A stretch of DNA of 63,005 nt from an uncultured Pseudomonadales bacterium (GTDB lineage: Bacteria > Patescibacteriota > Microgenomatia > UBA1400 > PJMF01). Both the position numbers and the translations under genes were made by a program. The notes under the pieces were generated by a model. The model was given only the letters and a program-made list of their open reading frames with translations. It made no database searches and had not been told where the DNA came from. The stretch's first letter is position 1; every line of letters starts with the position of its first letter. Shown in pieces: positions 1 through 63,005 of this stretch. The stretch is from positions 1-63,005 of the forward strand of contig CAZDWQ010000001.1 in assembly GCA_964509285.1 (NCBI GenBank), in the 5' to 3' direction.

Positions 1-1474
1 GACCAAAATAATATCCCATGACAACTAAGTCTAATGTATCTTTTAATTTTCCTGAGCTACCTTCCGTCTCTTTTATTTTGACCCAACTAAATCCTTTTCT
101 ACCACTTTGATAATGAGAATTAAGTTGTTTTATCACAGCACCTTCCAAACCTTCGTGTAGTTGTTTTTCGTGAAATGCGTGTAATTCTATTGGATCTGAA
201 GTCACAATATACTCTGTTAATTTTATTGCTCTATTATCAATGAATAGTTGCTCGAGTAGCTCTTTTCTTTCTTGCAATGATTTTTCTAATAAACCCCTAT
301 TACCCGAATATAATACATCAAAAACATAAAATCGAATTGGCACTTTTTCTGATGCTTCACCAATGTCATGTTTTCTTTTTCTAGTCATTGTTTCTTGAAA
401 TGGAAGTAATTTGTTAGAAGTTGTGTCATACCCTATTGCTTCAGCGTCTAGTATGCAAGAGTCTGTTTTCAGTTGTGAAATAATTTCCAATAATTCAGGA
501 AACATGTGTGTCACTTCTTCTAAGTTTCTTGTATAAGCACGCATCTTTGAACCATCACTAAATCCTTCTTTTGCATAGTGAATTTGAATTCTGAGCCCAT
601 CGTACTTTGGTTCTGCAATAACAACCCCCATTTTTTCTATAATCTCTTTTGCAGTATTTAATCTTTGACAGAGTGCGGGAACAACAGGAATTCCAACTGC
701 AACTTCATATTTTTCTGCAAGTTTTTTTTCTAACTGTTGCAAAAATTCTTGTGTAGGTTGCGGTTCTCGCGCCAACTGTAAATAAACTTGAGCCAACTCA
801 CCCACATCTGCACGTTTTTGATACGCGTTTTCAAGAATTTTTCTATGCTCTTTTGAATTTGCAACTGCCCAAGAAAGGGCGTCCAAAATTGTCATTGCAC
901 TAAATCCAAGTCGTAATTTACCAACAATAATTCTTGAAATAAATTTGGAAGAAACTGGATCAGATAATTTGAATAATTGCTCTAATTTTTGTAGTTTTCT
1001 GTCTTGAGAACCAGAGCCACCTTCTTGAGCGATTTCTACTAACCGCTCATAAACCTCAAGTATTGTTAGGTTCTCTGATAGTGCACCCAACGATTCACTC
1101 ATTTTGTTTTTTCGCCAATTTGTCACAATTTCTGATGCAACTATTCCAATATCACCAACAGTTTTGTAATTTTTTGTAACTTGATCGATGGAAGTAGAAT
1201 TACCTATATCTCCAAATAATCCCATACTTTCACCAGAATCTTGAGTATATTCAGCATATAGTTGCGCCAAAGCTCGCAAAACCATTTTGACACTTAACTG
1301 AAATTCTAAAGATAAATATGGAGGGACCAAACTTCCCTGCATTAAATAACTCGCTATCTTAATCTCATCTTTTTCAAAAATTTTGTACAAATCAGCTAAC
1401 TGATACATCATCTCTAATCGAGAATTTGTCTGCTCTAATTTTTCCAACCAAGATGATAATTCTGAAAATTGCAT
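1..1474 (-). CDS. ATP-dependent DNA ligase (Lig1/archaeal-like, with N-terminal DNA-binding domain); C-terminus cut by the window edge
   Basis: Absent from the ORF track because there is no stop in the window. My minus-strand translation from the ATG at 1474-1472 reads MQFSELSSWLEKLEQTNSRLEMMYQLADLY... It contains the adenylation motif I AEPKYDGLRIQIH (KxDG) and a later GLEGAVIKQLNSHYQSGRKGFSWVKIK. The frame stays open to position 1. Confidence 0.85.
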   Translation of the reverse strand, partial: MQFSELSSWLEKLEQTNSRLEMMYQLADLYKIFEKDEIKIASYLMQGSLVPPYLSLEFQLSVKMVLRALAQLYAEYTQDSGESMGLFGDIGNSTSIDQVTKNYKTVGDIGIVASEIVTNWRKNKMSESLGALSENLTILEVYERLVEIAQEGGSGSQDRKLQKLEQLFKLSDPVSSKFISRIIVGKLRLGFSAMTILDALSWAVANSKEHRKILENAYQKRADVGELAQVYLQLAREPQPTQEFLQQLEKKLAEKYEVAVGIPVVPALCQRLNTAKEIIEKMGVVIAEPKYDGLRIQIHYAKEGFSDGSKMRAYTRNLEEVTHMFPELLEIISQLKTDSCILDAEAIGYDTTSNKLLPFQETMTRKRKHDIGEASEKVPIRFYVFDVLYSGNRGLLEKSLQERKELLEQLFIDNRAIKLTEYIVTSDPIELHAFHEKQLHEGLEGAVIKQLNSHYQSGRKGFSWVKIKETEGSSGKLKDTLDLVVMGYYFG

Positions 1475-1520
1475 AGTATTATTTTAACATTTATAACACT
1501 GTTTACTAGGCGTATGGTAA

Positions 1521-2612
1521 CTATTCAACAAGGCGATAATGCACACCCTTAGTCACACCATATTTTTCGATCACTTTTTTATCTATCAAATCTTTAACAT
1601 CTCTTAAGATAGTATCAACTGAAACATTTGGTAGCACTGCCTTCATATCGTCTGAAGTAACATGTTCCTGTTGTTGGAATAATTCAAGTAAAATAATCTG
1701 GCGTTCTGATAAAGCAACTTGTTCGCCCAACTGTTTCTTAAGCTTCAAATCTTTAGAGAGGCGAGTCACTTGCAACTTCACTTTATCAATTTCTATTGCT
1801 AAACCATAGCAAAAATATTCCAACCAATAGGTAAGGTCAGCGTCTTGATTTTGTTGCACAGAAAGGAGGGCATTGTAATAACTTTCAACATCACTATCAA
1901 AATATTGCTCCAAAGAAAAGAAACGTTTAAAATCATATCCTAAGATATATAAAAGTAATGTCGCCATTGCTCTGGCGGTACGACCATTCCCTTCAATAAA
2001 AGGGTGAATGTGAACTAACTGATAATGCGTAATAGCCGCCTTGAAAATTGGGTGAATATTTTGTGACTCTACCGATTGGATCCACTCGAAAAAATCAGAA
2101 ATTAAAAAGGGGATTTCCATAGAAACTGGTGGACGGTACACTATCGATGCATTAGCAGCACTTTTAACAATTACCTGTTTATCGCGATAAATACCAGAAT
2201 AATTGTCCTCCACAACACGAGCGACTGTGAGTTTATGCAAAATTTTTAAAGTATCTTCAGTAAAAATTGTTTTAACTTCTCCTGCCCTTTGCTTCTCAAT
2301 CCAAGAAATTACATTTCGATAATTAAGCACTTCTTGAATATCTCGATCTCGGGCCATAATGCCTGCTTTTTGTGCAATTTGGCTCGAATCAATGTCATCA
2401 CTCATCCGCACAATTTGAGAAGCTTGCTCTTTAGTTAAGTCATTTCCTTCAATTTTGGTTCCATAGTGAACAGTTCTGGTAAAGGCTTCATCACGGAATT
2501 TTGCTTCCCATGCAGGAACAAGTGGCGCATGATCAATCATGGCCTTAGCTGCCTCAATCCTGGAAATGTAGGTAAGCAAGTTATTCGTAATTTTGAAATT
2601 TGGCTGATACAT
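1521..2612 (-). CDS. Fic family protein (AMPylase-type) with an N-terminal inhibitory-helix-like motif and a C-terminal wHTH-like tail
   Basis: Canonical Fic motif HPFIEGNGRTARAM (HPFx[D/E]GNGRxxR). An upstream GTKIEGN resembles the (S/T)xxxE(G/N) autoinhibition motif. Confidence 0.85.
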   Translation of the reverse strand: MYQPNFKITNNLLTYISRIEAAKAMIDHAPLVPAWEAKFRDEAFTRTVHYGTKIEGNDLTKEQASQIVRMSDDIDSSQIAQKAGIMARDRDIQEVLNYRNVISWIEKQRAGEVKTIFTEDTLKILHKLTVARVVEDNYSGIYRDKQVIVKSAANASIVYRPPVSMEIPFLISDFFEWIQSVESQNIHPIFKAAITHYQLVHIHPFIEGNGRTARAMATLLLYILGYDFKRFFSLEQYFDSDVESYYNALLSVQQNQDADLTYWLEYFCYGLAIEIDKVKLQVTRLSKDLKLKKQLGEQVALSERQIILLELFQQQEHVTSDDMKAVLPNVSVDTILRDVKDLIDKKVIEKYGVTKGVHYRLVE

Positions 2613-2705
2613 TTTGCTTTTTTATTTCTCTTTCGAAATCAAACAATATCTTTCTTCTACAAAAGTATACAGTATTGTTGCAAAATTTGCGATGATATTT
2701 TTGAA

Positions 2706-3512
2706 TTACTCTGAGACCAGTTGCCAAAGAGTTTTTGGAACTTGAGCTACTAAATCAGATGCATTAAAAAATGGACCAACAATTTTGTATAGCTCATCTC
2801 CAGCCTGCTTATTAATAGTACTTGCCACTATGGCAGATATGTTGGCTTGGTTAGTACAGTATAAAGCAGCAACTAGGCCAGCTAAGACATCACCAGTGCC
2901 ACCTTTTGTCATTCCTTCATTACCGCCCGCAATTTCTATCGTATTTTTTTCACCATTTTCAAACCAGGAAACATGGTCTGTTATGCCTTTTTGTAGAATT
3001 GTTATCTGCTTAGTATCTAAGTTGTTGCCAGACTCATCTACTCTTTTTTGTAAATCTAACATTTCCTTAGCGTGAGGAGTAATAATATGATTTTTATTCA
3101 ATAAACTTGGATTGAGCATTTGTAGAGCACCTGCATCTATCACAAACTTTTTATCTGGATACTTTTGCAAAAGGTCATTCACCAAACTTTCAGTTTCTTG
3201 ATTTCGCTCCATACCAGGACCAATCAAAATACAATCAGCTTCTGTAATATAGTTTTCCAAGTGTTCTCGTTCAATCACAATACCGTTCCAAAATTCACCT
3301 TTAGCCTCTTTAATCAATTCGTTATTGCTTGAAACTGAAGAATAAAACACCATGTCCACAATTTTTGAAGCAATATCTAAGCTCCATTTGCTTGCAGCAT
3401 GAAATAACTCTGATCCACCAATTAAAAGTAATTTTCCATTTTGACCTTTGTGTGAATCTTTTTCTGGCAAATTAAGCTGTGAAAAATAATGTTCTAAATT
3501 GACCGAATTCAT
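2706..3512 (-). CDS. nnrD: ADP-dependent NAD(P)H-hydrate dehydratase (YjeF C-terminal/carbohydrate-kinase family)
   Basis: N-terminal HKGQNGKLLLIGGS and C-terminal GGTGDVLAGLVAAL are typical of this family. Confidence 0.8.
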   Translation of the reverse strand: MNSVNLEHYFSQLNLPEKDSHKGQNGKLLLIGGSELFHAASKWSLDIASKIVDMVFYSSVSSNNELIKEAKGEFWNGIVIEREHLENYITEADCILIGPGMERNQETESLVNDLLQKYPDKKFVIDAGALQMLNPSLLNKNHIITPHAKEMLDLQKRVDESGNNLDTKQITILQKGITDHVSWFENGEKNTIEIAGGNEGMTKGGTGDVLAGLVAALYCTNQANISAIVASTINKQAGDELYKIVGPFFNASDLVAQVPKTLWQLVSE

Positions 3513-3543
3513 AGTTGTTATCTCGTGATTAAACCCTCAATTA

Positions 3544-4740
3544 TTATAAATTAATTACTTGAATATTGTCTGTTGCTTGCTCAATTTCCGCAAGTACCGA
3601 TGGTTCTGTTGTGGTTACTATTGATTGGTATTTTTTTAATACACTCAAAGCTAATGTTTTGCTCTCATCATCGAGTTCAGATAATATGTCATCTAAAAGT
3701 AACACCGTACTGACTTTAGATTGATTTTTTAAATATTCAAGTTCACAAAATTTGAGCCATAACACACCAAGTCGTTGCTGTCCTCTTGAGCCGAAAGTAT
3801 CTAAACGAAGTTTTGGTTGCTTTGGTTCCCGTTGTGTTTTTGCCACCTCGTTGTCAACTTTTGTTTTAACACCATGTTCCCGCCATGAATTTAAGAACAA
3901 AATAATGTCGTCTTTATGCGGACCAATTAACGTATGCCCAGCTAAAATTTCTCTGTCTTTATATTGTGCTAATCTTTCTGCAGAAATAAGTGAAGGATCA
4001 TATTCAACTGAAAAATCGAGTGGAAATTCCACACTAGCAAAGCTTTCTAAGAATTGTTGGCGAAATTTTTGCAAAATTTCGCCATACTTTACTAAATTCA
4101 AATCCCAATACTGCAGAACTGTTCGTGGTTGTCTAGCGTCTTTTATTTGCTGAATCAACTTATTTCTTCTGATCAAAGTTTGCTCATAGTTTTTAAGTGC
4201 AACTTCATATTCCAAAAAAAGCAACGACAAAACCGTATCTAAAAATGCGCGCCGGCGACTCGACAAACCTTCAATCATCCGCATATCTTCTGGCCTAAAA
4301 GAAACGGTAAAGAACTTGCCCGTCGCATCTTTTTTACGCCGGCGCACACCATTCACGCTAAATAATCTGTGTTGTGTTCTTTTTCCGTTCACAATTCCGC
4401 GAGTTAAAATTATCTCAACCTCATCGGTAGGAGCATTAACTGTACTAACTTTTGCCGTAGTCTTTGAACTGTTGTTTTCTTCATTGCGGTTTGCACTCTT
4501 CTCACCACTTGTGTCTACAATCACTCCTTTTACTCGAGCTAAATCGCTCTCAAACTCAACCATCTCTTCAACTTTTCCAGCCCGAAAACTATTACCAGTT
4601 GCTAATAAATTCACCGCTTCAACAATACTGGTTTTCCCAACTGCATTGTTGCCGATAATCACCGTAGTTTCATTGGTAAACTTCAAAAAATAATTTTTGT
4701 GTAACCTAAAATTTTGTAAAGCTATGCCTGTTAGTATCAT
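3544..4740 (-). CDS. recF: DNA replication/repair protein RecF
   Basis: The start ILTGIALQNFRLHK, Walker A GNNAVGKTS, SMC-like signature SRGQQR and Walker B LLLDDILSELD are all present. Length is 398 aa. Confidence 0.9.
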   Translation of the reverse strand: MILTGIALQNFRLHKNYFLKFTNETTVIIGNNAVGKTSIVEAVNLLATGNSFRAGKVEEMVEFESDLARVKGVIVDTSGEKSANRNEENNSSKTTAKVSTVNAPTDEVEIILTRGIVNGKRTQHRLFSVNGVRRRKKDATGKFFTVSFRPEDMRMIEGLSSRRRAFLDTVLSLLFLEYEVALKNYEQTLIRRNKLIQQIKDARQPRTVLQYWDLNLVKYGEILQKFRQQFLESFASVEFPLDFSVEYDPSLISAERLAQYKDREILAGHTLIGPHKDDIILFLNSWREHGVKTKVDNEVAKTQREPKQPKLRLDTFGSRGQQRLGVLWLKFCELEYLKNQSKVSTVLLLDDILSELDDESKTLALSVLKKYQSIVTTTEPSVLAEIEQATDNIQVINL

Positions 4741-4766
4741 TGGCTATACGGTATCATAAACCCGAA

Positions 4767-5609
4767 ATGAATACACTAGAAATCTCAGTTCAAAACACCG
4801 CTTCCTTTCAACACTTTATACTTCGATTCTACCAAAAACATGGCAGACACGAGTTGCCTTGGCGTCGAACTGATGACCCATACAACATTTTAGTTTCAGA
4901 ATTGATGTTACAACAAACCCAAGTTACTCGAGTTATTCCAAAATATGAAGCATTTATTGAACGTTTTCCCGATGTTTTTATTCTTGCTGAAGCAAATTTG
5001 AGTGAAGTGCTCACCTTTTGGCAAGGGCTTGGTTATAATCGTAGAGCAAAGTTTCTGTGGCAGTTGGCACAAAAAATTACAAACTCCCAAACAAAAAAAT
5101 TTCCCAAAACAGAGTTAGAGCTCCGAGAACTTCCTGGAATTGGTCCATATACTGCATCAGCAATTCTAAGCTTTGCATATAACCAACCAACTACTATTAT
5201 AGAAACAAATGTACGAACTGTATTCTTACATCATTTTTTTCCTGAACAAATTGCAGTTCCGGATTCAAAATTACTGCCACTAATCCAACAAACTTTGTAT
5301 ACAAAAAATCCACGTGAATGGTATTGGGCTCTCATGGATTATGGCGCATACCTCAAAAAAATCCTGCCAAATCCATCAAGAAAAAGTAAACACCATACTC
5401 AACAAAGCAAATTCCAAGGCTCGCTGCGACAGGTTCGTGGAGAAATTATTCGAATTTTGATCAAACATCAAGAATCAGATAGTCTTTCAATTTTAGAACT
5501 CAAACAAAAAATCACTGGGAACAAAATTTATTTTGAGGAGGCACTTGAACAACTAATTATAGAAAATCTCATTGTAAAAAAAATAAATAAAATTTATTTG
5601 CCAGACTAA
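4767..5609 (+). CDS. HhH-GPD superfamily DNA glycosylase, MutY-like, with no obvious Fe-S Cys cluster
   Basis: Motifs seen: GRHELPWRR...DPYNILVSELMLQQTQV, and the HhH-GPD loop LPGIGPYTASAIL. The ATG at 4767 is preferred over the track's TTG at 4740, which abuts the recF start. Confidence 0.7.
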   Translation: MNTLEISVQNTASFQHFILRFYQKHGRHELPWRRTDDPYNILVSELMLQQTQVTRVIPKYEAFIERFPDVFILAEANLSEVLTFWQGLGYNRRAKFLWQLAQKITNSQTKKFPKTELELRELPGIGPYTASAILSFAYNQPTTIIETNVRTVFLHHFFPEQIAVPDSKLLPLIQQTLYTKNPREWYWALMDYGAYLKKILPNPSRKSKHHTQQSKFQGSLRQVRGEIIRILIKHQESDSLSILELKQKITGNKIYFEEALEQLIIENLIVKKINKIYLPD

Positions 5610-5690
5610 AACATCTGTATCTATTCAAAATACTCATTTTGCAAAAGTAAGCTTAATGTAAGATTCAAGATATATAAAAAAATTATTACA

Positions 5691-5997
5691 AAAGTTGTTT
5701 TTGATACGGTTAATGAAATTACTAGCACTATTACACAAACTAAACTTCTCTCATTTCAAATGACTGATGCGGAAATAAATAAACTTTTGGCATTATTTTG
5801 AGAAATGCCAAACTAAAAAGTTAAAAGTATTACACAAAAAAATAATTATCAAAGCAGCAAAAATTCGCAGACAATATTGTTTTAGTACTCCTGATTCAAT
5901 ACAACTAGCCGTTGAAATTATAAATAAAGCTGAATTCTTTATAACTAATGATAAAAAACTCAAGAAATGCTCAGAAATTTCTGTTAAACTACTCTAA
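5691..5997 (+). pseudogene. Decayed PIN-domain (VapC-like) toxin gene
   Basis: Frame A reads KVVFDTVNEITS...AEINKLLALF then a stop. After in-frame stops and a frame change, KKIIIKAAKIRRQYCFSTPDSIQLAVEIINKAEFFITNDKKLKK follows. Both the N-terminal vvfDT and C-terminal fITND PIN signatures are present, but there is no intact ORF and no ATG in frame. Confidence 0.55.
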
Positions 5998-6015
5998 ATT
6001 GGGACTATGCAAAAG

Positions 6016-7782
6016 TTATTTCTTTACAACATTAAAAAATGCGTTTGTGCACTGATGCCCTGACCACTGTGGAATTCTTAAGTATCCAGGAGCACGTAAG
6101 TTAAATGCTTTACAAAAATCATCACCATTAATAGTAACTCCGTTAATCAAAACTGAATTTGTTCTTCCATCACCCAACGACACAGAGGCACTATTTGCTG
6201 AAGGTATACCACCATATTTAACAGCTATATCTCTCAGCTCACCCAAACTATATGGGTTGCCCCCCCAACACTCTGTAGATATTGAACTTATTCTTTCTGT
6301 TTCACTACTAGATCCATTCTTTAAAACTAAATGTGCATTGACTATGTCTGCCATTTCTTCTGGAGAAAGCCAAGGATTTGACCTACCACATGTGTCTCCT
6401 TTTGGTTTTCCCCATTCACCAAAAACATTTACATACCAAGAAGAATAAGCCCAAGGTGATCCAGCAATAATTTCATATGATTTTTCCAAAAAATTTCCAC
6501 CACCAGATCCATCTATTGTATCCCATCCAGTTCCATTAATCCAACCACCATGTGTTGAAGCATATTGTCCAGTTCCAGAACCACCAGTCATAATCATTCC
6601 TTCTGTTTCTTTAACAGCTTCTTTCCAAGCATCAGTGTTTTCTTCACGCTTAAACTCTTGACAATACTGATTCGGACAAATGCTTGATTTCCCACGCGCA
6701 AACGTTCTGGCTGCAATAGCTTGCGCCTTTAAAACTTCTTTCGGCCAATCTCCTGGAACTTCATAAATATGTTTTAAATAATCCTCAAGTTGATATCTTT
6801 CATTGTTAAAAGATTGTTTGTAAGAGTTTGTGCCATTCACTGTAATACTTTGATTAGTATCAACTTTTTCAAGGTTCACACCTTGATAGTAGTACTTTAA
6901 TACTTGTTCTGCATTTTGTCCTTGGTTCACTCTGCCCAAAGCACCATACTGACTCATGCCATTTCTGTGGCTATATCCACCAAATGAAAAAACTGCAAAG
7001 TAACCACTTGGAGCCTCATTCAAAAAATGAGATCTTGAGGACTTACCAAATGAACCAAATGCCCCTGATCCTAAATTAACCATAAATCCACCACTTCTTG
7101 CATTAATAATTTCTTGCTGACGTGCTGATAAATCTGCAATTTGCCCAGATAAGTCTTTTTGATAATCTTTTGCTTTATCAATTTCACCCTTAAAAAAATC
7201 AGCCTGTTCATCAAGCTTTTTTTCTAAAGCAGTAAGTTGAATTTGATTGTTTTCAAGTCGTTGTTTGTCTGCTTGCAAACTTTTAATATCTTCGCCAATT
7301 GCTTTAATAAACTGGTTGTCCTGATTTTTGACAGATTCTCTATATGCCAAATCTTTTGATAAATCTGCAGCAGACTCTGTTGCCAACACTGCAATCAACG
7401 GAGAATATGTTCTCAAACGCTTGTATTGCTGAGTAATTCTTCTTGAAAAAATTTGGTATTGAACAGTAAGATCAGCCTCTTTTTGCTTAATTTGTTCTGC
7501 TAAATCAGCAGCTTCCTTTTTTGCTTTTACAATAGATGCACGGGCGTTAGCAATTCGTTTTTCTAAAGAATCAACTTCTGCTTCAAGCGGTTTTGTTGCA
7601 TCTTCTGAAAGTTTTTTTAATTTTTCTAGTTCATCAATTTGTTTCTGGAGATCTTCAACTTCATCAGCAAAAACCTGAGAAACCACACCTGGAAAATCTA
7701 TAAACCTATTAGCGCCAATCGCCAAACCGATAACAAGCAGCACTACAAAAACAAACCGGCATACGTTTTTGGGTTTATTCAT
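6016..7782 (-). CDS. SpoIID/LytB-domain cell-wall enzyme with an N-terminal membrane anchor and a long coiled coil
   Basis: N-terminal TM helix (VCRFVFVVLLVIGLAIG), about 200 aa of heptad-rich sequence, then the SpoIID signatures GMSQYGA and EVLKAQAIAARTFA. Confidence 0.75.
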   Translation of the reverse strand: MNKPKNVCRFVFVVLLVIGLAIGANRFIDFPGVVSQVFADEVEDLQKQIDELEKLKKLSEDATKPLEAEVDSLEKRIANARASIVKAKKEAADLAEQIKQKEADLTVQYQIFSRRITQQYKRLRTYSPLIAVLATESAADLSKDLAYRESVKNQDNQFIKAIGEDIKSLQADKQRLENNQIQLTALEKKLDEQADFFKGEIDKAKDYQKDLSGQIADLSARQQEIINARSGGFMVNLGSGAFGSFGKSSRSHFLNEAPSGYFAVFSFGGYSHRNGMSQYGALGRVNQGQNAEQVLKYYYQGVNLEKVDTNQSITVNGTNSYKQSFNNERYQLEDYLKHIYEVPGDWPKEVLKAQAIAARTFARGKSSICPNQYCQEFKREENTDAWKEAVKETEGMIMTGGSGTGQYASTHGGWINGTGWDTIDGSGGGNFLEKSYEIIAGSPWAYSSWYVNVFGEWGKPKGDTCGRSNPWLSPEEMADIVNAHLVLKNGSSSETERISSISTECWGGNPYSLGELRDIAVKYGGIPSANSASVSLGDGRTNSVLINGVTINGDDFCKAFNLRAPGYLRIPQWSGHQCTNAFFNVVKK

Positions 7783-7906
7783 AATTTCTTATTTTATTGT
7801 ACTCAAGCCCAGCTTAAATATCTACTATATCAAACATACTCAGTCAATACATATTTGCACCCTGGCGTGTGCAGAAAAAATAAAGTACAATATCCATAGA
7901 TTTTAT

Positions 7907-9175
7907 ATGAAAAAAATACTTCATATTTTTATTGTTTTCCTATTAGGGCTTAGTTTTCTGCGCACAACAACTCAGGTCCAGGCGGAACAGTGCCCTGCAC
8001 CAATCAATGGCCTTGGAGTAACAATTCCTGAATCACCTTTAACCGAATCTCTTACAATAACTATCGATTTATCATCTAATTGGGAAGAAGAACCACCAAA
8101 AAATTACGAACTCGTTGTTGAGGAAGGTACTGTTAACCAAGCAAAGAGTGTTCCGTTTAAAATTTTTCAAAATGTTACTAACGTTTGCAATAATGGAGAA
8201 GATTGTATTACTGTCAAAGATGGAGTTGTAACATGGACCATTACAAGTGTGGCCGCTTTAACACAAAGTGCTGCAGAAGGTGGTGTTGACACACATACTG
8301 TTGATTTGAACACCATAGGAGAGGACCAGTGTGATGTTGGAACGTATGATGTCACCGATGTAAACAATCCTGGCCCTGGATGTACAGTTAAAGTATATCA
8401 AAATAGAAATGGTGAACAATGTTACTTGAATGAAAGCCAGAGTGCATGTTTTGCAGATGACGTTGCTGTAATAGTAGAAGTCTCAGAACTTAAATCTATT
8501 TCTGGTACTCCATGGAACGATGCTGTTGGTTTGAGAGTTGGACAAGGTGGTGCGCCCGGAGAAGCAGAAGGTGGATCAAAACAAGCAACAAATGGAAAGG
8601 CTTCCCTAACCTTTGTTCCAAACTCAAGTTCTGGTGATGATTTTTTTATTCAAGTCGAGGATAGGGATGATTATAATGAACTATTTCCAAACTGTGAGTT
8701 CACTATAACAACTACACCAGGATGTAATAAGGACCAATGTGAACCAGAAACTGAGTTAGAAATTGGCACCGCTCCAGCATCTGTTGCTCAAGAGGCATTT
8801 TCCCTTTGTAAACAAATCCCAGAAGAACAGGCTGAACAACGAAGTGCCTGTGAGGCTTGTACTGGCGGTGAAGGTGAGTTTGAAGGTAATGAAGGTGTCT
8901 GGACCGCTATTGGGTGTATCAATCGTGAACCACGGGCAATTTTACAAAAATTTATTACCGTTGGTTTAGGCATGTCTGGTGGAGTTGCACTACTCACCTT
9001 TTTAGCTGCTGGTTTTATCTTTAGCACTTCACAAGGTGATCCAAAAGCATACGGAAAAGCTAAAGAAATGATGACTGCTTCTATCGTTGGTATACTATTT
9101 GTTATATTCTCAATAACGATCTTGCAATTCATTGGATATGAAATTCTCAAGATACCAGGATTCGGAGGAGCATAA
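7907..9175 (+). CDS. Secreted Cys-rich protein fused to a C-terminal T4SS-pilin-like (VirB2/TrbC-type) two-helix membrane domain
   Basis: Signal peptide MKKILHIFIVFLLGLSFLRTTTQVQA starts at the ATG at 7907. The C-terminus GGVALLTFLAAGFIFSTSQGDPKAYGKAKEMMTASIVGILFVIF has the same TM, G-x-D/K loop, TM pattern as the pilins at 21-24.6 kb. A TAATG overlap links it to the next gene. Confidence 0.65.
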   Translation: MKKILHIFIVFLLGLSFLRTTTQVQAEQCPAPINGLGVTIPESPLTESLTITIDLSSNWEEEPPKNYELVVEEGTVNQAKSVPFKIFQNVTNVCNNGEDCITVKDGVVTWTITSVAALTQSAAEGGVDTHTVDLNTIGEDQCDVGTYDVTDVNNPGPGCTVKVYQNRNGEQCYLNESQSACFADDVAVIVEVSELKSISGTPWNDAVGLRVGQGGAPGEAEGGSKQATNGKASLTFVPNSSSGDDFFIQVEDRDDYNELFPNCEFTITTTPGCNKDQCEPETELEIGTAPASVAQEAFSLCKQIPEEQAEQRSACEACTGGEGEFEGNEGVWTAIGCINREPRAILQKFITVGLGMSGGVALLTFLAAGFIFSTSQGDPKAYGKAKEMMTASIVGILFVIFSITILQFIGYEILKIPGFGGA

Positions 9176-10185
9176 TGAAGAAGTTGCAGTTATTTTTATT
9201 AATTTTCACTTTCTTTGGATTTATAGTTACTAATTCGTTACAAGTATTTGCTGCAGAACCGTCAGTGTGCGCTGCCGGTGGATTCTGTATGGAAGCAGGT
9301 AACTCTTGCGATGGCGGTGAAATTAAAGACGATGTCGTTTGTACGCCAATACCACCAGATGGACCACCAGGCTGCCAACACGGTGGATACTGTATGAACT
9401 TTAACGTAGGCTGTAGTAATGGTGGAACGACCATTACAGATGCTTCCTGTGTTGATATTCTATTTAACCAAGATGGAGAAGCCTGTTGTTATCAACCTGC
9501 TCCCGCCGGAAAAGCTTGTTGCAACACTGTTGAGCCTCCTCCTTCAGGGCCACCAAACTGCGAAAACGGTGGATACTGTATGAACTTTAACGTAGGCTGT
9601 AGTAATGGTGGAACGACCATTACAGATGCTTCCTGTGTTGATATTTTATTCAATAAAAACGGAAATGCCTGTTGCTACCCACCCGATGCTCCTCCACCAC
9701 CAGCACCTCCAGCTTCCTCTTGTGGATCTCCTGATGAGAGTGGAGCCTGTATAGACAACAACAATAACACAATCCCAGGAGCAATAACCTGTGAAAGGAA
9801 TTCTACTGTATGTTGTAATACTGAAGCAGGATGTGATGACGTTTTTCCTATTGAAAATATCGTAGATGGCCCAAGTAAAGAATTTTTTGATGCACTCAAC
9901 CCTCTTAAAACTGATGGTGATCCTGCACTTTTTGAGCAGCTTTCAACTCCGGGTGGAATTGTTTCTAGAGTGCTTCAGTTTCTATTTCCTCTAGCTGGAC
10001 TTGTTTTGTTTATCATGCTTGTTTGGGGTGGTTTTGAAATACTAGCAAAATCAGCACAAGGAACAAAGGCACTTGAAGCAGGAAAAAATAGAATTACTGC
10101 TGCAATCGTAGGTTTTATGCTTTTGTTTGCAACTTATTGGATGGCGCAAATCATCGAGGCTGTTTTTGGAATTGCTATCGTTTAA
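9175..10185 (+). CDS. Secreted Cys/Pro-rich repeat protein fused to a C-terminal T4SS-pilin-like two-helix domain
   Basis: Signal peptide; two copies of GGYCMNFNVGCSNGGTTITDASCVDILFN; a poly-Pro linker; C-terminus LVLFIMLVWGGFEILAKSAQGTKALEAGKNRITAAIVGFMLLFATYW. Confidence 0.65.
   Translation: MKKLQLFLLIFTFFGFIVTNSLQVFAAEPSVCAAGGFCMEAGNSCDGGEIKDDVVCTPIPPDGPPGCQHGGYCMNFNVGCSNGGTTITDASCVDILFNQDGEACCYQPAPAGKACCNTVEPPPSGPPNCENGGYCMNFNVGCSNGGTTITDASCVDILFNKNGNACCYPPDAPPPPAPPASSCGSPDESGACIDNNNNTIPGAITCERNSTVCCNTEAGCDDVFPIENIVDGPSKEFFDALNPLKTDGDPALFEQLSTPGGIVSRVLQFLFPLAGLVLFIMLVWGGFEILAKSAQGTKALEAGKNRITAAIVGFMLLFATYWMAQIIEAVFGIAIV
9381..9645 (+). repeat. Intragenic direct duplication: 79-bp perfect copies at 9381-9459 and 9567-9645 (period 186 bp, 62 codons)
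   Basis: Read directly. Both copies are cggtggatactgtatgaactttaacgtaggctgtagtaatggtggaacgaccattacagatgcttcctgtgttgatatt. Confidence 0.95.
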
Positions 10186-10940
10186 CCTTTGCCAAACCGT
10201 CTCGTTCTTTTATTGAACTCGATGATAACTTCATCTAGTTGCTCAGCATGCATTTCTGGAAATGTATAGGGAACAAAAACGAACTCTGAATATTGCTGTT
10301 GCCAAGACATAAATCCTGACATTCTATATTCACCACTCGTTCTCACAATAAAATCAGGATCGGGCATGTATGCGGTATCTAAGTTTTGAGCAATCACTTT
10401 CTGTGTGATATCTTCAGGTTTCATTTCACCATTTACAACTTTTTGTGCAATTTTTTTCATAGTCCTCGTAAGTTCGTCGCGACCACCATAGTTCATTGCT
10501 AAAGTTACAGTAAGTTTTGTCTCATTTTTAGTTTTTTCTTCTCCATCTACTATTCTGTCTTGAATATCTTGAGCGAACCCGGTGATATCACCTATCATTT
10601 TGAAGCAAACACCTTTTTCTTTCCATGCATCAATTCTTTTATCGAAAATCTCTCTAAATAAATTCATTAAAAAATCAACTTCTATTTTGTCACGATCCCA
10701 ATTTTCAGTACTAAAAATCCAAAAAGTGAGATATTTTAAGCCAATTTGAATTGAGTGATTAATCAGCTCCTCAAAGTTTTCATGGACTGCCTTTCTGTGA
10801 CCTGCAAAAACTTTCAATCCCTGAGCTCGAGCCCATCTTCTGTTACCATCACAAATAACCGCGATATGTGTTGGAACTGGGCCGATATTCTTTGAATTTT
10901 TTATTTCTGAATTTGACGTGCTTGTAGTTGAATGTACCAT
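10182..10940 (-). CDS. uppS: Isoprenyl transferase (undecaprenyl-diphosphate synthase)
   Basis: HIAVICDGNRRWA, plus the NYGGRDE and RTSGEYRMSGFMSWQ motifs. The ATG at 10940 (MVHSTTS) is preferred. The track's longer ORF runs through a GC hairpin and overlaps tag. Confidence 0.9.
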   Translation of the reverse strand: MVHSTTSTSNSEIKNSKNIGPVPTHIAVICDGNRRWARAQGLKVFAGHRKAVHENFEELINHSIQIGLKYLTFWIFSTENWDRDKIEVDFLMNLFREIFDKRIDAWKEKGVCFKMIGDITGFAQDIQDRIVDGEEKTKNETKLTVTLAMNYGGRDELTRTMKKIAQKVVNGEMKPEDITQKVIAQNLDTAYMPDPDFIVRTSGEYRMSGFMSWQQQYSEFVFVPYTFPEMHAEQLDEVIIEFNKRTRRFGKG

Positions 10941-10948
10941 AGTTATGT

Positions 10949-10965
10949 GCGCGCCTGCGGCGCGC
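10949..10965 (-). promoter_or_regulatory. All-GC 7-bp stem, 3-nt loop hairpin in the tag-uppS spacer
   Basis: gcgcgcc-tgc-ggcgcgc is a perfect inverted repeat. It ends 8 nt upstream of the uppS ATG and has no trailing T-run. Confidence 0.5.
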
Positions 10966-10974
10966 CCTCTCAAT

Positions 10975-11541
10975 TTACACTTGATTATACCTGAAACAAT
11001 CAACTGTATGGTCATTAACCATTCCCGTTGCTTGCATGTGAGCATAGATAATTGTTGGACCTACAAAGGTAAAGCCTCTTTTTTTTAAATCAGCACTAAT
11101 TTTTTGGGAAAGTTCTGTTTGTGCCGGATATTCAGCAACAGTTTTTCGGCTATTTATAATTTGCTTCCCATTTACAAATTGCCACATATACTTTGAAAAA
11201 CTCCCAAACTCTTTTTGAACTGCAAGAAATTTTTGGGCATTAATAATTGCAGATTTTACTTTTAGTTTATTACGAATAATTTCTGGATTTTGAAGCAATT
11301 TTTCGATGTCTTTTTCACTAAATTGAGCAACTTTTTTTACATCCCAGTTCGCAAAAGCTTTTCTATATCCTTCTCTTCGTTTCAAAATTGTTTCCCAAGA
11401 AAGTCCTGCTTGAGCACCCTCTAGTACCAAAAATTCAAACAGTTTTACATCATCAAAAACCGGAACACCCCATTCTTCATCATGATATTTCGCATAATAT
11501 ACATTACCTTTTGGAACCCAACTGCAACGATGTCTGTTCAT
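10975..11541 (-). CDS. tag: DNA-3-methyladenine glycosylase I
   Basis: RCSWVPKGNVYYAKYHDEEWGVPVFDD and LFEFLVLEGAQAGLSW are typical Tag sequences. Confidence 0.9.
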   Translation of the reverse strand: MNRHRCSWVPKGNVYYAKYHDEEWGVPVFDDVKLFEFLVLEGAQAGLSWETILKRREGYRKAFANWDVKKVAQFSEKDIEKLLQNPEIIRNKLKVKSAIINAQKFLAVQKEFGSFSKYMWQFVNGKQIINSRKTVAEYPAQTELSQKISADLKKRGFTFVGPTIIYAHMQATGMVNDHTVDCFRYNQV

Positions 11542-12134
11542 TATTTAAAAAAAGCAACTTTGTATGTACCACTCCAAATATTTTCTAAAATTGGCAGATA
11601 CTTTGTGTTAAAAGATTCTCCATCTGCAATCATTTTTTCTAATGCAACTTGAGAGACAACCCTCACTTCCGATACCTCAGACTCTTCAAAAGTAATTTTC
11701 TCTCCAGAATATTCACCAACAAAATAGTACATAAAATGAGATTCATTCGAATATTCTACAAATTTCTTTGTCAAAAAATGAAGCTGAATATCTTTTAAAT
11801 CAAACTCTTCTGCAAGTTCAATATATGCTGTTTTTTCTGGATCAGCTCCAGCCGGAATATGACCAGCAAGGAGTGACCACATATTTGGATGAACAGATTT
11901 ATATTTACTGCGTTTTTGAATAACAACATTTTTGTTTTTATCAAAGAGTAGTACAGAAATCTCGCGATGAATTAATTTTGGATCTTTATTCGCTATTTCT
12001 CTATTAATTACTCCAATTACAACATCATTTTCGTCAACCAAATCAAGCATTTCTTGGGGAGAGTTTGCTTTTTGGAAATGTTGTTTATTAGAAAAACTCA
12101 TATTTTTTGCTGGTAAATCAACCAAAAAAAACAT
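11541..12134 (-). CDS. Nudix hydrolase, IDI-like fold but lacking the catalytic Cys
   Basis: The pattern LIHREISVLLFDKNKNVVIQKRSKYKSVHPNMWSLLAGHIPAGADPEKTAYIELAEEFDL is present. An alternative start exists at 12101 (MSFSNKQ). Confidence 0.65.
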   Translation of the reverse strand: MFFLVDLPAKNMSFSNKQHFQKANSPQEMLDLVDENDVVIGVINREIANKDPKLIHREISVLLFDKNKNVVIQKRSKYKSVHPNMWSLLAGHIPAGADPEKTAYIELAEEFDLKDIQLHFLTKKFVEYSNESHFMYYFVGEYSGEKITFEESEVSEVRVVSQVALEKMIADGESFNTKYLPILENIWSGTYKVAFFK

Positions 12135-12140
12135 AAAATA

Positions 12141-13148
12141 TTAAAATAAATGTTCTGCAATTTCTTGGGGCTTATCACCTACTTTCGCCGTAAGAGTTTT
12201 TACTACTAGTGACAACGCCGACAATCTCTGAGTAACTACTTCTTCAAATTCTGGCAAAGTTAGAATGTGTACATTGAACCCGGTATTAATTGTAAAGTAA
12301 CATTCAATTCCCTCTTCGCGCATTTTTTGGACCTCTTGCATCACTTGTACTGTACCTGGATACCATAAAACAAGTGGCACTTCACTCGTTAATAAAATAC
12401 TGTGAAACTCTAATGCTTCGGCTTCTACGATTTTTCCTAAAGTTGTAAAGTTTTTTTCTTTGATCGCGTTTTTAACTGCTCCAATTTTTTCTTTTATTTT
12501 TTCTTGTCTCACACTAAAAAACGGACTTGTTTGTGCAGTTGTGTGACCTTCAGTTGAACTAATTTTCTTCATTCCTTCATCAACTACTGCAACCACATCT
12601 CTAATGTCCCAGTGATTTTTGTTAAAAATAGTTTGAGAATACGAAGTATCTGAAGTTTCACCATCAAGCCACTCAACAAATCCACCACATGCACATCTGC
12701 ACGCAGTTCCAGAAGCCTGACGAGATAAAATGCTTAATTCTTTTTCTGATAATTGCAAACCTAGTGCTGCTGCTGCTGCATACGTAAGTGCAGCCATTCC
12801 AGAACCTGAACTTGAAAGACCAGTCCCTCTTGGGAACGTGTTTTTTGATACTACTTTTGCCCGTAAATCTGCACCTTCTAAATTCGCTTGTTTCGCAAGC
12901 ACTCTCAATCTATCTAAGTGTTTACTCACTCTTGCTGCTTCATTAGATGAGTTTTCAATTTCTTCATCTTGAATAAAAACTTGGTCAGCTGTGTAATTTT
13001 TGCTAAACTCAACAGTGGTAATAGTATCTAGCCCATCTAAAATAATAGAAACACTCCCATTTTCTGGTAACCTCAAGACTTCATCTTTTTTGCCCCAATA
13101 CTTTACTAAAGCAATATCGCTTGATGCCTTAATCGTGGTTTTCTTCAT
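12141..13148 (-). CDS. mvaD: Diphosphomevalonate decarboxylase
   Basis: The IALVKYWGKKDE..LPENGSVS start and the GHMP motif PRGTGLSSSGSG are present. Length is 335 aa. Confidence 0.85.
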   Translation of the reverse strand: MKKTTIKASSDIALVKYWGKKDEVLRLPENGSVSIILDGLDTITTVEFSKNYTADQVFIQDEEIENSSNEAARVSKHLDRLRVLAKQANLEGADLRAKVVSKNTFPRGTGLSSSGSGMAALTYAAAAALGLQLSEKELSILSRQASGTACRCACGGFVEWLDGETSDTSYSQTIFNKNHWDIRDVVAVVDEGMKKISSTEGHTTAQTSPFFSVRQEKIKEKIGAVKNAIKEKNFTTLGKIVEAEALEFHSILLTSEVPLVLWYPGTVQVMQEVQKMREEGIECYFTINTGFNVHILTLPEFEEVVTQRLSALSLVVKTLTAKVGDKPQEIAEHLF

Positions 13149-13154
13149 ATTCTG

Positions 13155-14162
13155 TTATTCTCTTCCTTCTATTGTAACCCCTGGAGCCCCTATTGAAACT
13201 TCAATTATTTTTCCGTTGATATTTTCCAAAGCCTTGATCACATTTTCTTTCGTTTCTTCTGATGCAATAGCTAAAATGCAGTCTCCCCCCGCTGCTCCTG
13301 AAGAAGTTGCACCATATGCACCAGCATCTAATGCCGCGCTAATCAAATGCTCTAAACGATTATTACTCACTCCAAGTTCACGGGCACATTCTTGAGATTC
13401 ATTAAATAGATTTCCAAGCTGTTTCCAATCTTCCTTGGCAACAACTTCACCAAATTCTTCTGCCACGGCAGCTATTCTTTTAAAAATAGTGTCAATTCTT
13501 TCTGGGTTCTTGTCTAGCTTTGCGTCGACTAGTCTAATTAAAGTTGGAGTATCTGCTTTCTCGCCAGAATAGGCAATTATGAGTGGTAATTTTGGAAGTT
13601 CGATTGGCTTTACTATTCGTGCAGGACTTACGTAGTAGAGTGTCCCACCCCAAATAGCCGCTGCTAAATCATAACCAGACCCAACTCCTTGTACTTCTGT
13701 AACAGCTTCGTAACAAAACTCAAATAGTTCTTGATTGGTCAATTCAACATCGTACAAGGTAGTTAACGCTTTTGCGAACGCAACTGTAACCGCACTACTA
13801 GAACCAAATCCATAGGTAGAAGAAAAATCACTTCGTGTAGTGACAATAATTCCTTCTTTTTGTGGGTACTTTTCTAAAAAGTTTTTATAAAGAATCTCAA
13901 TAAAGCGGACTGCCTTTGGTAAATCTTTTTTTCCAAGATCTGCCATATCTTTTGTGTATGAAGTTAATCCTAAATCTGGAGCATCAAGATGAAACACATC
14001 GACTCCATTTTTAGTTACCGTGGCAAAAAGTCGTTGATCAACTGCCGTCACAACCGTTGGATATCCATGCACAACTGCATACCCCACAGACAACATAAGT
14101 TTACCAGGAGCAGACGCTGTTACTTGTTTTAAATGTGTGTGTTTAGTCATATTTTTCACCAA
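13155..14162 (-). CDS. mvaK2: Phosphomevalonate kinase (GHMP family)
   Basis: SAPGKLMLSVGYAVVHGYPTVVTAVDQ and GFGSSSA are present. It sits between mvk and mvaD. An alternative start exists at 14150. Confidence 0.75.
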   Translation of the reverse strand: MVKNMTKHTHLKQVTASAPGKLMLSVGYAVVHGYPTVVTAVDQRLFATVTKNGVDVFHLDAPDLGLTSYTKDMADLGKKDLPKAVRFIEILYKNFLEKYPQKEGIIVTTRSDFSSTYGFGSSSAVTVAFAKALTTLYDVELTNQELFEFCYEAVTEVQGVGSGYDLAAAIWGGTLYYVSPARIVKPIELPKLPLIIAYSGEKADTPTLIRLVDAKLDKNPERIDTIFKRIAAVAEEFGEVVAKEDWKQLGNLFNESQECARELGVSNNRLEHLISAALDAGAYGATSSGAAGGDCILAIASEETKENVIKALENINGKIIEVSIGAPGVTIEGRE

Positions 14163-15042
14163 AAGCCCTATTGTACCTTAATCTTGAATTTTCCCAATCG
14201 TTTTGAGTACAAAACCTTTCTACTTTTTTTAAATCCTTGTCATATACTAATATCCAACCAGAACCAGATTTTACGCCTCCTGCACCAGTAATCTTGGCGT
14301 AAGCACCTATTTTTTTAATTTTACTGAGCATTTTTTTTGCTCTCTCACCAACAACATGCAGTTTTTCTAGTTCTTCCTGATTTTGATCAAGTAAGTTACC
14401 CTCAAACGTACCAGAAACCAATTGTTTCTGAATCTGTGCACTTATTTTGCCAATTTTTTTAACCACTTTACTATTTTTGGGATCATTTTTTAGTAACTCT
14501 GCAACTTTTGTTACCATCTCACCAGTGGTTTCTGTTGCAAAACCAGAATTTACTAATAAAAACTCGTATTCTTTGGCAAATTTGAGTTTTCTTTTTTGAA
14601 ACGCACCTGTTTTTAGATTTTTTCTAAAAGAATGAGTACCTCCATATACAACTGCACAAGGATCGATCCCGCTTGGATTTTTGTGAACAAATACTTCTGA
14701 TTTAAAAACTAACTCATACATTTCATCTTGTGAAATTTTAATTGAAAAATATTCGACCAAAGCTTGTATTACAGCATGAGCAAAAGCAGCAGATGAACCC
14801 AATCCAGATTTTTGAGGAATCTGCGAATCAACTTGAATAGCTAATTTGCTTGTATCAACTATAAAATTCTTTGAGAACAAATCAAAAATATGTTGTTCAT
14901 AGCCCGTCCGTTTAATTGTCTTTTCTGATTCAGATAGTGAAACTGAAAGCTCTTTGTCCAAAAATGAGACAAGCGCTGGTTCTCCATACACTACACTGTG
15001 TTCACCGGTAATAATACACTTGCCGTTACTTGTATGTTTCAT
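14143..15042 (-). CDS. mvk: Mevalonate kinase
   Basis: GKCIITGEHSVVYGEPAL and SGLGSSAA (GHMP motif) are present. Length is 299 aa. Confidence 0.85.
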   Translation of the reverse strand: MKHTSNGKCIITGEHSVVYGEPALVSFLDKELSVSLSESEKTIKRTGYEQHIFDLFSKNFIVDTSKLAIQVDSQIPQKSGLGSSAAFAHAVIQALVEYFSIKISQDEMYELVFKSEVFVHKNPSGIDPCAVVYGGTHSFRKNLKTGAFQKRKLKFAKEYEFLLVNSGFATETTGEMVTKVAELLKNDPKNSKVVKKIGKISAQIQKQLVSGTFEGNLLDQNQEELEKLHVVGERAKKMLSKIKKIGAYAKITGAGGVKSGSGWILVYDKDLKKVERFCTQNDWENSRLRYNRAFGEKYD

Positions 15043-15093
15043 AAAAAACGTCTCAATTTGAGATATATTAATAGTCGCAAAAACTCACAAAAA

Positions 15094-15411
15094 TCATGCA
15101 AGTTTGCACGCTTTTAATCCGTAGGGAATTATCGACTTTTCATCAGGAATAGCACTCTTTCGTAGCTCTAATCTAACTTTTTCTCCAACTGTAAACAAAG
15201 TTTTTGCTTCTCCCATGATTTCTATCTTTTGTTTTTGACCATCTTTGAGTACCGGATCTAACTCAACAATTAAAAAACAATATGGTAAAAAATCTTCTAA
15301 CTCTTTTGAAGTAACGTCCAAACGAGTCGAAAATAAAATAGTCCCTGTTTTTCCAAGCAGTTTATGCCAATTTTTGCTGTTTCGATGATACTGTGCGGGT
15401 TGGATATTCAT
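15094..15411 (-). CDS. DUF35-type OB-fold protein (thiolase/HMG-CoA synthase complex partner), no Zn-ribbon
   Basis: The OB-fold pattern GTILFSTRL...PYCFLIVELD...IEIMGEAKTLFTVGEKVRLEL is present. It lies immediately downstream of the thiolase, as in archaeal operons. Confidence 0.6.
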   Translation of the reverse strand: MNIQPAQYHRNSKNWHKLLGKTGTILFSTRLDVTSKELEDFLPYCFLIVELDPVLKDGQKQKIEIMGEAKTLFTVGEKVRLELRKSAIPDEKSIIPYGLKACKLA

Positions 15412-15414
15412 AGG

Positions 15415-16656
15415 TTAGTCCTTTTGCCCAAAATCTTTACTTAAAATATGAACTATCGCAGTTGCACCACTCCCACCAACATTATGTGCGAGTGCATATA
15501 CTTTTTGATTTTTTATGTGTCTGGTTGGCAACTGATCTCGTAATACCTTTGACTGTAATAACTCAGCTAAAAAAGCAACTTGTTTAACTCCAGTTGCTCC
15601 CACTGGATGTCCGCAGGCCTTTAGTCCACCAGAAGGATTTATCACGACTTCTCCACCAAAAGTGGTTCTTCCTTCTGCAATAGCTTTTCCGCCCTCACCT
15701 TTTTTGAAAAAACCTAAGTCTTCACTTGCTAAAATTTCTGCTATGGTAAAACAATCATGCACTTCAACAAAAGAGATATCTTTTGGAGTAATTTTTGCTT
15801 GAACATATGCTTGCTCTGCGGCAAATCTAGTTGCTTGTAACTCTGTTAAACTTTCACGATCAGCTAAACTCAAACTATCTTGGGCATGACCTACCGCCTC
15901 AATCACTGGTTTGTGCTTATATTTTTTGATATCTTTGGTAGTTAAAATTACGGCACTTGCACCATCTGAGACTGGGGAACAGTCAAATAAACGTAGTGGA
16001 TCAGCAATCACCGTACTAGTACTAATAACTGCCACAGGAATTTCCTTTTGAAACTGAGCTTTGGGATTCATTACAGCATGTTTATGATTCTTGCTCGCAA
16101 CTCTTGCGAGTTGCTCGCGCGTTGTTCCAAAAGTTTGCATATGCGCTTGCGCCAGCAATGCATACAAAGCAGGAAAAGTGCTTCCATATTCTTTTTGGTA
16201 CTCACTCGCACCTGATAAAGTTTTCGTTGCATCTTGTGCTAAAGCGTCGGTCATTTTTTCTGCACCTACAACCAGCACTGTCTTATATTTTCCTGAATGC
16301 AGTGCCAACTCTGCTAGTTCTAATGCCATTGCCCCGGAAGCACAGGCTGCTTCAACTCGGAACGCTGGTGGATTATGAGGCAACATTTGTGAAACTAACG
16401 CGTTGAGATGTAGTTGGTTGGTGAACTGGCCTCCGGCCATGTTCGCCACAAAAACCGCATCAATTTCATCCGCAACAAATTTTGACTCAGCAATTTTTGT
16501 TCCGTACTCATGCTCAATATGTTTTTTATCAAATTTTGACCCAAACACAGAATTAAGCGCACCAAAAACTGCTTCTTCAAACAAGCTCTCTAAAGATCTG
16601 TCCCACAACTCTCCAAACTGCGTAATATAGTTACCGATAATTCTAATTTTTTTCAT
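15415..16656 (-). CDS. Archaeal-type acetoacetyl-CoA thiolase
   Basis: Catalytic Cys context VEAACASGAMAL; C-terminal GHPVGATG and NVGGSGA. Confidence 0.8.
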   Translation of the reverse strand: MKKIRIIGNYITQFGELWDRSLESLFEEAVFGALNSVFGSKFDKKHIEHEYGTKIAESKFVADEIDAVFVANMAGGQFTNQLHLNALVSQMLPHNPPAFRVEAACASGAMALELAELALHSGKYKTVLVVGAEKMTDALAQDATKTLSGASEYQKEYGSTFPALYALLAQAHMQTFGTTREQLARVASKNHKHAVMNPKAQFQKEIPVAVISTSTVIADPLRLFDCSPVSDGASAVILTTKDIKKYKHKPVIEAVGHAQDSLSLADRESLTELQATRFAAEQAYVQAKITPKDISFVEVHDCFTIAEILASEDLGFFKKGEGGKAIAEGRTTFGGEVVINPSGGLKACGHPVGATGVKQVAFLAELLQSKVLRDQLPTRHIKNQKVYALAHNVGGSGATAIVHILSKDFGQKD

Positions 16657-16672
16657 AATAACTGTCTTGTAC

Positions 16673-17821
16673 CTAATGGGCGCTGTTTACTCGATACTCT
16701 TCGTAAGAAATAGGCTCTAACTTTTGTAACTGGTCAGACAAAAGTTCAGCCGTTACAACAAAACTTTGGTTGCCCGACTGATCCGTCCATTTTTTTCTAG
16801 CTTGTTCGAGATATTTTGTCGTTTCAAAAATAAATACATCACTTCCAGAGCCAGAACCGTAAGAAACCACTAAAACTTTTTCGCCAGCTTGTGCAATGTC
16901 TAAAGTCGCAGCCAAACCCAACATACTTGAACCTGCGTACGTATTCCCAATTTGAGTCACTAGTAAACTTGCTTCAATTTGCTGACTTGAAAATCCAAGC
17001 TCACGGGCAACCTGAGTTGGAAACTTTGCATTTGGAGTATGAAACACGCAGAATCCGAAGTCTTTAGGTTTTAAATTAGCTTCCTTCATTACCAATTCTG
17101 CAGCCATTTTTATATGAGTGAAATATCCAGGATCAGCGGTAAATCTCCCCGCATGTTCTGGATATGCTTGGTAAGGCCTCCTCCAAAAATCTGGCGTGTC
17201 CGTTGCCACAGAAGTTGTTGCTAGTAGTCGTGCGAGTAGTTTTTGTCCACCATTTTTCTCCGCACCCAAAATATACGCTGCTCCACCTGCTCCAGCCGTA
17301 TACTCTAAGACATCTCCTGGTTTTGCTTGAGCAGTATCTGTTCCTATTGCCATCGCGTACTGGCTAAAACCCGAGCAAACATATAGCAACGCTATCTGCA
17401 TTGCCTGTGTTCCTGCCTTACAAGCAAATTGAAGGTCTGCTAAAGCGAGTGGTGAGGTAACGCCATCGTCAGAACTGTCAGAAGCAATTCCCAAAGCTTG
17501 AGCCACAACTGTTCCTGATGGCTTGACTGCATAAGGATGGCTTTCACTTCCAATAAAAAGCGCTCCAACTTCCTTCCCGATTTTCTTAGAATCAACTGAC
17601 AACTCCAACCGCTCCAAAGCCTGAAACCCGGCTGCAGTAGACAAAGTAATTGTGTCTTCATCAATTCCTGGAACTGTTTTTGATTCAACCCCAAGTGCTT
17701 TAAAAATCTTTTGTTCTGTTTTTCCCTGAGCTGCAGCAACTTGAGATCCCAAAATTTTGAGCCGAGGAATTCGTGCCCCATATGAAACAATACCAACTGA
17801 TGTTTTTTTATTTAAAATCAT
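16673..17821 (-). CDS. Hydroxymethylglutaryl-CoA synthase, short archaeal-type
   Basis: VGIVSYGARIPRLKI start, catalytic Cys region DLQFACKAGTQAM, length 382 aa. It is adjacent to the thiolase and DUF35 genes. Confidence 0.75.
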   Translation of the reverse strand: MILNKKTSVGIVSYGARIPRLKILGSQVAAAQGKTEQKIFKALGVESKTVPGIDEDTITLSTAAGFQALERLELSVDSKKIGKEVGALFIGSESHPYAVKPSGTVVAQALGIASDSSDDGVTSPLALADLQFACKAGTQAMQIALLYVCSGFSQYAMAIGTDTAQAKPGDVLEYTAGAGGAAYILGAEKNGGQKLLARLLATTSVATDTPDFWRRPYQAYPEHAGRFTADPGYFTHIKMAAELVMKEANLKPKDFGFCVFHTPNAKFPTQVARELGFSSQQIEASLLVTQIGNTYAGSSMLGLAATLDIAQAGEKVLVVSYGSGSGSDVFIFETTKYLEQARKKWTDQSGNQSFVVTAELLSDQLQKLEPISYEEYRVNSAH

Positions 17822-17860
17822 TACAAAAAACTTGCGGGAGCTAAAACTAGAGCCAGCAAT

Positions 17861-19135
17861 TCACTTTCTAACTTTTTTTGATCTTCCAAGCTTGGCGTGA
17901 GCACTTGCAAGTGTATTTGTTGTTAACGCAGCAAGCCCAGAAATCTCTCCAGCTAACGCTGCCAAACCTGCCACAACCGCTAGATCTTGAGCTTTTGGCA
18001 ATTCGCTACCGCTTTTTTCACCATTTAGCATGGTTGAACGTGCTTGACTTTGCTTTGGCAACCAAGTTCCCCCACCAACACTTCCAACGCTCACATTCGG
18101 CAAAGTAAGCGCTATATATAAAGTATCTTGTTCTTTGTCATCTGGCTTATCTCCACCCATTAACTCAAAATGAACACTTGCTTCACTCCCTGCAACAACA
18201 TGGGCAACATCTTGACCAGTTGCTAAGTAAAAAGCACCTAAAGCATTAGCAACGTGCATATTTTGAGCAAACGACCCAGCCACATTACTGCCAATCACGT
18301 TTTTAACTAAATGAATCTTCACTAAATCTTTGGCATTTACTTTTAATAACTCTTCTATTTTTTTAACACTAACTTTAGTCTCAACCGTTACAAAGTATCC
18401 TCGCCCCAATAAACGGTTGATCATAGAATCTTTTTTATCAGTACATACGTTTCCAGAAACAGTCAACAAAGAAACCCAAATATGATCTGGCAACTGTCTT
18501 TTAAACTTATCCCATGCATATGACAAGGCAATCGTAACCATGTTCATTCCCATGGCTTCGTCTGTATCAAAGACAAAACGAAAATACAGTAATTTATCTC
18601 TCATAAATGTTTCATAAGATAAAAACTTCAAGTGACTGCTCGTTTCTTCACAAAACCCAGCAAATAACTTACTGTTTTTAGAAAAATACTCACTAAATGT
18701 AACGGCATCATCAATAGAACTACACTCAAAAACCACAGATCTACTCATGCCTACTTTTTTGACAACAACTTTTGTTGTTCCCTCATTTAAAATTTTTAAA
18801 CCTCTATGAATTGAGGCCACCAAAGCTCCTTCCGTTGTTGCTAATGGAATCAGAAATGATTGTTGCTGTTTTTTACTAATTTTTTTATCACTTGAAATAA
18901 AACAAGTTTGAACGTTCACCGGGCCCGCAATCCCAACAGGAACCTCCACAGAGCCAATTAAGTTTTCACAATTTTTTTGCCCCACATCTTCTAAAGGAAA
19001 ACTTGTAGTAAATAGATCACTCAAATCAGATTTGTTTTTATTAGAAACAGCACAAACTAGATCTTGCCTCGTCTTTAGTTTTTCTGCTTCAGAAGATTTT
19101 TCATCACGAATAAAGAAAGATTGTTGTTTTGTCAC
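17861..19135 (-). CDS. HMG-CoA reductase, class I-like motifs
   Basis: TTEGALVASIHRG, DEAMGMNMV and VGSVGGGT match class I signatures (EGxLVAS, DAMGMN, GTVGGGT). GTG start at 19135. Confidence 0.85.
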   Translation of the reverse strand: MTKQQSFFIRDEKSSEAEKLKTRQDLVCAVSNKNKSDLSDLFTTSFPLEDVGQKNCENLIGSVEVPVGIAGPVNVQTCFISSDKKISKKQQQSFLIPLATTEGALVASIHRGLKILNEGTTKVVVKKVGMSRSVVFECSSIDDAVTFSEYFSKNSKLFAGFCEETSSHLKFLSYETFMRDKLLYFRFVFDTDEAMGMNMVTIALSYAWDKFKRQLPDHIWVSLLTVSGNVCTDKKDSMINRLLGRGYFVTVETKVSVKKIEELLKVNAKDLVKIHLVKNVIGSNVAGSFAQNMHVANALGAFYLATGQDVAHVVAGSEASVHFELMGGDKPDDKEQDTLYIALTLPNVSVGSVGGGTWLPKQSQARSTMLNGEKSGSELPKAQDLAVVAGLAALAGEISGLAALTTNTLASAHAKLGRSKKVRK

Positions 19136-19177
19136 AACACATTAGTCGCAAAAAAACAAAAAAATCATGCAAGACTA

Positions 19178-19849
19178 CTATTTTTTATTTACAATTTGTT
19201 TGAAAGCGTCAAAAAGAAGTGAGTTCTGGAGCATAAAAATAGTCCATGGAGCAATTTTCAGTTCTTTTTCACCAATTTTTAAAGAAACTGGCTTTGTATT
19301 TTTTTCTAACTCTTCTTGCGTGAGTAGTAGAGACTGTTCAGGAGAAATATATTCAAGAGTGAGTGCCTTTGCAATTAACTCTTCAAAACCAACCCAACAA
19401 TATTCGCTTGCTTCTTCAGGATTTGGTTGCACTTTTCCTTCATAAGAACCAGTATAAACTTGATCCAGTTCATGCTCTCCATACATTTCATTTCCATATG
19501 CTTTATAGGCAAATTTATAGAGAGGACTCAAATTAAACCCATCAGTAATACCCAACTCAACTTTTAATCTTCTCAGGGCGCAGTCAAAATATGTTTCTGT
19601 TGGCCAAACATTACCACAAACGGTATTTGCCCACCAGTCAGCACCAACAATTTTACTTTTACTGCGTTTTTGAAATAAAACTTGTCCTTTTGAGTTGAAT
19701 AGCCATACCGAGATAGCTAAATGCAATTTTGATGGATATTTATGAGCATTAAATTTGTCATCTCTGCCAATAATAGTTCCATCCAAGTCACAAAGTGAGA
19801 CTTCGTCTTTTTCAATCAATAGTTGCCGCACTGTTTTATCTTCAGTCAT
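19178..19849 (-). CDS. idi: Isopentenyl-diphosphate delta-isomerase, type 1 (Nudix fold)
   Basis: KLHLAISVWLFNSKGQVLFQKRSKSKIVGADWWANTVCGNVWP...RRLKVELGI and GEHELDQVY align by eye to E. coli Idi (LHLAFSSWLFN...NSVCGHP...ENEVCPVF). Confidence 0.8.
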   Translation of the reverse strand: MTEDKTVRQLLIEKDEVSLCDLDGTIIGRDDKFNAHKYPSKLHLAISVWLFNSKGQVLFQKRSKSKIVGADWWANTVCGNVWPTETYFDCALRRLKVELGITDGFNLSPLYKFAYKAYGNEMYGEHELDQVYTGSYEGKVQPNPEEASEYCWVGFEELIAKALTLEYISPEQSLLLTQEELEKNTKPVSLKIGEKELKIAPWTIFMLQNSLLFDAFKQIVNKK

Positions 19850-19853
19850 GAGG

Positions 19854-20192
19854 TTATCTTCTATATGCTAAGGTAAATCTTATTAACAAATACAATAACA
19901 AAACCTGCCAATAAATACAAAAGAAAGTAACTATATTCGAGAAAAAAGAAATCCAGTTGCAAGCAAAAAAATCGGACACTGAACAACTAAAAACAATCCT
20001 TACTGTGGGAACTATTGCCAGTTTCCAAAACACTGTAAGTAAACTAACAAACAAACTTGGTACTAATGCCATCCAAATGAATAACTGCTGTTTTACCAAG
20101 GACTGCATAGTTTGGTACGGATGCAATAGCAACCCAGTTGTGATTTGTCCGATTGAGTAGATGAAAGAAAAAATAATTCGAGTAGTTTTCAT
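19854..20192 (-). CDS. Small polytopic membrane protein, function unknown
   Basis: Three or four hydrophobic helices. Tightly packed between idi and the small protein downstream of the sigma factor. Confidence 0.5.
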   Translation of the reverse strand: MKTTRIIFSFIYSIGQITTGLLLHPYQTMQSLVKQQLFIWMALVPSLFVSLLTVFWKLAIVPTVRIVFSCSVSDFFACNWISFFSNIVTFFCIYWQVLLLYLLIRFTLAYRR

Positions 20193-20194
20193 AT

Positions 20195-20389
20195 TTATTT
20201 CACAAACTCAACAACTAAGGCAGAAAAAATTGCTAAAAAAACGAGAACTACCAATGTGTTCTCCCCGATAAACGAAGTCAACGGATCAAATGCTTTTGGA
20301 ATAATACGTGAGCTGTACAACTTTTGTTGTTGCTGAGCTTCATCTTGTAGCTTTTTTAAAAAGTCTTCATTCATCTGTATATCCCACAC
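20195..20389 (-). CDS. Small single-pass membrane protein; anti-sigma candidate by position only
   Basis: 64 aa with a C-terminal TM (LVVLVFLAIFSALVV). It starts 4 nt after the sigma-factor stop. No recognisable anti-sigma motif. Confidence 0.35.
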   Translation of the reverse strand: MWDIQMNEDFLKKLQDEAQQQQKLYSSRIIPKAFDPLTSFIGENTLVVLVFLAIFSALVVEFVK

Positions 20390-20392
20390 ACC

Positions 20393-20914
20393 TTACGCAA
20401 CTGACCACAGTTCTTTAAACTCTTTTCTTGCTCTAAATAAATCTGACTCTATTGATTTTTCACTTTTCTTAAACTCTTGAGCAATTGCTATTACTTTTTT
20501 ACCGTCTGCATACTTGAGTAACAATAATTCTTTGTAGTAACTCTTCATTTTTGCTAATACTTGTGTAACTTTTTGTGAAACATCATCACTATCAGAAATG
20601 TGATTCAGCGGAAGTAAATCTGATAATGGAATTGTCTGCAGTGCCTTTTTGGCATATTTTTTTCTAAAATAATCCGCAATTTCATGCCGTGCAATAGAGT
20701 TCATCCACGTCCAAATGCTAGATTTTCCCAAAAAAAGTGGTAAATGCTTTAAACAGTTCAGAAAAGTCTGCTGCACAATTTCTTCGGCATCTTTCTTATT
20801 TGATATTTTCACTCCGACAACATTTAAAAGCCGAGTGTAGTACAAATCAAACCATACTTTAACTGCACGTTCATCGCCTGTTTTAAGTTGAGCTAGTAAT
20901 TGCTTTTCTTCCAT
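20393..20914 (-). CDS. ECF-type RNA polymerase sigma-70 family factor
   Basis: Region 2-like DAEEIVQQTFLNCLKHLPLF and region 4 HTH LLLLKYADGKKVIAIAQEFKKSEKSIESDLFRARKEFKE. The ATG at 20914 (MEEKQ) is preferred, with TACAAT 12 nt upstream. Confidence 0.8.
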   Translation of the reverse strand: MEEKQLLAQLKTGDERAVKVWFDLYYTRLLNVVGVKISNKKDAEEIVQQTFLNCLKHLPLFLGKSSIWTWMNSIARHEIADYFRKKYAKKALQTIPLSDLLPLNHISDSDDVSQKVTQVLAKMKSYYKELLLLKYADGKKVIAIAQEFKKSEKSIESDLFRARKEFKELWSVA

Positions 20915-21008
20915 ACTATTTATTGTATTGTACAACAAAATTTACACCTGCCAGGCAAACTTAGATACTTTCCATCAAGATAAGCCTACTATATAATAGG
21001 GTTACATT

Positions 21009-21380
21009 ATGTTTTTTGGATTAATACCTACCGTCTATGCCCAACAATTGAGTCCTTGTGGAGCAGGCAACGGAGGAATTAACTTAGGAAATTGCCTCAA
21101 GCTTTCAGATAGTACTCAAATAAGCGCTGTGTACGACAATCCTGCATTTTTAGTAAATTTGCTCATTAGCAACCTATTTGTTGTTGCTGGAGTTATCTTT
21201 TTCATTTTTCTCATTGTTGCCGGTTTTAAATTCATAATTGGTGGTCAAAAAGGTGCAGAAGATGCAAAAAACATTATCACAACCGCCATGTCTGGTTTCA
21301 TCATTATGTTTGCTGCATACTGGGTCATTCAGATTGTTGTCTTATTAACAGGAATAACTATTGCAGGAGTAAGTCAATAA
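21009..21380 (+). CDS. T4SS pilin-like protein (VirB2/TrbC-type two-helix), paralog 1
   Basis: Signal-like N-terminus, then FVVAGVIFFIFLIVAGFKFIIGGQKGAEDAKNIITTAMSGFIIMFAAYW. Confidence 0.7.
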   Translation: MFFGLIPTVYAQQLSPCGAGNGGINLGNCLKLSDSTQISAVYDNPAFLVNLLISNLFVVAGVIFFIFLIVAGFKFIIGGQKGAEDAKNIITTAMSGFIIMFAAYWVIQIVVLLTGITIAGVSQ

Positions 21381-21382
21381 AT

Positions 21383-21766
21383 ATGTCAATATTTACTATC
21401 TCGAAAGTATTTGCACAAACTCCAGAAGAAATGATAGGAGAAATTGAAATCCCGAAAGGTGTTGATCTTATTAACACACAAGCTGGTGGTATAGGTATCA
21501 TTTTATTCGTCTCTAAAATAATTCGTTTTATCATCATTCTAGGGGGCATTTGGACATTAATAAATATTATTTTTGCTGCATTTTTATATTTTAACGGTGG
21601 AGGAAAATCAGATACGCATAGTAAGGTAAGTAGTAAATTTACCATGAGCGTCATCGGATTGATGCTCATCATCATTTCCTATACTGCGGCAGCACTGATT
21701 GGATTACTCTTCTATGGAGACGCAACCTTTATCTTAACACCAAAAATCACTCCTATTGGAGGATAG
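21383..21766 (+). CDS. T4SS pilin-like protein, paralog 2
   Basis: IWTLINIIFAAFLYFNGGGKSDTHSKVSSKFTMSVIGLMLIIISY. It starts 2 nt after paralog 1. Confidence 0.7.
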   Translation: MSIFTISKVFAQTPEEMIGEIEIPKGVDLINTQAGGIGIILFVSKIIRFIIILGGIWTLINIIFAAFLYFNGGGKSDTHSKVSSKFTMSVIGLMLIIISYTAAALIGLLFYGDATFILTPKITPIGG

Positions 21767-21773
21767 GAAACGT

Positions 21774-22349
21774 ATGAAAGTATTACTTGTGAAAGTACTG
21801 CGTAATCTAATTTTAAGCTTATTTACTACCTTGCTTTTTGCTAGCGTACTTTTCTCTTCACAACTTATTCAGCCAAAACAAGTTTCTGCTGCAACATGTA
21901 GTTATATAGGACAATGTATTGATAACAAAAGATGCATTTGCGTAGTTTTGGGAGGAGAATGCTATAGCAATCAACCAGAACTCATTTTGAGTGACCAACC
22001 ATGTGGATCAGCAATCATTGGCGGTGTCGAGGCTCCAATTGCTATAACAAATATCAATATGGCATCAGGTCAAGAAATTGGACTTATCTTTTTTATCTCT
22101 AGAACTCTCAACTTTGCCAATATTGTAGCCGGAATTTTAGTAATGATTAACTTTGTAATTGCGGGATTTACTTATATTACCAGTGCTGGAAATGTGGCAA
22201 ACATGACTAAAATCAATGAAAAACTAATGTGGAGTGTTCTTGGCATCTTAATGATTGTTGGTTCATACACTTTAGCCGCAATTTTTGGTCTTGTTTTTTA
22301 TGGCGATCCAACATTTATTATTACCCCTGTATTAACAGGAGCAATTTAA
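21774..22349 (+). CDS. T4SS pilin-like protein, paralog 3 (longer Cys-containing N-terminal region)
   Basis: GGAGGA lies 10 nt upstream of the ATG at 21774. C-terminus VMINFVIAGFTYITSAGNVANMTKINEKLMWSVLGILMIVGSY. Confidence 0.7.
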   Translation: MKVLLVKVLRNLILSLFTTLLFASVLFSSQLIQPKQVSAATCSYIGQCIDNKRCICVVLGGECYSNQPELILSDQPCGSAIIGGVEAPIAITNINMASGQEIGLIFFISRTLNFANIVAGILVMINFVIAGFTYITSAGNVANMTKINEKLMWSVLGILMIVGSYTLAAIFGLVFYGDPTFIITPVLTGAI

Positions 22350-22385
22350 TGAGTATTTGGTATATAATAGAATAAAGAAAATAAT

Positions 22386-22757
22386 ATGATCTTACCAACA
22401 CTGATAGCACAACTTGGCAGTTTTGAATCATTTTCACCACTCACAGACGGTGCAAAAGAAAATCCAGGCGAAAATATAGAAACACTCATTTCTAACGTTT
22501 TTGGTTTTCTGACTATTGTTGGTGCAATTTTCTTTATTGTATCTTTTTTAATCGCAGCAATGGAGTGGATTACTTCCGGAGGTGATGCTGGCAAATTAAC
22601 TAACTCGAGAAATAAAATGATGCAGGGAATCTTGGGTTTAATTATTTTGGTTGCAGCATATGGAATTATCGGGCTTATTGGAAGCTTAATTGGTATTAAA
22701 TTACTTGAACCAGCACTATTGCTTGAAAGTATTACTCCAGGACAAGCCACTCCATGA
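22386..22757 (+). CDS. T4SS pilin-like protein, paralog 4
   Basis: FFIVSFLIAAMEWITSGGDAGKLTNSRNKMMQGILGLIILVAAY. Confidence 0.75.
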   Translation: MILPTLIAQLGSFESFSPLTDGAKENPGENIETLISNVFGFLTIVGAIFFIVSFLIAAMEWITSGGDAGKLTNSRNKMMQGILGLIILVAAYGIIGLIGSLIGIKLLEPALLLESITPGQATP

Positions 22758-23176
22758 AAACACTAACAAAAAAAAATTCAGCAGCAATATTAACAATTAG
22801 CTCTTTTGTAGCAGCAACACTGCCTTCTTACGCCGCCATTACTAACCCAGTGACCGGAGGTCTGGGAAATGATGTAGAAAAAGCAGCCTCAGGAGAAACC
22901 TTTGTTTACTACTTTACAACCCTTTGGAACTCATTCGTCGTCATTGGTGCAATCGCAGTTCTCATCATGTTCCTCTGGGGATCACTAGAATGGATTGCTG
23001 CTGGTGGTGACACAGGTAAGATTGAAAAAGCAAGAAATAGAATTACGCAATCTATCCTGGGTTTGCTGATCTTAGTGAGTGCTTTCGTAATTATCGGATT
23101 TGTAAGCCAATTATTCTTTGGTGAGGAATTTTCAATACTCAACTTAACATTTACACAAGTCGGAGGAGAAGAATAA
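22754..23176 (+). CDS. T4SS pilin-like protein, paralog 5
   Basis: ATGA overlap with paralog 4. LIMFLWGSLEWIAAGGDTGKIEKARNRITQSILGLLILVSAF. Confidence 0.75.
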   Translation: MKTLTKKNSAAILTISSFVAATLPSYAAITNPVTGGLGNDVEKAASGETFVYYFTTLWNSFVVIGAIAVLIMFLWGSLEWIAAGGDTGKIEKARNRITQSILGLLILVSAFVIIGFVSQLFFGEEFSILNLTFTQVGGEE

Positions 23177-23679
23177 TGAAACAACTTTTACTCGCGCTCT
23201 TTGTAAGCTTTTCAATTTTTGTCGGAGGCATTATTGCACTTTTGCCCGCAAAAACGACTTATGCACAAGAAACAATTGAGCTTAATTTTGGTGATGTTGC
23301 CAAAGATAATAATGTGATTGGAACTGAAAACTATGAATCAGACGATGGTAAAGCTGGTTTTGGAATACTCATTGGACAAATAATTGATATTGTTTTTACT
23401 ATTGCGCCAATCATCGTATTTATCATGTTTCTCTGGGGCAGCATTGAATGGATGACCTCGGGTGGTGATAAAACCAAAATTGAAAAGGCAAGAAGCAGAA
23501 TTACTCAGTCAATTATTGGAATGTTCGTCCTTACAACAGTAATAGCAATTTTCATAGAACTGCAAAAAGCTCTGAATTTTGAGGTATTTGATTTTGCTGC
23601 TGGAACAATCTCAAACCCTCCCAATAATCCAGAAAATCCGGGTAATCCGAGTATCCCACCAAAAAAATCACCGCTTTAA
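23176..23679 (+). CDS. T4SS pilin-like protein, paralog 6 (Pro/Asn-rich C-terminal tail)
   Basis: TAATG overlap with paralog 5. FIMFLWGSIEWMTSGGDKTKIEKARSRITQSIIGMFVLTTV. Confidence 0.75.
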   Translation: MKQLLLALFVSFSIFVGGIIALLPAKTTYAQETIELNFGDVAKDNNVIGTENYESDDGKAGFGILIGQIIDIVFTIAPIIVFIMFLWGSIEWMTSGGDKTKIEKARSRITQSIIGMFVLTTVIAIFIELQKALNFEVFDFAAGTISNPPNNPENPGNPSIPPKKSPL

Positions 23680-23695
23680 AAAAAGAAATAGAAAC

Positions 23696-23725
23696 TTGAC
23701 GTTTTGTCCCGGACACAGGTATAAT
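23696..23725 (+). promoter_or_regulatory. Sigma-70-type promoter for pilin paralog 7 (TTGACG, 18 nt, TATAAT)
   Basis: -35 ttgacg at 23696-23701 and -10 tataat at 23720-23725, followed by AAGGAA before the ATG at 23774. Confidence 0.6.
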
Positions 23726-23773
23726 TAGTCATAAGTATTCAGTAATTAACTGAAAGTAAAAAAAGGAACACAT

Positions 23774-24139
23774 ATGAGAAATAAACTCAACGGTTTAGCG
23801 CTGACAGTAGGCGCATTTATAACATCAGCTCCTGTAGTATTTGCAGCAACTCCTGTAGAACCAACCAGTTTCTATTTCGATGATATTGGTGTATTGATTA
23901 ATAAAATCCTTAATTTTGTTATGGTGCTTGGTGCGTTACTAGTTTTTATGTATCTTATTTGGGGTGGCATTGAATGGATTACTTCGGGTGGTGATAAAAC
24001 CAAAACAGAAGCTGCTCGTGGAAAAATTACTGCTGCAGTTATAGGTTTAATTGTTCTTGCTGCATCATGGGCTATCCTTGGATTGGTCCTCAACTTCTTG
24101 GATGCAGGATCATTCTCAGATTTAATCGAAACCCTGTAA
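23774..24139 (+). CDS. T4SS pilin-like protein, paralog 7; candidate major subunit
   Basis: Signal peptide ending VVFAA. VFMYLIWGGIEWITSGGDKTKTEAARGKITAAVIGLIVLAASW. It has its own consensus promoter and its own terminator. Confidence 0.75.
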   Translation: MRNKLNGLALTVGAFITSAPVVFAATPVEPTSFYFDDIGVLINKILNFVMVLGALLVFMYLIWGGIEWITSGGDKTKTEAARGKITAAVIGLIVLAASWAILGLVLNFLDAGSFSDLIETL

Positions 24140-24160
24140 TTCTTTGCAGAACTATAGTTA

Positions 24161-24196
24161 AAAAGCCCCTCTTTATGAAGGGCTTTTTAGTTTTTA
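24161..24196 (+). terminator. Rho-independent terminator after pilin paralog 7
   Basis: aaaagccc...gggctttt stem followed by a T-rich tail (tttttagttttt). Confidence 0.7.
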
Positions 24197-24205
24197 ATAA
24201 TTTGA

Positions 24206-24214
24206 TGCTATAAT
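24206..24214 (+). promoter_or_regulatory. Extended -10 promoter (TGcTATAAT) 11 nt upstream of the paralog 8 ATG
   Basis: tgctataat at 24206-24214; ATG at 24226; no Shine-Dalgarno sequence in between. Confidence 0.5.
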
Positions 24215-24225
24215 TATCTACACAG

Positions 24226-24639
24226 ATGATCAGAAAAAATAAACTATCAACTTTCAAAATAGTACTGACTATTTTTGTTGCGTATTTATATTCCGCCTCA
24301 TCAGCATTTGCCCAAACCGTGAGTTGGAGTGGCGTCTGCGTTGGTGGAGACGATCATGATGTTGCAACCATTCAAGGTCTTGAATGTTTAATTGCAAACG
24401 TATTTACTGTTATTATTACTCTTATTGGGTTATCTGCCTTTGTCATACTCATTGTTGGTTCGGTTCGCTGGCTTCTCTCTGGAGGAAACTCAACTCACTT
24501 AGATAAAGCAAAAAATACTATGACTTATGCGGTTATTGGTATCGTGGTAGCATTAAGTGCATTTATCGTTCTAAACTTGATTGCAGGATTCACTGGGATT
24601 AACACCATCAAAACATTTAAAATTCCTACTTCAAACTAA
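24226..24639 (+). CDS. T4SS pilin-like protein, paralog 8
   Basis: Signal peptide ending SAFAQ. FVILIVGSVRWLLSGGNSTHLDKAKNTMTYAVIGIVVALSAF. Confidence 0.7.
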   Translation: MIRKNKLSTFKIVLTIFVAYLYSASSAFAQTVSWSGVCVGGDDHDVATIQGLECLIANVFTVIITLIGLSAFVILIVGSVRWLLSGGNSTHLDKAKNTMTYAVIGIVVALSAFIVLNLIAGFTGINTIKTFKIPTSN

Positions 24640-24683
24640 ACTGGTGCTCCATAATCTAGATCAAATAAGGTACAATAAAGATT

Positions 24684-27600
24684 GTGCGCAAGATACTATT
24701 TAAACTGCTATTCATACAGATTTTGTTTTTTTTTGTTATTGTAATCCAAATCATTGACCCAACTGTTGTCTTTGCAGCATGTGGCGCAGGCCAGATAGAT
24801 ATGCTTGAATATATGGGTCCTGAAAACGCTACTAGTTTTGAGCTTAGGTATTGTGGACCAAATGGAGAAGGTAGTGAACAAATTTTAGTTGAACGCGGAA
24901 TAGTCTACACAGAAGAAGGTGAAAAAAATGGTTTTTTCATTAATAAAGGTGGAAACTACGAGGCCTACTTCTTTGATGATTCATTCATATATTTTTACGA
25001 AGACATCTCATGGGATGAACAATGTAATGGTCAAGAAGCCTTTTATAGAGTGTTTACTCCTGGTGAAGGCGTTGGAGGAAAAATTCCTCGATGTATATCT
25101 CCTGGCGAATCTTTTTCTTCAAATCAACAGATAAAAGCATACTATGAAGCTGATTATCTACAATATACAAAAACAAACGCTCCTCCAACAGGAAATATTT
25201 GTTCAGATTCTTTTCCAGCTAATGTTGTTACTGCAACAGTTGTGTATGCAAATGAAACTCAAGGAGGTCCAGTTATTCCTGGCACAAACACAACAGATAC
25301 CATCGCTATGACAAATGTAAGTGGTGCTGGTGTTGGAGAAATAAAATACTATACAAAAGGCTATGGTCTCACAGGGTTTCAAGCATCAAATTCTTCTGGA
25401 ATTTATTTTGAAAGCCTATTTTATAAAGATGGTCTGAGTACTTCAGAGCCAGTCCTTTCCTGCTCTAGTCAAGATGGAACTTATGATATGAGTATTTACC
25501 CAGACTATGAAGTTGATGAAACAAAATTCTACTTATCTCCTATCAGAAATGTAATTAATCAAGGCTCTTTACAAAGAACAGTCGAAAAATTAAGAAAAGA
25601 ATTAGCAATGCAAGGGTATCAAGCATATTGTGCTACAGAAGGTGTAAAAATTGAACCAGAATATAATACAAAAGAAAAAATAGAGACATACCTTGAACAA
25701 TATAATATCCCAAAAATCCTAGAAATGGATGCTATTGAAATACTCAATATGACAAACGCACAGTATCCCCTTTGGCGTGATGTAAGTAATAAGCAGTTTT
25801 TATTAGCTTCACTTGAAGAATATTTTGGTTTTCGCGATGTCTATATTGGTAGTCCATCCGATGCTGTTCTAACAAGTTCACCTATAAATTCACTACTCTC
25901 TGAACCGCAACTCTGTGTTCAAGGTTGGAGAAACTTGGTAGCCCAACAACTAGCTTGTGAAAGACTAAAAAATCCAGGAGAATGCGAACTCTTAACAAGA
26001 AAAATTCCTAAATTGGCATTTTCGTCAGATCTCTCCGAGAGTTCTGGACCAGAATACACAGTGAGCACACTTCTTGATGAATTAGCTGAATATGAACCAA
26101 ACTATCGAGACGGTACTGCTGTGAGTGGTTGTAAAAAATTAACAACTCAAGATAGGGCGGCTAATGAAGATCTATTACAAGGATTGATGAACACCCCAAC
26201 ATACTTTGATCGCGCATATAGATATGGTTTCATTGTTGCAGTTATACATGCAAAATCCCCAGGAACCGAAAGCGGTAATGTAGCAACAAAAATTTTCAAC
26301 TTCTTCACAAAAACAACTCGAAATCTTGTTCCAGATGATGAAGTTTTAGTGGCTGCTTTCAAACTACCAGACATTGCAACAAATAAAGGAGGAGGCGATG
26401 ATACCGGCTCACAATTTTGGTCTGATCCTCTGGATTTAACGCGAAAATTACTATTCACGAATGAACAAAATATCACTCATGAAGATGTTGATAGACCAAA
26501 TAAACGACAGAATACTCTAGATCAAGCTATTGCAGCCGCAGTTCAAGGACCAGAAAGTAAGATTTATTGTTATGAAGGGGCCTTTCCATATGGAATTGGC
26601 ACAAAATCTTGTCAAAATGAACTTACCAAAGCATTAACTGATATTATAAATGGTAATGTCGAGGGTTGTGGCGAGGCTGAGGTTGTACAAGTTATTAAAG
26701 ACTTGGCTGGATTAGATAATCCAGCAGAAAAATATGGGAAGGTTTTTAATAACGATAATGGCCAACAAGTAATGCTCAATCTCTTTTTGAATGATTTAAC
26801 CCACCCGCCTTTGGGTGTTAACGGACAAACAAATCCGCAAATTGCTAAAACTGATGATCCTGCAGAAAAGCTCAAGTCTCTTTTTACAATCTCTGAAGAT
26901 ACCTGGCCACCAATAGTAGATTCAACCACTGTTGACTTCTATATTGTATATCCGATTGGTTTTGAATTAAACGCAGTAGAAACAGCAATGAAAAGTGCAT
27001 TTTTTTCTAAAGCCCAACTCGCCGCCCTTGAAGCTGATAATAATATCGACAATTTTGAAATGACAGATCACGAAATTGGACTTGCTGCTGGATCAGTTGG
27101 TTTTGATTATATTGACAAAGAAAAAACCGCAAATGGTGAGTGTGGCACTGAAATTACAGCTTCTGGCGCCGTTGTCAACAAGCCATGTGTTGAAAATGTT
27201 TCTATTAGTGTCAATCAGGAACATACTGAAATTGGTGTAATGGGAGCAAAACTTGGGTATTGGATGAGAAAAATTCAGTTGCAATTAAACGCGCGTGCGT
27301 CTGATGCCTGGGCATACTTTGATTCTTGTAAAACGACAGAAGAGTTTTTACTCGGTAAGTGTGAAGGTGGAGGAATTGTTGCCGATGGCGGTGGAGGCGG
27401 AGGTGGGAACGGTGGACCAAATCCTGGGAATGGGCCTGGACTATCCTGTGAAGATCTCAGAGCGCTGACTGTAAACCTTCCAACAATGAGCGAACTTGAA
27501 AATATGGTTTGTCAAATTGCAAACGGTGATTCTAATGATGCTCAATTAGTCTGGGGTATGTTACAGGTTGATGGAAGTCCATTTTTGAGAACTATCCGCT

Positions 27601-28040
27601 CTGGAGCATCAAGCATGAGCTGTGGAGATATTCTAATAAATAGCTGTGGCGCCTCACAAATCGTTGGCGTTTTAATTCCACAATGTATTGATAAAGATGC
27701 TTGTCCACAAGCAGCATATATCGCTGACAACACCTCTGACCCTTGGGTACAAGAGGCTCGTAATAATCCTGATGTAGCCTGTGATATTGAAACTCAACTT
27801 GATTTCATCCTAAGAAAAAGAAAATCAGAAAAATCGTATCTTATTGGGCAATATGAAGCTGCACATGGCGTCTCTCCATCAACGCAACAACTATATTATA
27901 TGATGGCTGCTAGAAATTATGGACTAAGTTCAGATATTTTCACTAAACCAGCTTGCCAAGGAGCACCTGCAGTACAAGGTTGTGGTGGAGCTAATTATTG
28001 TGAATGTGTCATGGATACATTCCAATTCAGTTGCAATTAA
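24684..28040 (+). CDS. 1118-aa exported protein of unknown function, possible lipoprotein, with a poly-Gly linker and Cys-rich C-terminal domain
   Basis: GTG start. N-terminal hydrophobic segment ending VVFAAC (lipobox-like). GGGIVADGGGGGGGNGGPNPGNGPG encoded at 27364-27440. Many Cys in the last 200 aa. No family recognised. Confidence 0.55.
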   Translation: MRKILFKLLFIQILFFFVIVIQIIDPTVVFAACGAGQIDMLEYMGPENATSFELRYCGPNGEGSEQILVERGIVYTEEGEKNGFFINKGGNYEAYFFDDSFIYFYEDISWDEQCNGQEAFYRVFTPGEGVGGKIPRCISPGESFSSNQQIKAYYEADYLQYTKTNAPPTGNICSDSFPANVVTATVVYANETQGGPVIPGTNTTDTIAMTNVSGAGVGEIKYYTKGYGLTGFQASNSSGIYFESLFYKDGLSTSEPVLSCSSQDGTYDMSIYPDYEVDETKFYLSPIRNVINQGSLQRTVEKLRKELAMQGYQAYCATEGVKIEPEYNTKEKIETYLEQYNIPKILEMDAIEILNMTNAQYPLWRDVSNKQFLLASLEEYFGFRDVYIGSPSDAVLTSSPINSLLSEPQLCVQGWRNLVAQQLACERLKNPGECELLTRKIPKLAFSSDLSESSGPEYTVSTLLDELAEYEPNYRDGTAVSGCKKLTTQDRAANEDLLQGLMNTPTYFDRAYRYGFIVAVIHAKSPGTESGNVATKIFNFFTKTTRNLVPDDEVLVAAFKLPDIATNKGGGDDTGSQFWSDPLDLTRKLLFTNEQNITHEDVDRPNKRQNTLDQAIAAAVQGPESKIYCYEGAFPYGIGTKSCQNELTKALTDIINGNVEGCGEAEVVQVIKDLAGLDNPAEKYGKVFNNDNGQQVMLNLFLNDLTHPPLGVNGQTNPQIAKTDDPAEKLKSLFTISEDTWPPIVDSTTVDFYIVYPIGFELNAVETAMKSAFFSKAQLAALEADNNIDNFEMTDHEIGLAAGSVGFDYIDKEKTANGECGTEITASGAVVNKPCVENVSISVNQEHTEIGVMGAKLGYWMRKIQLQLNARASDAWAYFDSCKTTEEFLLGKCEGGGIVADGGGGGGGNGGPNPGNGPGLSCEDLRALTVNLPTMSELENMVCQIANGDSNDAQLVWGMLQVDGSPFLRTIRSGASSMSCGDILINSCGASQIVGVLIPQCIDKDACPQAAYIADNTSDPWVQEARNNPDVACDIETQLDFILRKRKSEKSYLIGQYEAAHGVSPSTQQLYYMMAARNYGLSSDIFTKPACQGAPAVQGCGGANYCECVMDTFQFSCN

Positions 28041-28067
28041 CTTTAAGACCTAGTTAAAAGAAAAAAA

Positions 28068-29114
28068 TTATGCTGCTGAAGGATCAAATCCTGAAGGAGT
28101 ATGTTTTAAATTACCTGGTTTTGGTTTATTTTGATTTTGGAAACTCTGCTCCGCCTCAACTGGTTGCTGAATAGGTGCAATTTTTGATTTATTTCTACTC
28201 CCTCTTGGTCTACCTCGACCTCGCTGTGGCTTTTCTGTTTGTTGCAGTAGTGTTTCTGCAACTTCTGGCTGATCTACTGGTTCTTCAATTAAAAGAACTT
28301 CGTCTTCACTACTTTGGCTATATATTTCTTGCTCGTTTTCATCTTTTTGCTGTGCTAAATCATCATTTTGAGCTTCGCGGGCAAACCTACGAGCACCACT
28401 CCTTAACAAGAATGAAACAACCTCAAAGGTATCTGCTGTTGCCAAGTATGATTTCAAATTATCTGTCTCTTCATCTATTCCTGCTAATAAGTTTGTTGCT
28501 ACTTCACTATCCAAAGTATAGTTGAGATCTCTGAGGAAAACCGCGACATATTCACTTACGCAAGAACTTCCTAAAATATCAAGTTTTAGGTTTCCAAATG
28601 AAGTTTCATAGGAATTAATACTTACCAGAGTAGTGTTCTGATATAAGTTTTCATAACCAAGATATAGATTGTCTAATGACTCAAGATCATCGACACCGAC
28701 CAAAATTACCATGTCTGCTTCAACGCCAGTGTATGAAAAAACAACATCTTCTTTTGAAAGTGGGCGAATACCTTTTTTGGGCCGAATTGTAAGGTGCAAC
28801 TTTTGAGCACTTTCATCAACTGCAGAAGTAATTTTTTCTACTGCCTCTGGAGAATACTGAAACGTAATACAAAGGTTTCTGTTACCAATATCGGTTTTTG
28901 TTTCATCTAGGTAAACAATATCTTGCTCTACATTGAATAAGTTTTCGCTAGATAGCAAAGATACGTCCTTATTACCTAACTGTTGAAATGTTTTATAGAT
29001 TGCTGTGGCGGCAAATAAATGATCACGCAAAGCATCTGGTGCATAAATGATAAGCACCGACTCCGCTTGAGAAAACAACTCTTTAAATAATGATATTTTG
29101 TGTTGATCAATCAT
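28068..29114 (-). CDS. Hypothetical protein: degenerate DHH/NrnA-like N-terminal region plus acidic-then-basic tail with an AT-hook-like RGRGRPRGS
   Basis: VLIIYAPDALRDHLFAATAIYKTF sits where DHH proteins carry HxxPDGDxxGS, so the catalytic residues are lost. Start preferred at the ATG at 29114 (MIDQHK). Confidence 0.35.
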   Translation of the reverse strand: MIDQHKISLFKELFSQAESVLIIYAPDALRDHLFAATAIYKTFQQLGNKDVSLLSSENLFNVEQDIVYLDETKTDIGNRNLCITFQYSPEAVEKITSAVDESAQKLHLTIRPKKGIRPLSKEDVVFSYTGVEADMVILVGVDDLESLDNLYLGYENLYQNTTLVSINSYETSFGNLKLDILGSSCVSEYVAVFLRDLNYTLDSEVATNLLAGIDEETDNLKSYLATADTFEVVSFLLRSGARRFAREAQNDDLAQQKDENEQEIYSQSSEDEVLLIEEPVDQPEVAETLLQQTEKPQRGRGRPRGSRNKSKIAPIQQPVEAEQSFQNQNKPKPGNLKHTPSGFDPSAA

Positions 29115-29280
29115 ACTATCTATATAGATCATATTATATACTATATAGTACAATATATACACGGTTGCAAATATATTTTCAACCCTACTTTTGTTCCCCC
29201 CGCTAGAACTTTTACTAAAAAACTCCTTTTATCAGGCTTAAAAAGCGCACAATTCCTTCTGGTGTAAATATAAAGAATTT

Positions 29281-29289
29281 TGATATAAT
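29281..29289 (+). promoter_or_regulatory. Extended -10 promoter (TGaTATAAT) 11 nt upstream of the VirB6-like gene ATG
   Basis: tgatataat at 29281-29289; ATG at 29301; the intervening agactttgaat lacks a Shine-Dalgarno sequence. Confidence 0.5.
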
Positions 29290-29300
29290 AGACTTTGAAT

Positions 29301-30905
29301 ATGGCAAAAAAAACCCTTGCAGTGTTGCTTGTTTTATTTTCATTATTGGTAATCACTACTAAGATTTCTTATGCACAAGGAAACGTCTGGAGTCCTTCTG
29401 AAGACGCAAAAGGTTTTGAGAGTTACCGTGCTGCAATTGATGATGATGGTTGTATGACCCCTTCTCTAGAATGTCTAGTCCATCAAGTCTTTAGATTTAC
29501 TTCTCTTGAATTTGTGAACTCAACCCTATACACAGAATTTAAACCAACTATTACTAGTGCCGATCCAGAAGGTGGCCAAAAAGTCGCAAAAGGTAGTGGC
29601 GTTCTGAATGGAGTCGGAACCCTTATCGGCCAAATGTACTCTCACCCAGCTGCAAATACCAGCGTTTATATTGCAGATTTAATGGAATCAGCACACATAA
29701 CTCCTAAGGTATATGCGCAAGGTCTTGGTTTTGCATCTTTAAATCCAATCTTGGAGCTTTGGAAAGCATTTAGAAACATTGCCTATATGTTCTTTGTGAT
29801 CATGTTCATTATTATTGGTTTTATGATTATGTTTAGACAGCGTGTTGGTGGCCAAGCAGCAATCACTGCACAACAAGCAATCCCAAGCGTGATTGTTAGT
29901 TTAATCCTCGTTACCTTTTCATATGCTATTGCCGGTTTTATGATCGATTTAATGTATGTGATTATGTTCTTGATTATTGGAATTTTTGGTCAAACATTGC
30001 CAACCGGTAGTGAAAATTTAATTGACATGACCATTTTGCAAGTTGCCGGAGCAATGTTTAAGAGTGCGGCAAACCCAGCGGCAAATGCAGATTTAGTCAG
30101 CAACCTCTTTGGAAGTTTGATTGTTAACGAAGGGATTAACTCGTTTCTCTCTATCGCAGGTGGATTAACTTTAAGTATAGTCTTAGCTATCGCAATCTTG
30201 ATTGGAACTATCAAGCTGTTTTTCGAACTACTAAAATCATATGCGAGTGTCGTGTTAAGTGTCGTTACTTCTCCACTTGTTTTAATGATGGGAGCAATTC
30301 CAGGTAAGAACCCTGTTGTGCCTTGGTTAAAAGATTTGATTGGCAACTTATTACCATTCCCAGTCGTGTTATTAGTCTTAGTCATTTTCTATCAATTTTC
30401 TAACTTAACTGGATCTGGCAATGAGGGTGGATTTATTCCACCATTTCTTATTGCTCGAGGTCAATCAGGTGCTATTGCAAGTTTAATGGGACTTGCTCTC
30501 ATTTTGGCACTACCGGAAATTGTTAAAGACGCTAAGAAAGGACTCGTGAAAGAAGGATTTGGCAGTATGGTATTTAAAGCCGCCACAGAATCTGCGAAAC
30601 AAGGTTGGAAGGGTGGCGAACTTATTCCTGGAACTGGTATTAAAACTCCAGGTGCAAGGCAAGTTATTGAAACCCCATTGTTTGGTACTAAAGAATCTAG
30701 AAAAGATGCTGAAGGACGTCAAGATTCTGCAAGATTCTGGAAACGTGGACTTGCCGGTGGAACATATGAAAGAAGTCTCGAATACTGGAGAAACAGACAA
30801 AAAAGAAAAACTGCTCGAAAACCAATCGCCCCAACAACAACACCTTCTTCTGGTCCAACAAGTGGCGAAGCTCAAGGTGGAGCTCAAGGTGGCCAAAGAA
30901 ACTAG
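29301..30905 (+). CDS. VirB6/TrbL-like polytopic membrane protein
   Basis: Signal peptide, an extracytoplasmic segment of about 130 aa, at least 6 TM helices, and a basic disordered tail. The call rests on topology and context; no diagnostic motif. Confidence 0.55.
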   Translation: MAKKTLAVLLVLFSLLVITTKISYAQGNVWSPSEDAKGFESYRAAIDDDGCMTPSLECLVHQVFRFTSLEFVNSTLYTEFKPTITSADPEGGQKVAKGSGVLNGVGTLIGQMYSHPAANTSVYIADLMESAHITPKVYAQGLGFASLNPILELWKAFRNIAYMFFVIMFIIIGFMIMFRQRVGGQAAITAQQAIPSVIVSLILVTFSYAIAGFMIDLMYVIMFLIIGIFGQTLPTGSENLIDMTILQVAGAMFKSAANPAANADLVSNLFGSLIVNEGINSFLSIAGGLTLSIVLAIAILIGTIKLFFELLKSYASVVLSVVTSPLVLMMGAIPGKNPVVPWLKDLIGNLLPFPVVLLVLVIFYQFSNLTGSGNEGGFIPPFLIARGQSGAIASLMGLALILALPEIVKDAKKGLVKEGFGSMVFKAATESAKQGWKGGELIPGTGIKTPGARQVIETPLFGTKESRKDAEGRQDSARFWKRGLAGGTYERSLEYWRNRQKRKTARKPIAPTTTPSSGPTSGEAQGGAQGGQRN

Positions 30906-31127
30906 AACTATATACACTCATAATTTTCTGATATCATTTATGCATGTCATACCCAACACAAATTTTGCATAAATTAATTAATATCATTAAACCTCAAAAA
31001 AAAATTGAGACAAATGTACCAACTTCTTCTAACAGTACAGAAACTCCTCCACAAAAAATACAATATGAACTTGGGGGACCGGCTATTGAGCCGCACCAGG
31101 GCGGGATTGGTCCAATCAAACTATAGT

Positions 31128-34100
31128 CTAGCTTTTCTTAGTGTCGGAAGATTTTTTAACTAACTCTTTATATCCACTACCCTCAAAGTAGTGCAGATCT
31201 ACAAGAATTTGTTGTGTTGAACCAATAATACCTTTTCTTTTCATCATGTCAAAAACGTCTGCTGAAGAACATAGATTTGTAGGACGTTCGTTACCGACGG
31301 CAAATTTTTCACTACCAAAATACTTAATCATAGCATCAACGTAATGTACAAAAATCTGCCTATCAACAAAGTTCATTGGTTTAGCGCCAGAGATTGTATC
31401 AAGCTTATTCATAAGCATTTCTCTTCTACCATAGTTTGTTTCTAATGGCATCTGGTCACTCAAATCTATATCAAAAGCATATTGATCTAAGTAGGCATCA
31501 ACTGCAGCCCAAAAAAGACCCACTATTATCTCATTCTCAGCGCGTTTTTTCTTTGTTTTAGCAAACCTTACATCACGCTCATAGTTGGCATAAACCTGAG
31601 ATTCTTTCTGTTTCTCTATCTGTTCTTCCAACTCTTTAATCTTTGCCTCTATACCTCTTCTAGCTTGAGGATCATTCTCATCTTCAATTTGACCACCAAG
31701 TTTATCAATCTGTTCTTCAATAGCAGAAATTAACTTCTTTACTTTTTTAAACTCTACGCTTGAAGCACCAGAATTATACAACTCCCCAACTCTTAGTATC
31801 TCTGCATCACCTTGCAACTGCTGGTCAATCGCTCTTCTTAAATAGTCAGGCACAGGTGTTTTTATTGCATCACCAAAGGACTTAACCGACTCAGCGTCAG
31901 TGGTCTTCGAATATAGCTTAATTGTTGCCTCTATATTCTTGCTTTTTTCTCGAAACATTTCGAGCAATATCAATACATCTGGGCTTTTACCAATTAAATA
32001 CTTTGCCGCATACTGAACAACATCTGGAAAACCCAAACCTGCTGGATTAGCTTCTTTTTTGCTTTCATCCGATTCACTAACAAGTTCATATTCAGGAATT
32101 GTAGCAACTTCAATTAATTGTCGTAAGTGTTTGTCCAATATTGAACCAAGCTGAGCAGTATTTTCAGCTGTATCAGGATTTTCTTCTTTCTTTTGTCTTC
32201 TAAAGAAATCTTGAACTATGCTAAGAATACCTCCTTTTGGCTTTTCATTTTCAATATCTTCGTCTGGAGCAAAACCCTTTTTTATATTTAATAAATTGAT
32301 AGCTCTTTTAATAAGCCAAGATCTACCATCAAATATCTCTTGAGAAAATGTGGGAGGAATTGCAATTGCTTTATCCTGAACATCCTTAGAGTGTATTGAT
32401 GCAAAAATTGCTTTTTCGTCATTGAGCTCTGCCATCTCATACCATCTTTTTGCTTCACCTGCATAACCGACAAAATTTTGGTTGTTATTTTTTGGGAAAC
32501 TAGTCCAGTCAACAAAATCGTTTGACATACTTAGTTGGCAATTTCTTATATCTTGTATTGGAATTTGGGTAGCAACTAATCTTCCCTTTCCATTTCTTCG
32601 TATTCTCTGTATAGGAATTGCTATTGGTAACCGTTCTGAATCAACCTTAAGACAGGTATGCTCTGGTTTAATTTTTACAACCATATATCTATTATTTACT
32701 GCATAATCAGCAGCCGTTCTCATAACCACATCATTTCTTGCATCTTGACTATATCCAGATGGCAAACTATCCAGACTTGACTTAATTAAAGCTGTTAATC
32801 GCTGTAGTTCTGTAAAACGCTCATATTTTAGTAAAATATTCTGTAAATCTTTTAATCTATCTAAATCTTTTCTTCTCTCTTGTTTTCCAAATGGAGTCAA
32901 CTTTTCATTTACTGTTTGATAGTTCTTTAACTTAACAACCTTAATCATTAGGTCTGCTGTTTCCCTCTGTAAATCAACTATTTTATTTGGAGTTAAATGA
33001 TATTGCGCTAATTCTTGCTGTAAAGCATCCCGCCTCTGGATTAGTCCAACTTTTTTCTTATCTTTTGACTTTGAGCTATCATAATCTTCCTCCGCAAATA
33101 TAGCTGTAAAGGCGTCTATTGATTTGAGTTTCAAATCAAGTAACCACCTACCATATATTGCGTCACGAGTTGCAAAATTAAGGTTGACCTTATTAAAAAT
33201 ATCATTTCCATCAACATCAGTTAGATATATTGAGAGTCTCGTAAAAGTTTCCATAGGCATAAAAGCCTTTTCAACCTGAGCAGCCATATTTGGCCTCCAT
33301 CTCACACCAGAAACGGCTGTCGCAAAAACTTTTCTATAATATGTCTTTACCATAAATCTCGATAACTTAACATGAATTGCGCCTTCATCAAACTCATGTA
33401 ATTTTAGAGAATGCACAATTGTCCAAACAGCCTTCATCTTTGCTAAATTAATTAACCCGTTATCTCTTCTCAATATTCTCTCCGCTTCTGCTTTTCCTTG
33501 AGGTGTATTTCCACACCTATCCTTAATCATCTGAACTAGTTTTTTATGTATAAACCCATCAGCTGACAATGCTTCTTTAAGTTTTCTATGACGTTCAACA
33601 CTGTTATAGTTAAAATCATTAAAAAATTGTTCTATCTGATAAATAAAGAAAGTCTCATATTGTGGAGTCTGCCAACTTTTTTCTTCTCTACCAAACGTCT
33701 CAGCAAAAAGAAATTCTCCATCTTTTGCACCATTATCCGCTTTGCCCCTATGGTTAATGTGACAATAAGGACCTTGATCCCAACCTTGGTTTCCACCACC
33801 ACTACCCTTACTTGCTATATGTTTAAAGATATCATCCTTATAAGAACCGTGTTCATTACCTCTCCAAAGCTTTTCAACACCAGAAGCTGCATTCAAGGAA
33901 TTTTGAATTGCAAGAATCCTATATTTCCATAGATCAATGACATATTTTCTAAACTCAACTATATTCTCAGGAGTAGCATTTTCACTACTAAGTAGACGCT
34001 CCCAAGGGAAAGACTCAATAAAAAACTGAAACGATCCAAGTTCGTGAGCTCCGTCCTTTGGAACATTGAACATTTTGTCACTCGACCAAATATCTAATGA

Positions 34101-35645
34101 GCCACCTGCAAACGCAAAAGCTGTTTCGCCAGCAGCAAGTTCTGCATCAAAAAACTTCTCAATCCTTTGGATAAACGCTACTGTTAAAAATTCAAGCACT
34201 TCTTCTGGCTTCTTTTTAAATAATGCCTCAAAATCAGGTAAACGCCATTCTTGATTTGCCGGCACATAATTATTTTTAAGAGAGTCGTAAATAATTCTGA
34301 CAACTTCTTGTATGTTTTCTGAGGATTCCATTCTTGTTTCACCTCTAATTTTAAACGCCCACTGCAAAACAGCATCAAAGCTATCTATAAGAATAGTTCT
34401 CTTACTTATTAACAGCGAAAGTTCCTGAGCTCTCTGGATACTTTCAAGAGCGTCTGAATCATTTTCAAAGATTTTTCTCAAAATAACAATGTTTTCATCA
34501 GAAAATCCCTCATCCACTTTTATCTTTTTCAGCTCGCCCCTGTTAATCAGTTTTTGCTTAATACCAGCAAACAAGCTTTTACGCTCATCACTGTTTTCTT
34601 CAAGATCTTTCTTGATAGGAGCTATTGTTGCTTCAATTCTTGAGATTATGGTAATTACTCTTGGTCTATCTTTCGCCAACTCAGCTGCTTCTGTATCTAA
34701 TTGCGTTTGGTTTTGAGTGATTTTATATTCATTTTTACCGAAATAGATACTAGACAGGCCTAGTTCTCTTCTTATGCTATTAATTTGTTGAGCACTAGAT
34801 AAATTGAAAATTCTTGCCACTTCTAACTGTTCTGGATTTGGATTTGCTAACTCTCTCTTTTTAATAACAGCAGCCTCAGCCTTTCCCAGTTTTTTGTCTA
34901 AAATATCTTGAAGTTTCACAACTAATGCAGCTGATGCATCAACCATTGCAGAGCCAAATTGTTCCATAGCCATATCATAAGCAACCGGATCGTTGTCATG
35001 AGGCCTTATTAACTGAGCCCTAATTGCAAAAGACTGAGCGTGAATTGATTGAGCAAGTGTCAGAATATCTATTTTTGTTGCAGTCGTTGTTGGATCTGAT
35101 AGTAACACCCGCACCCAACTATTTGGCAAAAGCACTTCACGAGGATCTGTTATTGAAGAACCAATCTGTTTCATAACATCGTACAAAATGATCGTCTTGT
35201 TATTCAAGCTTCTGATCTGATCTGCTGTTTTTGAACGCAAAGGGATTCTTAAAGCATCTAAAACCTTGTCTAAAGCAGACAGTTCTTCTTTTTCTTCTTT
35301 CCGTTTCTTTTGTTCTTCTTTATTTTGAAGTTCTTTTAACAAAATATCTGCTTGTTCTATAACACCTTTTTCAGCCTTCATAGCTGCCAATATTCCAATG
35401 CGTCCAGATTTCTTTAATTCTGCAGCATCACCAATAGCAAGCTGTAAATGTATTTCTAATAACTCAATTGGGCTTCTTTTAAAATCATGCGGATCAGGAA
35501 AAGTTGGGTCAACTTTTTTAAAATCGTAATCTGGAACAGTAAGTTTTTCTTTCAGAGCGTCAAAAACAGCGACTAAATCTGCAATGAGGTTTAGCGGTTG
35601 TTCTGGTTGTGGTTCTTGCTCTGCAGCTGTTGCTCTAGTTGTCAT
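31128..35645 (-). CDS. 1505-aa orphan protein, predicted cytoplasmic, largely helical with coiled-coil stretches
   Basis: Uninterrupted ORF with no signal peptide or TM and no motif I recognise. TGgTAGAAT promoter-like box at about 35672-35680. Confidence 0.6.
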   Translation of the reverse strand: MTTRATAAEQEPQPEQPLNLIADLVAVFDALKEKLTVPDYDFKKVDPTFPDPHDFKRSPIELLEIHLQLAIGDAAELKKSGRIGILAAMKAEKGVIEQADILLKELQNKEEQKKRKEEKEELSALDKVLDALRIPLRSKTADQIRSLNNKTIILYDVMKQIGSSITDPREVLLPNSWVRVLLSDPTTTATKIDILTLAQSIHAQSFAIRAQLIRPHDNDPVAYDMAMEQFGSAMVDASAALVVKLQDILDKKLGKAEAAVIKKRELANPNPEQLEVARIFNLSSAQQINSIRRELGLSSIYFGKNEYKITQNQTQLDTEAAELAKDRPRVITIISRIEATIAPIKKDLEENSDERKSLFAGIKQKLINRGELKKIKVDEGFSDENIVILRKIFENDSDALESIQRAQELSLLISKRTILIDSFDAVLQWAFKIRGETRMESSENIQEVVRIIYDSLKNNYVPANQEWRLPDFEALFKKKPEEVLEFLTVAFIQRIEKFFDAELAAGETAFAFAGGSLDIWSSDKMFNVPKDGAHELGSFQFFIESFPWERLLSSENATPENIVEFRKYVIDLWKYRILAIQNSLNAASGVEKLWRGNEHGSYKDDIFKHIASKGSGGGNQGWDQGPYCHINHRGKADNGAKDGEFLFAETFGREEKSWQTPQYETFFIYQIEQFFNDFNYNSVERHRKLKEALSADGFIHKKLVQMIKDRCGNTPQGKAEAERILRRDNGLINLAKMKAVWTIVHSLKLHEFDEGAIHVKLSRFMVKTYYRKVFATAVSGVRWRPNMAAQVEKAFMPMETFTRLSIYLTDVDGNDIFNKVNLNFATRDAIYGRWLLDLKLKSIDAFTAIFAEEDYDSSKSKDKKKVGLIQRRDALQQELAQYHLTPNKIVDLQRETADLMIKVVKLKNYQTVNEKLTPFGKQERRKDLDRLKDLQNILLKYERFTELQRLTALIKSSLDSLPSGYSQDARNDVVMRTAADYAVNNRYMVVKIKPEHTCLKVDSERLPIAIPIQRIRRNGKGRLVATQIPIQDIRNCQLSMSNDFVDWTSFPKNNNQNFVGYAGEAKRWYEMAELNDEKAIFASIHSKDVQDKAIAIPPTFSQEIFDGRSWLIKRAINLLNIKKGFAPDEDIENEKPKGGILSIVQDFFRRQKKEENPDTAENTAQLGSILDKHLRQLIEVATIPEYELVSESDESKKEANPAGLGFPDVVQYAAKYLIGKSPDVLILLEMFREKSKNIEATIKLYSKTTDAESVKSFGDAIKTPVPDYLRRAIDQQLQGDAEILRVGELYNSGASSVEFKKVKKLISAIEEQIDKLGGQIEDENDPQARRGIEAKIKELEEQIEKQKESQVYANYERDVRFAKTKKKRAENEIIVGLFWAAVDAYLDQYAFDIDLSDQMPLETNYGRREMLMNKLDTISGAKPMNFVDRQIFVHYVDAMIKYFGSEKFAVGNERPTNLCSSADVFDMMKRKGIIGSTQQILVDLHYFEGSGYKELVKKSSDTKKS

Positions 35646-35727
35646 AAAACATACCCTAAGTAACTGTCTTATATTCTACCATTTCGCAAAGAAAAAAAAC
35701 ACCAGCTTTATAAGTTAAAAGATCTGG

Positions 35728-37197
35728 CTAGGAAGCTGACGTTGTATCAGCTGTACTAGTAGTATCGGCGGTATCTGTTTGTGAAGGTTGATCCGCAGAA
35801 GCAGGTGCTTCTGACCCGCTAGTCGGCCCACCAATTGGCTCAGTTGCTGAACCAGTTTCAGTTTTTGTTGCAGTAGCTTCGCTACTAGATTCACTCATAC
35901 GCCAAAACTCTCTCAACTTTGCTCCTTCATCCATGAATTGTTCTTTCAAAAACTTAATAGATTCATCCTCCATAACTACATCGTCTTCTCCAAATAGCGC
36001 TGAAGCAAACTCTTTGCTAAAAACTTTCCAATTATCAGCAACATTAACGCTGTCAGATTTAAGTGCTTTATTATTAAAGCCCATCAATAAATCGAAAATC
36101 GTTGCAACATCTGTAGTTTCATTTACATGTCTGAGTTGTCTCTGAATATCAACATCTGATGCCCATGTAGTTGGTGAAAGTTTTGGTGCACACTTATATA
36201 GTGCTTTACCAACCAAACGATAATCTTCAAATTTATTTTTAAAAAGATAATGCGGAACTTCTCCATTTTCATTTGTAGCAGCACCAAACTCATATCCAGA
36301 ACTAGAACGTCCAGTTGGATTTAAAATGAAGGATAAAAATGCTCCAAGATCACCTTTTTTTGCATCAAAAAAAGTTTTTAACGTTACACCTGCTACCATG
36401 CCTGCAATACCGAGTGTTTTCCAGACCACCTTTGCATCTAAAATTAATTTCCTTTTTGCAGGATCACTTTCACCTTTCTCAGCATCATCAAGCTCCTCAG
36501 CAACAGCATCAACTTCTCCAGAGGCAGCTTTTTTCTTTTCTGCAGCTTCAAATGAGTCGACTTCAGGATCAGATTGAGCTGTCTGATTTTTTAAATCAGC
36601 TAAAATCATTTCAGCTAGCTTGGCTTGAACAACTGGGTCTTCAGATCTCATAGCTGCTAACTGTGACGCTACATGCTGTAACTGACTTTCAGTATTTTCT
36701 TCAGCATCAGCAAGCTCAACGCTCCCATTTAAAAGTCCCTCTGGCAAACCGTTGAGTAAATTATCAATCTTTACTTGAAGCAAATCTCTTTTTAATTGTA
36801 GAAGTTCTGGGTATGTATTAGAGTCACCTTGATCAGAAAATCGAGTACTCAATAAGTCATTTACTATTTTAAGTACTTCAGAAACTCTATCGATATCGGT
36901 ATCTTGAATTTGTTCGCGGGACTGAAGTTTTGGCTTCAGCTCTGCAACTAACGCTGTTCCAACCGGTAGTACTTCTGAAGAGCGTGCTTGAACATCATCA
37001 TAACTCTTATAAGTTGTTGCTTCAGCTGATTGAGGATTTGCTTCCGCCCCGGCACCTACAACTTCTCCCCCTGAACCAGCCGCATCGTCCTCATTTATCA
37101 CCACGGCATCACCTGTTTCTTGTGCTTTTGCTGCTGCTGCTTCTGCAGCAGCCTCCCTCACAGCTCTCTCTGATTCTCCAAAACCATCGTTCATCAT
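35728..37197 (-). CDS. 489-aa acidic, low-complexity protein with one central hydrophobic helix; unknown function
   Basis: Ala/Glu/Asp-rich N-terminal half, WKTLGIAGMVAGVTLKTFF, and a Thr/Ser/Ala-rich C-terminus. Confidence 0.5.
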   Translation of the reverse strand: MMNDGFGESERAVREAAAEAAAAKAQETGDAVVINEDDAAGSGGEVVGAGAEANPQSAEATTYKSYDDVQARSSEVLPVGTALVAELKPKLQSREQIQDTDIDRVSEVLKIVNDLLSTRFSDQGDSNTYPELLQLKRDLLQVKIDNLLNGLPEGLLNGSVELADAEENTESQLQHVASQLAAMRSEDPVVQAKLAEMILADLKNQTAQSDPEVDSFEAAEKKKAASGEVDAVAEELDDAEKGESDPAKRKLILDAKVVWKTLGIAGMVAGVTLKTFFDAKKGDLGAFLSFILNPTGRSSSGYEFGAATNENGEVPHYLFKNKFEDYRLVGKALYKCAPKLSPTTWASDVDIQRQLRHVNETTDVATIFDLLMGFNNKALKSDSVNVADNWKVFSKEFASALFGEDDVVMEDESIKFLKEQFMDEGAKLREFWRMSESSSEATATKTETGSATEPIGGPTSGSEAPASADQPSQTDTADTTSTADTTSAS

Positions 37198-37372
37198 ATA
37201 CTCTAGTTATACAAAACTATCTCAAATTTTTCCATTGCACTTTTTTGATAAATTCTGATATAACTACTTCACCAAAATAATTGTGGAATCTAGTGTGATT
37301 CTAGAACTGTGCCGCAACGGTAAATTTGAACTGATAATTCAACATAAGTCCGATCTTCAATTACTTTGAGTA

Positions 37373-38365
37373 TTGAATAAAAAAACTTCAATACTAGTAC
37401 TAACTCAACGAGCATTGGATTTTATGTTCTACCAAACAACGCCAGACAGCCTTGTAAACACATCATCACGTACTTCAGAATACTCTGGATATTTTCCTGT
37501 AACAAAAAAATTTGATCAAACTCATAGAAAATTACTTGAACAAAAAATTCTCTGGCAACAATTATTGAGAAGACAAGCTGAGTTAAAGCCAAAAAAAGCC
37601 AAACTAGAATCAAGAAACTCTATTTGGGATACCGTCAAACTTTCGGAACGATTTAAAAAAGAAGAATATCAATCACAACAAACAAGAATTGGGTTACTGA
37701 GAGCTGATGCAATTCATCATGCAAAAGAAATGGCTCTAGTCGAACCAGTTACTCGATTTAGTTATTCACACACTGTTACTAACAACGAAACAATAGCGGG
37801 CGGTTATTCTGAAGATTTGGGTTTTATGATGAGTACCTTTGCTCAGGATTTAGCTGAAAAAGGTTTGAGTGCATCAAGAGCAAGTGTTGAGTCAGTGAGT
37901 TTTGAAAGAGCCAAACAAATGTTGACTCAAATAGCAATCCAAATTGCCAATAACAAGTCAGGCGAAACTCTTTCAAAACAAGGTGTTTTGATCACTAGTT
38001 TTCCAGACGATACAGAATCTGGGTATCACGGAGTTGACTCAAAACACAGCTGGGATAAAACAGAGACTCATCACTCTTTTTTCTATTTACTTCGTGTTGG
38101 AAAAATTGAAACTGATCAAACTGGCAACGTTATTTCATTTGAGATCAACACTACACAGTATCGCGCCTGGCCGAACATTCGCCAGGCGCTCAGAATCCAT
38201 GAACAGTTGGGTTCTCCTATTACAGAAATTGACGCACCAGTACCCAACTTACTTTTTGCAAATTTGATTCACTTAGATGCAAAAGAGTTAGAAAAAATCG
38301 CGCTCGAGCTTGGCATTACTACACACTTGGAACAAGAAAAAAAACCGCTCCTAATGACAGCGTAG
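37373..38365 (+). CDS. Hypothetical protein (330 aa), possibly the 5' part of a frameshifted longer gene
   Basis: TTG start. The ORF ends 21 nt after an A8 run at 38337-38344. See findings. Confidence 0.45.
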   Translation: MNKKTSILVLTQRALDFMFYQTTPDSLVNTSSRTSEYSGYFPVTKKFDQTHRKLLEQKILWQQLLRRQAELKPKKAKLESRNSIWDTVKLSERFKKEEYQSQQTRIGLLRADAIHHAKEMALVEPVTRFSYSHTVTNNETIAGGYSEDLGFMMSTFAQDLAEKGLSASRASVESVSFERAKQMLTQIAIQIANNKSGETLSKQGVLITSFPDDTESGYHGVDSKHSWDKTETHHSFFYLLRVGKIETDQTGNVISFEINTTQYRAWPNIRQALRIHEQLGSPITEIDAPVPNLLFANLIHLDAKELEKIALELGITTHLEQEKKPLLMTA

Positions 38366-38472
38366 AAGACGAGTTTGAACAATTATTTAAACTAGTTTTA
38401 TACCAAAACTCAGAACAACACGCCATTAACCATACCCATGTTCCAGAAGTCGATCTACAAGCATTTTGGCAA

Positions 38473-39624
38473 ATGCAGGAAGAATACTTTAATAACTTTT
38501 ATCTCACTGTCGCGCTCCCCGTTTTTGAAGAAATTTCTGAGTTACAAACATCATCTCAAGAGTTAGATCTAAAAACTCAAAGACTTATTCAGACAAAAAT
38601 TGATTATCTCGATAAGGCTTTTTTCTACTACTCAAAAATTCTATTGGGTTGGATAAAAATTCATAACACAAATCCAAACTATACCGAAGGATTCAGAGAA
38701 AGAAGTCAAACAAAAAATCTCATGGCTCTGCAACAAAAATTACTATTGAGGATTTTAGGTCAAAAACAAACTCAAATAATGCCATCTGTCTCAGAACTAA
38801 GAACTGTACTAGATATTGATCACAGATTAGCTACCAACCAAGCAGTTTCAAATGATGAGAAAAAAAGATTACTTACTGCATGGGGGTTTTTCTCTTTCGT
38901 TGGTAACTTTGGTAGTTTGTTGCAGTGTGGCACAATCGCACCATTCACTCTACCAATTTCAGTAATGAATAGATCATTTAGCGCAGGATCTTCTCTTTCT
39001 GAATTCTCAAGTTCTATTGCGGGCATCTCCATCCCGGAAAAACAACTTTTATTACAGACTCTGCAAAAGGAAGAATACGTTGAACTTAACCTCACAAAAC
39101 AAAATCCACCAGCGAAAAGAATTTACACTGTTCCAAAAAGCTACCTTGCGGGTGAAGGTTGTATTGTTGGTGAAGATGGAGCTGTCCTTGGGCCATGTAT
39201 AGATCCTGCAACAAAAGAAAGAATTCCTCTTGATGACCCTCGAGACACATTGGCTTTCCCGATGACGTTGATTGAGTTCAATCAATACATGAAGACATTG
39301 CAAAAAAACATAGAACAAACCACCCTTTCAGAAATTGATACTTTATTTCAATCTGAAGACTTTTCCTCAGAAGATAAAAGAAAAGCTCAGGTCGTAATTA
39401 AAAAACTACGGCAAAGACTACTCAAGAAATCACTCGGTTTGCAAGAATTTATTACCGGAGATCTCACAAATAACCAATTCCAATCAGATAATGAGTGGCT
39501 CAAAACACTTGTTGTTAAGCTCTCTTTTTCTCTAAATCCTGTACAAACGTTAATGCAAGAAGTTGAAAAAAAATTACAAGAAAAAGACCCTATTTTAAAT
39601 AAAGCTGTCGAACAGATAGAGTAG
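38473..39624 (+). CDS. Hypothetical protein (383 aa), possibly the 3' part of the same gene
   Basis: Its frame is open from 38233 and reads protein-like sequence (VEDEFEQLFKLVLYQNSEQH...) through the apparent spacer. Confidence 0.45.
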   Translation: MQEEYFNNFYLTVALPVFEEISELQTSSQELDLKTQRLIQTKIDYLDKAFFYYSKILLGWIKIHNTNPNYTEGFRERSQTKNLMALQQKLLLRILGQKQTQIMPSVSELRTVLDIDHRLATNQAVSNDEKKRLLTAWGFFSFVGNFGSLLQCGTIAPFTLPISVMNRSFSAGSSLSEFSSSIAGISIPEKQLLLQTLQKEEYVELNLTKQNPPAKRIYTVPKSYLAGEGCIVGEDGAVLGPCIDPATKERIPLDDPRDTLAFPMTLIEFNQYMKTLQKNIEQTTLSEIDTLFQSEDFSSEDKRKAQVVIKKLRQRLLKKSLGLQEFITGDLTNNQFQSDNEWLKTLVVKLSFSLNPVQTLMQEVEKKLQEKDPILNKAVEQIE

Positions 39625-39661
39625 CTAGAAATTACTACCTAACTCAGGGTATAATTAACTT

Positions 39662-42600
39662 GTGGCAGAAGAAGAACAAGAAACAATAACGAAAACAACA
39701 AGTCGATTGGCGAGACACCTTGATAAAGTAAAAAAACTTCATCCAGAGGTTACTCTGCTTCCTGACTCTTATTATCGTCACATTAAATACTTTTTATTTG
39801 GAACAAATGACTCTTCAAAACCGTTAGATTTAAAAAGTCCACCTCCGGGCGGAGTTAATGCCATCATTTCTGATGGGAAACTGTCTCCTGGAAAAAAAGT
39901 AATTATTAAGGTTGTATCACCCTCAAACGAAGATTTTACTGTTGCAGATATTACAAAAGGCACAGAAAAAGATGGTGATGTCTTCTTTTTTCCAAGTGAT
40001 TTGGTCAGTATTTTGACCTCACTCGCTGAACTATTTTATAAAGGAGATGGCAAACACGTTTTTAACCAAACAGGTTTATCCGACTTTAAAAGCGAATCCG
40101 ACAACTTAAAATTTGTTAGACTTTGGGGACAAGTTGAGTTAGCAGAAGAATACAAACAAAGAGGCTTCATAGTTGAAGAACGTTTTCTAAGATTTGGTTC
40201 TACAAAGGTAAAGCAACTATTTGAAGAAGTCAAAAAGGCTGCTGAAGAATACGAAAAAACATTTAAAAAACTCGACACTACTGACTTTGAGCCTAAATCA
40301 GAAGTCGAAAAACAGTTAATTGCAGATCTCATTCCAAAGATCCTTGAAAAGTATGAAAAATACGACGAAAAAATAAAACCAAACCTCGACTCTGATCAAA
40401 AATTTAAAGACGCGGATGAAAAAATACAGGAAGAAATTGAAAAAATAATTAAAAATGATCAAATTATTTTTTTTCTTCCACTCTATTCAGGAGACAATCT
40501 CAAACAATTTGGAGAACTCGGTTTATTCGACTCAAGCACTAACTCATTCCTCATAAACAAAAGATCTTCGGATTCTCAAATTGGACTACTAGACCTCACC
40601 ACAGATGAACATGATCAATACAAAAAGTTTGCTAAAGATTCAGTTAAAAAGTTTCTTGATCGTTACTCTGAAGAACTAACAAAACAATTTATAGATCCCC
40701 TTTTTGTAGAAGCAAAAGAAGAAGAAAAAAAGGAAGAAGAAAAACCAACTGAAGCACCAGCAGACTCAGGCGATGCTGAAACAATTGAAGAAGTAAAATT
40801 TGATAGTCCAGTAGATCAAGAAACCTTCCGTAAAAAAATATTTGAAGATATTGCAAAACAACTTGTTGCTAATTTTACCGACCAATTTATCCCTCAATAT
40901 TTTACAAGTTTCCCTGATTTCAAAGATAAACTTCCAACCAGCTACTTAAATAGTGTAGTAAAAGAAATCAAACAACAGGTTGAAAAAAATGTTACTGCGA
41001 TTCTAGAAATAGAGTTCGCAGAACTCGAAGAACTGAAGGCAAAAAATTTATATTCTGATGAAAAATTTAATCCAGAGGTTCTCGAGTCTGACTGGTACAA
41101 AGAACTTATCCAACAAGGCGTCCAATACATAACCAACTCGCCTTCACCAGAGAGTCAATATTCCTCATTCTTCATTTATCTCTTTGAAAAATTCGTTGTT
41201 CCACAAATTGATGCCTTAAGACCACCAGAAGAACCAGGCCAAACTCCTGAACCAAGTGGCGCCGTCGTTCCTCCGGCTATACCAGTACCACCCATCACTC
41301 CAGAAATTACTGTTCAAACAGGTGATATCACTCGCCTTTCACAAGAAGAAGCTCGACAACTTCAGTATGAGGCTGCTTGGCTTTACAACAGAGCCGTATA
41401 CGAATTATCAACCAGCAACGGCCGTGAACTTACTGCCGATGAGTTAAGAGCATTGCAAGCAAGCATCTACGAGTTCACTGCACAGATGCAACTTGAAAAA
41501 TCAGGCGATTTTTCAAAACTTTTTGGAAGTGCAACCTCTCGTCAGAGAGCTCTCATAGAGTTCTATACAAAAAACGGCTACATAGAAACAATACAGAACT
41601 TATATTCTGGGCTTTCAAGAGGAAAAACCGGCAAAGACCAAATTGACACACTACTACAAAAATCGCTTAAAGAGTCACTCAATATTGATAGTCCAGTTTT
41701 CACCGAGAACGTCAAAAACACTATTGATACACTTATTATCCAGTATGGTTTAAACCAAGATTTTTACGCATTTGATCCAGTCACGAAAACTGTTACTCAA
41801 TATTCTGGCAATAACCAGCACGATATTCTTTGGTTTATCGACAATGTACCGATTGAGAGACTCGCGATAATCCTCAATATTCCTGCAAGCGCACTTAAAA
41901 ATGATCCAACAATCATCGCAGCACTCAAAGAAACTCTAAAAAAGTATGCTCGATATAGAGCTAGCGAACTTTCTTTACACATACAAAATACTTCACTCCA
42001 GAATGGACTTGTTAAAATCAGTGCAGAAGACGCAGAAAAAATCAAAAATGGTGATGAACAAACCATTGCGAAACACCTCAGTTTTACCGGAGATCTCAGA
42101 AACTTATCGCAAAAACACGGAAGTGACACTGTTGCTGCCGCACTCGATGAAAAACCTGACAAAAACAAAGAAAAAATCCTCAAACAATACAAAACGTTTA
42201 TTCCTCTTTGGAATCAACTAACTGGATCAGAACAAAAACTCATTTACGAGAGATATGGCATACCAGTTCCAAGAGATTTTGATCCAGAGATTAAAAAATT
42301 AGACTTTATCCCAGAATTTATTCTCTTTGATCCATCACAACTAAAAACCGTCAAAGAAATTGCAGAGAGCTCGAAATTAAATGAACAGGAAAAATTAGAA
42401 TTACTTGCGATACTTGAAGAAAAGAAACAACTTGAACAAGACTTAGAAATTGCTGAAATAATTGCACAATATCGCAGAGAACAAGAGCTTGCATATGTTT
42501 TAAATAATGAGTTTACGAATAACTCCGACCTAAGCGAGCTCCAAGAAATTAGCAACCATACTGGTGAAAACTACGATGATCTTTCTTACTTTGAAAAGTT

Positions 42601-44497
42601 TGCAGCAGATCAAGAGATTCAAGACGGTGGAAGCACTGAGTATGAAGTTGCAGGTGCTGGAGGTGGATTAGCCTCGAGATTTTCAAATTCAAAACTAGGC
42701 AAACGATTAAATTCAAAAATCGGCAAAACATTTAAAAAGAAACTCAGCCCAACAGACAAGACAAAAAAAGCTGCAAATAAAGCAATTGAAAAAACTCTCA
42801 GCGCTGTTGCTTCTAAAGCTGTTGCGTTGATTCCAGGTGTTGGTACTGCGGCAAGTGCAGCACTACTTGCAATGAAAAACAAGGTTGTTCGAGAGTTTGT
42901 TTCTGGAGCTATTCTTGGTGGCCTAGCCTTTTTAATTGGAAGAACGATTTGGGCGTTGGGAAGTATTGGTGGCTTCATTGGAGGTGTAATTGGGGGTGTA
43001 GTTGGCGCTGCAGTTGGAGGACCAGCTGGAGCTATTGCTGGCGTTGTTACTGGAGCAAATATTGGACAAGCAATCATGCCACAACGATGGGATAGCTTGG
43101 CAGCAGGGAGAGGCTCAACCGTAATAACAGCAGTCCCTCCAAAACTTCCTGAAAGTCTGGAAGGATTGCTGGGCAATACTGCCGGAATTGGAATACTTGC
43201 TGTTGGTGGATTTGCATTTATGGGAACCGCAATTACATTCTTTACCATTTTCACTATTCAAAGTAGTTTCTTAATTCCAGTGCCAAGCGAATCTATGAGA
43301 AAAGGTTCTAGCCCAAATTTGCCACCTGGTCAAAGTCTCTGTTGGCCAACGAGTGGGTATTTAACACAGGTTGATGTTTCAGGTCATGAAGGTCTTTACA
43401 AAGTTAATGGAATAACCCAAGCAATTGACGTAGGATGCGGCGAAACCGCCAACTGTCCTGACTCAAACGGTGAAAATGTAAATCCACCAGCTATCTATGC
43501 CTCTCACGATGGTATAGCAAATATAATTAGTATTCGAGATGGCTATGGATTACATATTATTATTCAATCACCACAAGGTTATCGTACGATTTATGCACAC
43601 ATGAGTAGTACAATCTTACCTTCAGGAACAACAGGACCTGTTTCAAGAGGAGATCTTCTTGGTTACATGGGTGCTACTGGTAATTCCATCGATCAACACC
43701 TTCATTATGAATATAGCGGTGGATTGATTAGAGATATTCTGCCAAGCACACCAACAATACCTCCAACGAACCAAATACCCGGTGGTACATTACTACAAAT
43801 TCCCGTGGCTGAAAACTGCTCAACTGGTGGCGAACTCCCAACAGGCTTTATGGCAATTGGTCCGCAAACACCTGGAAACATTGTCACTACTGACAGCTCT
43901 TTAGTAAGCACACCACAAATAGTCTGTTCTTGGAAAGATAGTCAAGGTTTGGCTGCAGCCATAAATGGAAACTTTTATAACAGCCCAACTGTCCCAATTG
44001 GGTTTGGTGGCAGTAATCCAACTAAATATTATGCTAATGCTGCAAATCGTGGTGGACCAGAATACATGGGCTTTAATATGAGATCATTAATTGTTAATCA
44101 ATCTGGTATTCCAAGTATTATAAAAATAGATCAACAATGGTACAACGCTGGGTCATTCCCAATTGACGCTCCACAATATTCTCACGCAGTCACCGGATTG
44201 TCAGAGTTTACCAGCGATGATGGCGATCGTAGACAAAAAACTGCAATAGGCTTGGGTGAAGCGAGTGGAAAATGTGGAACTTTTACTGGAGAAGCGGTCT
44301 TTTTGGGTGCAATTCAGCAAGGTGAGTGGTCAGATTTGAAAAAACTCATGCAGTATTGTGGCGCAACAGAATTTGTATTTATGGATGCTGGTGGTTCCGC
44401 TTCATTTTGTTCTGATACACTTAATTTACCAAGTACACGACCAATGCCCGTTAATGTTGGTTTAAAAAATGCAGAAATTATAAAAATTGGTCAATAA
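39662..44497 (+). CDS. 1611-aa membrane protein: large cytoplasmic N-terminal region, Gly-zipper TM block, extracellular M23 (LytM) peptidase and phosphodiester-glycosidase (NAGPA)-like domains
   Basis: GTG start 6 nt after TATAAT. Gly/Ala-rich TM region encoded at about 42790-43260. M23 motifs AIDVG...YGLHIIIQSPQGYRTIYAHMSS...GDLLGYMGATGNSIDQHLHYEY at about 43330-43720. AAINGNFYN...TAIGL...FMDAGGSASF at about 43900-44494. Confidence 0.75.
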   Translation: MAEEEQETITKTTSRLARHLDKVKKLHPEVTLLPDSYYRHIKYFLFGTNDSSKPLDLKSPPPGGVNAIISDGKLSPGKKVIIKVVSPSNEDFTVADITKGTEKDGDVFFFPSDLVSILTSLAELFYKGDGKHVFNQTGLSDFKSESDNLKFVRLWGQVELAEEYKQRGFIVEERFLRFGSTKVKQLFEEVKKAAEEYEKTFKKLDTTDFEPKSEVEKQLIADLIPKILEKYEKYDEKIKPNLDSDQKFKDADEKIQEEIEKIIKNDQIIFFLPLYSGDNLKQFGELGLFDSSTNSFLINKRSSDSQIGLLDLTTDEHDQYKKFAKDSVKKFLDRYSEELTKQFIDPLFVEAKEEEKKEEEKPTEAPADSGDAETIEEVKFDSPVDQETFRKKIFEDIAKQLVANFTDQFIPQYFTSFPDFKDKLPTSYLNSVVKEIKQQVEKNVTAILEIEFAELEELKAKNLYSDEKFNPEVLESDWYKELIQQGVQYITNSPSPESQYSSFFIYLFEKFVVPQIDALRPPEEPGQTPEPSGAVVPPAIPVPPITPEITVQTGDITRLSQEEARQLQYEAAWLYNRAVYELSTSNGRELTADELRALQASIYEFTAQMQLEKSGDFSKLFGSATSRQRALIEFYTKNGYIETIQNLYSGLSRGKTGKDQIDTLLQKSLKESLNIDSPVFTENVKNTIDTLIIQYGLNQDFYAFDPVTKTVTQYSGNNQHDILWFIDNVPIERLAIILNIPASALKNDPTIIAALKETLKKYARYRASELSLHIQNTSLQNGLVKISAEDAEKIKNGDEQTIAKHLSFTGDLRNLSQKHGSDTVAAALDEKPDKNKEKILKQYKTFIPLWNQLTGSEQKLIYERYGIPVPRDFDPEIKKLDFIPEFILFDPSQLKTVKEIAESSKLNEQEKLELLAILEEKKQLEQDLEIAEIIAQYRREQELAYVLNNEFTNNSDLSELQEISNHTGENYDDLSYFEKFAADQEIQDGGSTEYEVAGAGGGLASRFSNSKLGKRLNSKIGKTFKKKLSPTDKTKKAANKAIEKTLSAVASKAVALIPGVGTAASAALLAMKNKVVREFVSGAILGGLAFLIGRTIWALGSIGGFIGGVIGGVVGAAVGGPAGAIAGVVTGANIGQAIMPQRWDSLAAGRGSTVITAVPPKLPESLEGLLGNTAGIGILAVGGFAFMGTAITFFTIFTIQSSFLIPVPSESMRKGSSPNLPPGQSLCWPTSGYLTQVDVSGHEGLYKVNGITQAIDVGCGETANCPDSNGENVNPPAIYASHDGIANIISIRDGYGLHIIIQSPQGYRTIYAHMSSTILPSGTTGPVSRGDLLGYMGATGNSIDQHLHYEYSGGLIRDILPSTPTIPPTNQIPGGTLLQIPVAENCSTGGELPTGFMAIGPQTPGNIVTTDSSLVSTPQIVCSWKDSQGLAAAINGNFYNSPTVPIGFGGSNPTKYYANAANRGGPEYMGFNMRSLIVNQSGIPSIIKIDQQWYNAGSFPIDAPQYSHAVTGLSEFTSDDGDRRQKTAIGLGEASGKCGTFTGEAVFLGAIQQGEWSDLKKLMQYCGATEFVFMDAGGSASFCSDTLNLPSTRPMPVNVGLKNAEIIKIGQ

Positions 44498-44522
44498 ATA
44501 ATTACAAAAAAAATAAAAATAT

Positions 44523-45536
44523 ATGAACAAAACAGCAACCGAATGGTCTAAAACAAAACTTTTGCTAATCGTTTTTGTAATAGTACTCATTGTAAACATC
44601 ATGTATCAACTATTTGCACAAAAACAAGAAATGCCACCAAACGCTGTTGTGCCAGAACAACCGAGCCTTACCTCTAATTCTGTTCTTAATCAGATTGCAA
44701 TTCAAAAAATTACCGTGACTGCAAAAGAACCGCAATTACCAACACTTTTGCCTGTTTATAAGATAGAAAACCAACAACCACTCTCTGCAATTGCTCAAAC
44801 AATTGCTCTCAAACAAGGTTTGCAACATGAAAGTAGTAGAACTGACATTTGGTCACACCCAACAGATCAAAAATTTTTAACCTATTCAAAGACAAACAAT
44901 TTAATTGTCTATACAAGTCAAACGAGTGAAATAGCGCAAAACCTCGACCAAAATGTTGCTATTGAAACCGCACAATCATTTATAAGTACAAACATATCAG
45001 AAATACCAGTTACTCCAGATTTACAATCCATAGTAAAAACAACATATCAAACAGAAATGAGTGAATCTTATGGAGCAATCCCCGCTGGTGAATCCCTGTA
45101 TATTATCCCTTTTATTCAAACAACCAATACTTTCTCAATTTATTCGCAAACCCAAGCGCAACAACCTATTTGGGTTTGGGTTGGACCAAATTATTCTATT
45201 ATCAAAGTTGAAATTTCTGCAAGCTTCCTTGAAATTTCACAAATTGGAAATGGCGTTCCTATAGATTTTGATACTTTAAAACAATTTATTATTGATGGGA
45301 AAGGTGTAGTTCTTGAAATTACCGATGAAGGACCAACAATCCCTATTTCAAAAACAATTCTTGAGGCAAATCTAGATTCTGCAGAGTTAGAATACAGAGT
45401 TGATACAGCTACTAACACTCTCTATCCTTTTGTTCGTTTTTCCGGAGTTGCTACATTTACAGATAACTCCAAAGGTAAAATTGAAATCTCTCATCAAATA
45501 GTTCATTCTACAAACACAATAAATCTGCTAGAATAA
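44523..45536 (+). CDS. Bitopic membrane protein, unknown function (YycI/YycH-like anchor; positional VirB8/PrgL candidate)
   Basis: N-terminal EWSKTKLLLIVFVIVLIVNIMYQLF followed by an extracytoplasmic region of about 300 aa. The assignment is by position only. Confidence 0.3.
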   Translation: MNKTATEWSKTKLLLIVFVIVLIVNIMYQLFAQKQEMPPNAVVPEQPSLTSNSVLNQIAIQKITVTAKEPQLPTLLPVYKIENQQPLSAIAQTIALKQGLQHESSRTDIWSHPTDQKFLTYSKTNNLIVYTSQTSEIAQNLDQNVAIETAQSFISTNISEIPVTPDLQSIVKTTYQTEMSESYGAIPAGESLYIIPFIQTTNTFSIYSQTQAQQPIWVWVGPNYSIIKVEISASFLEISQIGNGVPIDFDTLKQFIIDGKGVVLEITDEGPTIPISKTILEANLDSAELEYRVDTATNTLYPFVRFSGVATFTDNSKGKIEISHQIVHSTNTINLLE

Positions 45537-45563
45537 AAATACGTATTTTTTAATACTATTACG

Positions 45564-46736
45564 ATGCAAGAGCACCCAATTCCACAAGATATTACGGGTT
45601 ATAGATTCCATATTATTGGAAGTATGACTCTAAAACAATTTGGAGAAATTCTTATTGGTGTTATTTTTGGATTCATATTTTTTAAAACAAACCTCATTGC
45701 CGTTATAAAATGGCCACTCGTTTTACTCAGCGTTGGGATGGGGGCGGCCGCCGCCTTTGTTCCAATTGAAGAGCGGCCGCTCGACCACTGGATCGTTACT
45801 TTTTTTAGAATTATGTACAAACCAACCAAATTTTATTGGAGAAGAACTCCAACTATTCCTGACGCTTTTAAATATGAAGTTCTCGACAAAAATAAAGAAA
45901 AGGAACCTGTTCTTGATCTTACACCTGCCAAAAGACAAAGAATTAAAGAATATGTCAGTGCAATTCCAGAAGTTGCAACAGTCAGGCAAGATTTTACTAC
46001 CGACGAACTATCAAGAATGCAAAATATTTTGTCCTCATTTACTACTGTCCAAGTAACAGAAAGAATTGTTACTTCTGCCCAACCTGTTCAAGAAAAACCA
46101 AGGATGGATGTTCGTGTTAGAAAAATGCGAAAACCAGTAATTCAAGAAGTAACTATTTTTGAAGATACTACAAATATTTCATTTCCTGTTTCAAATACTT
46201 ACGAAAAAGCTGAAGAACCACCAACTGTGCTCCAAAAGAAAAAAACAGTCCTTGAAAGTGATCAGGTTGCAAGAGATATAGAAATTCCTGAAGAAAAAAT
46301 TGTTAAAACAGTCTCAGAAAAAGAACAAGAAGAAAAGATTAATGGATTTAAAACCTCAATAAACGACTCAAGTGAAAAATCTTATCTTGAACCACAAGCT
46401 CAAAACACAACTCAAACAATAGCTGTTCAAGACGCTCAATATAATCAAAATTTACCATTTCCTATTAAACCAAGTGAACCAAACAAAGTTGTAGGCATGG
46501 TATTGGGTCAAAACAATGATCTCTTAACAAATGCAATTGTAGAAATTCAAACTCCAGAAGGAAGTATTGCCCGTGCTGTTAAAACAAACGCACTCGGACA
46601 ATTTTTCATCACCACTCCTCTTAAAACTGGAGACTATAATATAGTAGTAGAAAAAGCTGGGTATCAATTCCAACCACAGCACTTAATTATCAACAATACT
46701 ATTATTCCGCCTATGGAAATTCGAAGTGACAACTAG
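45564..46736 (+). CDS. PrgI/VirB3-like membrane protein with a C-terminal carboxypeptidase-regulatory-like beta domain
   Basis: The start HPIPQDITGYRFHIIGSMTLKQFGEIL plus two TM helices is the PrgI-family pattern. C-terminus VVGMVLGQNNDLLTNAIVEIQTPEGSIARAVKTNALGQFFITTPLKTGDYNIVVEKAGYQ. Confidence 0.65.
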   Translation: MQEHPIPQDITGYRFHIIGSMTLKQFGEILIGVIFGFIFFKTNLIAVIKWPLVLLSVGMGAAAAFVPIEERPLDHWIVTFFRIMYKPTKFYWRRTPTIPDAFKYEVLDKNKEKEPVLDLTPAKRQRIKEYVSAIPEVATVRQDFTTDELSRMQNILSSFTTVQVTERIVTSAQPVQEKPRMDVRVRKMRKPVIQEVTIFEDTTNISFPVSNTYEKAEEPPTVLQKKKTVLESDQVARDIEIPEEKIVKTVSEKEQEEKINGFKTSINDSSEKSYLEPQAQNTTQTIAVQDAQYNQNLPFPIKPSEPNKVVGMVLGQNNDLLTNAIVEIQTPEGSIARAVKTNALGQFFITTPLKTGDYNIVVEKAGYQFQPQHLIINNTIIPPMEIRSDN

Positions 46737-46769
46737 AAATAAGGTAAAAAAACAAATACTATTAATACA

Positions 46770-48014
46770 ATGGCAACAACACAACAAATTGACTCTACTA
46801 CTCAACAATTTCTAGATATTTATGACATTACGAATGATCTAGTGATTCTCAAAGATGGAACTGCTTCTCTTGTTATTACCGTCGATGCAATAAACTTTGG
46901 GCTTTTAGCAGAAGAAGAACAAGACAGTATTATGTATGCGTATGCTGGATTACTGAACTCTCTCAATTACCCTATTCAGATTGTTATTAAATCTCAAACC
47001 AAAGATGTTACTGGCTACTTACAACTCTTAAAAGATCAGGAAGATAGAGCCGAAAGCCGCCTACAACAACAACGAATTATGAAGTATCGAGAGTTTGTCT
47101 CAAACTTAATTCGTGAGAGAAATGTTTTGGATAAAAAGTTTTATGTTGCAATTCCTGCAAAACCACTTGAGCTTGGTCTACTTCCTGTTTCTAGCGTCGT
47201 TCCTGGCCAAAAGCAAACAGATATTTCTACTGTTGATAAATCTATGGTTATTGAAAAAGCTAGAGACATCTTAGAGCCAAAAAGAGATCATCTGATTGCA
47301 CAATTTGCTCGAATTGGTCTGTATTCAAGACAATTAGAAACACAAGAAATTATCCAATTATTCTACCAAAGTTATAATCCAGAAGCTTCTGATGGGCAAA
47401 CCATGGGTGACAGCAAAAGCTATACTACTCCCCTTGTAACAGCTAGTGTAGAAAATGTGGGTATGAATAGCTCATTACCACAACAATTTGCACCTGTTCA
47501 AGAACAGCCTGTTGCTGCTATTGAGCCAGCTGGTTTGGAAATGCCGGTTCTAGAAGCACCTGTTTCAGAACTACCAACCATGGAACAATCACAACAACCA
47601 GTTGCGACACTAACGCCTGAGCCCGCTCCTGCTATGCCATCATCTCCTGCTTCTACTCCAAACCTACAATCAATGGGATATACACCAACCCAAATGGCGC
47701 AAACTCCTCCAGCTGAGATAACTCCTGCTGTTGATGGAATGGCTACTACTGTTGTTCCTACACCAGCAACAACCACAGCTACAACCAAAGCAACAATCCC
47801 AATACCAACTCCACTCCCACCAATGCCAGATCTACCAAAAACAGCTTTGGGTGAAGTAGAGCCAGCAGTTCCACAAGAAATTGAGATTCAAATTGACCAC
47901 CCAAGCAGTACAAACATACCAATAACTCAAGTAGGAAGTCCGGTTACAGAAACCACCTCTGCACAACCTGTGCAAGCTGACCCAGTTCTGCCTCCACTTC
48001 CAGAAATACAATAA
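46770..48014 (+). CDS. Hypothetical protein: about 220-aa N-terminal domain resembling the N-terminal domain of Gram-positive VirB4 ATPases, then a Pro/Thr/Ala-rich tail
   Basis: DLVILKDGTASLVITVDAINFGLLAEEEQDSIMYAYAGLLNSLNYPIQIVIKSQ matches the PiNF-L-seeEq pattern. There is no Walker motif. Confidence 0.4.
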   Translation: MATTQQIDSTTQQFLDIYDITNDLVILKDGTASLVITVDAINFGLLAEEEQDSIMYAYAGLLNSLNYPIQIVIKSQTKDVTGYLQLLKDQEDRAESRLQQQRIMKYREFVSNLIRERNVLDKKFYVAIPAKPLELGLLPVSSVVPGQKQTDISTVDKSMVIEKARDILEPKRDHLIAQFARIGLYSRQLETQEIIQLFYQSYNPEASDGQTMGDSKSYTTPLVTASVENVGMNSSLPQQFAPVQEQPVAAIEPAGLEMPVLEAPVSELPTMEQSQQPVATLTPEPAPAMPSSPASTPNLQSMGYTPTQMAQTPPAEITPAVDGMATTVVPTPATTTATTKATIPIPTPLPPMPDLPKTALGEVEPAVPQEIEIQIDHPSSTNIPITQVGSPVTETTSAQPVQADPVLPPLPEIQ

Positions 48015-48034
48015 AAAGGCTAGAATAAACTGTA

Positions 48035-50176
48035 ATGCCCAACCCACTAGCATCACTACCGTTTTTCAAGAAAAAAACTGCAGGAAATACTGCTGGTGTT
48101 ACTGTTAAAACTGAAGAGCAACAAAACATTGAGAAACTCCAAGAATTTTCTCGAGGCCTTGTTACTATTCAAGATATTATTGCTCCAGAGGCTATTGAAG
48201 TCGATTTTACGTATCAAAAAATTAACTCAACCTATACAAGGACCTTGTTTGTTGCTGGCTATCCTCGTTCTGTTCCAGCCAACTGGCTTTCTCCGCTCAT
48301 TAACTATCCACATCAGATTAACGTTTCTATGTTTATCTACCCTGTTGATTCTGGAGAAATTCTCGACAACTTAAAGAGAAAAATCACAGAAATGGAGGCT
48401 GAAATTCAGTCTGATCTTCGTGCTGGCAAAATTTCTAATATTAATACCGAAATTAAGCTCGAAGATGCTCGATTTATTCGTGAAGAGCTTGCAAAAGGTT
48501 CTGAGCGTTTTTACCAATTTGGTTTGTACGTTACTATTCAGGCAGAATCAAAAGAACAACTCGATAAAGTTACCAAAGGAATTCAATCTTCACTTGGCTC
48601 TTTATTGATTGTTTCTAAAAAAACTACGCTGCAAATGGACGAAGGCTTTAAAACAACCTTGCCAATGGGTTTAGATAAACTCTTGGTTACTCGTAACATG
48701 GACACCACTTCTCTTGCTACAACGTTTCCATTTACTTCTAGTGAATTAACCATGGAAACTGGTATCGTCTACGGAATTAACGAACATAATGATTCTTTGG
48801 TTATTTTTGATCGGTTTAAGATGGAAAATGCCAACATGGTAATTTTTGCAAAATCTGGTGCTGGAAAATCATACACTGTGAAACTAGAAATTTTCCGCCA
48901 GCTCATGTTTGGGGCAGAAGTGATTGTTCTTGACCCAGAGCATGAGTATGAAGATTTAGCTGCAGCTGTTCAAGGTGAATATATTAACTTTACCTTTGGC
49001 TCTAAAACAAAACTCAATCCATTTGATCTCTCAAACCTCTATGAAGAAGGTGAAAACGAGTTGGGCCAAAAAATTATTTCTCTGCATGGATTATTAAAAG
49101 TCATGCTTGGAGAAATGACTCCACAACAAGATGCTTTGCTTGATCGCGCTCTTGTTGCAGCATACAAAGCAAAAGGGATTACTCCAGATCCAGCCACTCA
49201 AACAAATGAGCCACCGCTCATGGAAGATGTCTACAAAGCTTTGATTGGTATGGAATCCAAAGACGTTGATGATATTTCTGCTCGTATGGAAAAATTCATC
49301 ACTGGTTCGTTCCGCGGAATTTTTGACCAAAAATCTAATTTTGATATTACTAACCAACTCACCGTCTTTTCCGTTAAAGAAATGGAAGAAGCAATCCGTC
49401 CGATTGCTATGTACGTTATTCTTGATTTCATCTGGACTAGAGTAAAGAAAGACCTGAAAAAACGTATTCTTGTTGTTGATGAGGCTTGGTACTTTATGAA
49501 GAACCAAGATTCTGCGTCATTCTTGCACTCAATGGTGAAACGCGCTCGTAAATATTATCTTGGTGTGACAACTATTACTCAAGACGTTGAGGACTTTTTG
49601 CACAATGATTATGGTCGTGCTATTGTGACCAACGCTTCAATTCAGTTCTTAATGAAACAATCTACTGCTTCTGTGCCAATCTTGGCGGAAACATTCTATC
49701 TTTCTCAAGGTGAGCGTCAATTGCTCGTTACGGCTGATGTTGGAGAAGGTATTTTCTTTGCTGACCAGAACCATGTTGCTCTCAGAGTTGTTGCAAGCGA
49801 CGAAGAACACGTCTTGATTACTACAAATCCTGAGGAGCTTGCTGGAAGAAAAGCTCAAAAGGGAAATATGCCTGGCGCTGAATCTGTAATTCACACTGAG
49901 TTACCAAAAAAGCAAACAGATACACAATCTCAACAAACCCCTGAAGAACAAGCTGAAAAGCAAAAACAGGAAGAGATATTACAGCAATTTAATAAACCAA
50001 GTGTTTCTGAAACAGGAATGATCACTAACCCAAATGGCAACTCATCACAATCTCTGTCACAGCCACAAATGCAACAACAAGGATTGCCAACTTTACCACA
50101 AGCTGCTCCAGAACGAAAACAAGTTACTTCTCAGGATTTATACTCAATAGATAATTATCAGCCACCAAAAAGCTAG
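48035..50176 (+). CDS. virB4: VirB4/TraC-family T4SS ATPase
   Basis: N-terminal YTRTLFVAGYPRSVPANWLSPL, Walker A FAKSGAGKSYT (nt about 48848-48874) and Walker B RILVVDEAWYF. Gln/Pro-rich tail. Confidence 0.85.
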   Translation: MPNPLASLPFFKKKTAGNTAGVTVKTEEQQNIEKLQEFSRGLVTIQDIIAPEAIEVDFTYQKINSTYTRTLFVAGYPRSVPANWLSPLINYPHQINVSMFIYPVDSGEILDNLKRKITEMEAEIQSDLRAGKISNINTEIKLEDARFIREELAKGSERFYQFGLYVTIQAESKEQLDKVTKGIQSSLGSLLIVSKKTTLQMDEGFKTTLPMGLDKLLVTRNMDTTSLATTFPFTSSELTMETGIVYGINEHNDSLVIFDRFKMENANMVIFAKSGAGKSYTVKLEIFRQLMFGAEVIVLDPEHEYEDLAAAVQGEYINFTFGSKTKLNPFDLSNLYEEGENELGQKIISLHGLLKVMLGEMTPQQDALLDRALVAAYKAKGITPDPATQTNEPPLMEDVYKALIGMESKDVDDISARMEKFITGSFRGIFDQKSNFDITNQLTVFSVKEMEEAIRPIAMYVILDFIWTRVKKDLKKRILVVDEAWYFMKNQDSASFLHSMVKRARKYYLGVTTITQDVEDFLHNDYGRAIVTNASIQFLMKQSTASVPILAETFYLSQGERQLLVTADVGEGIFFADQNHVALRVVASDEEHVLITTNPEELAGRKAQKGNMPGAESVIHTELPKKQTDTQSQQTPEEQAEKQKQEEILQQFNKPSVSETGMITNPNGNSSQSLSQPQMQQQGLPTLPQAAPERKQVTSQDLYSIDNYQPPKS

Positions 50177-50242
50177 GCTAAATTATTTTCATTTGCCTTG
50201 AGGTGAATGGCTGTAAATCAATTAATTTTACTCGTTGCCAAC

Positions 50243-50271
50243 TGTGGATAACTCTGTGTATAAACAGAGTT
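50243..50271. promoter_or_regulatory. DnaA box pair upstream of dnaA (perfect TGTGGATAA plus TGTGTATAA) overlapping an 8-bp inverted repeat
   Basis: tgtggataa at 50243-50251 is the reverse complement of TTATCCACA. tgtgtataa lies at 50255-50263. aactctgt (50250-50257) and acagagtt (50264-50271) form the inverted repeat. Confidence 0.7.
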
Positions 50272-50359
50272 AGTTATTCTGCCCTTGGTGGTGCTACTTC
50301 ACTCCCAAAATCACAAAAAACAGTGTTATATAAAGTTATTTTAGAATAGTGCGTAGACC

Positions 50360-51916
50360 ATGCAAGTAATTGAAGTGCCAGAAAATCAAGTAAAAGAAAT
50401 TTGGGCCAGAGCGTGTGCTCAGCTCGAAATTCAATTGTCTTCTGCTGTTTTTAATACTTGGATTGCTGCCAACCCACTTATCAAACTTGAATATGGCGAA
50501 GATAACACTTGCTTAGCAACAATTAGTAGTCCAACAGCATTTCACTCAACCAACTTAAAAAAGAACCTACATATTTCTATCAAACAAATTTTAGATAAAA
50601 TTACTGGCAAAAGCTGTGATATTCAATATATTGTTGGTTCTACTCCAACCCAGCAAACTCCACAGCAAGGGTTTTCTACTATTAGACAAACTATCCAACC
50701 GGAATTACAGCAAACTCAGTTTACTACTTCACAAACTTTGAACTCCGTTTTCAACCAGCCAGCTTTTTCAGGGCCAGGCCACTCAAATAGCTCTGCTAAT
50801 TCTACACATTCACCAAGAGTCGAAGATCTTTTTTCTCAAAACAACTTGGTTGCTGCTTCAGAAGACCGCGCTCAAGCAATTTCTCGTAGAATTGGCTTAC
50901 GAACCGATTTTACCTTTCAAACCTATGCTGTTTCACCAACTAACGAAATGGCTCATGCCGCAGCTCGAGCAGTTTCTGACCGTCCTGGCGTAGCATATAA
51001 CCCACTCTTTATTTATGGTGGCGTTGGTGTTGGGAAAACTCATTTAATGCACGCTATTGGCAATAACATTTTACGAAACAAACCAGATGCTAAAATTTTG
51101 TATTGTACGGGTGAAGAGTTTACTAATGAGATCGTTCAGGCAATTCAAAAAAAACAGACTGGAGGCTTTAAAAGTAAATATAGAAATACAAATGTGCTCC
51201 TTATTGACGATGTCCAATTTATTGCCGGTAAAGAAGCTGTTCAAGAAGAATTTTTCCATACATTTAACGCACTGACTCAATCACAAAGCCAGATTGTTTT
51301 GACTTCTGATCGCCCGCCTCAAAACATGACTTTACTGGTTGATCGTTTAAAATCTCGTTTTGAGGCAGGCTTAATGATCGACATTGGCCAGCCTTCTGAC
51401 GAACTTCGAGCCGCGATATTACTTGTCAAAGCAAGTGCTGTAAATCTTATTATTCCAACAGAACTAGCCCGAATCATTGCTTCAAAGGTTGATTCCGCCA
51501 GAAAAATTGAAGGAGTTATTACTAGTATTCGCTCTGAAGTTGAACTCAAAGGCAAAACAATTACCCCAGAACTGATTGCTCAAATTCTTGATAATGAAGT
51601 TTCAGAAAAAAAATCGATTTCTGCTTCACCTTCAGACATTATTAAAGCTGTCGCAGATCACTATAAACTCAAACAAACGGCACTCAAAGGTAAAAGACGT
51701 ATTAAATCACTTGTTACAGCGCGCCATATTGCTATGTTTTTACTCAAAAACGAGCTAGACCTTCCACTTGTTGAAATTGGCAGATGGTTTAGTGGCCGAG
51801 ATCATACTTCGGTTTTGCACGCGGTTAAAAAAGTTGAAAAAGATTTAATAACTGACGAATTAATTAGGCGCGAAGTATCAATGTTAAGACTCTCGTTAAC
51901 ACGAACTTCTCGGTAG
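50360..51916 (+). CDS. dnaA: Chromosomal replication initiator DnaA, with a long Gln/Thr/Ser-rich linker
   Basis: Walker A GGVGVGKTHLMHA, LLIDDVQF, and the C-terminal DnaA signature IGRWFSGRDHTSVLHAVKKV. Confidence 0.95.
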   Translation: MQVIEVPENQVKEIWARACAQLEIQLSSAVFNTWIAANPLIKLEYGEDNTCLATISSPTAFHSTNLKKNLHISIKQILDKITGKSCDIQYIVGSTPTQQTPQQGFSTIRQTIQPELQQTQFTTSQTLNSVFNQPAFSGPGHSNSSANSTHSPRVEDLFSQNNLVAASEDRAQAISRRIGLRTDFTFQTYAVSPTNEMAHAAARAVSDRPGVAYNPLFIYGGVGVGKTHLMHAIGNNILRNKPDAKILYCTGEEFTNEIVQAIQKKQTGGFKSKYRNTNVLLIDDVQFIAGKEAVQEEFFHTFNALTQSQSQIVLTSDRPPQNMTLLVDRLKSRFEAGLMIDIGQPSDELRAAILLVKASAVNLIIPTELARIIASKVDSARKIEGVITSIRSEVELKGKTITPELIAQILDNEVSEKKSISASPSDIIKAVADHYKLKQTALKGKRRIKSLVTARHIAMFLLKNELDLPLVEIGRWFSGRDHTSVLHAVKKVEKDLITDELIRREVSMLRLSLTRTSR

Positions 51917-52193
51917 ATTATCCACAGTTGTGAATAACTCTGTGAATAAATTGTGTATTAGTATGTGCATTAGTGTGAATAAAAAAATGTGAATGTTGAA
52001 AACTATCTGTTTATTAACAGTTGAGACCGTTTAATTCACACATATTATCAACATAAGAAAACCTGTAAAAAACACATACTATACACATCGTTCAACTTGA
52101 GACAAATAGCCATAGTTTTCCACTAAATCGGAAAGCCCTACTACTAAAACTACTAGATATTTATATAATAAAAACTTAAGAACAGGAAGAAAC
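51917..52193. promoter_or_regulatory. oriC candidate: DnaA-box cluster plus an AT-rich tract between dnaA and dnaN
   Basis: Perfect ttatccaca at 51918-51926. tgtgaataa at 51929-51937, 51941-51949 and 51974-51982. Weaker boxes at 51952-51960, 51988-51996, 52032-52040 and 52045-52053. AT-rich atatttatataataaaaa near 52157-52176. Confidence 0.75.
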
Positions 52194-53303
52194 ATGAAAT
52201 TAAAAGTTTTACAAGAAAATTTAAACATACTGCTCTCAAATCTTTCAAAAGCAATTCCTAGTAATCCTCAGTTGCCAATTCTCTCTTCTGTTTTGATTGA
52301 AACTGTAAATGGAGTTTGTACATTTAGTGCAACAGACTTATATTTTGGCATTCGTTGTAGTCTTACCGTTGATAGTGAACATGATGGAAACATTATTGTT
52401 CCAGGAAAACAGTTTAAAGAAATAGTTTCATCTCTTGATGCAGGTGTTCTTGAATTATCTTTTGTAGATAATACTCTTTTGATTTCAAATAAAAAAACAA
52501 ATATCTCTCTGTCTGGTTCTAATACTCATGAGTATCCCCTATTTCCTCAGATAAATGGCGAAGAATATGTATTTCCAATTCAATATTTTGAGCAAATAGA
52601 GACAAATATTGCGTTTAGTGCTTCTGCTGACCAAGCTCGTCCTGTTTTAACAGCTGTCTTGTTTGTATTTAGTAAAGAAGGCTTAGTTTGTGTAAGTACT
52701 GATGGTTTCAGACTTTCTACTCTAGTGATTGATGACTCTCAAGAGTTTGAACCAAAAACGTTCCTCATCCCTGCAAAAGCGCTCAGCGAGGTTTTTAGGA
52801 TTGCTAGCAAATTAAAAGTATCTGAGGTTCGTTTTAAGGTTTCTCATGAGCTTAAGCAAGTATTCTTTTCTTTGGACGGCGTTGAAATCTTCGTCAGATT
52901 GATAGAAGGAGAATATCCTCCGTTTGAAAGGATTATCCCTACAAAATTTACAACAGAGGTTATTTTTGATAGCTCTGAATTACTCGACAACCTCAAACGA
53001 GCAATGATCTTTGCCAGAGAATCTTCAAATATTGTAAGATTTGTTATCTCTCCAGATAAAGTAACGATCCACTCCTCTTCCCCATCTTTTGGTCAATATA
53101 CTGGTGAGCTGTATCAAGTTTCTGTCACAGGTGAATCAAACGAAATTGCGTTTAATATTAAATATTTACTCGACTATTTAACTGCGGTAAAGACAGAAAA
53201 ACAGTGGTTTGGTATGAGTGAAAATCTAAAGCCAGCGCTCTTTAGACCAGATAGTAATCAAAAACATCAATATGTGGTGATGCCGTTTAAGGTAAATGGA
53301 TAA
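52194..53303 (+). CDS. dnaN: DNA polymerase III beta sliding clamp
   Basis: MKLKVLQENLNILLSNLSKAIPSNPQLPILSSVLIE start, 369 aa, located directly after dnaA and oriC. Confidence 0.9.
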   Translation: MKLKVLQENLNILLSNLSKAIPSNPQLPILSSVLIETVNGVCTFSATDLYFGIRCSLTVDSEHDGNIIVPGKQFKEIVSSLDAGVLELSFVDNTLLISNKKTNISLSGSNTHEYPLFPQINGEEYVFPIQYFEQIETNIAFSASADQARPVLTAVLFVFSKEGLVCVSTDGFRLSTLVIDDSQEFEPKTFLIPAKALSEVFRIASKLKVSEVRFKVSHELKQVFFSLDGVEIFVRLIEGEYPPFERIIPTKFTTEVIFDSSELLDNLKRAMIFARESSNIVRFVISPDKVTIHSSSPSFGQYTGELYQVSVTGESNEIAFNIKYLLDYLTAVKTEKQWFGMSENLKPALFRPDSNQKHQYVVMPFKVNG

Positions 53304-53404
53304 TAATAGCTTGTTGGTTATTTGCAATAGCCCCCACCTTTTAAGACTTCCAAAGGAGGATTTTTCTGGTACAATAGCATCCTTACGAATAGAAGGTTTA
53401 GATT

Positions 53405-53566
53405 ATGAAAAGAACATGGAATCCAAAAAAACGCAAAAGAATAAGAAAACATGGCTTTATGAAGAGAATGGCTACTCTTGGTGGTAGAAACGTTCTTAAA
53501 AGAAGAAGAGCTAAAGGTAGAGTAAAGCTTTCAGTTGTAAAAAAAACAAAAATAAAAAGTAATTAA
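53405..53566 (+). CDS. rpmH: 50S ribosomal protein L34
   Basis: Not in the track because it is under 60 aa. My translation is [53 protein letters not shown]. Confidence 0.9.
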
Positions 53567-53575
53567 AGGTTAAAA

Positions 53576-53905
53576 GTGCTGAATAAGCAATTTAGACTAA
53601 ATTTACACGAAGAAATTGATTTTTTCTCGAGTTGTAAAAAAGTTCACACCCCTTACTTTAGTTTGTTTTATAAAGAATCAGAAACATTTCAGGCAACTGT
53701 AATAGTTACTAAAAAAACATTTGTTTTATCAACAAAAAGAAACGCTCTGAAAAGAAGATTTAGAAGTGCTGTACAAAGTCTTCTAAACGACTTAACTAAA
53801 TTGAAAATTAAATTAGCAATTGTTGTGCATGTAAAAGGCGCTGAATTGTCCGTGAGCGAAATTGCACAACAAATTGAAAAAAATGTACAAAAAATACGGA
53901 TATAA
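53576..53905 (+). CDS. rnpA: Ribonuclease P protein component
   Basis: GTG start. Basic 109-aa protein containing NALKRRFRSAV. Conserved rpmH-rnpA-yidD-yidC order. Confidence 0.8.
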   Translation: MLNKQFRLNLHEEIDFFSSCKKVHTPYFSLFYKESETFQATVIVTKKTFVLSTKRNALKRRFRSAVQSLLNDLTKLKIKLAIVVHVKGAELSVSEIAQQIEKNVQKIRI

Positions 53906-54092
53906 ATTTTTATTTTCAGTGTACCAAATAGGTAGACCAATTCGATATTCTCTGTTAAAAAGTGTATTTGGTATAGTAATTCATTGTAAACATACCCCAA
54001 CTTGTGGAACCTATATGTTCCAACAAATAAAAAAACGAGGTGCAGTTATCGGTATTTTAAAAGGTTTAAAACAAGTAGCAACTTGTTGGTAA
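53862..54092 (+). CDS. yidD: Membrane protein insertion efficiency factor YidD
   Basis: The CKHTPTCGTYMFQQIKKRGAVIGILKGLKQVATC pattern is present. It overlaps the rnpA 3' end. An alternative start exists at 53883. Confidence 0.8.
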   Translation: MHNKLKKMYKKYGYKFLFSVYQIGRPIRYSLLKSVFGIVIHCKHTPTCGTYMFQQIKKRGAVIGILKGLKQVATCW

Positions 54093-54109
54093 AAAAATAA
54101 AGGAGAAAT

Positions 54110-54868
54110 ATGGGATTTATTACAGAAGGCTTTCATCAACTATTAGTTTTCTTGGTAGAAACAACGGGGTCTCTTGGTCTTGCAATTATTGTTTTTACTT
54201 TTTTAATTAGAAGTGCGTTGGTACCACTTACTCTCCCCTCTTTAAGATCTACTAAGAAATTACAAGAGCTTCAACCTGAGATGAAGAAACTGCAAAAACT
54301 TCATGGAAAAGATAGACAAGCTTTGCAACAAGCACAATTAGAACTATATAAAAAATATAATGTGAATCCCCTCTCTGGTTGTATTCCTCAATTATTACAA
54401 CTTGGTGTCTTGATATTGCTTTATCAAACACTCATTGGCTTTATAAATAAAAATGGTGGTTTAGTTGATATGAATTTTCTTTGGCTCAACTTATCTATTC
54501 CAGATTCAAAATATATTTTGCCAGTCTTAGCAATGTTAACTCAATTAGTGCTTTCTTTAATGATTGCCCCAGGAGCTGAAACAAAAGATGTTGTCCCAAA
54601 CACTTCAAAATCAAAGAAAATTCAAAAATTAAATGAAAAAGAAGAAGATACTGCTGACATGGCAAAATCAATGCAACAACAAATGATGTTCATGATGCCA
54701 ATTATGACAGGATTCATTGCTTTGAAATTCCCATCTGGTTTAGCATTATATTGGGTAGCAACTACTGTCTTTAGTATTGGGCAACAGTGGTATATTTCAG
54801 GCCCAGGTGGATTATTTATCTACAGTAAGAGAGCTGTCTTATTTGTAAAATCAAAATTAGCAAAATAA
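54110..54868 (+). CDS. yidC: Membrane protein insertase YidC (short, Gram-positive-type)
   Basis: AAGGAG Shine-Dalgarno sequence. ELYKKYNVNPLSGCIPQLLQLGVLILLYQ and GLALYWVATTVFSIGQQ. Confidence 0.9.
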   Translation: MGFITEGFHQLLVFLVETTGSLGLAIIVFTFLIRSALVPLTLPSLRSTKKLQELQPEMKKLQKLHGKDRQALQQAQLELYKKYNVNPLSGCIPQLLQLGVLILLYQTLIGFINKNGGLVDMNFLWLNLSIPDSKYILPVLAMLTQLVLSLMIAPGAETKDVVPNTSKSKKIQKLNEKEEDTADMAKSMQQQMMFMMPIMTGFIALKFPSGLALYWVATTVFSIGQQWYISGPGGLFIYSKRAVLFVKSKLAK

Positions 54869-54895
54869 TATATCAATATAAAGTGAAGGAATAAA

Positions 54896-55372
54896 ATGAC
54901 AATCGATACATTTTTAACACAACTCTGCGAACACTGTGGTGTTGCGCATGAAGACATTAAATTAAATCTTGAGAATCTTGAAAAAGAAATAGTTGTGACG
55001 CTGGAAGTTCCAGAAGCAGATTCAGGTATTTTTATTGGTCACCATGGTGAAGGAATAGATTCTATCCAAAGACTTTTAAGAATTATTTTTCAAGATAACG
55101 AAAATCCAGACATGGATAAAAAAATCACCCTCAACGTTAATGGATATAGAGAAAAACGAGAAGATAGATTAAAAGACTTAACCTATTCAATCGCAAACAG
55201 AGTTTTGCAAACCGGCAGACCATACACTTTTGAGAACTATCTTCCAGCTCACGAACGATTTGTGATCCATTCTACTCTTTCAGAAGAAAAAGATTTTCAC
55301 GAGCTTGAAAGTGTTTCTGAAGGTGACGGCAAAGATAGAAAACTAACAATTCAACTTAAAAAGTCAAATTAA
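54896..55372 (+). CDS. jag: Jag/KhpB-like RNA-binding protein (KH plus R3H)
   Basis: KH-like FIGHHGEGIDSIQRLLR and R3H-like ERFVIHSTL. Located downstream of yidC. Confidence 0.75.
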   Translation: MTIDTFLTQLCEHCGVAHEDIKLNLENLEKEIVVTLEVPEADSGIFIGHHGEGIDSIQRLLRIIFQDNENPDMDKKITLNVNGYREKREDRLKDLTYSIANRVLQTGRPYTFENYLPAHERFVIHSTLSEEKDFHELESVSEGDGKDRKLTIQLKKSN

Positions 55373-55397
55373 ATAGTAACAAAAACAAAGGTTGTGT

Positions 55398-55811
55398 ATG
55401 CAATTAAACGTTTTTACAGACGGTGGTTCTAGAGGAAATCCTGGAGATGCAGCTATTGGAGGTGTGGTCTATACACCAGAAAAAAAGATTTTATTTGAAC
55501 TTTCAAAATATATCGGTGTAGCAACAAATAACGAAGCTGAATACACTGCTCTTTTGACCATTTTAGAATGGGTTTTAAAAAACAAAACTGGTGTTGATAG
55601 AGTTGTTTGTAACTTAGATTCCAAACTTGTTGTTGAACAAATGAATAGAAAATGGAAAATTAAAGAACCTCGAATGCGAGACCTTGCTCAAAAATGTTGG
55701 GATGTTGTTGCAAAACTAGGAATAGAAGTAGTTTTTGTACATGTGATGCGCGAACGAAATACGGCAGCTGATTTGCTGGTAAATCAGGCGCTTGATGCAC
55801 AGCAACAGTAA
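55398..55811 (+). CDS. rnhA: Ribonuclease HI
   Basis: VFTDGGSRGNPGDAAIG, NNEAEYTALL and NTAADLLVNQALD (DEDD residues) are present. Confidence 0.8.
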   Translation: MQLNVFTDGGSRGNPGDAAIGGVVYTPEKKILFELSKYIGVATNNEAEYTALLTILEWVLKNKTGVDRVVCNLDSKLVVEQMNRKWKIKEPRMRDLAQKCWDVVAKLGIEVVFVHVMRERNTAADLLVNQALDAQQQ

Positions 55812-55866
55812 TTGATACACAAAAAGCCCCTTTTACTATTCTCAGCTTTTTTTTACAATAAAACAG

Positions 55867-58821
55867 ATGTCTAGACTTGTCACACAACTGGTCGCTGATG
55901 AACCGGCGATTATTTTAGTGGGAGAAAACACCATTTTAAGAGAAAAATTGGCTACTGCTTTGAGAAGCAAAAATGTGGCTGTTTATTCTGTATCAGCAAA
56001 CGAGGTTTCGGGGAACATCCAAAAGTTGAACGAAGCATATAAAATTATTTGGGTTTGTGATACCAAAACACACATAGATAAATATCTGGAAGATTTACAA
56101 AACTTAGCCAAAATTTCTACTCAACTTATCGTAGTATTACCAGTTTTAAGCGGAATTACCTCTTTTCAAAGTAATTTACTAACAAACTGGGTTGCAGACA
56201 CAAAAGATCAGCTACAATTTATCGTTGATTGCAATTATTATCTCCCTTTGGCTAGTTTTATTTTCGGACAGGATTTAATTGGAAATAATAATGATATATC
56301 AATATTTAATTACTTATTAAAGCCGTCAAAAGACAATATTTTAATTGATCCTGTTAGCGATATAAGTTTTTTGAGTATTGATGACTTTATTTTACAAATA
56401 GTGAGCTCTATATTTACCCCTAAAAAACAAATTAGTATTTTAGTTAAGGGAAAACCAGTTAATAGTACCCATTTTATTAGTTTAGTTAAAAAACTGTATG
56501 ATGCGTATCACAACACCAACCTTGAAATTATTAGAGATAAAGTAGATTTCAGTAAAGTAGTCCCCTTTTCTGTTTCTGAGAAAGCGCTTTCTTCTGATAG
56601 CCGAGCAATTGCAACACATCTAGTTAAGAGTCTGCCAGCGCCAACAAAAATTGAAGAAGCTCCTGTGGTTATTCCTTCTCCGTTGAAACAACCTGAAAAG
56701 GTCGTAGAAAAAGAGATTTTAGAAAAAGTGGTACCGTTCACACCAGAGCCACGTGTAACAGAGCCAGAACTATTAGAACCCTTTGAACCAACGGTGCCAG
56801 AAACACAGATTTCAATCCAAGAAATTCAAGAGACCCCAGTTGTTCAAACACAACCAACACCTGCTGTTGCGGAAGATGTTGATCTTAACAAGGAAATTCA
56901 GCGAATATTCAAGACAACTAGAACTGAAACCAAGGTCGAAAGGGTTGAAAACATTGTCAAATCAACCAAAAAAATCGGCAAAAAATCAAAACGCAGAACA
57001 AAGCTTTTCTATGGAGGCTTACTTTCTATTGGTATGGCGGTTGGAATACTTTTATTAGCAACAACGTACCTTATCTCTGGGGCAATCCTTAAAAAGCAAG
57101 TAGTGAGCTTTTTAACAAGTACCGCAGAAAGCCAAAACGTTACTCAAGTGTTTGGTGTTTCATTAGCGAAAACCACAGATTTTGTTGGAGCACAAACAAA
57201 TGTATACAGCCAGATACTAGAGCTCAATATAATTTCTCAAAACTCAGTTTTGGTTAGTTTGATTCAACAATTTAAGGAACTACCAACAATTTTGGCACAA
57301 GCTGATCAGTCGTCTAAAAACCTTGTTTTAAATATTCTGAGTGGAAGTATCGGAAACACAACTGAACTGACTGAAAATTTGACTCGTAGCGTCTCAGAAG
57401 CCTATGAACGGTTGTCTTTAATACAAGCAACGCTTGGGCAAGTTGATTTGGGTGAAAATTCAGAAAAACAAAATAAAGTTATTGACCAAATTGGTAAAAA
57501 AATTCAAGAGATCAGATCTGGTTTAGAGATTCATCAAGAACTGCAACAAGTTTTACCAGATATGGTTGGTGTGTCAGGAAAAAGAACCTACGCTCTGCTC
57601 TTGCAGAATAACCAAGAACTCCGCCCTACTGGTGGTTTTATTCAAGCAGTTGCGTTGCTTAATTTTGATGACGGTAGCTTGGTTTCTTATCAAGTCTATT
57701 CAATTTATGAGCTGGATAAAAAATTGCCAGGACAAGTTGTTCCTCCAGATGACATAAAAACTCATCTTGGGGAAAGCAACTGGTATCTCAGGGACAGCAA
57801 TTGGAGTCCAGATTTCCCTAAAACAAGTAAACAAGTAGCCTGGTTTATTGAAAAATCACTCGGGGTAAATGTGAATGGCGTAATAGCAATGAATGTTTTT
57901 AGTTTAAGCGATCTTCTCAAGGCAGTAGGGCCAATAGATTTACCAGAATATAACGAAGTTATCACCGATAAAAATATTGAGGAACGCATGGAATTTCACT
58001 CAGAGGTGGTTCTTGTTGATTCTCCACAGTCAGTTGATTACTCCGTTAAAGTTCTCACAAAAACCCTAGACAGTCTTTCTTCTCTAGAGGAAAAAAGCGT
58101 CCCTACCCTTCTCACTAGCCTCCAAAATTCACTAGAAACAAAACAAACGCAAATATATTCTAGTGTCGAGAGCGAACAAGCAATTCTGCAGATTTTAGGT
58201 TGGACAGGAGCTTTGACCCAGCCCTCCTGCCCTTCTCGGCTGAGCGTTGTTGACTGCTTAGTTGACAGCATGGCTCAAGTTGAAGCAAATATTGGTATAA
58301 ACAAAGCAAATTATTATCTCGAGAGAACAATAGATCACAAAATATTTGTTACCAGAGAACGTGCTCAACATACCAGAATAATAACGTTTGACAACAAGGC
58401 TCAGTCAAATTCTTGGCCAAAAGGCACATATAAAACATACGTACGATTTTTTGTTAATCCAAATGTGACAGTAGAAAAAGTATTAATTAATGGGGCTGAA
58501 TTAACTCAAAATCAGATTATCCAGACAGAAGAAGACGGTTTCAAGGTGATTGGTTTACGAGTGGATGTTCCAATTCAAAAACAAATCAAGCTTGATCTTG
58601 TCTACTCTACCCCATTAAATGTTGCTGGCGACTTTTCTTATGTTTTTTATAATAGAAAACAATCTGGTTTAGACGCCGATCCATTCACCGTGAGCATTAC
58701 TCATGCTCCAGACATTAAGCCAGTTTTGGTTGCTCCAAATGCTACGATTACTGGAGACACTATAACCTTCTCTGCGCAATCTCTTGATGAAGCGGTTCTT
58801 TTTGGAGTTAAATTCGAATAG
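55867..58821 (+). CDS. DUF4012 domain-containing membrane protein (984 aa)
   Basis: A TM helix near aa 385, then YALLLQNNQELRPTGGFIQAVALLNFDDG, the hallmark DUF4012 motif. Confidence 0.7.
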   Translation: MSRLVTQLVADEPAIILVGENTILREKLATALRSKNVAVYSVSANEVSGNIQKLNEAYKIIWVCDTKTHIDKYLEDLQNLAKISTQLIVVLPVLSGITSFQSNLLTNWVADTKDQLQFIVDCNYYLPLASFIFGQDLIGNNNDISIFNYLLKPSKDNILIDPVSDISFLSIDDFILQIVSSIFTPKKQISILVKGKPVNSTHFISLVKKLYDAYHNTNLEIIRDKVDFSKVVPFSVSEKALSSDSRAIATHLVKSLPAPTKIEEAPVVIPSPLKQPEKVVEKEILEKVVPFTPEPRVTEPELLEPFEPTVPETQISIQEIQETPVVQTQPTPAVAEDVDLNKEIQRIFKTTRTETKVERVENIVKSTKKIGKKSKRRTKLFYGGLLSIGMAVGILLLATTYLISGAILKKQVVSFLTSTAESQNVTQVFGVSLAKTTDFVGAQTNVYSQILELNIISQNSVLVSLIQQFKELPTILAQADQSSKNLVLNILSGSIGNTTELTENLTRSVSEAYERLSLIQATLGQVDLGENSEKQNKVIDQIGKKIQEIRSGLEIHQELQQVLPDMVGVSGKRTYALLLQNNQELRPTGGFIQAVALLNFDDGSLVSYQVYSIYELDKKLPGQVVPPDDIKTHLGESNWYLRDSNWSPDFPKTSKQVAWFIEKSLGVNVNGVIAMNVFSLSDLLKAVGPIDLPEYNEVITDKNIEERMEFHSEVVLVDSPQSVDYSVKVLTKTLDSLSSLEEKSVPTLLTSLQNSLETKQTQIYSSVESEQAILQILGWTGALTQPSCPSRLSVVDCLVDSMAQVEANIGINKANYYLERTIDHKIFVTRERAQHTRIITFDNKAQSNSWPKGTYKTYVRFFVNPNVTVEKVLINGAELTQNQIIQTEEDGFKVIGLRVDVPIQKQIKLDLVYSTPLNVAGDFSYVFYNRKQSGLDADPFTVSITHAPDIKPVLVAPNATITGDTITFSAQSLDEAVLFGVKFE

Positions 58822-59062
58822 TTTTTACTGTTTATAATACGTCTAATTTTGCTTATTGTGCTTTGTTTTTGAGTGTGATATTTTTGCTATGTGAGGCGTT
58901 GTACAAGATGGGTATGCGCCAATAATAGCATTTTTAACCTATACCGATGACAGTATTGAGTCACGGGCACTTGATATATATCTTTTTAGCTGTATACTAA
59001 GTACGGTAGTAATTCTAGTGGGAAAAGCACAAACTTTTTCCAAAGAAAGTAACGCATACTAT

Positions 59063-59755
59063 ATGACAAGTTCTTCTGAAAAAATTCTTTTTCACGTCTT
59101 TTCACGCGATGAATCAGGTACAGGTTCTGCTAAAAAATTAAGAAAACAAGGCAAAGTTGTTGGAAACGTATATGGTTTAGGCAGTGATTCTGTCGGTGTA
59201 TACATGGACAGACAAGCAATTAAAAAATTATACGCATCACACGGTGATACCGGGCTTATTTACCTCCAAATAGGGGAGTCAAAGCAACAAGTTCCTGTCT
59301 TAATTTCAGATTATGCAACAGATCCATTTGGAGAAAATCTCTTACATGTTGCATTTAGAAGAGTTGACCTTTCTGACCCAATCCAGGCAGAAATCTCAAT
59401 ACACATGGTCGGTGAGACAAGTATTCCTGACTCTGTTGTCAGTTTGGTTAAAGACAGTGTTGAGATTGAGGCACTACCTGCAGATCTTCCAGAGAAGTTT
59501 GAGGTTGATATATCAGGACTTACTGAGATTGGCCAAAGCATTAGCTTAGCTGAATTAAAATACGATAAAAGTAAAATTACACTTATGTTGGATGAAGACC
59601 AAAATCCAGAGGAAATACCTCTAGTGATTGTCCAAGCTATTGCTGGAGAAGTTGAAGAAGAAGCAACCCCAGAGACAGTAGTTGGTGATGGCGAAGTTGC
59701 TGAGGGAGAAGAAGGTGAAAAACCAGCTCCAGCTGAAGAAAAAGCCGCTGAATAA
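59063..59755 (+). CDS. rplY: 50S ribosomal protein L25/general stress protein Ctc, with an acidic C-terminal tail
   Basis: GSAKKLRKQGKVVGNVYG and the GENLLHVAFRRV pattern are present. The ATG at 59063 is preferred over the upstream GTG at 59018. Confidence 0.8.
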   Translation: MTSSSEKILFHVFSRDESGTGSAKKLRKQGKVVGNVYGLGSDSVGVYMDRQAIKKLYASHGDTGLIYLQIGESKQQVPVLISDYATDPFGENLLHVAFRRVDLSDPIQAEISIHMVGETSIPDSVVSLVKDSVEIEALPADLPEKFEVDISGLTEIGQSISLAELKYDKSKITLMLDEDQNPEEIPLVIVQAIAGEVEEEATPETVVGDGEVAEGEEGEKPAPAEEKAAE

Positions 59756-59787
59756 TTATTCAAAATTCAAAATAAAAACAAATTAAA

Positions 59788-59821
59788 ACTCCCTGACTTG
59801 TATAAGCGGGGAGTTTTTTTG
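59788..59821 (+). terminator. Rho-independent terminator after rplY
   Basis: actccc (59788-59793) pairs with gggagt (59809-59814), followed by T8. Confidence 0.65.
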
Positions 59822-59974
59822 TAACAACTTGGCGGGAAACCTTGGCTGTAACGGTAGCGTAGCGATAGTTAGTGGTGGTTAAGATTGGAGTAGGGGACAG
59901 TAAAAAAACTGACTTTGTTGGCCGGGTTAAATGGCTAGTAACAAGCTAAAAAAATATTCAAATGGAAAGCTGAT

Positions 59975-60388
59975 TTATTCAAAAAGAGGATTATTTGGAT
60001 CAATATTTACGGCAGAGTTCTTATATTCTGCTGCTTTTTCATCGAGTCCAAGGGCAGAGTAGAGGTGTGACAAATTGAGCAAAACATCTCTCGAGTGGGG
60101 TTGGGTTTGTGACACCTGTTCCCAGAACGCTATTCTTGATTTTATTTCTTCATCAGTTAAGCTGTTAAGTTCATATAATTGTGTGTTTTTTGGCACAATG
60201 GTAGAAACGGCTTGAATTGGTTTTTGTACTGTATTTAGCAAAGAAATCCCCCCAATTAGAACCAGTAATCCAGTGACAAAAAGCCCAATAATTACTGGTT
60301 TTGCTTTATTAGAAAAGTTTGCTGTAAGGCGCAATAAAAACACTCCTAGATAAAAAATGAGTCGCAGTTTAAAGAGTAAAAACTTCAT
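59975..60388 (-). CDS. Membrane-anchored TPR-like protein
   Basis: Two N-terminal hydrophobic segments. C-terminal LLNLSHLYSALGLDEKAAEYKNSAVNIDPNNP is TPR-like. Confidence 0.5.
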   Translation of the reverse strand: MKFLLFKLRLIFYLGVFLLRLTANFSNKAKPVIIGLFVTGLLVLIGGISLLNTVQKPIQAVSTIVPKNTQLYELNSLTDEEIKSRIAFWEQVSQTQPHSRDVLLNLSHLYSALGLDEKAAEYKNSAVNIDPNNPLFE

Positions 60389-60393
60389 ATAAA

Positions 60394-62751
60394 TTATTCA
60401 CGTTGCTGGTCAACGGTTTGTGGCCAGTTAGCTGTAATCAATAGTTTTTCTGTAACCAGGTTTAATTTAACCAATTCTTGCCAAATTGTTTCTGTAATAA
60501 ATGGCATAAATGGGTGTAACAACTTGAGGAAAGTAAGTAATCCTTGTAACAATGCTTCATGAGAGAGTTTTCCTGTCTTTCCAGACTCGATACACTCGTC
60601 ACAATACCAATGCCAAAACTCATTGTATAAAGTCTCTGCTGCCAGGCCAATTTTAAAGTCTGAAAGTTGTTGTGTTACATCTGCAACGAGAGTTGTGAGT
60701 TTTTTGTAGAACTCTGCATCTTGTGGAGCGTCTTTGGCGACAGTGGTTTCATATGGCTGCTCAACCTGAAGTAGGGTGAAGCGAGCGGCGTTCCAAAGTT
60801 TGTTTGTAAGGTTTCTAGTTGCCTTAAAATCAGGTATACCCACAGATTTGTCTTGTCCTGGTGTAGACCTGATAACTAAGGCCATTCTGAGGGCGTCAGC
60901 ACCGTATTCTTCTTTTATCACCAATGGATTTATTACATTTCCTTTAGATTTAGACATTTTTTGACCCTTTTGGTCACGAACTAAGCCATGTAAGTACACA
61001 TCTGTAAAAGGTGTTTTTCCAGTCATGTAAATGCCGAGAAGCATCATTCTCATGACCCAGATTGGTAAAATGTCGTATCCTGTTTCCATCACTGAAGTGG
61101 GGTAGAATCGATCAAAATCGTCAGCCTTTGTGTTTTTAAGGGTAACAACTGGCCACTGACTTGAGGAAAACCAGGTGTCAAACGAGTCTGTTTCTTGCAA
61201 ATATTGAGTTGTGTTTTGGTTTGAATCTGCGGTTTTGGCTGGATCTGTGACAGAAACGACATATGGAACGGAAATATCAGCAGTCATCGTCTGGAGATTT
61301 TGTTTGATTTCCTCGAGAGTATTTGTCAATAATGCTTGTGAAAGCAGAGAAGAGACAAATAATTTGTTTTTATCCAAATATCCAACAGTAATTTTATTTT
61401 CATTTCCAGTAACTTCATACCAAACTGGGATACTAATTCCCCAGACAATTTGACGTGAAATGTTCCAATCCTTGAGGTTATTAAGCCAATGACGAAGAAT
61501 CTTTTCACGGCCGGCACCATGAATTTTGGTAGCACCAATAGTGTCAATTTTCTGAGAATCGAGCGCATTCAGTGCATTTTGCACCAAGTTGTTTTTTTCA
61601 TTTTTTACACTGATAAAGAATTGTGGTAGTGGGAGTGGCTCAATTTGGCGACCACAACGATAACAAACGCCAACAGAATGAGTATATTTTTCTTTTGTCT
61701 CGAGTAGTAAAGCGCCACCCTTATATGTTTTATATGCCTCAAGAGCCATTTTTCTAGCATTTGCGATACCTTGACCAACATATTCCTCTGGGACGAGCTT
61801 GTTGTTTAGGTCAGAGTTATAAAGTTTGCCATTTGTGTTAATCACTGGTTGCGGTACTTCTGAAATTTCTGCTGTATGGTTTGTCCACATCAAGAAATCA
61901 TTTGGGTCATGGTATGGAGTAACCTTTACGGCTCCAGTGCCGAATGTCGGGTCAACATATTCGTCGGAAATAACGGGCATTTTTTTAGTTCCCCACGGAA
62001 ACTCTACCTCTATTTGAGTGCCAATATACTGTTTATACCTTTTATCTTCTGGATGAACTGCGACGGCTACATCGCCAAAAATTGTTTCTAAACGCACGGT
62101 TGCAACGGTAAGTGGGCCGTATTGAATGGTGTGGAGCGGATCAACTTGATCTGCATGATCAACTTCTAATTCCGAGTAACTAGTACCACATTTCAGACAG
62201 TAGTTAACGAGCTTTAAATCACGATATATCAATCTATCTTCATGTAGTTTTTCGAAGGTTTTGAGTACGTCAGAAACAATATCTGGGTCTAAGGTAAATT
62301 TAAATCGAGACCAGTCTGCACTGGCACCAAGTTTCTTGATTTGATCAACAGCAACACCAGAATTTTCTTGAACATAGTCCCAGATCATTTTGAAGAGAGT
62401 AGAACGGTCAAAATTAAAACGAGATTGCTCTTTAGCCTTGAGTTTTTTTTCAAAGACAAACTGAGTTTCAATTCCGGCATGGTCGGTGCCTGGGATCCAA
62501 ATAGTATCATTACCAAGCATGCGATTGTAACGGATCATGGTGTCCTCTAATGAAACGAACATGGCATGTCCCACGTGGAGTGGATCGTTTGCATTTGGCG
62601 GAGGCATGATGATAGAAAACTGCTTTTTGTGAGTAGGATTATTTTCTTGTTGGCGAAGTTTCAGAACAGAATCTGGGTTAAAAGCATCAGCTTCTTCCCA
62701 AAGTTTGTAGATCTCTTCTTCTGTTTGTTGGTGTGTGTATCTTGGTTCCAT
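60394..62751 (-). CDS. valS: Valine--tRNA ligase (short form without a long C-terminal coiled coil)
   Basis: PPPNANDPLHVGHA (ValRS-type HIGH region), KMSKSKGN and a WFSS motif. Length is 785 aa. Confidence 0.85.
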   Translation of the reverse strand: MEPRYTHQQTEEEIYKLWEEADAFNPDSVLKLRQQENNPTHKKQFSIIMPPPNANDPLHVGHAMFVSLEDTMIRYNRMLGNDTIWIPGTDHAGIETQFVFEKKLKAKEQSRFNFDRSTLFKMIWDYVQENSGVAVDQIKKLGASADWSRFKFTLDPDIVSDVLKTFEKLHEDRLIYRDLKLVNYCLKCGTSYSELEVDHADQVDPLHTIQYGPLTVATVRLETIFGDVAVAVHPEDKRYKQYIGTQIEVEFPWGTKKMPVISDEYVDPTFGTGAVKVTPYHDPNDFLMWTNHTAEISEVPQPVINTNGKLYNSDLNNKLVPEEYVGQGIANARKMALEAYKTYKGGALLLETKEKYTHSVGVCYRCGRQIEPLPLPQFFISVKNEKNNLVQNALNALDSQKIDTIGATKIHGAGREKILRHWLNNLKDWNISRQIVWGISIPVWYEVTGNENKITVGYLDKNKLFVSSLLSQALLTNTLEEIKQNLQTMTADISVPYVVSVTDPAKTADSNQNTTQYLQETDSFDTWFSSSQWPVVTLKNTKADDFDRFYPTSVMETGYDILPIWVMRMMLLGIYMTGKTPFTDVYLHGLVRDQKGQKMSKSKGNVINPLVIKEEYGADALRMALVIRSTPGQDKSVGIPDFKATRNLTNKLWNAARFTLLQVEQPYETTVAKDAPQDAEFYKKLTTLVADVTQQLSDFKIGLAAETLYNEFWHWYCDECIESGKTGKLSHEALLQGLLTFLKLLHPFMPFITETIWQELVKLNLVTEKLLITANWPQTVDQQRE

Positions 62752-62762
62752 GATTTAGGTAG

Positions 62763-62771
62763 ATTATAACA
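62763..62771 (-). promoter_or_regulatory. Extended -10 promoter (TGtTATAAT) 11 nt upstream of the valS ATG
   Basis: Plus-strand attataaca is the reverse complement of tgttataat. The valS ATG is at 62751. The intervening ctacctaaatc lacks a Shine-Dalgarno sequence. Confidence 0.5.
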
Positions 62772-62821
62772 TCTTGAGGTATTTTTGGTATTTGCCAATT
62801 TTATTTTATAACCCATAATAC

Positions 62822-62928
62822 TTGACTTATAAGCCCTATAATATATAATGTTCGCACTATGAAAAAGCATCAAACAAGTGCTTTCGTTAACTTCCCAATC
62901 TAGAGGAGGGTACGGAGCGCTTTTTTTT
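62822..62928 (+). other. Small transcription-unit candidate: TTGACT, 16 nt, TATAAT promoter, 14-codon ORF, imperfect hairpin sequestering AGGAGG, T8
   Basis: -35 at 62822-62827; -10 at 62844-62849; ATG at 62859 (MKKHQTSAFVNFPI, stop at 62901-62903). aagtgcttt (62876-62884) can pair with ggagcgctt (62914-62922), including G-U pairs. T8 at 62921-62928. Confidence 0.3.
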
Positions 62929-63005
62929 GTTTGAGTAATAGATGATAAAGATATAGCACCTGAAAAACCAGATGGCAGGAATGATATACTTTTATAATTG
63001 CACAT

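Follow-up and report, generated by a model that had tools for sequence, protein, structure and literature searches.

Two coupled genes combine ectodomains with a T4SS pilin-type hairpin at the head of a Patescibacteria pilin cluster

The closest described systems are the T4SS loci of Patescibacteria, in which arrays of VirB2-like pilins lie near virB4 and dnaA and mean identity within the arrays is ~25% (Quinonero-Coronel et al. 2025, PMC12102498). The pilin array of Southlakia is essential (Wang et al. 2023, PMC10633639), and its members, SEML1_0014-0019, are ~104–190 aa in length (PMC10633639, supplement). The window considered here, by which we mean the whole 63,005-nt stretch of DNA that was analysed, contains a locus of the same general kind. 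As in the described Patescibacteria loci, VirB4, a PrgI/VirB3-like protein and an M23 hydrolase are encoded beside dnaA, and as in the described arrays the pilins are multiple divergent paralogues that combine a signal peptide with a hairpin. However, whereas the described pilins are small, two single-copy genes in the window (A and B) encode additional ectodomains, of 315 aa and 230 aa respectively. They form the conserved 'head' of a chromosomal T4SS-like pilin cluster in a Patescibacteria lineage.

Gene A (7907–9175, + strand) is an ORF of 422 aa with an ATG start at 7907. Its product begins with a signal peptide, followed by two Ig-like domains and a Cys-rich neck, and ends in a PF18895-type hairpin with a conserved tail. 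Gene B (9175–10185, + strand; 336 aa), recognised from its ORF, a PF18895 match, a family search and an AF2 model, encodes a protein whose signal peptide precedes cysteine-rich modules and a Pro-rich spacer, with conserved pre-helices leading into a PF18895 hairpin. The coupling junction between them (9164–9177, + strand), as read from the sequence, consists of a GGAGGA Shine-Dalgarno (9164–9169) and the TAATG stop/start overlap (9173–9177) reported in an earlier, sequence-only reading of this DNA. There are weak indications of a promoter-like element 5' of A (7855–7891, + strand; TTTGCACCCTGGCGTG-N-GTACAAT). It is kept 5' of A in loci L013, L016, L018 and L035, a similar element precedes an ECF sigma gene, and the window contains 4 occurrences of its core pattern, where 0.61 would be expected. 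A generic scan for sigma-70 promoters and terminators around A-B gave results at or below chance.

The pair is flanked on both sides by genes on the opposite strand; the sequence-only reading had described a SpoIID-like wall enzyme next to it and a mevalonate operon on the opposite strand. The first of these (6016–7782, − strand) encodes a membrane-anchored protein with a coiled coil and a SpoIID/LytB domain (Pfam SpoIID, E 7.6e-14; TIGR02669, 85.1 bits, above cutoff), by family a putative lytic transglycosylase. On the other side, Pfam matches identify a UPPS, a 3-methyladenine glycosylase, a NUDIX protein and a full mevalonate operon (10182–19849, − strand), which separate A-B from the pilin array. 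The array (21009–24639, + strand) encodes eight small pilins of 121–197 aa with the same hairpin, identified with PF18895 (five above cutoff, two weak and one missed) and with HMMs of the A and B hairpins. Its first member (21009–21380) is the closest paralogue of B (B HMM, E 2.2e-17). The rest of the T4SS-like locus spans 24684–50176, with dnaA next at 50360. It includes a 1118-aa secreted protein (24684–28040), a conserved 364-aa gene (28068–29162, − strand) and a multi-pass VirB6-like candidate (29295–30905), which is labelled from topology and position and has no family match. An M23-peptidase giant (39662–44497), a PrgI/VirB3-like protein (45564–46736) and VirB4 (48035–50176) were assigned with Pfam. 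No Pfam match to VirB5, VirB7, VirB9 or VirB10 was obtained among the locus proteins scanned. The distance from A-B is 11 kb to the pilin array and 38 kb to virB4.

A synteny survey of 80 species-representative Patescibacteria genomes gave 73 informative loci, each from a different species. The lineage carrying A-B is Patescibacteria, and the database records name Pacebacteria, Woesebacteria and Microgenomates. B follows A in all 73 loci, mostly with a spacing of −4 to +6 nt, and the SpoIID-like gene lies upstream of A, in the arrangement SpoIID(-)|A(+)B(+), in 71 of the 71 loci informative for it. In 29 of the 73, A-B are directly contiguous with a small-pilin array or with T4SS genes. The array is immediately 3' of A-B in 9 loci; in 20 loci A-B are followed by a homologue of the 1118-aa protein, the 364-aa gene and the VirB6-like gene. 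More generally, homologues of the 1118-aa, 364-aa and 536-aa genes are found directly 3' of A-B or of pilins in relatives. An insertion of the UPPS type follows A-B in 40 loci, and many relatives lack the UPPS/mevalonate block or have a much shorter one. Since A-B adjoin pilins or T4SS genes in the 29 loci, the gap of 11 kb in the window is a lineage-specific UPPS/mevalonate insertion. A and B are present as a coupled pair of single-copy genes that open the pilin cluster, and a locus in this lineage can encode as many as 10 or more paralogous hairpin proteins. The sequence-only reading had tied its proposal to co-occurrence with the T4SS genes, and the linkage of A-B to the T4SS locus across species is very strong.

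Conserved synteny in reduced genomes can nevertheless occur without a functional link. The association with the SpoIID-like gene is tighter than that with any one T4SS gene, and synteny in the clade extends over the entire stretch between the Fic, kinase and RecF-like genes and dnaA. Both features would fit a role for A-B mainly alongside the SpoIID-like enzyme in wall remodelling or division, for instance as membrane scaffolds, the nearness of the T4SS then being an inherited gene order near the origin. We consider this improbable. The hairpins of A and B are specific homologues of T4SS pilins, and wherever the insertion is missing the pair runs on the same strand into pilins or T4SS genes. 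In addition, a SpoIID-type lytic transglycosylase could be the VirB1 analogue of the T4SS, so that its adjacency is no argument against a T4SS role.

The last ~75 residues of A and of B are the same PF18895 helix-loop-helix hairpin that is found in the eight small pilins. B scores 28.1 bits against PF18895 T4SS_pilin (cutoff 26.6) and A falls just under the cutoff (25.9 bits, E 1e-5), with 89 of 90 A-family members matching at E<=0.01 (best 5e-9). HMMs were derived from the C-terminal 85 residues of A relatives or of B relatives, excluding the proteins of the window itself, and searched against the 209 ORFs of the window. At E<=10 their matches are limited to A, B and the full set of eight small pilins in the array (21009–24639), leaving the multi-pass VirB6-like protein and the other membrane proteins of the window unmatched. 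By hhalign, residues 340–412 of A align with the small pilins (97.4%, E 9.9e-12) and A aligns with B (90.6%, E 1e-6); the aligned hairpins of A, B and the small pilins have a common loop motif and register. The AF2 models place helices at 342–374 and 379–413 in A (pLDDT ~70–83) and at 259–291 and 297–331 in B (pLDDT 82–95). The pilin-type C-terminal module proposed from the sequence alone is thus recovered, with both C-termini modelling as long two-helix hairpins that are homologous by profile to the small pilins. The loop contains a median of 3–4 K+R residues and is net positive in 119 of 120 B relatives and 43 of 90 A relatives.

Short hydrophobic profiles do draw spurious matches, in this case for example MatE and WLS-like_TM, and A and B might on that account be unrelated surface proteins with a generic two-TM hydrophobic pattern. 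This explanation is highly improbable and is effectively refuted by the leave-self-out HMMs, which pick out precisely the ten pilin-module ORFs and leave every other membrane protein of the window unmatched, by the hhalign result (E 1e-11), by the shared loop motif and register, and by the conserved synteny. Searches of the PDB with sequence profiles of the window's 10 hairpins, and of 116 small pilins, gave no solved pilin and only chance TM matches. When the B model was compared with the PDB by Foldseek, only generic helical hairpins were returned (E>=1), this fold being too simple to discriminate. Three other assignments were rejected: lipoproteins, as there is no lipobox motif in A or B; type IV prepilins, as there is no G|F/M-xxx-E site in the first 40 residues and the hydrophobic module is C-terminal; and sortase anchoring, as neither A nor B nor any of 240 relatives has LPXTG.

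The hairpins are also the well-conserved portion of both proteins, with a median identity of 63% (A) and 66% (B) versus ~20% for the ectodomains, approximately a threefold difference. They are much better conserved than array paralogues (63–66% as against ~25% within arrays; PMC12102498). The contrast between hairpin and ectodomain suggests that the hairpins are more like assembly modules than passive anchors.

A and B are predicted Sec-type exported proteins, both with the hydrophobic N-terminus that had been read as a signal peptide. In A the signal peptide (7907–7984, + strand) comprises aa 1–26, MKKILHIFIVFLLGLSFLRTTTQVQA, and is hydrophobic at residues 3–23; Ala26, the likely cleavage site, is at least 90% conserved among 90 homologues. 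The ~315-aa ectodomain begins with two tandem Ig-like beta-sandwich domains (7994–8722, + strand; ~aa 30–137 and 138–272). This region is all-beta in the AF2 model with pLDDT mostly >90 (mean pLDDT 86.4 for A as a whole), and the model matches tandem Ig/FN3 chains in Foldseek at E ~1e-6. The matches are to generic tandem-Ig proteins (Fab light chains, FN3) and point to no specific adhesin family, although a few members of the A family match Big_1, Invasin_D3 or Filamin. The Ig-like fold of the ectodomain of A is of a kind typical of adhesins. Tandem Ig-like beta-sandwich ectodomains are likewise found in sortase pilins and in invasin-intimin Big_1 adhesins. However, sortase-assembled pilins carry an LPXTG signal, whereas A and B would anchor or assemble through the helical hairpin. 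The Ig-like domains are poorly conserved (20–23% median identity), and a profile of the ectodomain only, in a search made insensitive by its word prefilter, gave 7 matches, all to full-length A proteins.

The Ig-like domains are followed by a disulfide-rich neck (8795–8929, + strand; aa 297–341, FSLCxQIP...GVWTAIGCI), in which C301, C315, C318 and C337 are invariant and median identity rises to 56%. The hairpin and conserved tail (8930–9172, + strand; hairpin aa 342–413, then the tail ILKIPGFGG(A)) include the hydrophobic segments at ~349–375 and 385–417. The tail shows 88% median identity, and its PGFGG is invariant. The homologue family assembled for A has 331 members, and 1,297 clusters are found at E<=1e-30. 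The architecture was considered unusual in the sequence-only reading; this stands with respect to the described literature, but the A family is common in its clade.

B also carries a predicted signal peptide and differs from A in the nature of its ectodomain (~230 aa). The Cys-rich region (9253–9840, + strand; aa 27–222) contains all 24 cysteines of the protein (7.1%), within residues 32–220. The 14 cysteines of A (3.3%) all lie N-terminal of residue 338, making A only moderately Cys-rich. Compared with the 250–380 aa given for the ectodomains in the sequence-only reading, these compositions and the lengths of ~315 aa (A) and ~230 aa (B) amount to small corrections, the sequence-level observations otherwise being confirmed. 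The proline linker noticed in one protein is the PPDAPPPPAPPA spacer of B (9676–9717, + strand; aa 168–181). In the AF2 model the membrane-proximal 6-Cys module (aa 183–220) is well defined, with pLDDT >90 over aa 183–222, and the N-terminal modules have pLDDT <50. N-terminal cysteine counts among B relatives cluster at 6 (43 of 120) and 12 (18 of 120), and a single '6-Cys module' regular expression covers just 402 of their 1,325 N-terminal cysteines, so that one uniform module type is not claimed. Part of the region has arisen by a recent tandem duplication (9361–9683, + strand), detected in a repeat search as two 137-nt copies (9361–9497 and 9547–9683) with a period of 186 nt. The copies are 88% identical and both encode GGYCMNFNVGCSNGGTTITDASCVDILFN..G.ACCY. 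The sequencing runs found are DNA metagenomes only, from wastewater and sludge, and this genome occurs in the wastewater runs X1 and X2. The A-B region is present in metagenome contigs, the assembly breaks within the repeat of B (run X1), and no structural variants of A-B were seen among the contigs.

The remainder of B is a conserved C-terminal core (9841–10182, + strand) composed of the pre-helices (aa 223–258, with FDxLNPL...LSTPGGIVSR motifs) and the hairpin (aa 259–336; hydrophobic at ~260–295 and 309–336). Identity to relatives, 55–78%, is confined to the C-terminal 105 aa, and the hairpin reaches 66% median identity versus 20% for the N-terminus. The extension varies between lineages, B being a plain pilin of 104–190 aa in many relatives, and about a quarter of the B proteins in the 73 loci contain no cysteine at all. 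At 20 of the 73 loci the 17–21 kb examined contains no pilin-module genes besides A and B, and there B is usually short (147–243 aa in 11, 290–357 aa in 9). The core of B is moreover universal and the best conserved of all the pilin modules. These features would suit B as the principal (major) pilin, its Cys-rich extension coating the fibre, with A the sole specialised adhesin subunit and the array pilins variable minor ones. Exposed major pilins, however, are usually among the more variable subunits, an extension of 230 aa on each subunit would be sterically demanding, and the genomes with A-B only may hold small-pilin arrays elsewhere. On balance we regard a major-pilin role for B as unlikely.

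A and B share with the described members of PF18895 the signal peptide, the two hydrophobic helices, the short basic loop and a VirB4-type neighbourhood. The described members are small single-domain proteins (~100–200 aa), unlike A (422 aa) and B (336 aa), and because the ectodomains of 315 and 230 aa exceed this size the two are filed here as a PF18895 variant. No filament is known from any PF18895 protein. Canonical VirB2/TrbC/TraA pilins have the same general features (signal peptide, two hydrophobic helices, short basic loop and a co-encoded VirB4 ATPase), but the likeness at the sequence level is weak. PF04956 TrbC/VirB2 is matched neither by A or B (E<=0.1) nor by A relatives (E<=0.01). 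Among 116 small pilins scanned, 14 match PF04956, all below threshold (best E 2.8e-5), and 3 match CagC. To our knowledge, canonical conjugative pilins have no large N-terminal domain. No description of pilin fusions with large ectodomains such as those of A and B was found in the literature searched, and if they are displayed on a T4SS fibre, A and B would be the first VirB2-type pilins known to us that carry a folded passenger domain.

The Mbov_0395 family (NF045849) offers a further comparison. On a Pontibacillus plasmid, the gene for a small hairpin protein of this family precedes those for a CD1110-type VirB4 and an M23 peptidase; in contrast to A and B, these pilin-like proteins are small and without an ectodomain. 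Against the NF045849 cutoff of 40 bits, the best window pilin scores 33.7 (E 2e-8) and A scores 17.1 (E 3e-3), with no match to B. Such small 'pilin-like' hairpin proteins are present in monoderm conjugation systems that mostly lack pili. By analogy, A and B could be static, membrane-resident channel parts or accessories of the T4SS, their hairpins serving as anchors or docking to a VirB6/VirB3/VirB4-like complex and their ectodomains forming a fixed, unpolymerised wall-spanning stalk or adhesin. The NF045849 matches, the Pontibacillus gene adjoining a VirB4-like ATPase and an M23 peptidase, and the awkward fit of large ectodomains in a tight helical lattice all agree with such a role, and high hairpin conservation would also suit docking to a conserved machine. 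Nevertheless, passive anchoring leaves both the 63–66% identity of the hairpins and the invariant PGFGG tail of A unexplained, and a locus with as many as 10 or more paralogous hairpin proteins is easier to reconcile with a polymer than with parts docked in fixed stoichiometry. A static role is possible, though we judge it rather unlikely.

The explanation that we prefer, and to which we give roughly an even chance, is that A and B are ectodomain-bearing subunits of a T4SS-associated VirB2-like fibre or conduit and display adhesin-like domains. The evidence supports reading the two as pilin-anchored display proteins, which would polymerise, be displayed at the surface and be co-expressed with the T4SS locus. 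After cleavage of the signal peptide, A and B would sit in the membrane like VirB2-type propilins, with the N-terminal ectodomain outside, the K/R-rich loop inside and the C-terminus outside. The VirB4/PrgI/VirB6-like machine would take up their hairpins along with those of the small pilins, and the product would be a surface fibre or short conduit from which the Ig-like (A) and Cys-rich (B) domains project to contact the host cell. Because the two coupled genes occur in single copy and open the cluster, a low-copy A:B unit is most likely, possibly acting as a tip or initiator in the manner of VirB5 or the type IV minor pilins; alternatively, the core of B may be the principal pilin. The assumption of a minor subunit is a forced one, because a domain of 230–315 aa on each subunit may misfit a VirB2-type lattice. 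The essentiality of the Southlakia array is not directly transferable to A-B, since that cultivated Saccharibacteria system has small pilins only.

For type IV pili and T2SS pseudopili, the minor or tip pilins offer a functional analogy only, as do the VirB5 tips of Gram-negative T4SS. Minor and tip pilins follow the same logic of a conserved polymerisation module joined to a large, variable exposed domain, and are low-copy and encoded at the head of a pilin cluster. Type IV pilins, however, have an unrelated fold of opposite polarity, with an N-terminal helix and a prepilin-peptidase site, and VirB5 has no membrane hairpin. More tentatively, A-B may represent an undescribed class of domain-bearing VirB2-type pilins, in which a 1:1 unit would both nucleate and cap the T4SS fibre of Microgenomatia-type Patescibacteria in place of the missing VirB5, its fast-evolving Ig-like and cystine-rich domains determining the host cells to which the episymbiont can attach or into which it can inject.

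A large part of bacterial diversity belongs to the Patescibacteria, which apparently live attached to other cells; in the only system tested, the chromosomal T4SS proved essential (PMC10633639). Within the locus described here, A and B alone link a pilin assembly module with surface domains that are sizeable, fast-evolving and adhesin-like, and all related genomes examined retain the pair. Should A and B prove to be static anchors, the result would still be a useful annotation of >1,000 'hypothetical' protein clusters. If the preferred explanation is true, they bear on T4SS pilus architecture and on engineered display. Displayed on a T4SS fibre, the domains of A and B would be prime candidate determinants of host recognition, making the pair a candidate for how these ultrasmall bacteria touch their hosts.

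Gene A extends on the plus strand from an ATG at 7907 to a TAA at 9173–9175 (422 aa), and gene B, on the same strand, from an ATG at 9175 to 10185 (336 aa). Their stop and start overlap in the TAATG at 9173–9177, from which a sequence-only reading had proposed translational coupling, and a GGAGGA Shine-Dalgarno sequence lies at 9164–9169. That reading had the two frames right: coordinates, signal peptides and two C-terminal hydrophobic segments each (about 349–375 and 385–417 in A, about 260–295 and 309–336 in B). The N-terminal signal peptides are hydrophobic, with an Ala26 that is >=90% conserved in each family. Both proteins carry secretory signals and their N-terminal part faces outside, as ectodomains of about 315 aa (A) and about 230 aa (B). 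LPXTG, prepilin and lipobox signals were looked for in both and are absent. Both ectodomains had been called Cys-rich, which is apt for B (24 cysteines, 7.1%, confined to residues 32–220), whereas A is only moderately so (14 cysteines, 3.3%, all N-terminal of residue 338). The proline linker reported for one protein is the PPDAPPPPAPPA spacer at residues 168–181 of B. B also contains a recent internal tandem duplication, with 137-nt copies at 9361–9497 and 9547–9683 that are 88% identical. The short-read assembly of a source-like wastewater metagenome (run X1) breaks at this duplication (9361–9683). Other contigs of that run match B only in the hairpin-coding part, at <90% identity, which points to co-occurring relatives in the sample with conserved hairpins and unalignable ectodomains.

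The C-terminal module had been taken for pilin-type, and homology searches agree. Pfam PF18895 (T4SS_pilin) scores B at 28.1 bits, above the gathering score of 26.6, and A just under it at 25.9 bits (E 1e-5); 89 of 90 A relatives match at E<=0.01. As a specificity control, two HMMs, one for A relatives and one for B relatives, were built from the C-terminal 85 residues with the window's own proteins excluded, and were searched against all 209 window ORFs of >=50 aa (E<=10). Each returns exactly ten: A and B themselves plus the eight small pilins (21009–24639, +). No other membrane protein among these ORFs matches either HMM at this threshold. Profile-profile comparison aligns the A family with 116 small pilins at 97.4% probability (E 9.9e-12, A residues 340–412) and with the B family at 90.6% (E 1.3e-6). 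The ten window modules align in register, sharing an amphipathic lead-in, a first helix ending AG(F), a loop of the type (T/S)SGGD..K..A(K/R) and a second helix with an invariant Gly; the loops of A and B are K/R-rich. By homology and context, A and B are members of the PF18895 family, and chance resemblance is effectively refuted. The two break the family's one descriptive trait, small size: described PF18895 pilins are small, those of Southlakia being about 104–190 aa, against 422 and 336 aa here. One array pilin (21756–22349, +, 197 aa) carries its own six-cysteine insert between signal peptide and hairpin (CSYIGQCIDNKRCICVVLGGECYSNQPELILSDQPC); N-terminal decoration of pilins therefore appears to be a continuum in the locus.

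Membership of A and B in canonical VirB2/TrbC (PF04956) is not demonstrable. The putative link rests on three things: sub-threshold hits (PF04956 in 14 of 116 small pilins, best E 2.8e-5, with CagC matches in 3 of 116), the Pfam name T4SS_pilin, and published annotation, the Southlakia pilins having been annotated on a structural basis (PMC10633639 supplement). Window proteins also resemble, below threshold, a family known from monoderm conjugative elements, the 'Mbov_0395 pilin-like conjugal transfer protein'. On a Firmicutes megaplasmid (Pontibacillus sp., NZ_CP062975.1, 351801–358115; locus L086), a gene annotated as belonging to this family is followed about 4 kb downstream by genes for a CD1110-type VirB4 and an M23 peptidase. 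Its product matches a window pilin (tblastn E 1e-3), which suggests that the hairpin protein is an old component of monoderm T4SSs.

Arrangements were counted in 80 loci, each from a different species-representative genome (+/-10 kb), annotated with window proteins and pilin HMMs; record titles name Pacebacteria/Paceibacterota, Woesebacteria, Microgenomates or 'Patescibacteria group', all of them uncultured organisms. A B-type gene comes next after A in all 73 loci with downstream sequence, mostly at -4 to +6 nt from stop to start. The SpoIID-like gene that had been noted beside A (6016–7782) is kept divergently upstream in 71 of 71 informative loci. What follows A–B varies. In 9 loci it is a same-strand small-pilin array and then a homologue of the 1118-aa gene (24684–28040, +); the 364-aa gene (28068–29162, -) follows in most, and a VirB6-like ORF falls within the fetched DNA in one (locus L064). 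In 20 loci the 1118-aa homologue, the 364-aa gene and a VirB6-like gene follow, small pilins being absent from the 17–21 kb examined. These two layouts bear out co-occurrence of A–B with the T4SS locus across genomes. A third layout (40 loci) resembles that of the window: a minus-strand block headed by UPPS, with or without mevalonate genes and often followed by an ECF sigma gene and a small-pilin array. Where the full mevalonate operon is lacking, the array starts only about 4–6 kb past B. The mevalonate operon does separate A–B from the array, as had been pointed out. Because layouts after A–B differ by lineage, the 11-kb gap is a lineage-specific insertion, and A–B are ancestral members of the pilin/T4SS locus. 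The coupling of A and B and their linkage to T4SS genes are both conserved. The window block (10182–19849, -) comprises UPPS, 3-methyladenine glycosylase, NUDIX and the complete mevalonate pathway; at this place relatives have the full operon, just UPPS plus a kinase and NUDIX, or nothing.

The 1118-aa and 364-aa proteins have no Pfam or NCBIfam match; the former is secreted and contains cysteines. Their homologues come after the pilins, or directly after A–B, in most relatives whose fetched DNA extends there, and are therefore conserved parts of the T4SS locus. The window also encodes VirB4 (48035–50176), a VirB6-like candidate by topology and position only (29295–30905), an M23-peptidase giant, dnaA and a PrgI/VirB3-like protein (45564–46736, +; PF12666, 27.4 bits); this agrees with published Patescibacteria T4SS loci, which lie near dnaA (PMC12102498). 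The PrgI/VirB3-like protein has a C-terminal CarboxypepD_reg-like (Ig-like) domain, and so gives the locus a second example of a T4SS membrane component to which a beta-sandwich has been added. The SpoIID/LytB protein (6016–7782, -) is membrane-anchored and coiled-coil, and could be the wall-opening enzyme (VirB1 analogue) of the system; a 2025 survey found VirB1 missing in most Patescibacteria with VirB2 homologues (PMC12102498). Its constant position beside A could also mean that A–B work primarily with this enzyme, which we consider quite improbable; the pair carries pilin hairpins and leads directly into T4SS genes in many relatives.

An ECF-type sigma-70 factor (20393–20938, -; TIGR02937, 61.7 bits) is divergent from the small-pilin array, and a homologue precedes the array in many relatives with the UPPS-type layout. 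A promoter-like element, TTTGC(N0-3)CTGGCR-N15-17-(G)TACAAT, occurs upstream of A (7855–7891, +) and of the sigma gene (20927–20958, -), as well as upstream of A in four relatives (loci L013, L016, L018 and L035); a related match (37419–37445, -) sits between divergent genes within the T4SS locus. Where 0.61 copies of the core CTGGC-N14-20-TAMAAT would be expected, the window has 4; on this weak evidence, there may be co-regulation. Many MAG records (loci L007–L083) whose gene content and synteny clearly mark them as Patescibacteria carry the title 'uncultured Pseudomonadales bacterium', and three more are titled TM6, Limisphaerales and Methylococcaceae, one each; these look like mislabelled taxonomy in public records.

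The AlphaFold2 model of A, made with a 90-sequence alignment (mean pLDDT 86.4), contains two beta-sandwich domains (about 30–137 and 138–272, mostly >90), a flexible linker, a small neck (297–341) holding four invariant cysteines, and two long helices (342–374 and 379–413, about 70–83). In the PDB, the only Foldseek matches of this model are tandem Ig or FN3 chains (E about 1e-6), and a few A relatives match Big_1, Invasin_D3 or Filamin models, so the ectodomain is predicted to be Ig-like and, in a generic sense, adhesin-like. The B model (mean pLDDT 72) is confident in a membrane-proximal six-cysteine module (183–222, >90), the pre-helices and the hairpin (259–291 and 297–331, 82–95); few homologues exist for its N-terminal modules, which are not confidently modelled. 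A helical hairpin is thus predicted for both C-termini, which is what the sequence-only reading had asked for; Foldseek with the B model gave nothing below E=1, HMM searches of PDB sequences matched no solved pilin, and neither yielded a VirB2-specific fold match.

The A family is uniform and full-length, with 331 matches in a 90%-clustered database (nearly all 380–460 aa) and twelve cysteines invariant or nearly so. In an exhaustive 50%-cluster library it has 1,297 representatives at E<=1e-30 and 6,222 at E<=1e-10; the 14,111 at E<=1e-3 include plain pilins matched via the hairpin. B relatives are alike only over the C-terminal 105 or so residues (55–78% identity), their N-termini being hypervariable in length: across 73 species-level loci B spans 104 to 543 aa and 0 to 42 cysteines. 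N-terminal cysteine counts peak at 6 (43/120) and 12 (18/120), which suggests that these N-termini are built of six-cysteine modules of more than one spacing type. The shared core might itself be the major pilin, an unlikely reading but one compatible with most of the account preferred below. Median identity to the window proteins is lowest distally (20% and 23% for the two Ig-like domains of A, 20% for the N-terminal modules of B), intermediate near the membrane (56% for the A neck; 27% for the proximal module and 39% for the pre-helices of B) and high in the hairpins (63% in A, 66% in B); A ends in a nearly invariant tail, ILKIPGFGG (88%), which B lacks. Constraint is much stronger on hairpin than on ectodomain in both. 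This is the pattern expected, by analogy with type IV pilins, of an assembly module with an exposed, fast-evolving passenger, and is unlike that of a passive anchor. That A and B are a static, membrane-resident channel accessory is a somewhat doubtful alternative.

Papers on Patescibacteria T4SSs and pilin arrays describe small pilins only (PMC12102498, PMC12857230, PMC10633639), and full-text searches on PF18895 and on pilin, adhesin or Ig-like terms turned up no account of ectodomain–pilin fusions; database labels of A and B relatives read 'hypothetical' or 'pilin'. Such fusions are real, widespread, conserved and unstudied, and we infer their function. We favour, with about even confidence, a scheme in which A and B would sit in the membrane as VirB2-type proteins do (N-out, loop-in, C-out), the VirB4/PrgI/VirB6-like machine would handle their hairpins along with the small pilins, and the Ig-like domains of A and the cystine-rich domains of B would be exposed on a fibre or short conduit, where they could contact a host. 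Since the two coupled genes occur as single copies at the head of the cluster, and a folded domain on every subunit would be sterically demanding, A:B may form a low-copy unit, a tip or initiator with a VirB5-like role.

Follow-up and report, generated by a model that had tools for sequence, protein, structure and literature searches.

Type IV secretion systems (T4SS) of the kind described here have already been published, with pilin arrays and proximity to dnaA included (Wang 2023; Quiñonero-Coronel 2025, PMC12102498). They are of monoderm type, lack a relaxase and carry pilin arrays, and in Microgenomatia they lie close to dnaA/dnaN (PMC10633639; PMC12102498). Patescibacteria VirB4 proteins form a clade within MPF-FATA, accompanied by TrsD, PrgI and VirB2 arrays and by the dnaA/dnaN proximity (PMC12102498). 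The 30-kb locus analyzed here lies in a window of 63 kb (the whole stretch of DNA, 63,005 nucleotides) and, judged from its sequence, is a chromosomal, pilus-bearing, relaxase-less T4SS of the kind typical of ultrasmall Patescibacteria. All 263 of 263 relatives confirmed by tblastn were CPR-type MAGs (closest: BroJett025, 90% identity by tblastn), which argues for a Patescibacteria origin; the contig belongs to a Patescibacteria MAG, probably of the class Microgenomatia. An earlier note on this DNA had proposed a domesticated, non-conjugative, Gram-positive-style T4SS beside oriC in a reduced-genome episymbiont. Almost all of its sequence-level observations held at the coordinates it gave. HMM searches, Patescibacteria relatives, synteny and the absence of DNA-transfer genes from the window support that reading, and we consider a non-conjugative T4SS of MPF-FATA descent with a predicted host-contact role to be the best explanation of the whole, and a likely one. 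The kind of system, the absent DNA-transfer genes and the dnaA-side position are already in papers from 2023 to 2025; left as leads are the position-faithful pilin paralogues, one hypervariable giant-protein slot and the conserved proteins without assigned function.

Core of the predicted machine

29301..30905, plus strand: polytopic membrane protein, 534 aa (at least six TM segments; Foldseek match to TrwI/VirB6)
39662..44497, plus strand: 1611-aa membrane protein, presumed wall hydrolase (VirB1 analogue), with M23, NAGPA-like domain and TM cluster
44523..45536, plus strand: 337-aa bitopic protein (N-terminal TM helix, then three external alpha/beta modules)
45564..46736, plus strand: PrgI/VirB3-like membrane protein (PF12666, 27.4 bits versus a cut-off of 27, residues 5-89)
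46770..48014, plus strand: TrsD-like protein, 414 aa (NCBIfam VirB4_plasma, TrsD NF041427, CD1110)
48035..50176, plus strand: VirB4-family ATPase, monoderm MPF-FATA / CD1110 type (NF045971, P-loop_TraG, AAA_10)

Profile searches upheld the earlier assignments of VirB4, PrgI and the pilins. VirB4 matched NCBIfam NF045971 (CD1110 family) at 375.7 bits (cut-off 325; model covered from position 177 onward) in addition to the two Pfam domains, with the claimed Walker A (AKSGAGKS) and Walker B (ILVVDE) motifs at residues 272 and 478, respectively. This above-threshold match and best plasmid homologues in Bacillota and Actinomycetota (28-37% identity) argue for monoderm affinity. The PrgI/VirB3-like protein, just above its Pfam cut-off, has two TM helices and a long C-terminal extension with a CarboxypepD_reg-like Ig domain at its end (29.3 bits, below the gathering threshold of 32.3), and is kept in 71 of 80 loci. 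The 414-aa protein, previously said to have no recognized motif, was rejected as an orphan: NCBIfam matches (VirB4_plasma positions 104-236, E = 7.7e-9; TrsD NF041427, E = 1.7e-4; CD1110 positions 10-90) make it TrsD-like, its N-terminal ~120 aa being homologous to the N-terminal domain of monoderm-type VirB4 ATPases. Its C-terminal extension varies; the gene occurs in 74 of 80 loci (225-705 aa), and an orthologue on a JGI contig carries a PF26593 TraC-like domain.

The VirB6/TrbL-like label of the 534-aa protein (from the ATG at 29301) stood in part. The protein is polytopic, and the top three Foldseek PDB matches of its AF2 model (pLDDT 67) were R388 TrwI/VirB6 chains (8rt9_F, E = 7e-3, prob 0.99; 7o3v_G; 7o3v_F), but TM-scores to these chains were low (0.2-0.3), and Pfam, NCBIfam and PDB sequence-profile searches gave no match. 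It belongs to a family of >889 proteins without a Pfam domain and is, from its model, a probable VirB6 analogue or homologue.

The 1611-aa protein (63 loci, upstream of PrgI) begins with a cytoplasmic region of ~1050 aa, followed by a Gly-rich TM cluster (1053-1194), an M23 peptidase domain on the external side and a NAGPA-like domain at the C terminus. Of the two domains claimed earlier, M23 was confirmed (residues 1277-1351; 49.8 bits versus a cut-off of 28.7; PDB M23 matches, HxH motif conserved), but NAGPA (PF09992) stayed below threshold (15.7 bits versus 25), with positions 2-163 of the 169 in the profile aligned. Catalysis by the predicted peptidase is uncertain, since the sequence shows no clear HxxxD, the first of the zinc-binding motifs.

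Despite the best position and topology for VirB8, the 337-aa protein was not detectably VirB8-like: VirB8, TraM, TcpC and PrgL were absent from the top 50 Foldseek matches of its confident AF2 model (pLDDT 88.3, pTM 0.81). The modeled fold came closest to YycH, its best match (9a5d_B, WalK-YycH model; E = 1.6e-5); Pfam and PDB sequence searches returned nothing. Its family comprises 226 representative clusters, directly upstream of PrgI in 42 loci. No VirB8-like protein was found in the locus.

Pilin array, sigma operon and large proteins

7769..10185, plus strand: two more pilin-domain proteins, 468 and 336 aa (PF18895, 25.8 and 28.1 bits)
19854..20192, minus strand: 112-aa polytopic membrane protein (hydrophobic; final gene of the sigma operon)
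20195..20389, minus strand: 64-aa protein with a single C-terminal TM helix, directly 3' of the sigma gene
20393..20938, minus strand: ECF-type sigma-70 factor (Pfam Sigma70_r2, Sigma70_r4_2, Sigma70_ECF, each above cut-off)
21009..21380, plus strand: VirB2-like pilin paralogue 1, 123 aa (PF18895 16.5 bits, sub-threshold; in-locus HMM 37.1 bits; BroJett025 positional orthologue 72% identical)
21383..21766, plus strand: paralogue 2, 127 aa (no Pfam match; in-locus HMM 36.6 bits; 37% identity to paralogue 3; orthologue 72% identical)
21756..22349, plus strand: paralogue 3, 197 aa (PF18895 17.8 bits, sub-threshold; in-locus HMM 34.3 bits; Cys-rich N-terminal extension; orthologue 64% identical)
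22386..22757, plus strand: paralogue 4, 123 aa (PF18895 37.2 bits, cut-off 26.6)
22754..23176, plus strand: paralogue 5, 140 aa (PF18895 35.4 bits; sub-threshold match to Mbov_0395, a family of pilin-like conjugal transfer proteins)
23176..23679, plus strand: paralogue 6, 167 aa (PF18895 29.4 bits)
23774..24139, plus strand: paralogue 7, 121 aa (PF18895 46.3 bits, top score in the array)
24226..24639, plus strand: paralogue 8, 137 aa (PF18895 36.0 bits)
24684..28040, plus strand: 1118-aa Cys-rich protein, secreted or anchored (N-terminal hydrophobic segment)
28068..29162, minus strand: 364-aa cytoplasmic protein (no TM helix)
31128..35645, minus strand: 1505-aa cytoplasmic protein, hypervariable slot (no TM helix)
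35728..37197, minus strand: 489-aa acidic, Ala-rich cytoplasmic protein (conservation in the C-terminal half only)
37373..39624, plus strand: ~710-aa gene, split in two (330- and 383-aa ORFs) by a frameshift in an A8 run (38337-38345)

The claim of eight tandem VirB2-like pilins was borne out by PF18895, an in-locus HMM and a two-TM hairpin present in 8/8 ORFs. Five of the eight passed the gathering score of Pfam T4SS_pilin (PF18895), two were sub-threshold and one had no Pfam match; the HMM trained on the five strong paralogues recovered the other three at 34-37 bits, with E-values of roughly 1e-11 to 1e-12, and matched no non-pilin protein of the locus. Each paralogue found its best match at the identical ordinal position in three relatives (36-80% identity) as against 21-40% identity among the paralogues themselves, and they are thus old and non-redundant. 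Paralogue 7 was the most conserved of the array (orthologues 80%, 72% and 65% identical) and is a candidate major pilin; the region's best sigma-70-like promoter (23696-23725, 11/12 positions) lies 5' of it, and a hairpin with a T-run (24167-24182) lies 3'. The 468- and 336-aa proteins, beyond the 20393-50176 range of the earlier note, each have a Cys-rich region at the N terminus and a T4SS_pilin domain at the C terminus (in-locus HMM 22.1 and 40.8 bits).

The divergently transcribed ECF sigma factor was likewise as claimed, its three Pfam matches being joined by TIGR02937 (61.7 bits versus a cut-off of 42.9); it sits beside the array in three of four relatives examined and is missing in relative L085. 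The 64-aa protein is a candidate anti-sigma factor (no match in the family search), and a 58-61-aa gene occupies its position in relatives. Membership of the 112-aa protein in the T4SS is uncertain; relatives carry a 107-115-aa gene in its place, and family searches returned no match.

An orphan share of about 50% had been a fair estimate, ~46% of the locus having no family assignment. The list of orphans held for the 1118- and 1505-aa proteins, neither with a family match, but lost the TrsD-like protein, and its 330 + 383 aa pair became one entry. Reading this pair as two genes was rejected: a single BroJett025 ORF (709-712 aa) covers the two frames, with residues 1-295 in one alignment and 297-710 in the other, and the break lies at the A8 run. 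The frameshift also occurs in the Logan assembly of SRR8893623, and the family spans 11 loci. Homologues of the 1118-aa protein (908-1172 aa) stand at the matching position in four relatives and share a core (about aa 267-895) between swappable N- and C-terminal domains. Those of the 364-aa protein are 39-74% identical with position and strand kept; it too had no match in family searches. The 489-aa protein aligned with 377-419-aa counterparts at the equivalent position (33-35% identity over 156-212 residues). The 1505-aa protein, with no plasmid homologue, was 28-37% identical to a 1012-aa protein of relative L084 and had no similarity to its slot counterparts in BroJett025 (878 aa) and L085 (1098 aa). 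A cytoplasmic giant this variable, encoded beside the VirB6-like protein, suits substrate export better than import, and export of proteins encoded in the locus is the main alternative to the role towards which our analysis leans, a conduit or attachment that would need no coupling protein, i.e., acquisition of host material.

Position beside dnaA and inheritance

50243..50263, minus strand: two DnaA boxes between virB4 and dnaA, one perfect and one with a single mismatch (context, outside the machine)
51918..52053, no strand: five-DnaA-box cluster in the dnaA-dnaN spacer (context)

The dnaA start lies 183 bp past the virB4 stop; the earlier note had put the end of the locus 180 bp from the dnaA promoter and DnaA box. 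Only two perfect TTATCCACA boxes occur in the window, one at 50243-50251 in the virB4-dnaA spacer and one opening the five-box cluster, which from its sequence is the probable oriC; cumulative GC skew turns at ~51-53 kb. The locus was present in close relatives: PrgI–TrsD–VirB4–dnaA–dnaN–yidC was syntenic in 76/76 informative species-level relatives, virB4 adjoining dnaA in every one. The 30-kb gene order, "orphans" included, lay between housekeeping genes in four distant relatives, where the left half of the locus ran HMG-CoA reductase, NUDIX, sigma, pilins, giant, VirB6-like (43-77% identical), giant and M23 giant. The oriC-side position is ancestral in the lineage.

As claimed earlier, no sizeable ORF of the window contained relaxase, T4CP (VirD4), VirB11 or integrase domains, and neither a tRNA nor a compositional break was found within the 63 kb. 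Relaxase, T4CP and integrase were also absent from 23 further ORF families in the ±10-kb neighborhoods of relatives. Synteny is conserved, and neither the window nor the neighborhoods of relatives yielded a relaxase, a coupling protein, an integrase or a tRNA; the locus is by its gene content and order vertically inherited, and an integrative and conjugative element was rejected. A coupling protein may lie elsewhere in the genome, the window spanning 63 kb only; most Patescibacteria genomes have VirD4 homologues, usually distant from virB4 (Quiñonero-Coronel 2025, PMC12102498).

Proposed working and comparison with studied epibionts

Component assignments rest on homology, and we infer the mechanism as follows. 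The machinery would descend from a monoderm MPF-FATA conjugation apparatus whose role in conjugation was lost. The VirB4 ATPase, its N-terminal domain supplied by the separate upstream TrsD-like gene, would drive assembly on a membrane platform of the PrgI/VirB3-like and VirB6-like polytopic proteins, while the giant M23 (and NAGPA-like) membrane protein would locally open the wall of its own cell. The eight pilins, old and each conserved in its own right, and the two upstream pilin-domain fusions could then be pulled from the membrane into a pilus or tube, with paralogue 7 as its likely major subunit. This structure would touch the host bacterium of the epibiont, and macromolecules would cross from one cell to the other with no relaxase involved. 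The conserved unassigned proteins (1118-aa, 364-aa, ~710-aa and the 337-aa YycH-like) may be lineage-specific accessory parts.

Published findings also speak for the explanation favored here. In Southlakia epibionticum, a T4SS with a pilin array, without recognizable coupling protein or relaxase, is essential for epibiotic growth (PMC10633639), and its VirD4 homologue is non-essential although the T4SS is essential (PMC12102498). Strain OT8, a cultivated member of Microgenomatia, has tubular structures that reach the envelope of its host, and it acquires host RNA (bioRxiv 10.64898/2026.06.21.733656).

Gene content of the locus and its place beside dnaA

The open reading frame (ORF) map of the window agreed with the ORF coordinates of the earlier note, which had described a domesticated, non-conjugative type IV secretion system (T4SS) of Gram-positive style beside oriC (20393-50176). 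That inference is sound and is supported by HMM searches and synteny, but the locus is a known kind of system and the finding is already published. After corrections, ~46% of the locus was left without a family assignment, close to the half first estimated. The window, an entire NCBI contig of 63,005 bp, had a G+C content of ~35-40%, without a compositional step over 20-50 kb.

Features of the locus and its surroundings (coordinates, strand, description)
7769-9175, +, T4SS_pilin fusion protein, 468 aa; Cys-rich extracellular N-terminal region, C-terminal T4SS_pilin domain
9175-10185, +, T4SS_pilin fusion protein, 336 aa; Cys-rich N-terminal region, internal ~60-aa repeat …GGYCMNFNVGCSNGGTTITDASCVDILFN…
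20393-20938, -, ECF sigma factor
21009-24639, divergent from the sigma gene, eight VirB2-like pilins
24684-28040, +, 1118-aa protein
28068-29162, -, 364-aa protein
29301-30905, +, 534-aa polytopic, VirB6-like protein
31128-35645, -, 1505-aa protein
35728-37197, -, 489-aa protein
37373-39624, +, ~710-aa gene
39662-44497, +, 1611-aa M23 giant
44523-45536, +, 337-aa protein
45564-46736, +, PrgI-like protein
46770-48014, +, TrsD-like protein, 414 aa
48035-50176, +, VirB4

The VirB4 assignment was borne out by NCBIfam NF045971 (CD1110 family; 375.7 bits against a cut-off of 325) and by Pfam P-loop_TraG and AAA_10, as were its Walker A (AKSGAGKS, residue 272) and Walker B (ILVVDE, residue 478) motifs; the best plasmid homologs came from Bacillota and Actinomycetota at 28-37% identity. 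VirB4 was the sole strong Walker A carrier among the locus proteins. A cryptic ATPase among the orphan proteins was considered and rejected, as a loose Walker-A-like string occurred in the 1505-aa protein only and was taken as chance. The PrgI/VirB3-like assignment also stood, with PF12666 matching the N-terminus of the protein just above threshold (27.4 bits against 27); its C-terminus is a CarboxypepD_reg-like domain (Pfam), and the gene is retained in 71 of 80 relatives' loci. In the 1611-aa giant, the M23 peptidase domain was located at residues 1277-1351. A second wall-hydrolase domain, of NAGPA type, had also been proposed for this protein: the C-terminal 170 residues covered a near-full PF09992 profile but scored 15.7 bits against a cut-off of 25, leaving a NAGPA-like domain at the C-terminus plausible.

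The VirB6 claim survived in part. The 534-aa polytopic protein matched nothing in Pfam, NCBIfam or PDB profile searches, and its family of >889 proteins contains no member with a Pfam domain. The top three PDB matches of its AlphaFold2 model (pLDDT 67) were nonetheless all TrwI/VirB6 of R388 (best E 7e-3, prob 0.99; range E 7e-3 to 6e-2), at low TM-scores of 0.2-0.3. Taken with its polytopic topology and context, this weak structural match makes the protein a probable VirB6 analog; homology to VirB6 is unproven. A homolog begins at the ATG at 29301, and an alternative TTG start lies at 29295.

The spacer between virB4 and dnaA, previously put at 180 bp, measured 183 bp. Two perfect DnaA boxes were found in the window, one in this spacer (50243-50251) and the other opening a five-box cluster in the dnaA-dnaN spacer (51918-52053), and cumulative GC skew turned at ~51-53 kb. 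Given the 183-bp spacer, the DnaA boxes and the skew turn, the locus abuts the replication origin. Directly to its right are dnaA, dnaN, yidC, jag/khpB and an RNase H gene, and housekeeping genes to its left comprise a complete mevalonate pathway, uppS, NUDIX hydrolases and DNA glycosylases. The mevalonate cluster (12141-19135, -) consists of thiolase, HMG-CoA synthase-like, HMG-CoA reductase, GHMP kinase and decarboxylase genes, followed by uppS; HMG-CoA reductase and NUDIX genes flank the locus in relatives as well. Downstream, past yidC, jag and the RNase H gene, a large 984-aa DUF4012 protein (55867-58821, +) is encoded, with its position conserved in 54 relatives. The T4SS core operon and dnaA (37373-51916) are transcribed toward the probable origin in the dnaA-dnaN spacer, an orientation identical in all 76 relatives; if the GC skew is read correctly, they would meet the leftward replication fork head-on for ~13 kb.

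Pilin array, split VirB4 and proteins without a family

PF18895 (T4SS_pilin) matched five of the eight small ORFs at 21009-24639 above the gathering score and two below threshold, with no match to the remaining one; weak TrbC/VirB2 matches were also seen among them. An HMM built from the five strong pilins also picked up the remaining three (34-37 bits) without matching any non-pilin protein of the locus, and all eight share a leader followed by a two-transmembrane (TM) hairpin, so the eight-gene array is real, as had been claimed. For each pilin, the best match lay at the corresponding ordinal position in the closest relative, BroJett025 (57-80%), and in the loci of two further relatives, L084 (42-72%) and L085 (36-67%); relatives' arrays lie at L082:1480-5195, L084:2588-6332 and L085:727-5402. 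Since these ortholog identities (36-80%) are well above those between paralogs (mostly 21-40%), the paralogs appear to be old and individually conserved, and the comparison favors distinct, non-redundant subunits over interchangeable variants. Paralog 7 (23774-24139) is likely to be the major pilin: it scores highest against Pfam within the array, its orthologs are the most conserved, and it lies between the region's best sigma-70-like promoter (upstream, 23696-23725; 11 of 12 positions matched) and a terminator-like hairpin and T-run (downstream). Taken as a whole, the promoter scan showed no enrichment over shuffles.

The ECF sigma factor, matched by both Pfam and NCBIfam and divergent from the pilins as described before, kept its adjacency to the array in three of four relatives. 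No shared ECF-type promoter motif was found in the locus, where intergenic regions carry sigma-70-like TATAAT elements and promoter-like elements are of housekeeping rather than ECF type; a regulatory link between sigma factor and pilins is therefore suggested by conserved adjacency only. The sigma gene is followed (19854-20389, -) by genes for two membrane proteins, one of 64 aa with a single TM helix and a polytopic one of 112 aa; both are conserved in position among relatives, match no family and are candidate anti-sigma or sensor partners. Outside the range first described, two further proteins carry C-terminal pilin domains (7769-10185). Possibly subunits of a pilus tip or adhesin, these fusions are encoded 11-13 kb to the left of the array, beside a SpoIID-domain protein (6016-7782, -).

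Two of the supposed orphans required correction. The 414-aa protein is not without relatives: over ~120 residues from its start it resembles TrsD (NCBIfam, E 1.7e-4) and the N-terminal region of monoderm VirB4 models (VirB4_plasma positions 104-236, E 7.7e-9; CD1110 positions 10-90), and its ortholog on a JGI contig bears Pfam TraC-like. The VirB4 protein itself aligns to the CD1110 model from position 177 onward only. Because the two proteins match different parts of CD1110, the usual VirB4 N-terminal domain is apparently encoded by a separate upstream gene; this link derives only from NCBIfam models of other monoderm VirB4s, and hhalign of the TrsD-like family against the VirB4 family of its own lineage gave no similarity. 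The TrsD-like gene adjoins virB4 in 74 of 80 loci, and its C-terminal extension is of very variable length (family range 225-705 aa). TrsD is the commonest T4SS-associated protein in Patescibacteria according to PMC12102498.

The second correction concerns the ORF pair listed as 330+383 aa, which is one gene interrupted by an A8 run (38337-38345). Both halves align, in different frames, with a 709-712-aa ORF that is undivided in the closest relative (residues 1-295 and 297-710), and relatives have one ORF at this position. An independent Logan assembly of run SRR8893623 gave the identical sequence with the same break, for which a genuine frameshift, slippage or an error in the reads may be the cause. 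Like the 364- and 489-aa proteins, the ~710-aa protein is cytoplasmic and matched no family.

Lying just upstream of PrgI and having one N-terminal TM helix, the 337-aa protein was the natural VirB8 candidate by position and topology. It evolves fast: word-indexed searches gave three or four relatives, even with a 35-sequence profile, whereas an exhaustive search gave 226 representative clusters of uniform length. Neither a profile searched against PDB nor Pfam scans of 35 members produced a match. The AlphaFold2 model (81 sequences; pLDDT 88, pTM 0.81) shows the TM helix followed by three alpha/beta modules, and its only significant PDB match by Foldseek was YycH in a WalK-YycH model (9a5d_B, E 1.6e-5); VirB8, TraM, TcpC and PrgL had no entry among the top 50 structural matches. 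With null sequence searches and a confident model matching YycH, the VirB8 reading found no support and was dropped, in agreement with the report that VirB8 was not found in most Patescibacteria (PMC12102498). YycH and YycI, regulators of WalK in Bacillota, resemble the 337-aa protein in bitopic topology and in three extracellular alpha/beta modules, but there is no sequence similarity (Pfam YycH in 0 of 35 family members), the modeled likeness to YycH is one of fold only (TM 0.29-0.37), and the 337-aa protein is encoded within a T4SS operon, without a WalK-like kinase nearby.

In the 1118-aa protein, an N-terminal hydrophobic segment accompanies a Cys-rich core (~aa 267-895) that is strongly conserved in four homologs. 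In alignment the N- and C-terminal domains differ between genomes, a pattern suggestive of domain exchange on either side of the core. At its N-terminus the window's protein has a domain unlike that of BroJett025 and L085; L084 has no such domain. In BroJett025 and L085 this domain has GNE[IV]NN and LTEFSLSP motifs and, by eye, the look of a clan-A glycosidase; assignment of the BroJett025 N-terminus to glycoside hydrolases lacked Pfam support and was dropped. A lytic transglycosylase reading of the C-terminus (GMLQV and NYG by eye) was likewise rejected, with no Pfam match at E ≤ 1 and a domain not conserved among homologs.

The minus-strand slot to the right of the polytopic gene is hypervariable, with at least three or four unrelated families of 750-1505 aa among relatives in which the rest of the locus is clearly orthologous (window 31128-35645, -; L082:11695-14331; L084:11818-14856; L085:11815-15111). 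Its occupant here, the 1505-aa protein, is 28-37% identical to a 1012-aa protein of one distant relative and shows no similarity to the same-slot proteins of BroJett025 or L085, whereas every other BroJett025 locus gene is 57-90% identical to its counterpart in the window. It had no plasmid homolog and no domain match, and PADLOC defense models found nothing among the orphans.

Conservation in relatives and possible functions

A back-translated scan for VirB4 with one genome per GTDB species yielded 263 relatives at 68-90% identity, compared with at most 37% for plasmid VirB4s; BroJett025 was closest (90%), and the best 80 of the 263 were all in Patescibacteria-type (CPR-type) metagenome-assembled genomes. 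Their labels include Pacebacteria, Woesebacteria, Microgenomates and "Patescibacteria group", several being obviously wrong, and one labeled relative belongs to Minisyncoccota in NCBI taxonomy. From these names, the window's class is probably Microgenomatia (OP11). Many records among the relatives' loci (L007-L080) with the patescibacterial VirB4-dnaA arrangement are titled "uncultured Pseudomonadales", "Limisphaerales" or "candidate division TM6" (CP011212.1), which are probably taxonomic label errors.

Synteny beside dnaA proved to be conserved. In 76 of 80 loci dnaA followed virB4 at a median of ~170 bp, and the contigs of the other four end short, so that adjacency held in 76/76 informative loci; the order of PrgI, the TrsD-like gene, dnaN and yidC was constant throughout, with DnaA identity down to ~50%. 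The possibility that close relatives lack the locus was thus looked for and the opposite found. The left half was compared in four relatives (VirB6-like identity 43-77%), where the order ran from HMG-CoA reductase, NUDIX, two small genes, ECF sigma (-), 7-9 pilins and a 900-1170-aa protein, through a 270-350-aa protein (-), the polytopic protein, an 880-1100-aa protein (-) and optional genes, to the M23 giant, a 195-337-aa protein, PrgI, the TrsD/TraC-like protein and VirB4. Relaxase, coupling protein, VirB11 and integrase domains were absent from the sizeable ORFs of the window, as previously supposed, and T4SS-DNA_transf, TraG-D_C and FtsK-like profiles had no match in these 63 kb of genome; nor were relaxase, coupling-protein or integrase domains found in representatives of 23 further ORF families (≥250 aa) from relatives' neighborhoods. 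The window also has neither a flanking tRNA nor a compositional break. Conserved order and neighborhoods without mobility domains indicate that the locus is a fixed, vertically inherited part of the chromosome.

Homology identifies a VirB4 motor with its TrsD-like partner, a PrgI/VirB3-like protein, VirB2-like pilins and an M23 wall hydrolase. Together with the VirB6-like protein, these parts would make up a T4SS of monoderm type, building a pilus or tube toward a host cell and moving macromolecules without a relaxase. A host-contact conduit independent of a coupling protein is favored on the basis of literature on Southlakia epibionticum and a cultivated Microgenomatia strain. The T4SS of S. 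epibionticum (SEML1_0006-0019) and its pilin array are essential for epibiotic growth and have no recognizable coupling or relaxase proteins (PMC10633639, Wang et al. 2023, Cell), and the VirD4 homolog is dispensable (PMC12102498, Quiñonero-Coronel et al. 2025, Microb Genom). The Microgenomatia strain acquires RNA from its host, whose envelope is reached by tubular structures, possibly T4SS pili (bioRxiv 10.64898/2026.06.21.733656). The role of the T4SS has been called "completely unknown", with effector delivery and nucleotide acquisition as proposals (PMC11665869).

The main rival to this conduit keeps the same hardware and changes only cargo and direction, with locus-encoded cytoplasmic proteins, such as the hypervariable 1505-aa protein and the 489- and ~710-aa proteins, being exported into the host to subvert it. 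Delivery of effectors has been speculated upon (PMC11665869; PMC10633639), the locus itself encodes several large cytoplasmic proteins, which have neither TM helices nor signal peptides, and a slot beside the VirB6-like gene with at least three or four unrelated families is typical of effectors or host-facing proteins. Such export is possible but somewhat unlikely, as the locus lacks a coupling protein and the VirD4 homolog of S. epibionticum is dispensable although its T4SS is essential (PMC12102498). Moreover, no candidate has a recognizable toxin or enzyme domain or a known secretion signal.

Helicobacter ComB and archaeal Ced function without relaxase and without VirD4, a precedent for the next alternative, import of host DNA or RNA as a nucleotide source. 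Patescibacteria lack nucleotide synthesis and uptake by T4SS has been proposed (PMC11665869), host RNA acquisition is reported for the Microgenomatia strain (bioRxiv 10.64898/2026.06.21.733656), and VirB4 gave a weak match to CedB (54 bits, far below cut-off). However, the CedB match only goes back to an ATPase fold common to VirB4 proteins, components specific to ComB or Ced were not detected, and the locus has no nuclease or nucleic-acid-binding domain, so we regard import as rather unlikely. Less credible again, and improbable on balance, is a purely adhesive pilus for host attachment through which nothing passes. The pilin array is the most expanded part of the system (eight pilins plus two fusion proteins), the accompanying 1118-aa protein and pilin fusions, Cys-rich and extracellular, could serve as adhesins, and there is no coupling protein; yet Patescibacteria already adhere by type IV pili (PMC12102498; PMC11665869), and conserved VirB6-like and PrgI-like channel parts with several cytoplasmic partners point to a task beyond building a pilus. 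An ordinary or decaying integrative and conjugative element (ICE) that happens to adjoin dnaA would explain why VirB4, PrgI, TrsD and the hydrolase are homologous to conjugation proteins, but it appears refuted as far as the sequence data reach and deserves hardly any credence, given a position between mevalonate/NUDIX genes and dnaA conserved down to ~50% DnaA identity, genes intact save one frameshift, no GC break, and failure to find an integrase, relaxase, T4CP, tRNA, bounding att repeats or sister genomes without the locus.

A further reading takes together the parts of the locus that published surveys leave grey: the eight pilins would form a heteromeric tube, the 1118-aa protein would be a tip or wall-processing factor, the 337-aa protein would replace VirB8 and the hypervariable giant would be a translocated host-specific effector, the whole being a lineage-wide feeding module of Microgenomatia. 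We consider this combination doubtful; were it true, it would represent a T4SS variant with a new architecture and identifiable cargo. Much of bacterial diversity belongs to Patescibacteria, and no T4SS before theirs had been shown to be essential for the growth of its carrier (PMC11665869, PMC12857230). The window adds a clean, almost complete example from a little-studied Microgenomatia branch rather than a new kind of system. Details possibly worth pursuit are the positional pilin orthologs with their probable major pilin, the split VirB4, the YycH-like protein at the VirB8 position, the conserved unknowns and the variable giant slot, which may encode effectors.

Comparison with known secretion systems

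The locus has only the pilin in common with diderm MPF-T (VirB/D4) systems; VirB7, VirB9, VirB10, VirB5 and VirB11 had no Pfam or NCBIfam match among its proteins. Bordetella Ptl, Brucella VirB and Helicobacter ComB are diderm MPF-T systems and Ced is archaeal, and their accessory proteins differ. The locus resembles these four in lacking VirD4 and in a non-conjugative function; to our knowledge, none of them is essential for growth of its owner and none has an eight-gene pilin array.

Likeness is closer to the MPF-FATA T4SSs of monoderms (pCF10 prgH-prgL, pGO1 trs, CTn2/CD1110, Tn916, ICEBs1), which share the VirB4 family, PrgI, TrsD, a membrane-anchored two-domain wall hydrolase and the lack of an outer-membrane core. 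Unlike conjugative members of this group, the locus has no relaxase, oriT or T4CP within the 63 kb (nor is there a relaxase in the vicinity of relatives' virB4) and is not on a mobile element, with no tRNA, integrase or GC break and with fixed housekeeping synteny. Its hydrolase combines M23 with a below-threshold NAGPA match instead of SLT with CHAP or NlpC-P60, and would be a functional analog, not a homolog, of VirB1. No NTF2-fold VirB8-like protein (PrgL, TraM, TcpC) was found in the locus, where the search by structure covered the sole bitopic candidate, the YycH-like 337-aa protein. The locus also differs from Gram-positive systems in having VirB2-like pilins, which are generally absent from such systems. 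On a Bacillus mycoides plasmid (locus L086, NZ_CP036106.1, 10631-14867), a pilin, a hypothetical protein, VirB4 (DUF87) and an SLT/C40 hydrolase stand in a row, so these pilins are not wholly missing from monoderm MPF-FATA-type loci.

From the T4SSs of the Patescibacteria clade, as PMC10633639 and PMC12102498 describe them, the locus differs in nothing of kind. Shared with them are a chromosomal location, a monoderm-type VirB4 with a TrsD-like neighbor, a PrgI/VirB3-like protein, divergent or undetectable VirB6 and VirB8, an M23-type hydrolase instead of VirB1, the lack of a relaxase, a tandem array of divergent VirB2-like pilins, and dnaA/dnaN beside virB4 as in Microgenomatia. Patescibacterial VirB2 arrays have 2-11 genes with ~25% mean identity and are most abundant in Microgenomatia and Saccharimonadia, and proximity to dnaA/dnaN is a feature of the classes Microgenomatia and Paceibacteria (both from PMC12102498). 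Points specific to this lineage, absent from the available parts of the same two papers, are the fixed order of eight positional pilin orthologs, the divergent ECF module, the conserved 1118-, 364-, ~710- and 337-aa proteins and the hypervariable giant slot. A 2025 FEMS review treats these systems as a recognized new branch of the T4SS superfamily (PMC12857230). Judged from its genes, the locus has the features of this clade's T4SS: an MPF-FATA-type VirB4, TrsD, PrgI and a VirB2 array, with no relaxase and in proximity to dnaA/dnaN.

Follow-up and report, generated by a model that had tools for sequence, protein, structure and literature searches.

A conserved tandem array of eight VirB2-like pilin genes in a Microgenomatia bacterium, with one copy as the probable major subunit

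The array, its protein family and its neighbours

The window, the whole 63,005-nt stretch of DNA analysed here, is part of a Microgenomatia (CPR) chromosome near dnaA. Eight co-directional ORFs, P1 to P8, were found on its + strand at 21009-24639, as seen in Table 1. All eight proteins share two long hydrophobic helices with a short polar loop between them. The P1-P2 gap is 2 nt and the P2-P3 gap is 7 nt, P4 and P5 overlap by ATGA (22754-22757), and P5 and P6 overlap by TAATG (23174-23178). Gaps of about 85 nt flank P7 only. The coordinates, the two-helix architecture and the tight junctions agreed with the initial annotation, as did its count of ten pilin-domain proteins in the window, made up of the eight array genes and two larger ORFs at 7.8-10.2 kb. 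A signal-like N-terminus had been described for all eight proteins, but P1, P2 and P4 begin with hydrophobic leaders of 8-11 residues ending in A followed by Q, which are short of full signal peptides, and no upstream in-frame start was found for these three among the ORFs of the window. Similarly, the proposed loop consensus W-I-T-S-G-G-D held for P4-P7 and loosely for P8, but P1-P3 are divergent. P3 is a paralog of P2 (38% identity). GGAGGA upstream of its ATG (21774) makes this codon a better candidate start than the TTG at 21756.

Five of the array proteins matched PF18895 (T4SS_pilin) above the Pfam cut-off (P4, 37.2 bits; P5, 35.4; P6, 29.4; P7, 46.3; P8, 36), as did the 336-aa protein, and these matches supported the earlier assignment of the genes as T4SS-type pilin homologues. 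P1-P3 were under the PF18895 cut-off, with 16.5 bits for P1. P7 also matched NF045849, a pilin-like family of Mycoplasma ICEs, with E = 2e-8 and 33.7 bits, against a family cut-off of 40 bits. Weak Pfam matches of array proteins to the holin and colicin V families suggest that two-TM proteins match promiscuously. Matches between PF04956 (VirB2/TrbC) and the array proteins were not significant (E = 0.009-0.035), nor were those from hhalign against VirB2 (E = 0.15) or from Foldseek against solved pilins (E > 1), and a PDB profile search gave no pilin match. The P7 core was predicted as a two-helix hairpin with pLDDT > 90. Judged by sequence, the eight genes are a VirB2-like (PF18895) pilin array of a chromosomal, monoderm-type T4SS in a Microgenomatia (CPR/Patescibacteria) bacterium.

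Other genes in the window fit a T4SS. The PrgI, TrsD-like and VirB4 genes adjoin dnaA, and a VirB6-like fold is found 5 kb downstream of the array. The best Foldseek PDB matches of this candidate VirB6 were R388 TrwI/VirB6, with a best E of 6.5e-3 and low TM-scores. No relaxase was seen within the window. A divergent ECF sigma homolog was found at most 400 nt from P1 in 47/67 loci, and a homolog of the 64-aa anti-sigma-like protein in 45/67 related loci. The 1118-aa protein, a candidate pilus-associated adhesin, had a homolog in 36/73 loci by a single-sequence search.

Table 1. Genes and sequence features in and around the pilin array (positions in the window)
Feature	Position	Strand	Description
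Pilin-domain large protein	7769..9175	+	C-terminal pilin domain; probable start 7907; Cys-rich ectodomain
Pilin-domain 336-aa protein	9175..10185	+	Repeated Cys-rich ectodomain; C-terminal PF18895 pilin domain, 28.1 bits
Small protein	20195..20389	-	64 aa, one C-terminal TM segment, downstream of ECF sigma gene; putatively anti-sigma-like
ECF-type sigma factor	20393..20938	-	Divergent from P1; Pfam Sigma70_r2, Sigma70_r4_2, Sigma70_ECF
P1 -10 box TATAAT	20992..20997	+	Ends 11 nt before P1 ATG; putative leaderless-type array promoter
P1	21009..21380	+	123 aa, divergent pilin-domain protein; short leader MFFGLIPTVYA, then Q; Cys pair in N-terminal tail
P2	21383..21766	+	127 aa, divergent pilin-domain protein; short leader; matched by local HMM only
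P3	21774..22349	+	191 aa, pilin domain; ~80 aa Cys-rich N-terminal extension
P4 TATAAT box	22363..22368	+	17 nt upstream of P4; candidate internal promoter
P4	22386..22757	+	123 aa, PF18895 pilin; short leader MILPTLIA, then Q
P5	22754..23176	+	140 aa, PF18895 pilin
P6	23176..23679	+	167 aa, PF18895 pilin; C-terminal tail Pro-rich
P6 arm of 39-nt core	23441..23479	+	2 mismatches to P7 arm; candidate gene-conversion tract
P7 promoter	23696..23725	+	Sigma-70-type: TTGACG (23696-23701), 18 nt, TATAAT (23720-23725)
P7 5' UTR small hairpin	23738..23754	+	TTCAG-TAATTAA-CTGAA; read from sequence, kept in the window genome and the close relatives L001, L003, L005, L006
P7 Shine-Dalgarno (SD)	23763..23767	+	AAGGA, 6 nt before P7 ATG
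P7	23774..24139	+	121 aa, most conserved pilin; signal peptide ends VFA, then A; helices 38-70, 75-108
P7 arm of 39-nt core	23967..24005	+	Common to P6, 2/39 nt differ
P7 intrinsic terminator	24160..24195	+	Hairpin AAAAAGCCC...GGGCTTTTT then T-run; -15.5 kcal/mol, z = -2.65
P8 extended -10 TGcTATAAT	24206..24214	+	Ends 11 nt before P8 ATG; putative leaderless-type promoter
P8	24226..24639	+	137 aa, PF18895 pilin; Cys pair in N-terminal tail
Secreted Cys-rich protein	24684..28040	+	1118 aa, 30 Cys; next after P8 in related genomes
Polytopic membrane protein	29295..30905	+	534-536 aa, syntenic with array; candidate VirB6
PrgI (VirB3-like) protein	45564..46736	+	Sequence similarity
TrsD / VirB4-N-terminal-like protein	46770..48014	+	Match below cut-off
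VirB4-type ATPase	48035..50176	+	Adjoins dnaA
dnaA	50360..51916

Conservation, transcription signals and signatures of gene conversion

The order P1-2-(3)-4-5-6-7-(7')-8 recurs with 1:1 positional orthologs in ~80 species-level genomes, with P3 missing from many related arrays. Mean identity within the array is 27%, whereas identity to positional orthologs is 42-83%. All eight paralogs are under purifying selection, with dN/dS of 0.04-0.19 across the genes. P5 and P6 are one fused polypeptide in at least 4 other species, which argues that they belong to the same assembly.

A promoter scan of the window alone showed no enrichment over shuffles (12 found, 18 +/- 4.9 expected), and the case for these promoter signals being real is a comparative one. 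The P7 promoter matches at 11/12 positions, the top match in the region. It is kept as TTGAC[TG]-18-TATAAT. Of the main P7 orthologs, 59/80 reach 10/12 or better and 41/80 reach 11/12 or better, compared to at most ~20% of genes at 10/12 or better in any other paralog class. SD-like sites are found in 58% of P7-class genes and in 3-25% of genes in the other classes. A hairpin with a T-run follows 76/82 P7 orthologs, with differing (non-homologous) stem sequences, and at most 15% of genes elsewhere. The -10 boxes of P1 and P8 are also conserved across species. Of the P1 orthologs, 59/80 have an exact TATAAT at a distance of 5-14 nt upstream of the start and just 5% have an SD site, and P8 orthologs have TATAAT in 41% and an SD site in 3%. 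The P4 box is seen mainly in close relatives, being kept in the window genome, L001, L003, L010 and L005. The initial annotation had assigned a promoter and terminator to P7 alone. Only P7 does combine a full -35/-10, an SD site and a terminator, but P1 and P8 have their conserved -10 boxes and P4 has a candidate.

P7 has 35 invariant columns across 35 orthologs, and its dS is 0.59 versus 1.0-2.7 for the other paralogs, values near saturation that make this argument only semi-quantitative. These comparisons (promoter, terminator, SD site, highest conservation and lowest dS) lend strong support to the earlier proposal that P7 may be the major subunit, and P7 is probably the major pilin.

The 39-nt core reported for P6 and P7 was recovered with its two mismatches. 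Gene conversion between these genes was supported in the form of short tracts: in the comparison of P6 with P7, a 20-site run of polymorphic positions gave a global permutation p of 0.0025, and the relative L005 has a 49-nt exact tract. The core of P6 in the window matches P7 in the window at 37/42 positions, versus 30-34/42 for P6 orthologs, and the flanks group by ortholog. A Ser codon, TCG, is common to P6 and P7 in this genome only, and the Thr codon in DKTK is common to both only in this genome and L088. Conversion signatures were also seen between P7 and P7'. Taken together, the sequence comparisons support the idea that P6/P7 conversion homogenises the conserved TM1-loop core without diversifying surfaces. 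Also, part of the excess identity within a genome could come from a common composition or from wrongly assigned orthologs.

A proposed heteromeric filament or conduit and its alternatives

We consider it somewhat more probable than not that the array encodes one heteromeric T4SS filament or conduit, in which P7 is the major subunit and the remaining copies are fixed minor ones, rather than alternative pilins. P7 would be abundantly expressed from a monocistronic unit of its own, which has a consensus sigma-70 promoter, a ~41-nt 5' UTR that contains an SD site, and an intrinsic terminator. The units for P1-P3, P4-P6 and P8, whose genes are closely packed, overlap in part and are probably coupled in translation, would yield less protein, at ratios that are fixed. 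The P1 and P8 units, perhaps also the P4 unit, would start at leaderless-type -10 promoters. These minor subunits may have priming, tip or adaptor roles. Several of them carry Cys-containing tails on the extracellular side, P3 is extended by ~80 aa, and whole ectodomains are found on the two large pilin-domain proteins. Each subunit would insert as a helical hairpin with its basic loop on the cytoplasmic side, and extraction and polymerisation would presumably be carried out by the VirB4/TrsD ATPase on the VirB6-like platform. The minor-pilin operon is probably controlled by the divergent ECF sigma/anti-sigma pair, and occasional short conversion between P6 and P7, which are neighbours and the most similar paralogs, would homogenise the TM1-loop core. 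The distance of 24 kb between the array and virB4 counts against this explanation, as do the non-significant matches to solved or classical VirB2/TrbC pilins and the failure of P1-P3 to reach the Pfam cut-off.

Another explanation is that the proteins are membrane-embedded T4SS parts, for example the lining of a channel or stalk, or a platform for assembly, within a monoderm envelope, which never form an extracellular filament and are pilins in family name only. Relatives in wall-less Mycoplasma ICEs (NF045849) and the lack of a significant structural match to solved pili favour this, and to our knowledge Gram-positive (MPF_FATA) systems have no pili. In the literature, too, no pilus is known from a Patescibacterial T4SS. 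We find this explanation rather unlikely since exposure on the outside is indicated by the signal peptides and by the extracellular tails and ectodomains with their Cys residues, the predicted VirB2-like hairpin topology suits a pilin, and one subunit seems equipped for a very high level of expression, which a polymer would need. If small hydrophobic ORFs, or decaying duplicates, stood in a row by chance and had no joint function, this could account for P1-P3 missing the Pfam cut-off and for the weak holin and colicin V matches. The synteny and order kept in ~80 species, the purifying selection on all eight genes and the conserved regulatory signals effectively refute it, leaving it with hardly any probability.

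The initial annotation had suggested that conversion gives surface variation, and variant pilins that are swapped or recombined for host range or evasion were also suggested elsewhere (PMC12102498). The low identity within the array and the P6/P7 and P7/P7' conversion signatures are in line with this, and that paper cites a precedent in the virB2 paralogs of Bartonella and Anaplasma. The pilin series is, however, essential as a whole in Southlakia (PMC10633639), each paralog has its 1:1 ortholog in the same order across ~80 species, and dN/dS is low. The tracts span the most conserved part, the TM1-loop core, and none of the exposed, variable N- and C-terminal tails. In addition, all eight genes run in one direction with little space between them and some stop/start overlaps, so their products are probably made together, and P5 and P6 are fused in several species. 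Variant pilins are thus improbable, and the proposal of surface variation was not upheld.

Comparison with known systems

Major and minor pilins are encoded by pilA and fimU-pilVWXE in type IV pili, and by GspG and GspH-K in T2SS pseudopili. As may be the case for the array, one abundant subunit has its own strong transcription unit and a conserved, co-transcribed, divergent minor set has the same membrane-anchoring core. The folds are unrelated, theirs being a type IV pilin with a class III signal peptide and that of the array a VirB2-type two-helix hairpin, so the resemblance would be confined to how the system works. VirB2/TrbC/TraA pilins (PF04956) share with the array a signal peptide, a two-helix hairpin, a short basic loop and an association with VirB4 and a VirB6-like protein. 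In contrast, their sequence and structure similarity to the array is not significant, they come from one gene rather than eight to ten paralogs, and they occur with a VirB5 minor pilin, whereas the system here has no VirB5 and a monoderm envelope. The best named relative besides PF18895 is the Mbov_0395 family of Mycoplasma ICEs (NF045849). Its members are likewise small two-TM proteins of a monoderm MPF_FATA-type system, but are encoded by a single gene in a mobile element rather than a chromosomal array, and the P7 score is below the cut-off.

The virB2 families of Bartonella and Anaplasma, as far as the cited accounts go, also consist of several tandem divergent virB2-like genes for one T4SS, with antigenic or host-interaction variation. 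The array paralogs are instead ancient, positionally conserved and under purifying selection, with no sign of diversifying selection or alternative use in the dN/dS and ortholog comparisons. The closest counterparts are the Patescibacterial VirB2-like arrays (Quinonero-Coronel et al. 2025, PMC12102498; Wang et al. 2023, PMC10633639). These are alike in their tandem PF18895 genes with ~25% mutual identity and their chromosomal monoderm-type T4SS (VirB4, TrsD, PrgI) near dnaA, and do not differ in kind from the array here. In all, 441 arrays of 2-11 VirB2-like pilin genes were published from 383 Patescibacteria assemblies, mostly Microgenomatia and Saccharimonadia and most abundantly Microgenomatia (PMC12102498). 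For Patescibacteria, it is outdated to regard several VirB2 genes as unusual (PMC12102498; PMC10633639), and a tandem VirB2-like pilin array in these ultrasmall CPR bacteria is an already described kind of feature. Absent from those two papers are the fixed order of the genes and their 1:1 orthologs, a promoter and terminator dedicated to a single hyper-conserved paralog, the divergent ECF sigma factor, and the short P6/P7 conversion tracts. What is new here is a very conserved P7 with its own promoter and terminator. It is probably the main subunit, and the remaining copies are likely to be fixed minor ones.

Array genes and pilin family

The ORF listing and translation bear out the eight co-directional genes (P1 to P8) that the initial annotation had placed at 21009-24639, and hydropathy recovers, for each of the proteins, two long hydrophobic helices with a short polar loop between them. 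The junctions are as tight as claimed, with 2 nt between P1 and P2 and two overlaps, as seen in the table. P2 and P3 are separated by 7 nt, and wider gaps of 36, 94, and 86 nt lie 5' of P4, P7, and P8, respectively. For P3, the ATG at 21774, with GGAGGA 5' of it, is favored over the TTG at 21756. Two features ascribed to the whole array hold for part of it. The W-I-T-S-G-G-D loop motif is found in P4-P7 and loosely in P8, not in the other paralogs, and the signal-like N-terminus is reduced in P1, P2, and P4 to leaders that are just 8-11 residues long and end at an A-Q junction. Longer N-termini for these three proteins were rejected since there is no in-frame start upstream.

Features of the array and its surroundings, with window coordinates
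Feature	Coordinates	Strand	Remarks
468-aa pilin-domain protein	7769-9175		probable start 7907; 14 Cys
336-aa pilin-domain protein	9175-10185		24 Cys
Mevalonate-pathway cluster	~13000-19849	-	
Thiolase	15415-16656	-	mevalonate cluster
HMG-CoA synthase-like	16673-17821	-	mevalonate cluster
HMG-CoA reductase	17861-19135	-	mevalonate cluster
NUDIX	19178-19849	-	mevalonate cluster
ECF sigma and 64-aa single-TM protein	20195-20938	-	ECF sigma gene 20393-20938
P1 -10 box	20992-20997		TATAAT; without SD
P1	21009-21380	+	
P2	21383-21766	+	
P3	21774-22349	+	
P4 TATAAT	22363-22368		conserved in close relatives
P4	22386-22757	+	
P4/P5 overlap	22754-22757		ATGA
P5	22754-23176	+	
P5/P6 overlap	23174-23178		TAATG
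P6	23176-23679	+	
P7 promoter	23696-23725		TTGACG-18-TATAAT
P7 5' UTR hairpin	23738-23754		TTCAG-N7-CTGAA
P7	23774-24139	+	
P7 terminator	24160-24195		hairpin and T-run
P8 extended -10	24206-24214		TGcTATAAT; without SD
P8	24226-24639	+	
1118-aa protein	24684-28040		secreted; 30 Cys
534-536-aa polytopic protein	29295-30905		VirB6 candidate
1505-aa giant protein	31128-35645	-	
1611-aa giant protein	39662-44497	+	TM cluster and M23 peptidase domain
PrgI/VirB3-like	45564-46736		
TrsD-like	46770-48014		
VirB4 ATPase	48035-50176		
dnaA	50360-51916		dnaN too; both directly after the VirB4, TrsD-like, and PrgI/VirB3-like genes

The gathering cut-off of PF18895 (T4SS_pilin), 26.6 bits, is exceeded by P4 (37.2 bits), P5 (35.4), P6 (29.4), P7 (46.3), and P8 (36.0), and also by the 336-aa protein (28.1). 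P1 (16.5 bits), P3 (17.8), and the 468-aa protein (25.8) score below it, and the Pfam HMM search gave no PF18895 match for P2. P1-P3 are joined to the family solely via a local HMM and synteny. The same HMM adds the 468-aa and 336-aa proteins, which accounts for the "ten" pilin-domain proteins mentioned at first. By hydropathy, all eight array proteins have the PF18895 architecture of a small protein with two TM helices and a short loop. The AF2 model of P7 consists of a signal helix and a two-helix hairpin (helices 38-70 and 75-108; hairpin pLDDT >90). Hundreds of P7 homologues were found, all with PF18895, and the named ones are labelled Woesebacteria, Pacebacteria, or Patescibacteria. Membership in PF18895 is established, and the feature is very probably a PF18895 pilin array of a Patescibacterial T4SS.

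The closest named relative outside PF18895 is the NCBIfam family NF045849 (Mbov_0395), pilin-like proteins for conjugal transfer in Mycoplasma ICEs. P7 matches it with E = 2e-8, below that family's cut-off. P4, P5, and P8, and also P3, match NF045849 as well (22386-24639; best E = 2e-8, below cut-off). These matches hint at PF18895-type pilins in monoderm MPF_FATA-type systems, and the likeness bears on the origin of CPR pilins, including their suggested co-option from diderm T4SSs.

Likeness to classical or solved conjugative pilins was non-significant by PF04956, PDB profile, Foldseek, and hhalign. The PF04956 (TrbC/VirB2) cut-off of 27.9 bits was not reached by P5 (16.6 bits, E = 0.009) or P7 (14.7 bits, E = 0.035); a precomputed PF04956 match is present on some P7 orthologs. 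When the P7 orthologs were aligned by hhalign with four VirB2 sequences from Ti and related plasmids (found through a query that matched at 99%), the match was collinear and not significant (E = 0.15, probability 0.4). Foldseek of the P7 model against the PDB gave nothing significant (best E = 1.9), with CnrX and other helical hairpins on top; the A. pernix conjugation pilus 8dfu ranked ninth (TMt 0.64), a two-helix hairpin being too simple to discriminate. The P7-ortholog profile found no pilin among PDB sequences, just CD20 at E ~1. Homology to VirB2/TrbC is plausible but unproven.

Transcription units and a candidate major pilin

Both signals reported for P7 are there. Its promoter matches at 11/12 positions and is the top match of the region, and its terminator has a predicted energy of -15.5 kcal/mol (z = -2.65). 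Since a scan for promoters and terminators in the window was not enriched over shuffles, cross-species conservation was used instead. A promoter with -35 and -10 boxes at ≥10/12 precedes P7 in 59 of the 80 main orthologs, compared to at most ~20% of the genes in other classes; at ≥11/12 the counts are 41 of 80 and 0-2 genes per class. The consensus across P7 orthologs is TTGAC[TG]-18-TATAAT. A hairpin with T-run lies 3' of P7 in 76 of 82 main orthologs and of at most 15% of genes in other classes. The stems differ in sequence between species, so that conservation lies in the structure. P7-class genes also have wider flanking gaps (median ~85 nt on both sides vs 2-25 nt) and more often an SD-like site (58% vs 3-25%).

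A promoter had been claimed for P7 alone; this had to be corrected, since promoter-like signals are also found at P1, P8, and P4. An exact TATAAT lies 5-14 nt 5' of the P1 start codon in 74% of species, where an SD is almost absent, and TATAAT precedes the P8 start in 41%. Since the -10 boxes of the window's own P1 and P8 end 11 nt before the ATG, leaderless or near-leaderless mRNAs are implied. The pattern would thereby imply conserved leaderless translation of the first putative minor pilin and of P8. Taken together, the conserved signals probably delimit four units: P1-P3, P4-P6, P7, and a P8 unit that may continue into the genes behind it.

Conservation is highest in P7, where 35 alignment columns do not vary across 35 orthologs with identities as low as 52%. 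At 0.59 vs 1.0-2.7, its dS is roughly half the value of the other paralogs (dS being near saturation), which is the pattern expected of a highly expressed gene. The promoter, terminator, gaps, SD, conservation, and dS all support the earlier proposal that P7 is the major subunit. The P7 5' UTR also contains a hairpin whose TCAG/CTGA arms are kept, with a changed loop, in four related loci (L001, L003, L005, and L006), and which may be an mRNA-stabilizing 5' stem-loop.

Conservation, gene conversion, and neighboring genes

A common module was found on the contigs of close and distant P7 orthologs. It starts with a small TM protein and the ECF sigma gene on the minus strand, followed by 7-8 pilin genes, then by a gene for a secreted protein (~850-1170 aa) and one gene on the minus strand, and ends with a gene for a polytopic membrane protein (~550-600 aa). 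Positional orthologs exist for every window paralog (42-83% identity). The scan for P7 relatives, with one genome per species, was positive in at least 571 genomes, and 80 loci were kept. Among these, nearly every full-length locus has between 6 and 11 pilin genes in one direction, with 31 loci holding 7 genes, 20 holding 8, and 12 holding 9. Classified against P1-P8, the genes recur in the order 1-2-(3)-4-5-6-7-(7')-8 in ~80 species, 7' being an extra P7-like copy. At least four species encode P5 and P6 as a single polypeptide, with a linker in place of the P6 signal peptide. The fusion is topologically consistent and speaks for P5 and P6 sharing one assembly. Fusions were seen in independently assembled species (L006, 9076-9891; also L011, L012, L020, and L046), and the proteins have two pilin domains and four TM helices in 228-320 aa. 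Many genomes hold a second or third P7-like copy downstream of P7 (L007, 10001-11494; L014, L016, L017, L021, L022, and others), with 54-91% nucleotide identity to P7 over the 180-nt pilin domain, apart from three probably misaligned outliers at 27-34%. These copies suggest repeated duplication or conversion of the putative major-pilin gene.

The 39-nt stretches shared by P6 and P7, with 2 differing positions, were confirmed. In a GENECONV-style permutation test of the eight paralogs, P6 and P7 have a common run of 20 consecutive polymorphic sites (global p = 0.0025), and no other window pair came near this. With orthologs as outgroups, the flanks of the core cluster strictly by ortholog; within the 42-nt core the window's P6 matches the window's P7 at 37 positions, vs 30-34 for P6 orthologs. 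The Ser codon TCG is found in both P6 and P7 in the window genome only, and the Thr in DK-T-K occurs in both only there and in the closest relative (L088). At one site the window's P6 also carries the P7-type Ile codon, in contrast to the remaining P6 orthologs, which have different residues there. Similar tracts occur in relatives. P6 and P7 of L005 share an exact 49-nt tract with common FGY/GGV substitutions, and in L016 and L021 P7 is the same as the downstream extra copy over ~40 residues, the counterparts in L014, L017, and L022 having diverged. The neighboring pairs P4-P5, P5-P6, and P6-P7 are ~4% more alike within genomes than between them, and other pairs tested ~1-2%. This excess is taken as supportive only, since composition and orthology assignment could contribute. 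The permutation, outgroup, and relatives' data support the suggested conversion between P6 and P7, in short tracts. These homogenize the conserved TM1-loop core and leave the variable N- and C-terminal tails unshuffled. In VirB2-type pilins it is the N- and C-terminal tails that are exposed, as in the F- and T-pilus structures. The surface variation proposed as the outcome of conversion is unsupported.

The polytopic protein of 534-536 aa is syntenic with the array in all context loci and has no Pfam match. When its AF2 model (pLDDT 67) was searched against the PDB with Foldseek, R388 TrwI/VirB6 took seven of the top ten places, the best at E = 6.5e-3 with probability 1.0 and low TM-scores (0.24/0.40). 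VirB6 was described as "scarce" in Microgenomatia (PMC12102498). The model is suggestive of a candidate for this component, and the protein may close that gap. Pfam at E ≤ 1 gave nothing useful for the 1118-, 364-, 536-, 337-, 330-, 383-, and 489-aa neighbors, and no Rfam family reached its gathering threshold anywhere in the window.

The divergent ECF sigma gene adjoins P1 in at least 47 of 67 loci (single-sequence search, lower bound). It and the 64-aa single-TM protein gene are conserved and may encode a dedicated pair of regulators; an ECF-type promoter motif was not found. The Cys-rich 1118-aa protein has a poly-Gly stretch and no family match. A homolog of it comes after P8 in all close relatives and, overall, in at least 36 of 73 loci (single-sequence search, lower bound). 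The 468-aa and 336-aa proteins combine a pilin domain at the C-terminus with a preceding Cys-rich ectodomain, which in the 336-aa protein includes two near-identical ~60-aa repeats (GGYCMNFNVGCSNGGTTITDASCVDILFN...). Large pilin-domain ORFs lie directly upstream of the array in some relatives (e.g., L050, L058, L067, and L069). Such proteins may be adhesin-bearing pilins. The mevalonate cluster beside the array is syntenic with it across relatives, where GHMP kinases lie upstream of the cluster. Two giant proteins are encoded between the array and virB4. The 1505-aa protein has no domain match, and the 1611-aa M23 protein, upstream of the PrgI/TrsD/VirB4 genes, may be a VirB1-like wall hydrolase analogue.

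Assembly model and comparison with published systems

We favor, with moderate confidence, a major/minor heteromeric model, in which the array would encode one T4SS filament or conduit with P7 as its abundant major subunit. P1-P6 and P8 would be minor subunits of fixed stoichiometry with priming, tip, or adhesin roles, and the two ectodomain-bearing proteins probably minor subunits too. VirB4/TrsD would assemble the subunits on a VirB6-like platform, and the ECF sigma factor possibly controls the minor-pilin operon. The full version of this proposal, with P7 as major pilin, a fixed set of at least seven specialized minor pilins, ectodomain members, a secreted Cys-rich partner, and ECF sigma/anti-sigma control of the minor operon, is tentative.

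The paralogs could also be alternative or variant pilins, and the conversion tracts, those between P7 and its extra copies included, were weighed in this light. Variation cassettes (pilE/pilS-like, or virB2 of Bartonella and Anaplasma) would be expected to show diversifying selection or strain-level variability among copies, and a recombinational transfer of variable segments. The dN/dS values here are 0.04-0.19 for all eight genes (vs three relatives), the orthologs are 1:1, and the tracts cover the TM1-loop core, so we regard this explanation as improbable. Pseudogenes or decaying duplicates were rejected on the same dN/dS values, and an array due to chance or decay is hardly credible. That the proteins are membrane-embedded components and form no filament is unlikely, a reading to which we leave some weight. 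The sequence data describe an old, fixed, multi-subunit pilin set, not one that is recently expanding or rapidly varying.

To our knowledge, type IV pili and T2SS pseudopili are to date the only known cases of a major/minor-pilin architecture. If the heteromeric model is true, such an architecture would have evolved independently on the VirB2 scaffold in a monoderm, and the filament would likely be the organelle by which epibionts engage host cells. P7 is a concrete target for antibodies, cryo-ET, and CRISPRi, and the putative ectodomain minor pilins are candidates to screen for host binding. A testable hypothesis of heteromeric assembly takes the place of the variation hypothesis.

Arrays of this kind have been published. 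In 383 Patescibacteria assemblies, 441 VirB2 arrays of 2-11 pilin genes each were found, an array being at least two tandem pilin genes with a mutual identity of ~25% and at most 54% (Quinonero-Coronel et al. 2025, PMC12102498). The eight tandem genes here agree with this, with identities of 17-38% (mean 27%, maximum 38%). The published array genomes have a monoderm-type T4SS core (VirB4, TrsD, and PrgI/VirB3), often near dnaA (PMC12102498), and the same core lies within the window, a chromosome fragment with a GC content of 35-38%. By its gene surroundings, the window is Patescibacterial chromosome near the replication origin. The array is 24 kb from virB4 and so, on this distance alone, does not count as "near virB4" by the ±20-gene measure of the paper. 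In Southlakia epibionticum the pilin genes proved essential as a series (Wang et al. 2023, PMC10633639), and epibiotic growth requires the Patescibacterial T4SS (PMC10633639, PMC11665869). A 2025 review presents Patescibacterial arrays as the sole exception among pilus-less Gram-positive T4SSs (PMC12857230). The array is real but, as a kind, already well described, and hence only modestly novel; what is added to the published arrays is incremental, namely the operon substructure, the major-pilin candidate, and the conversion tracts.
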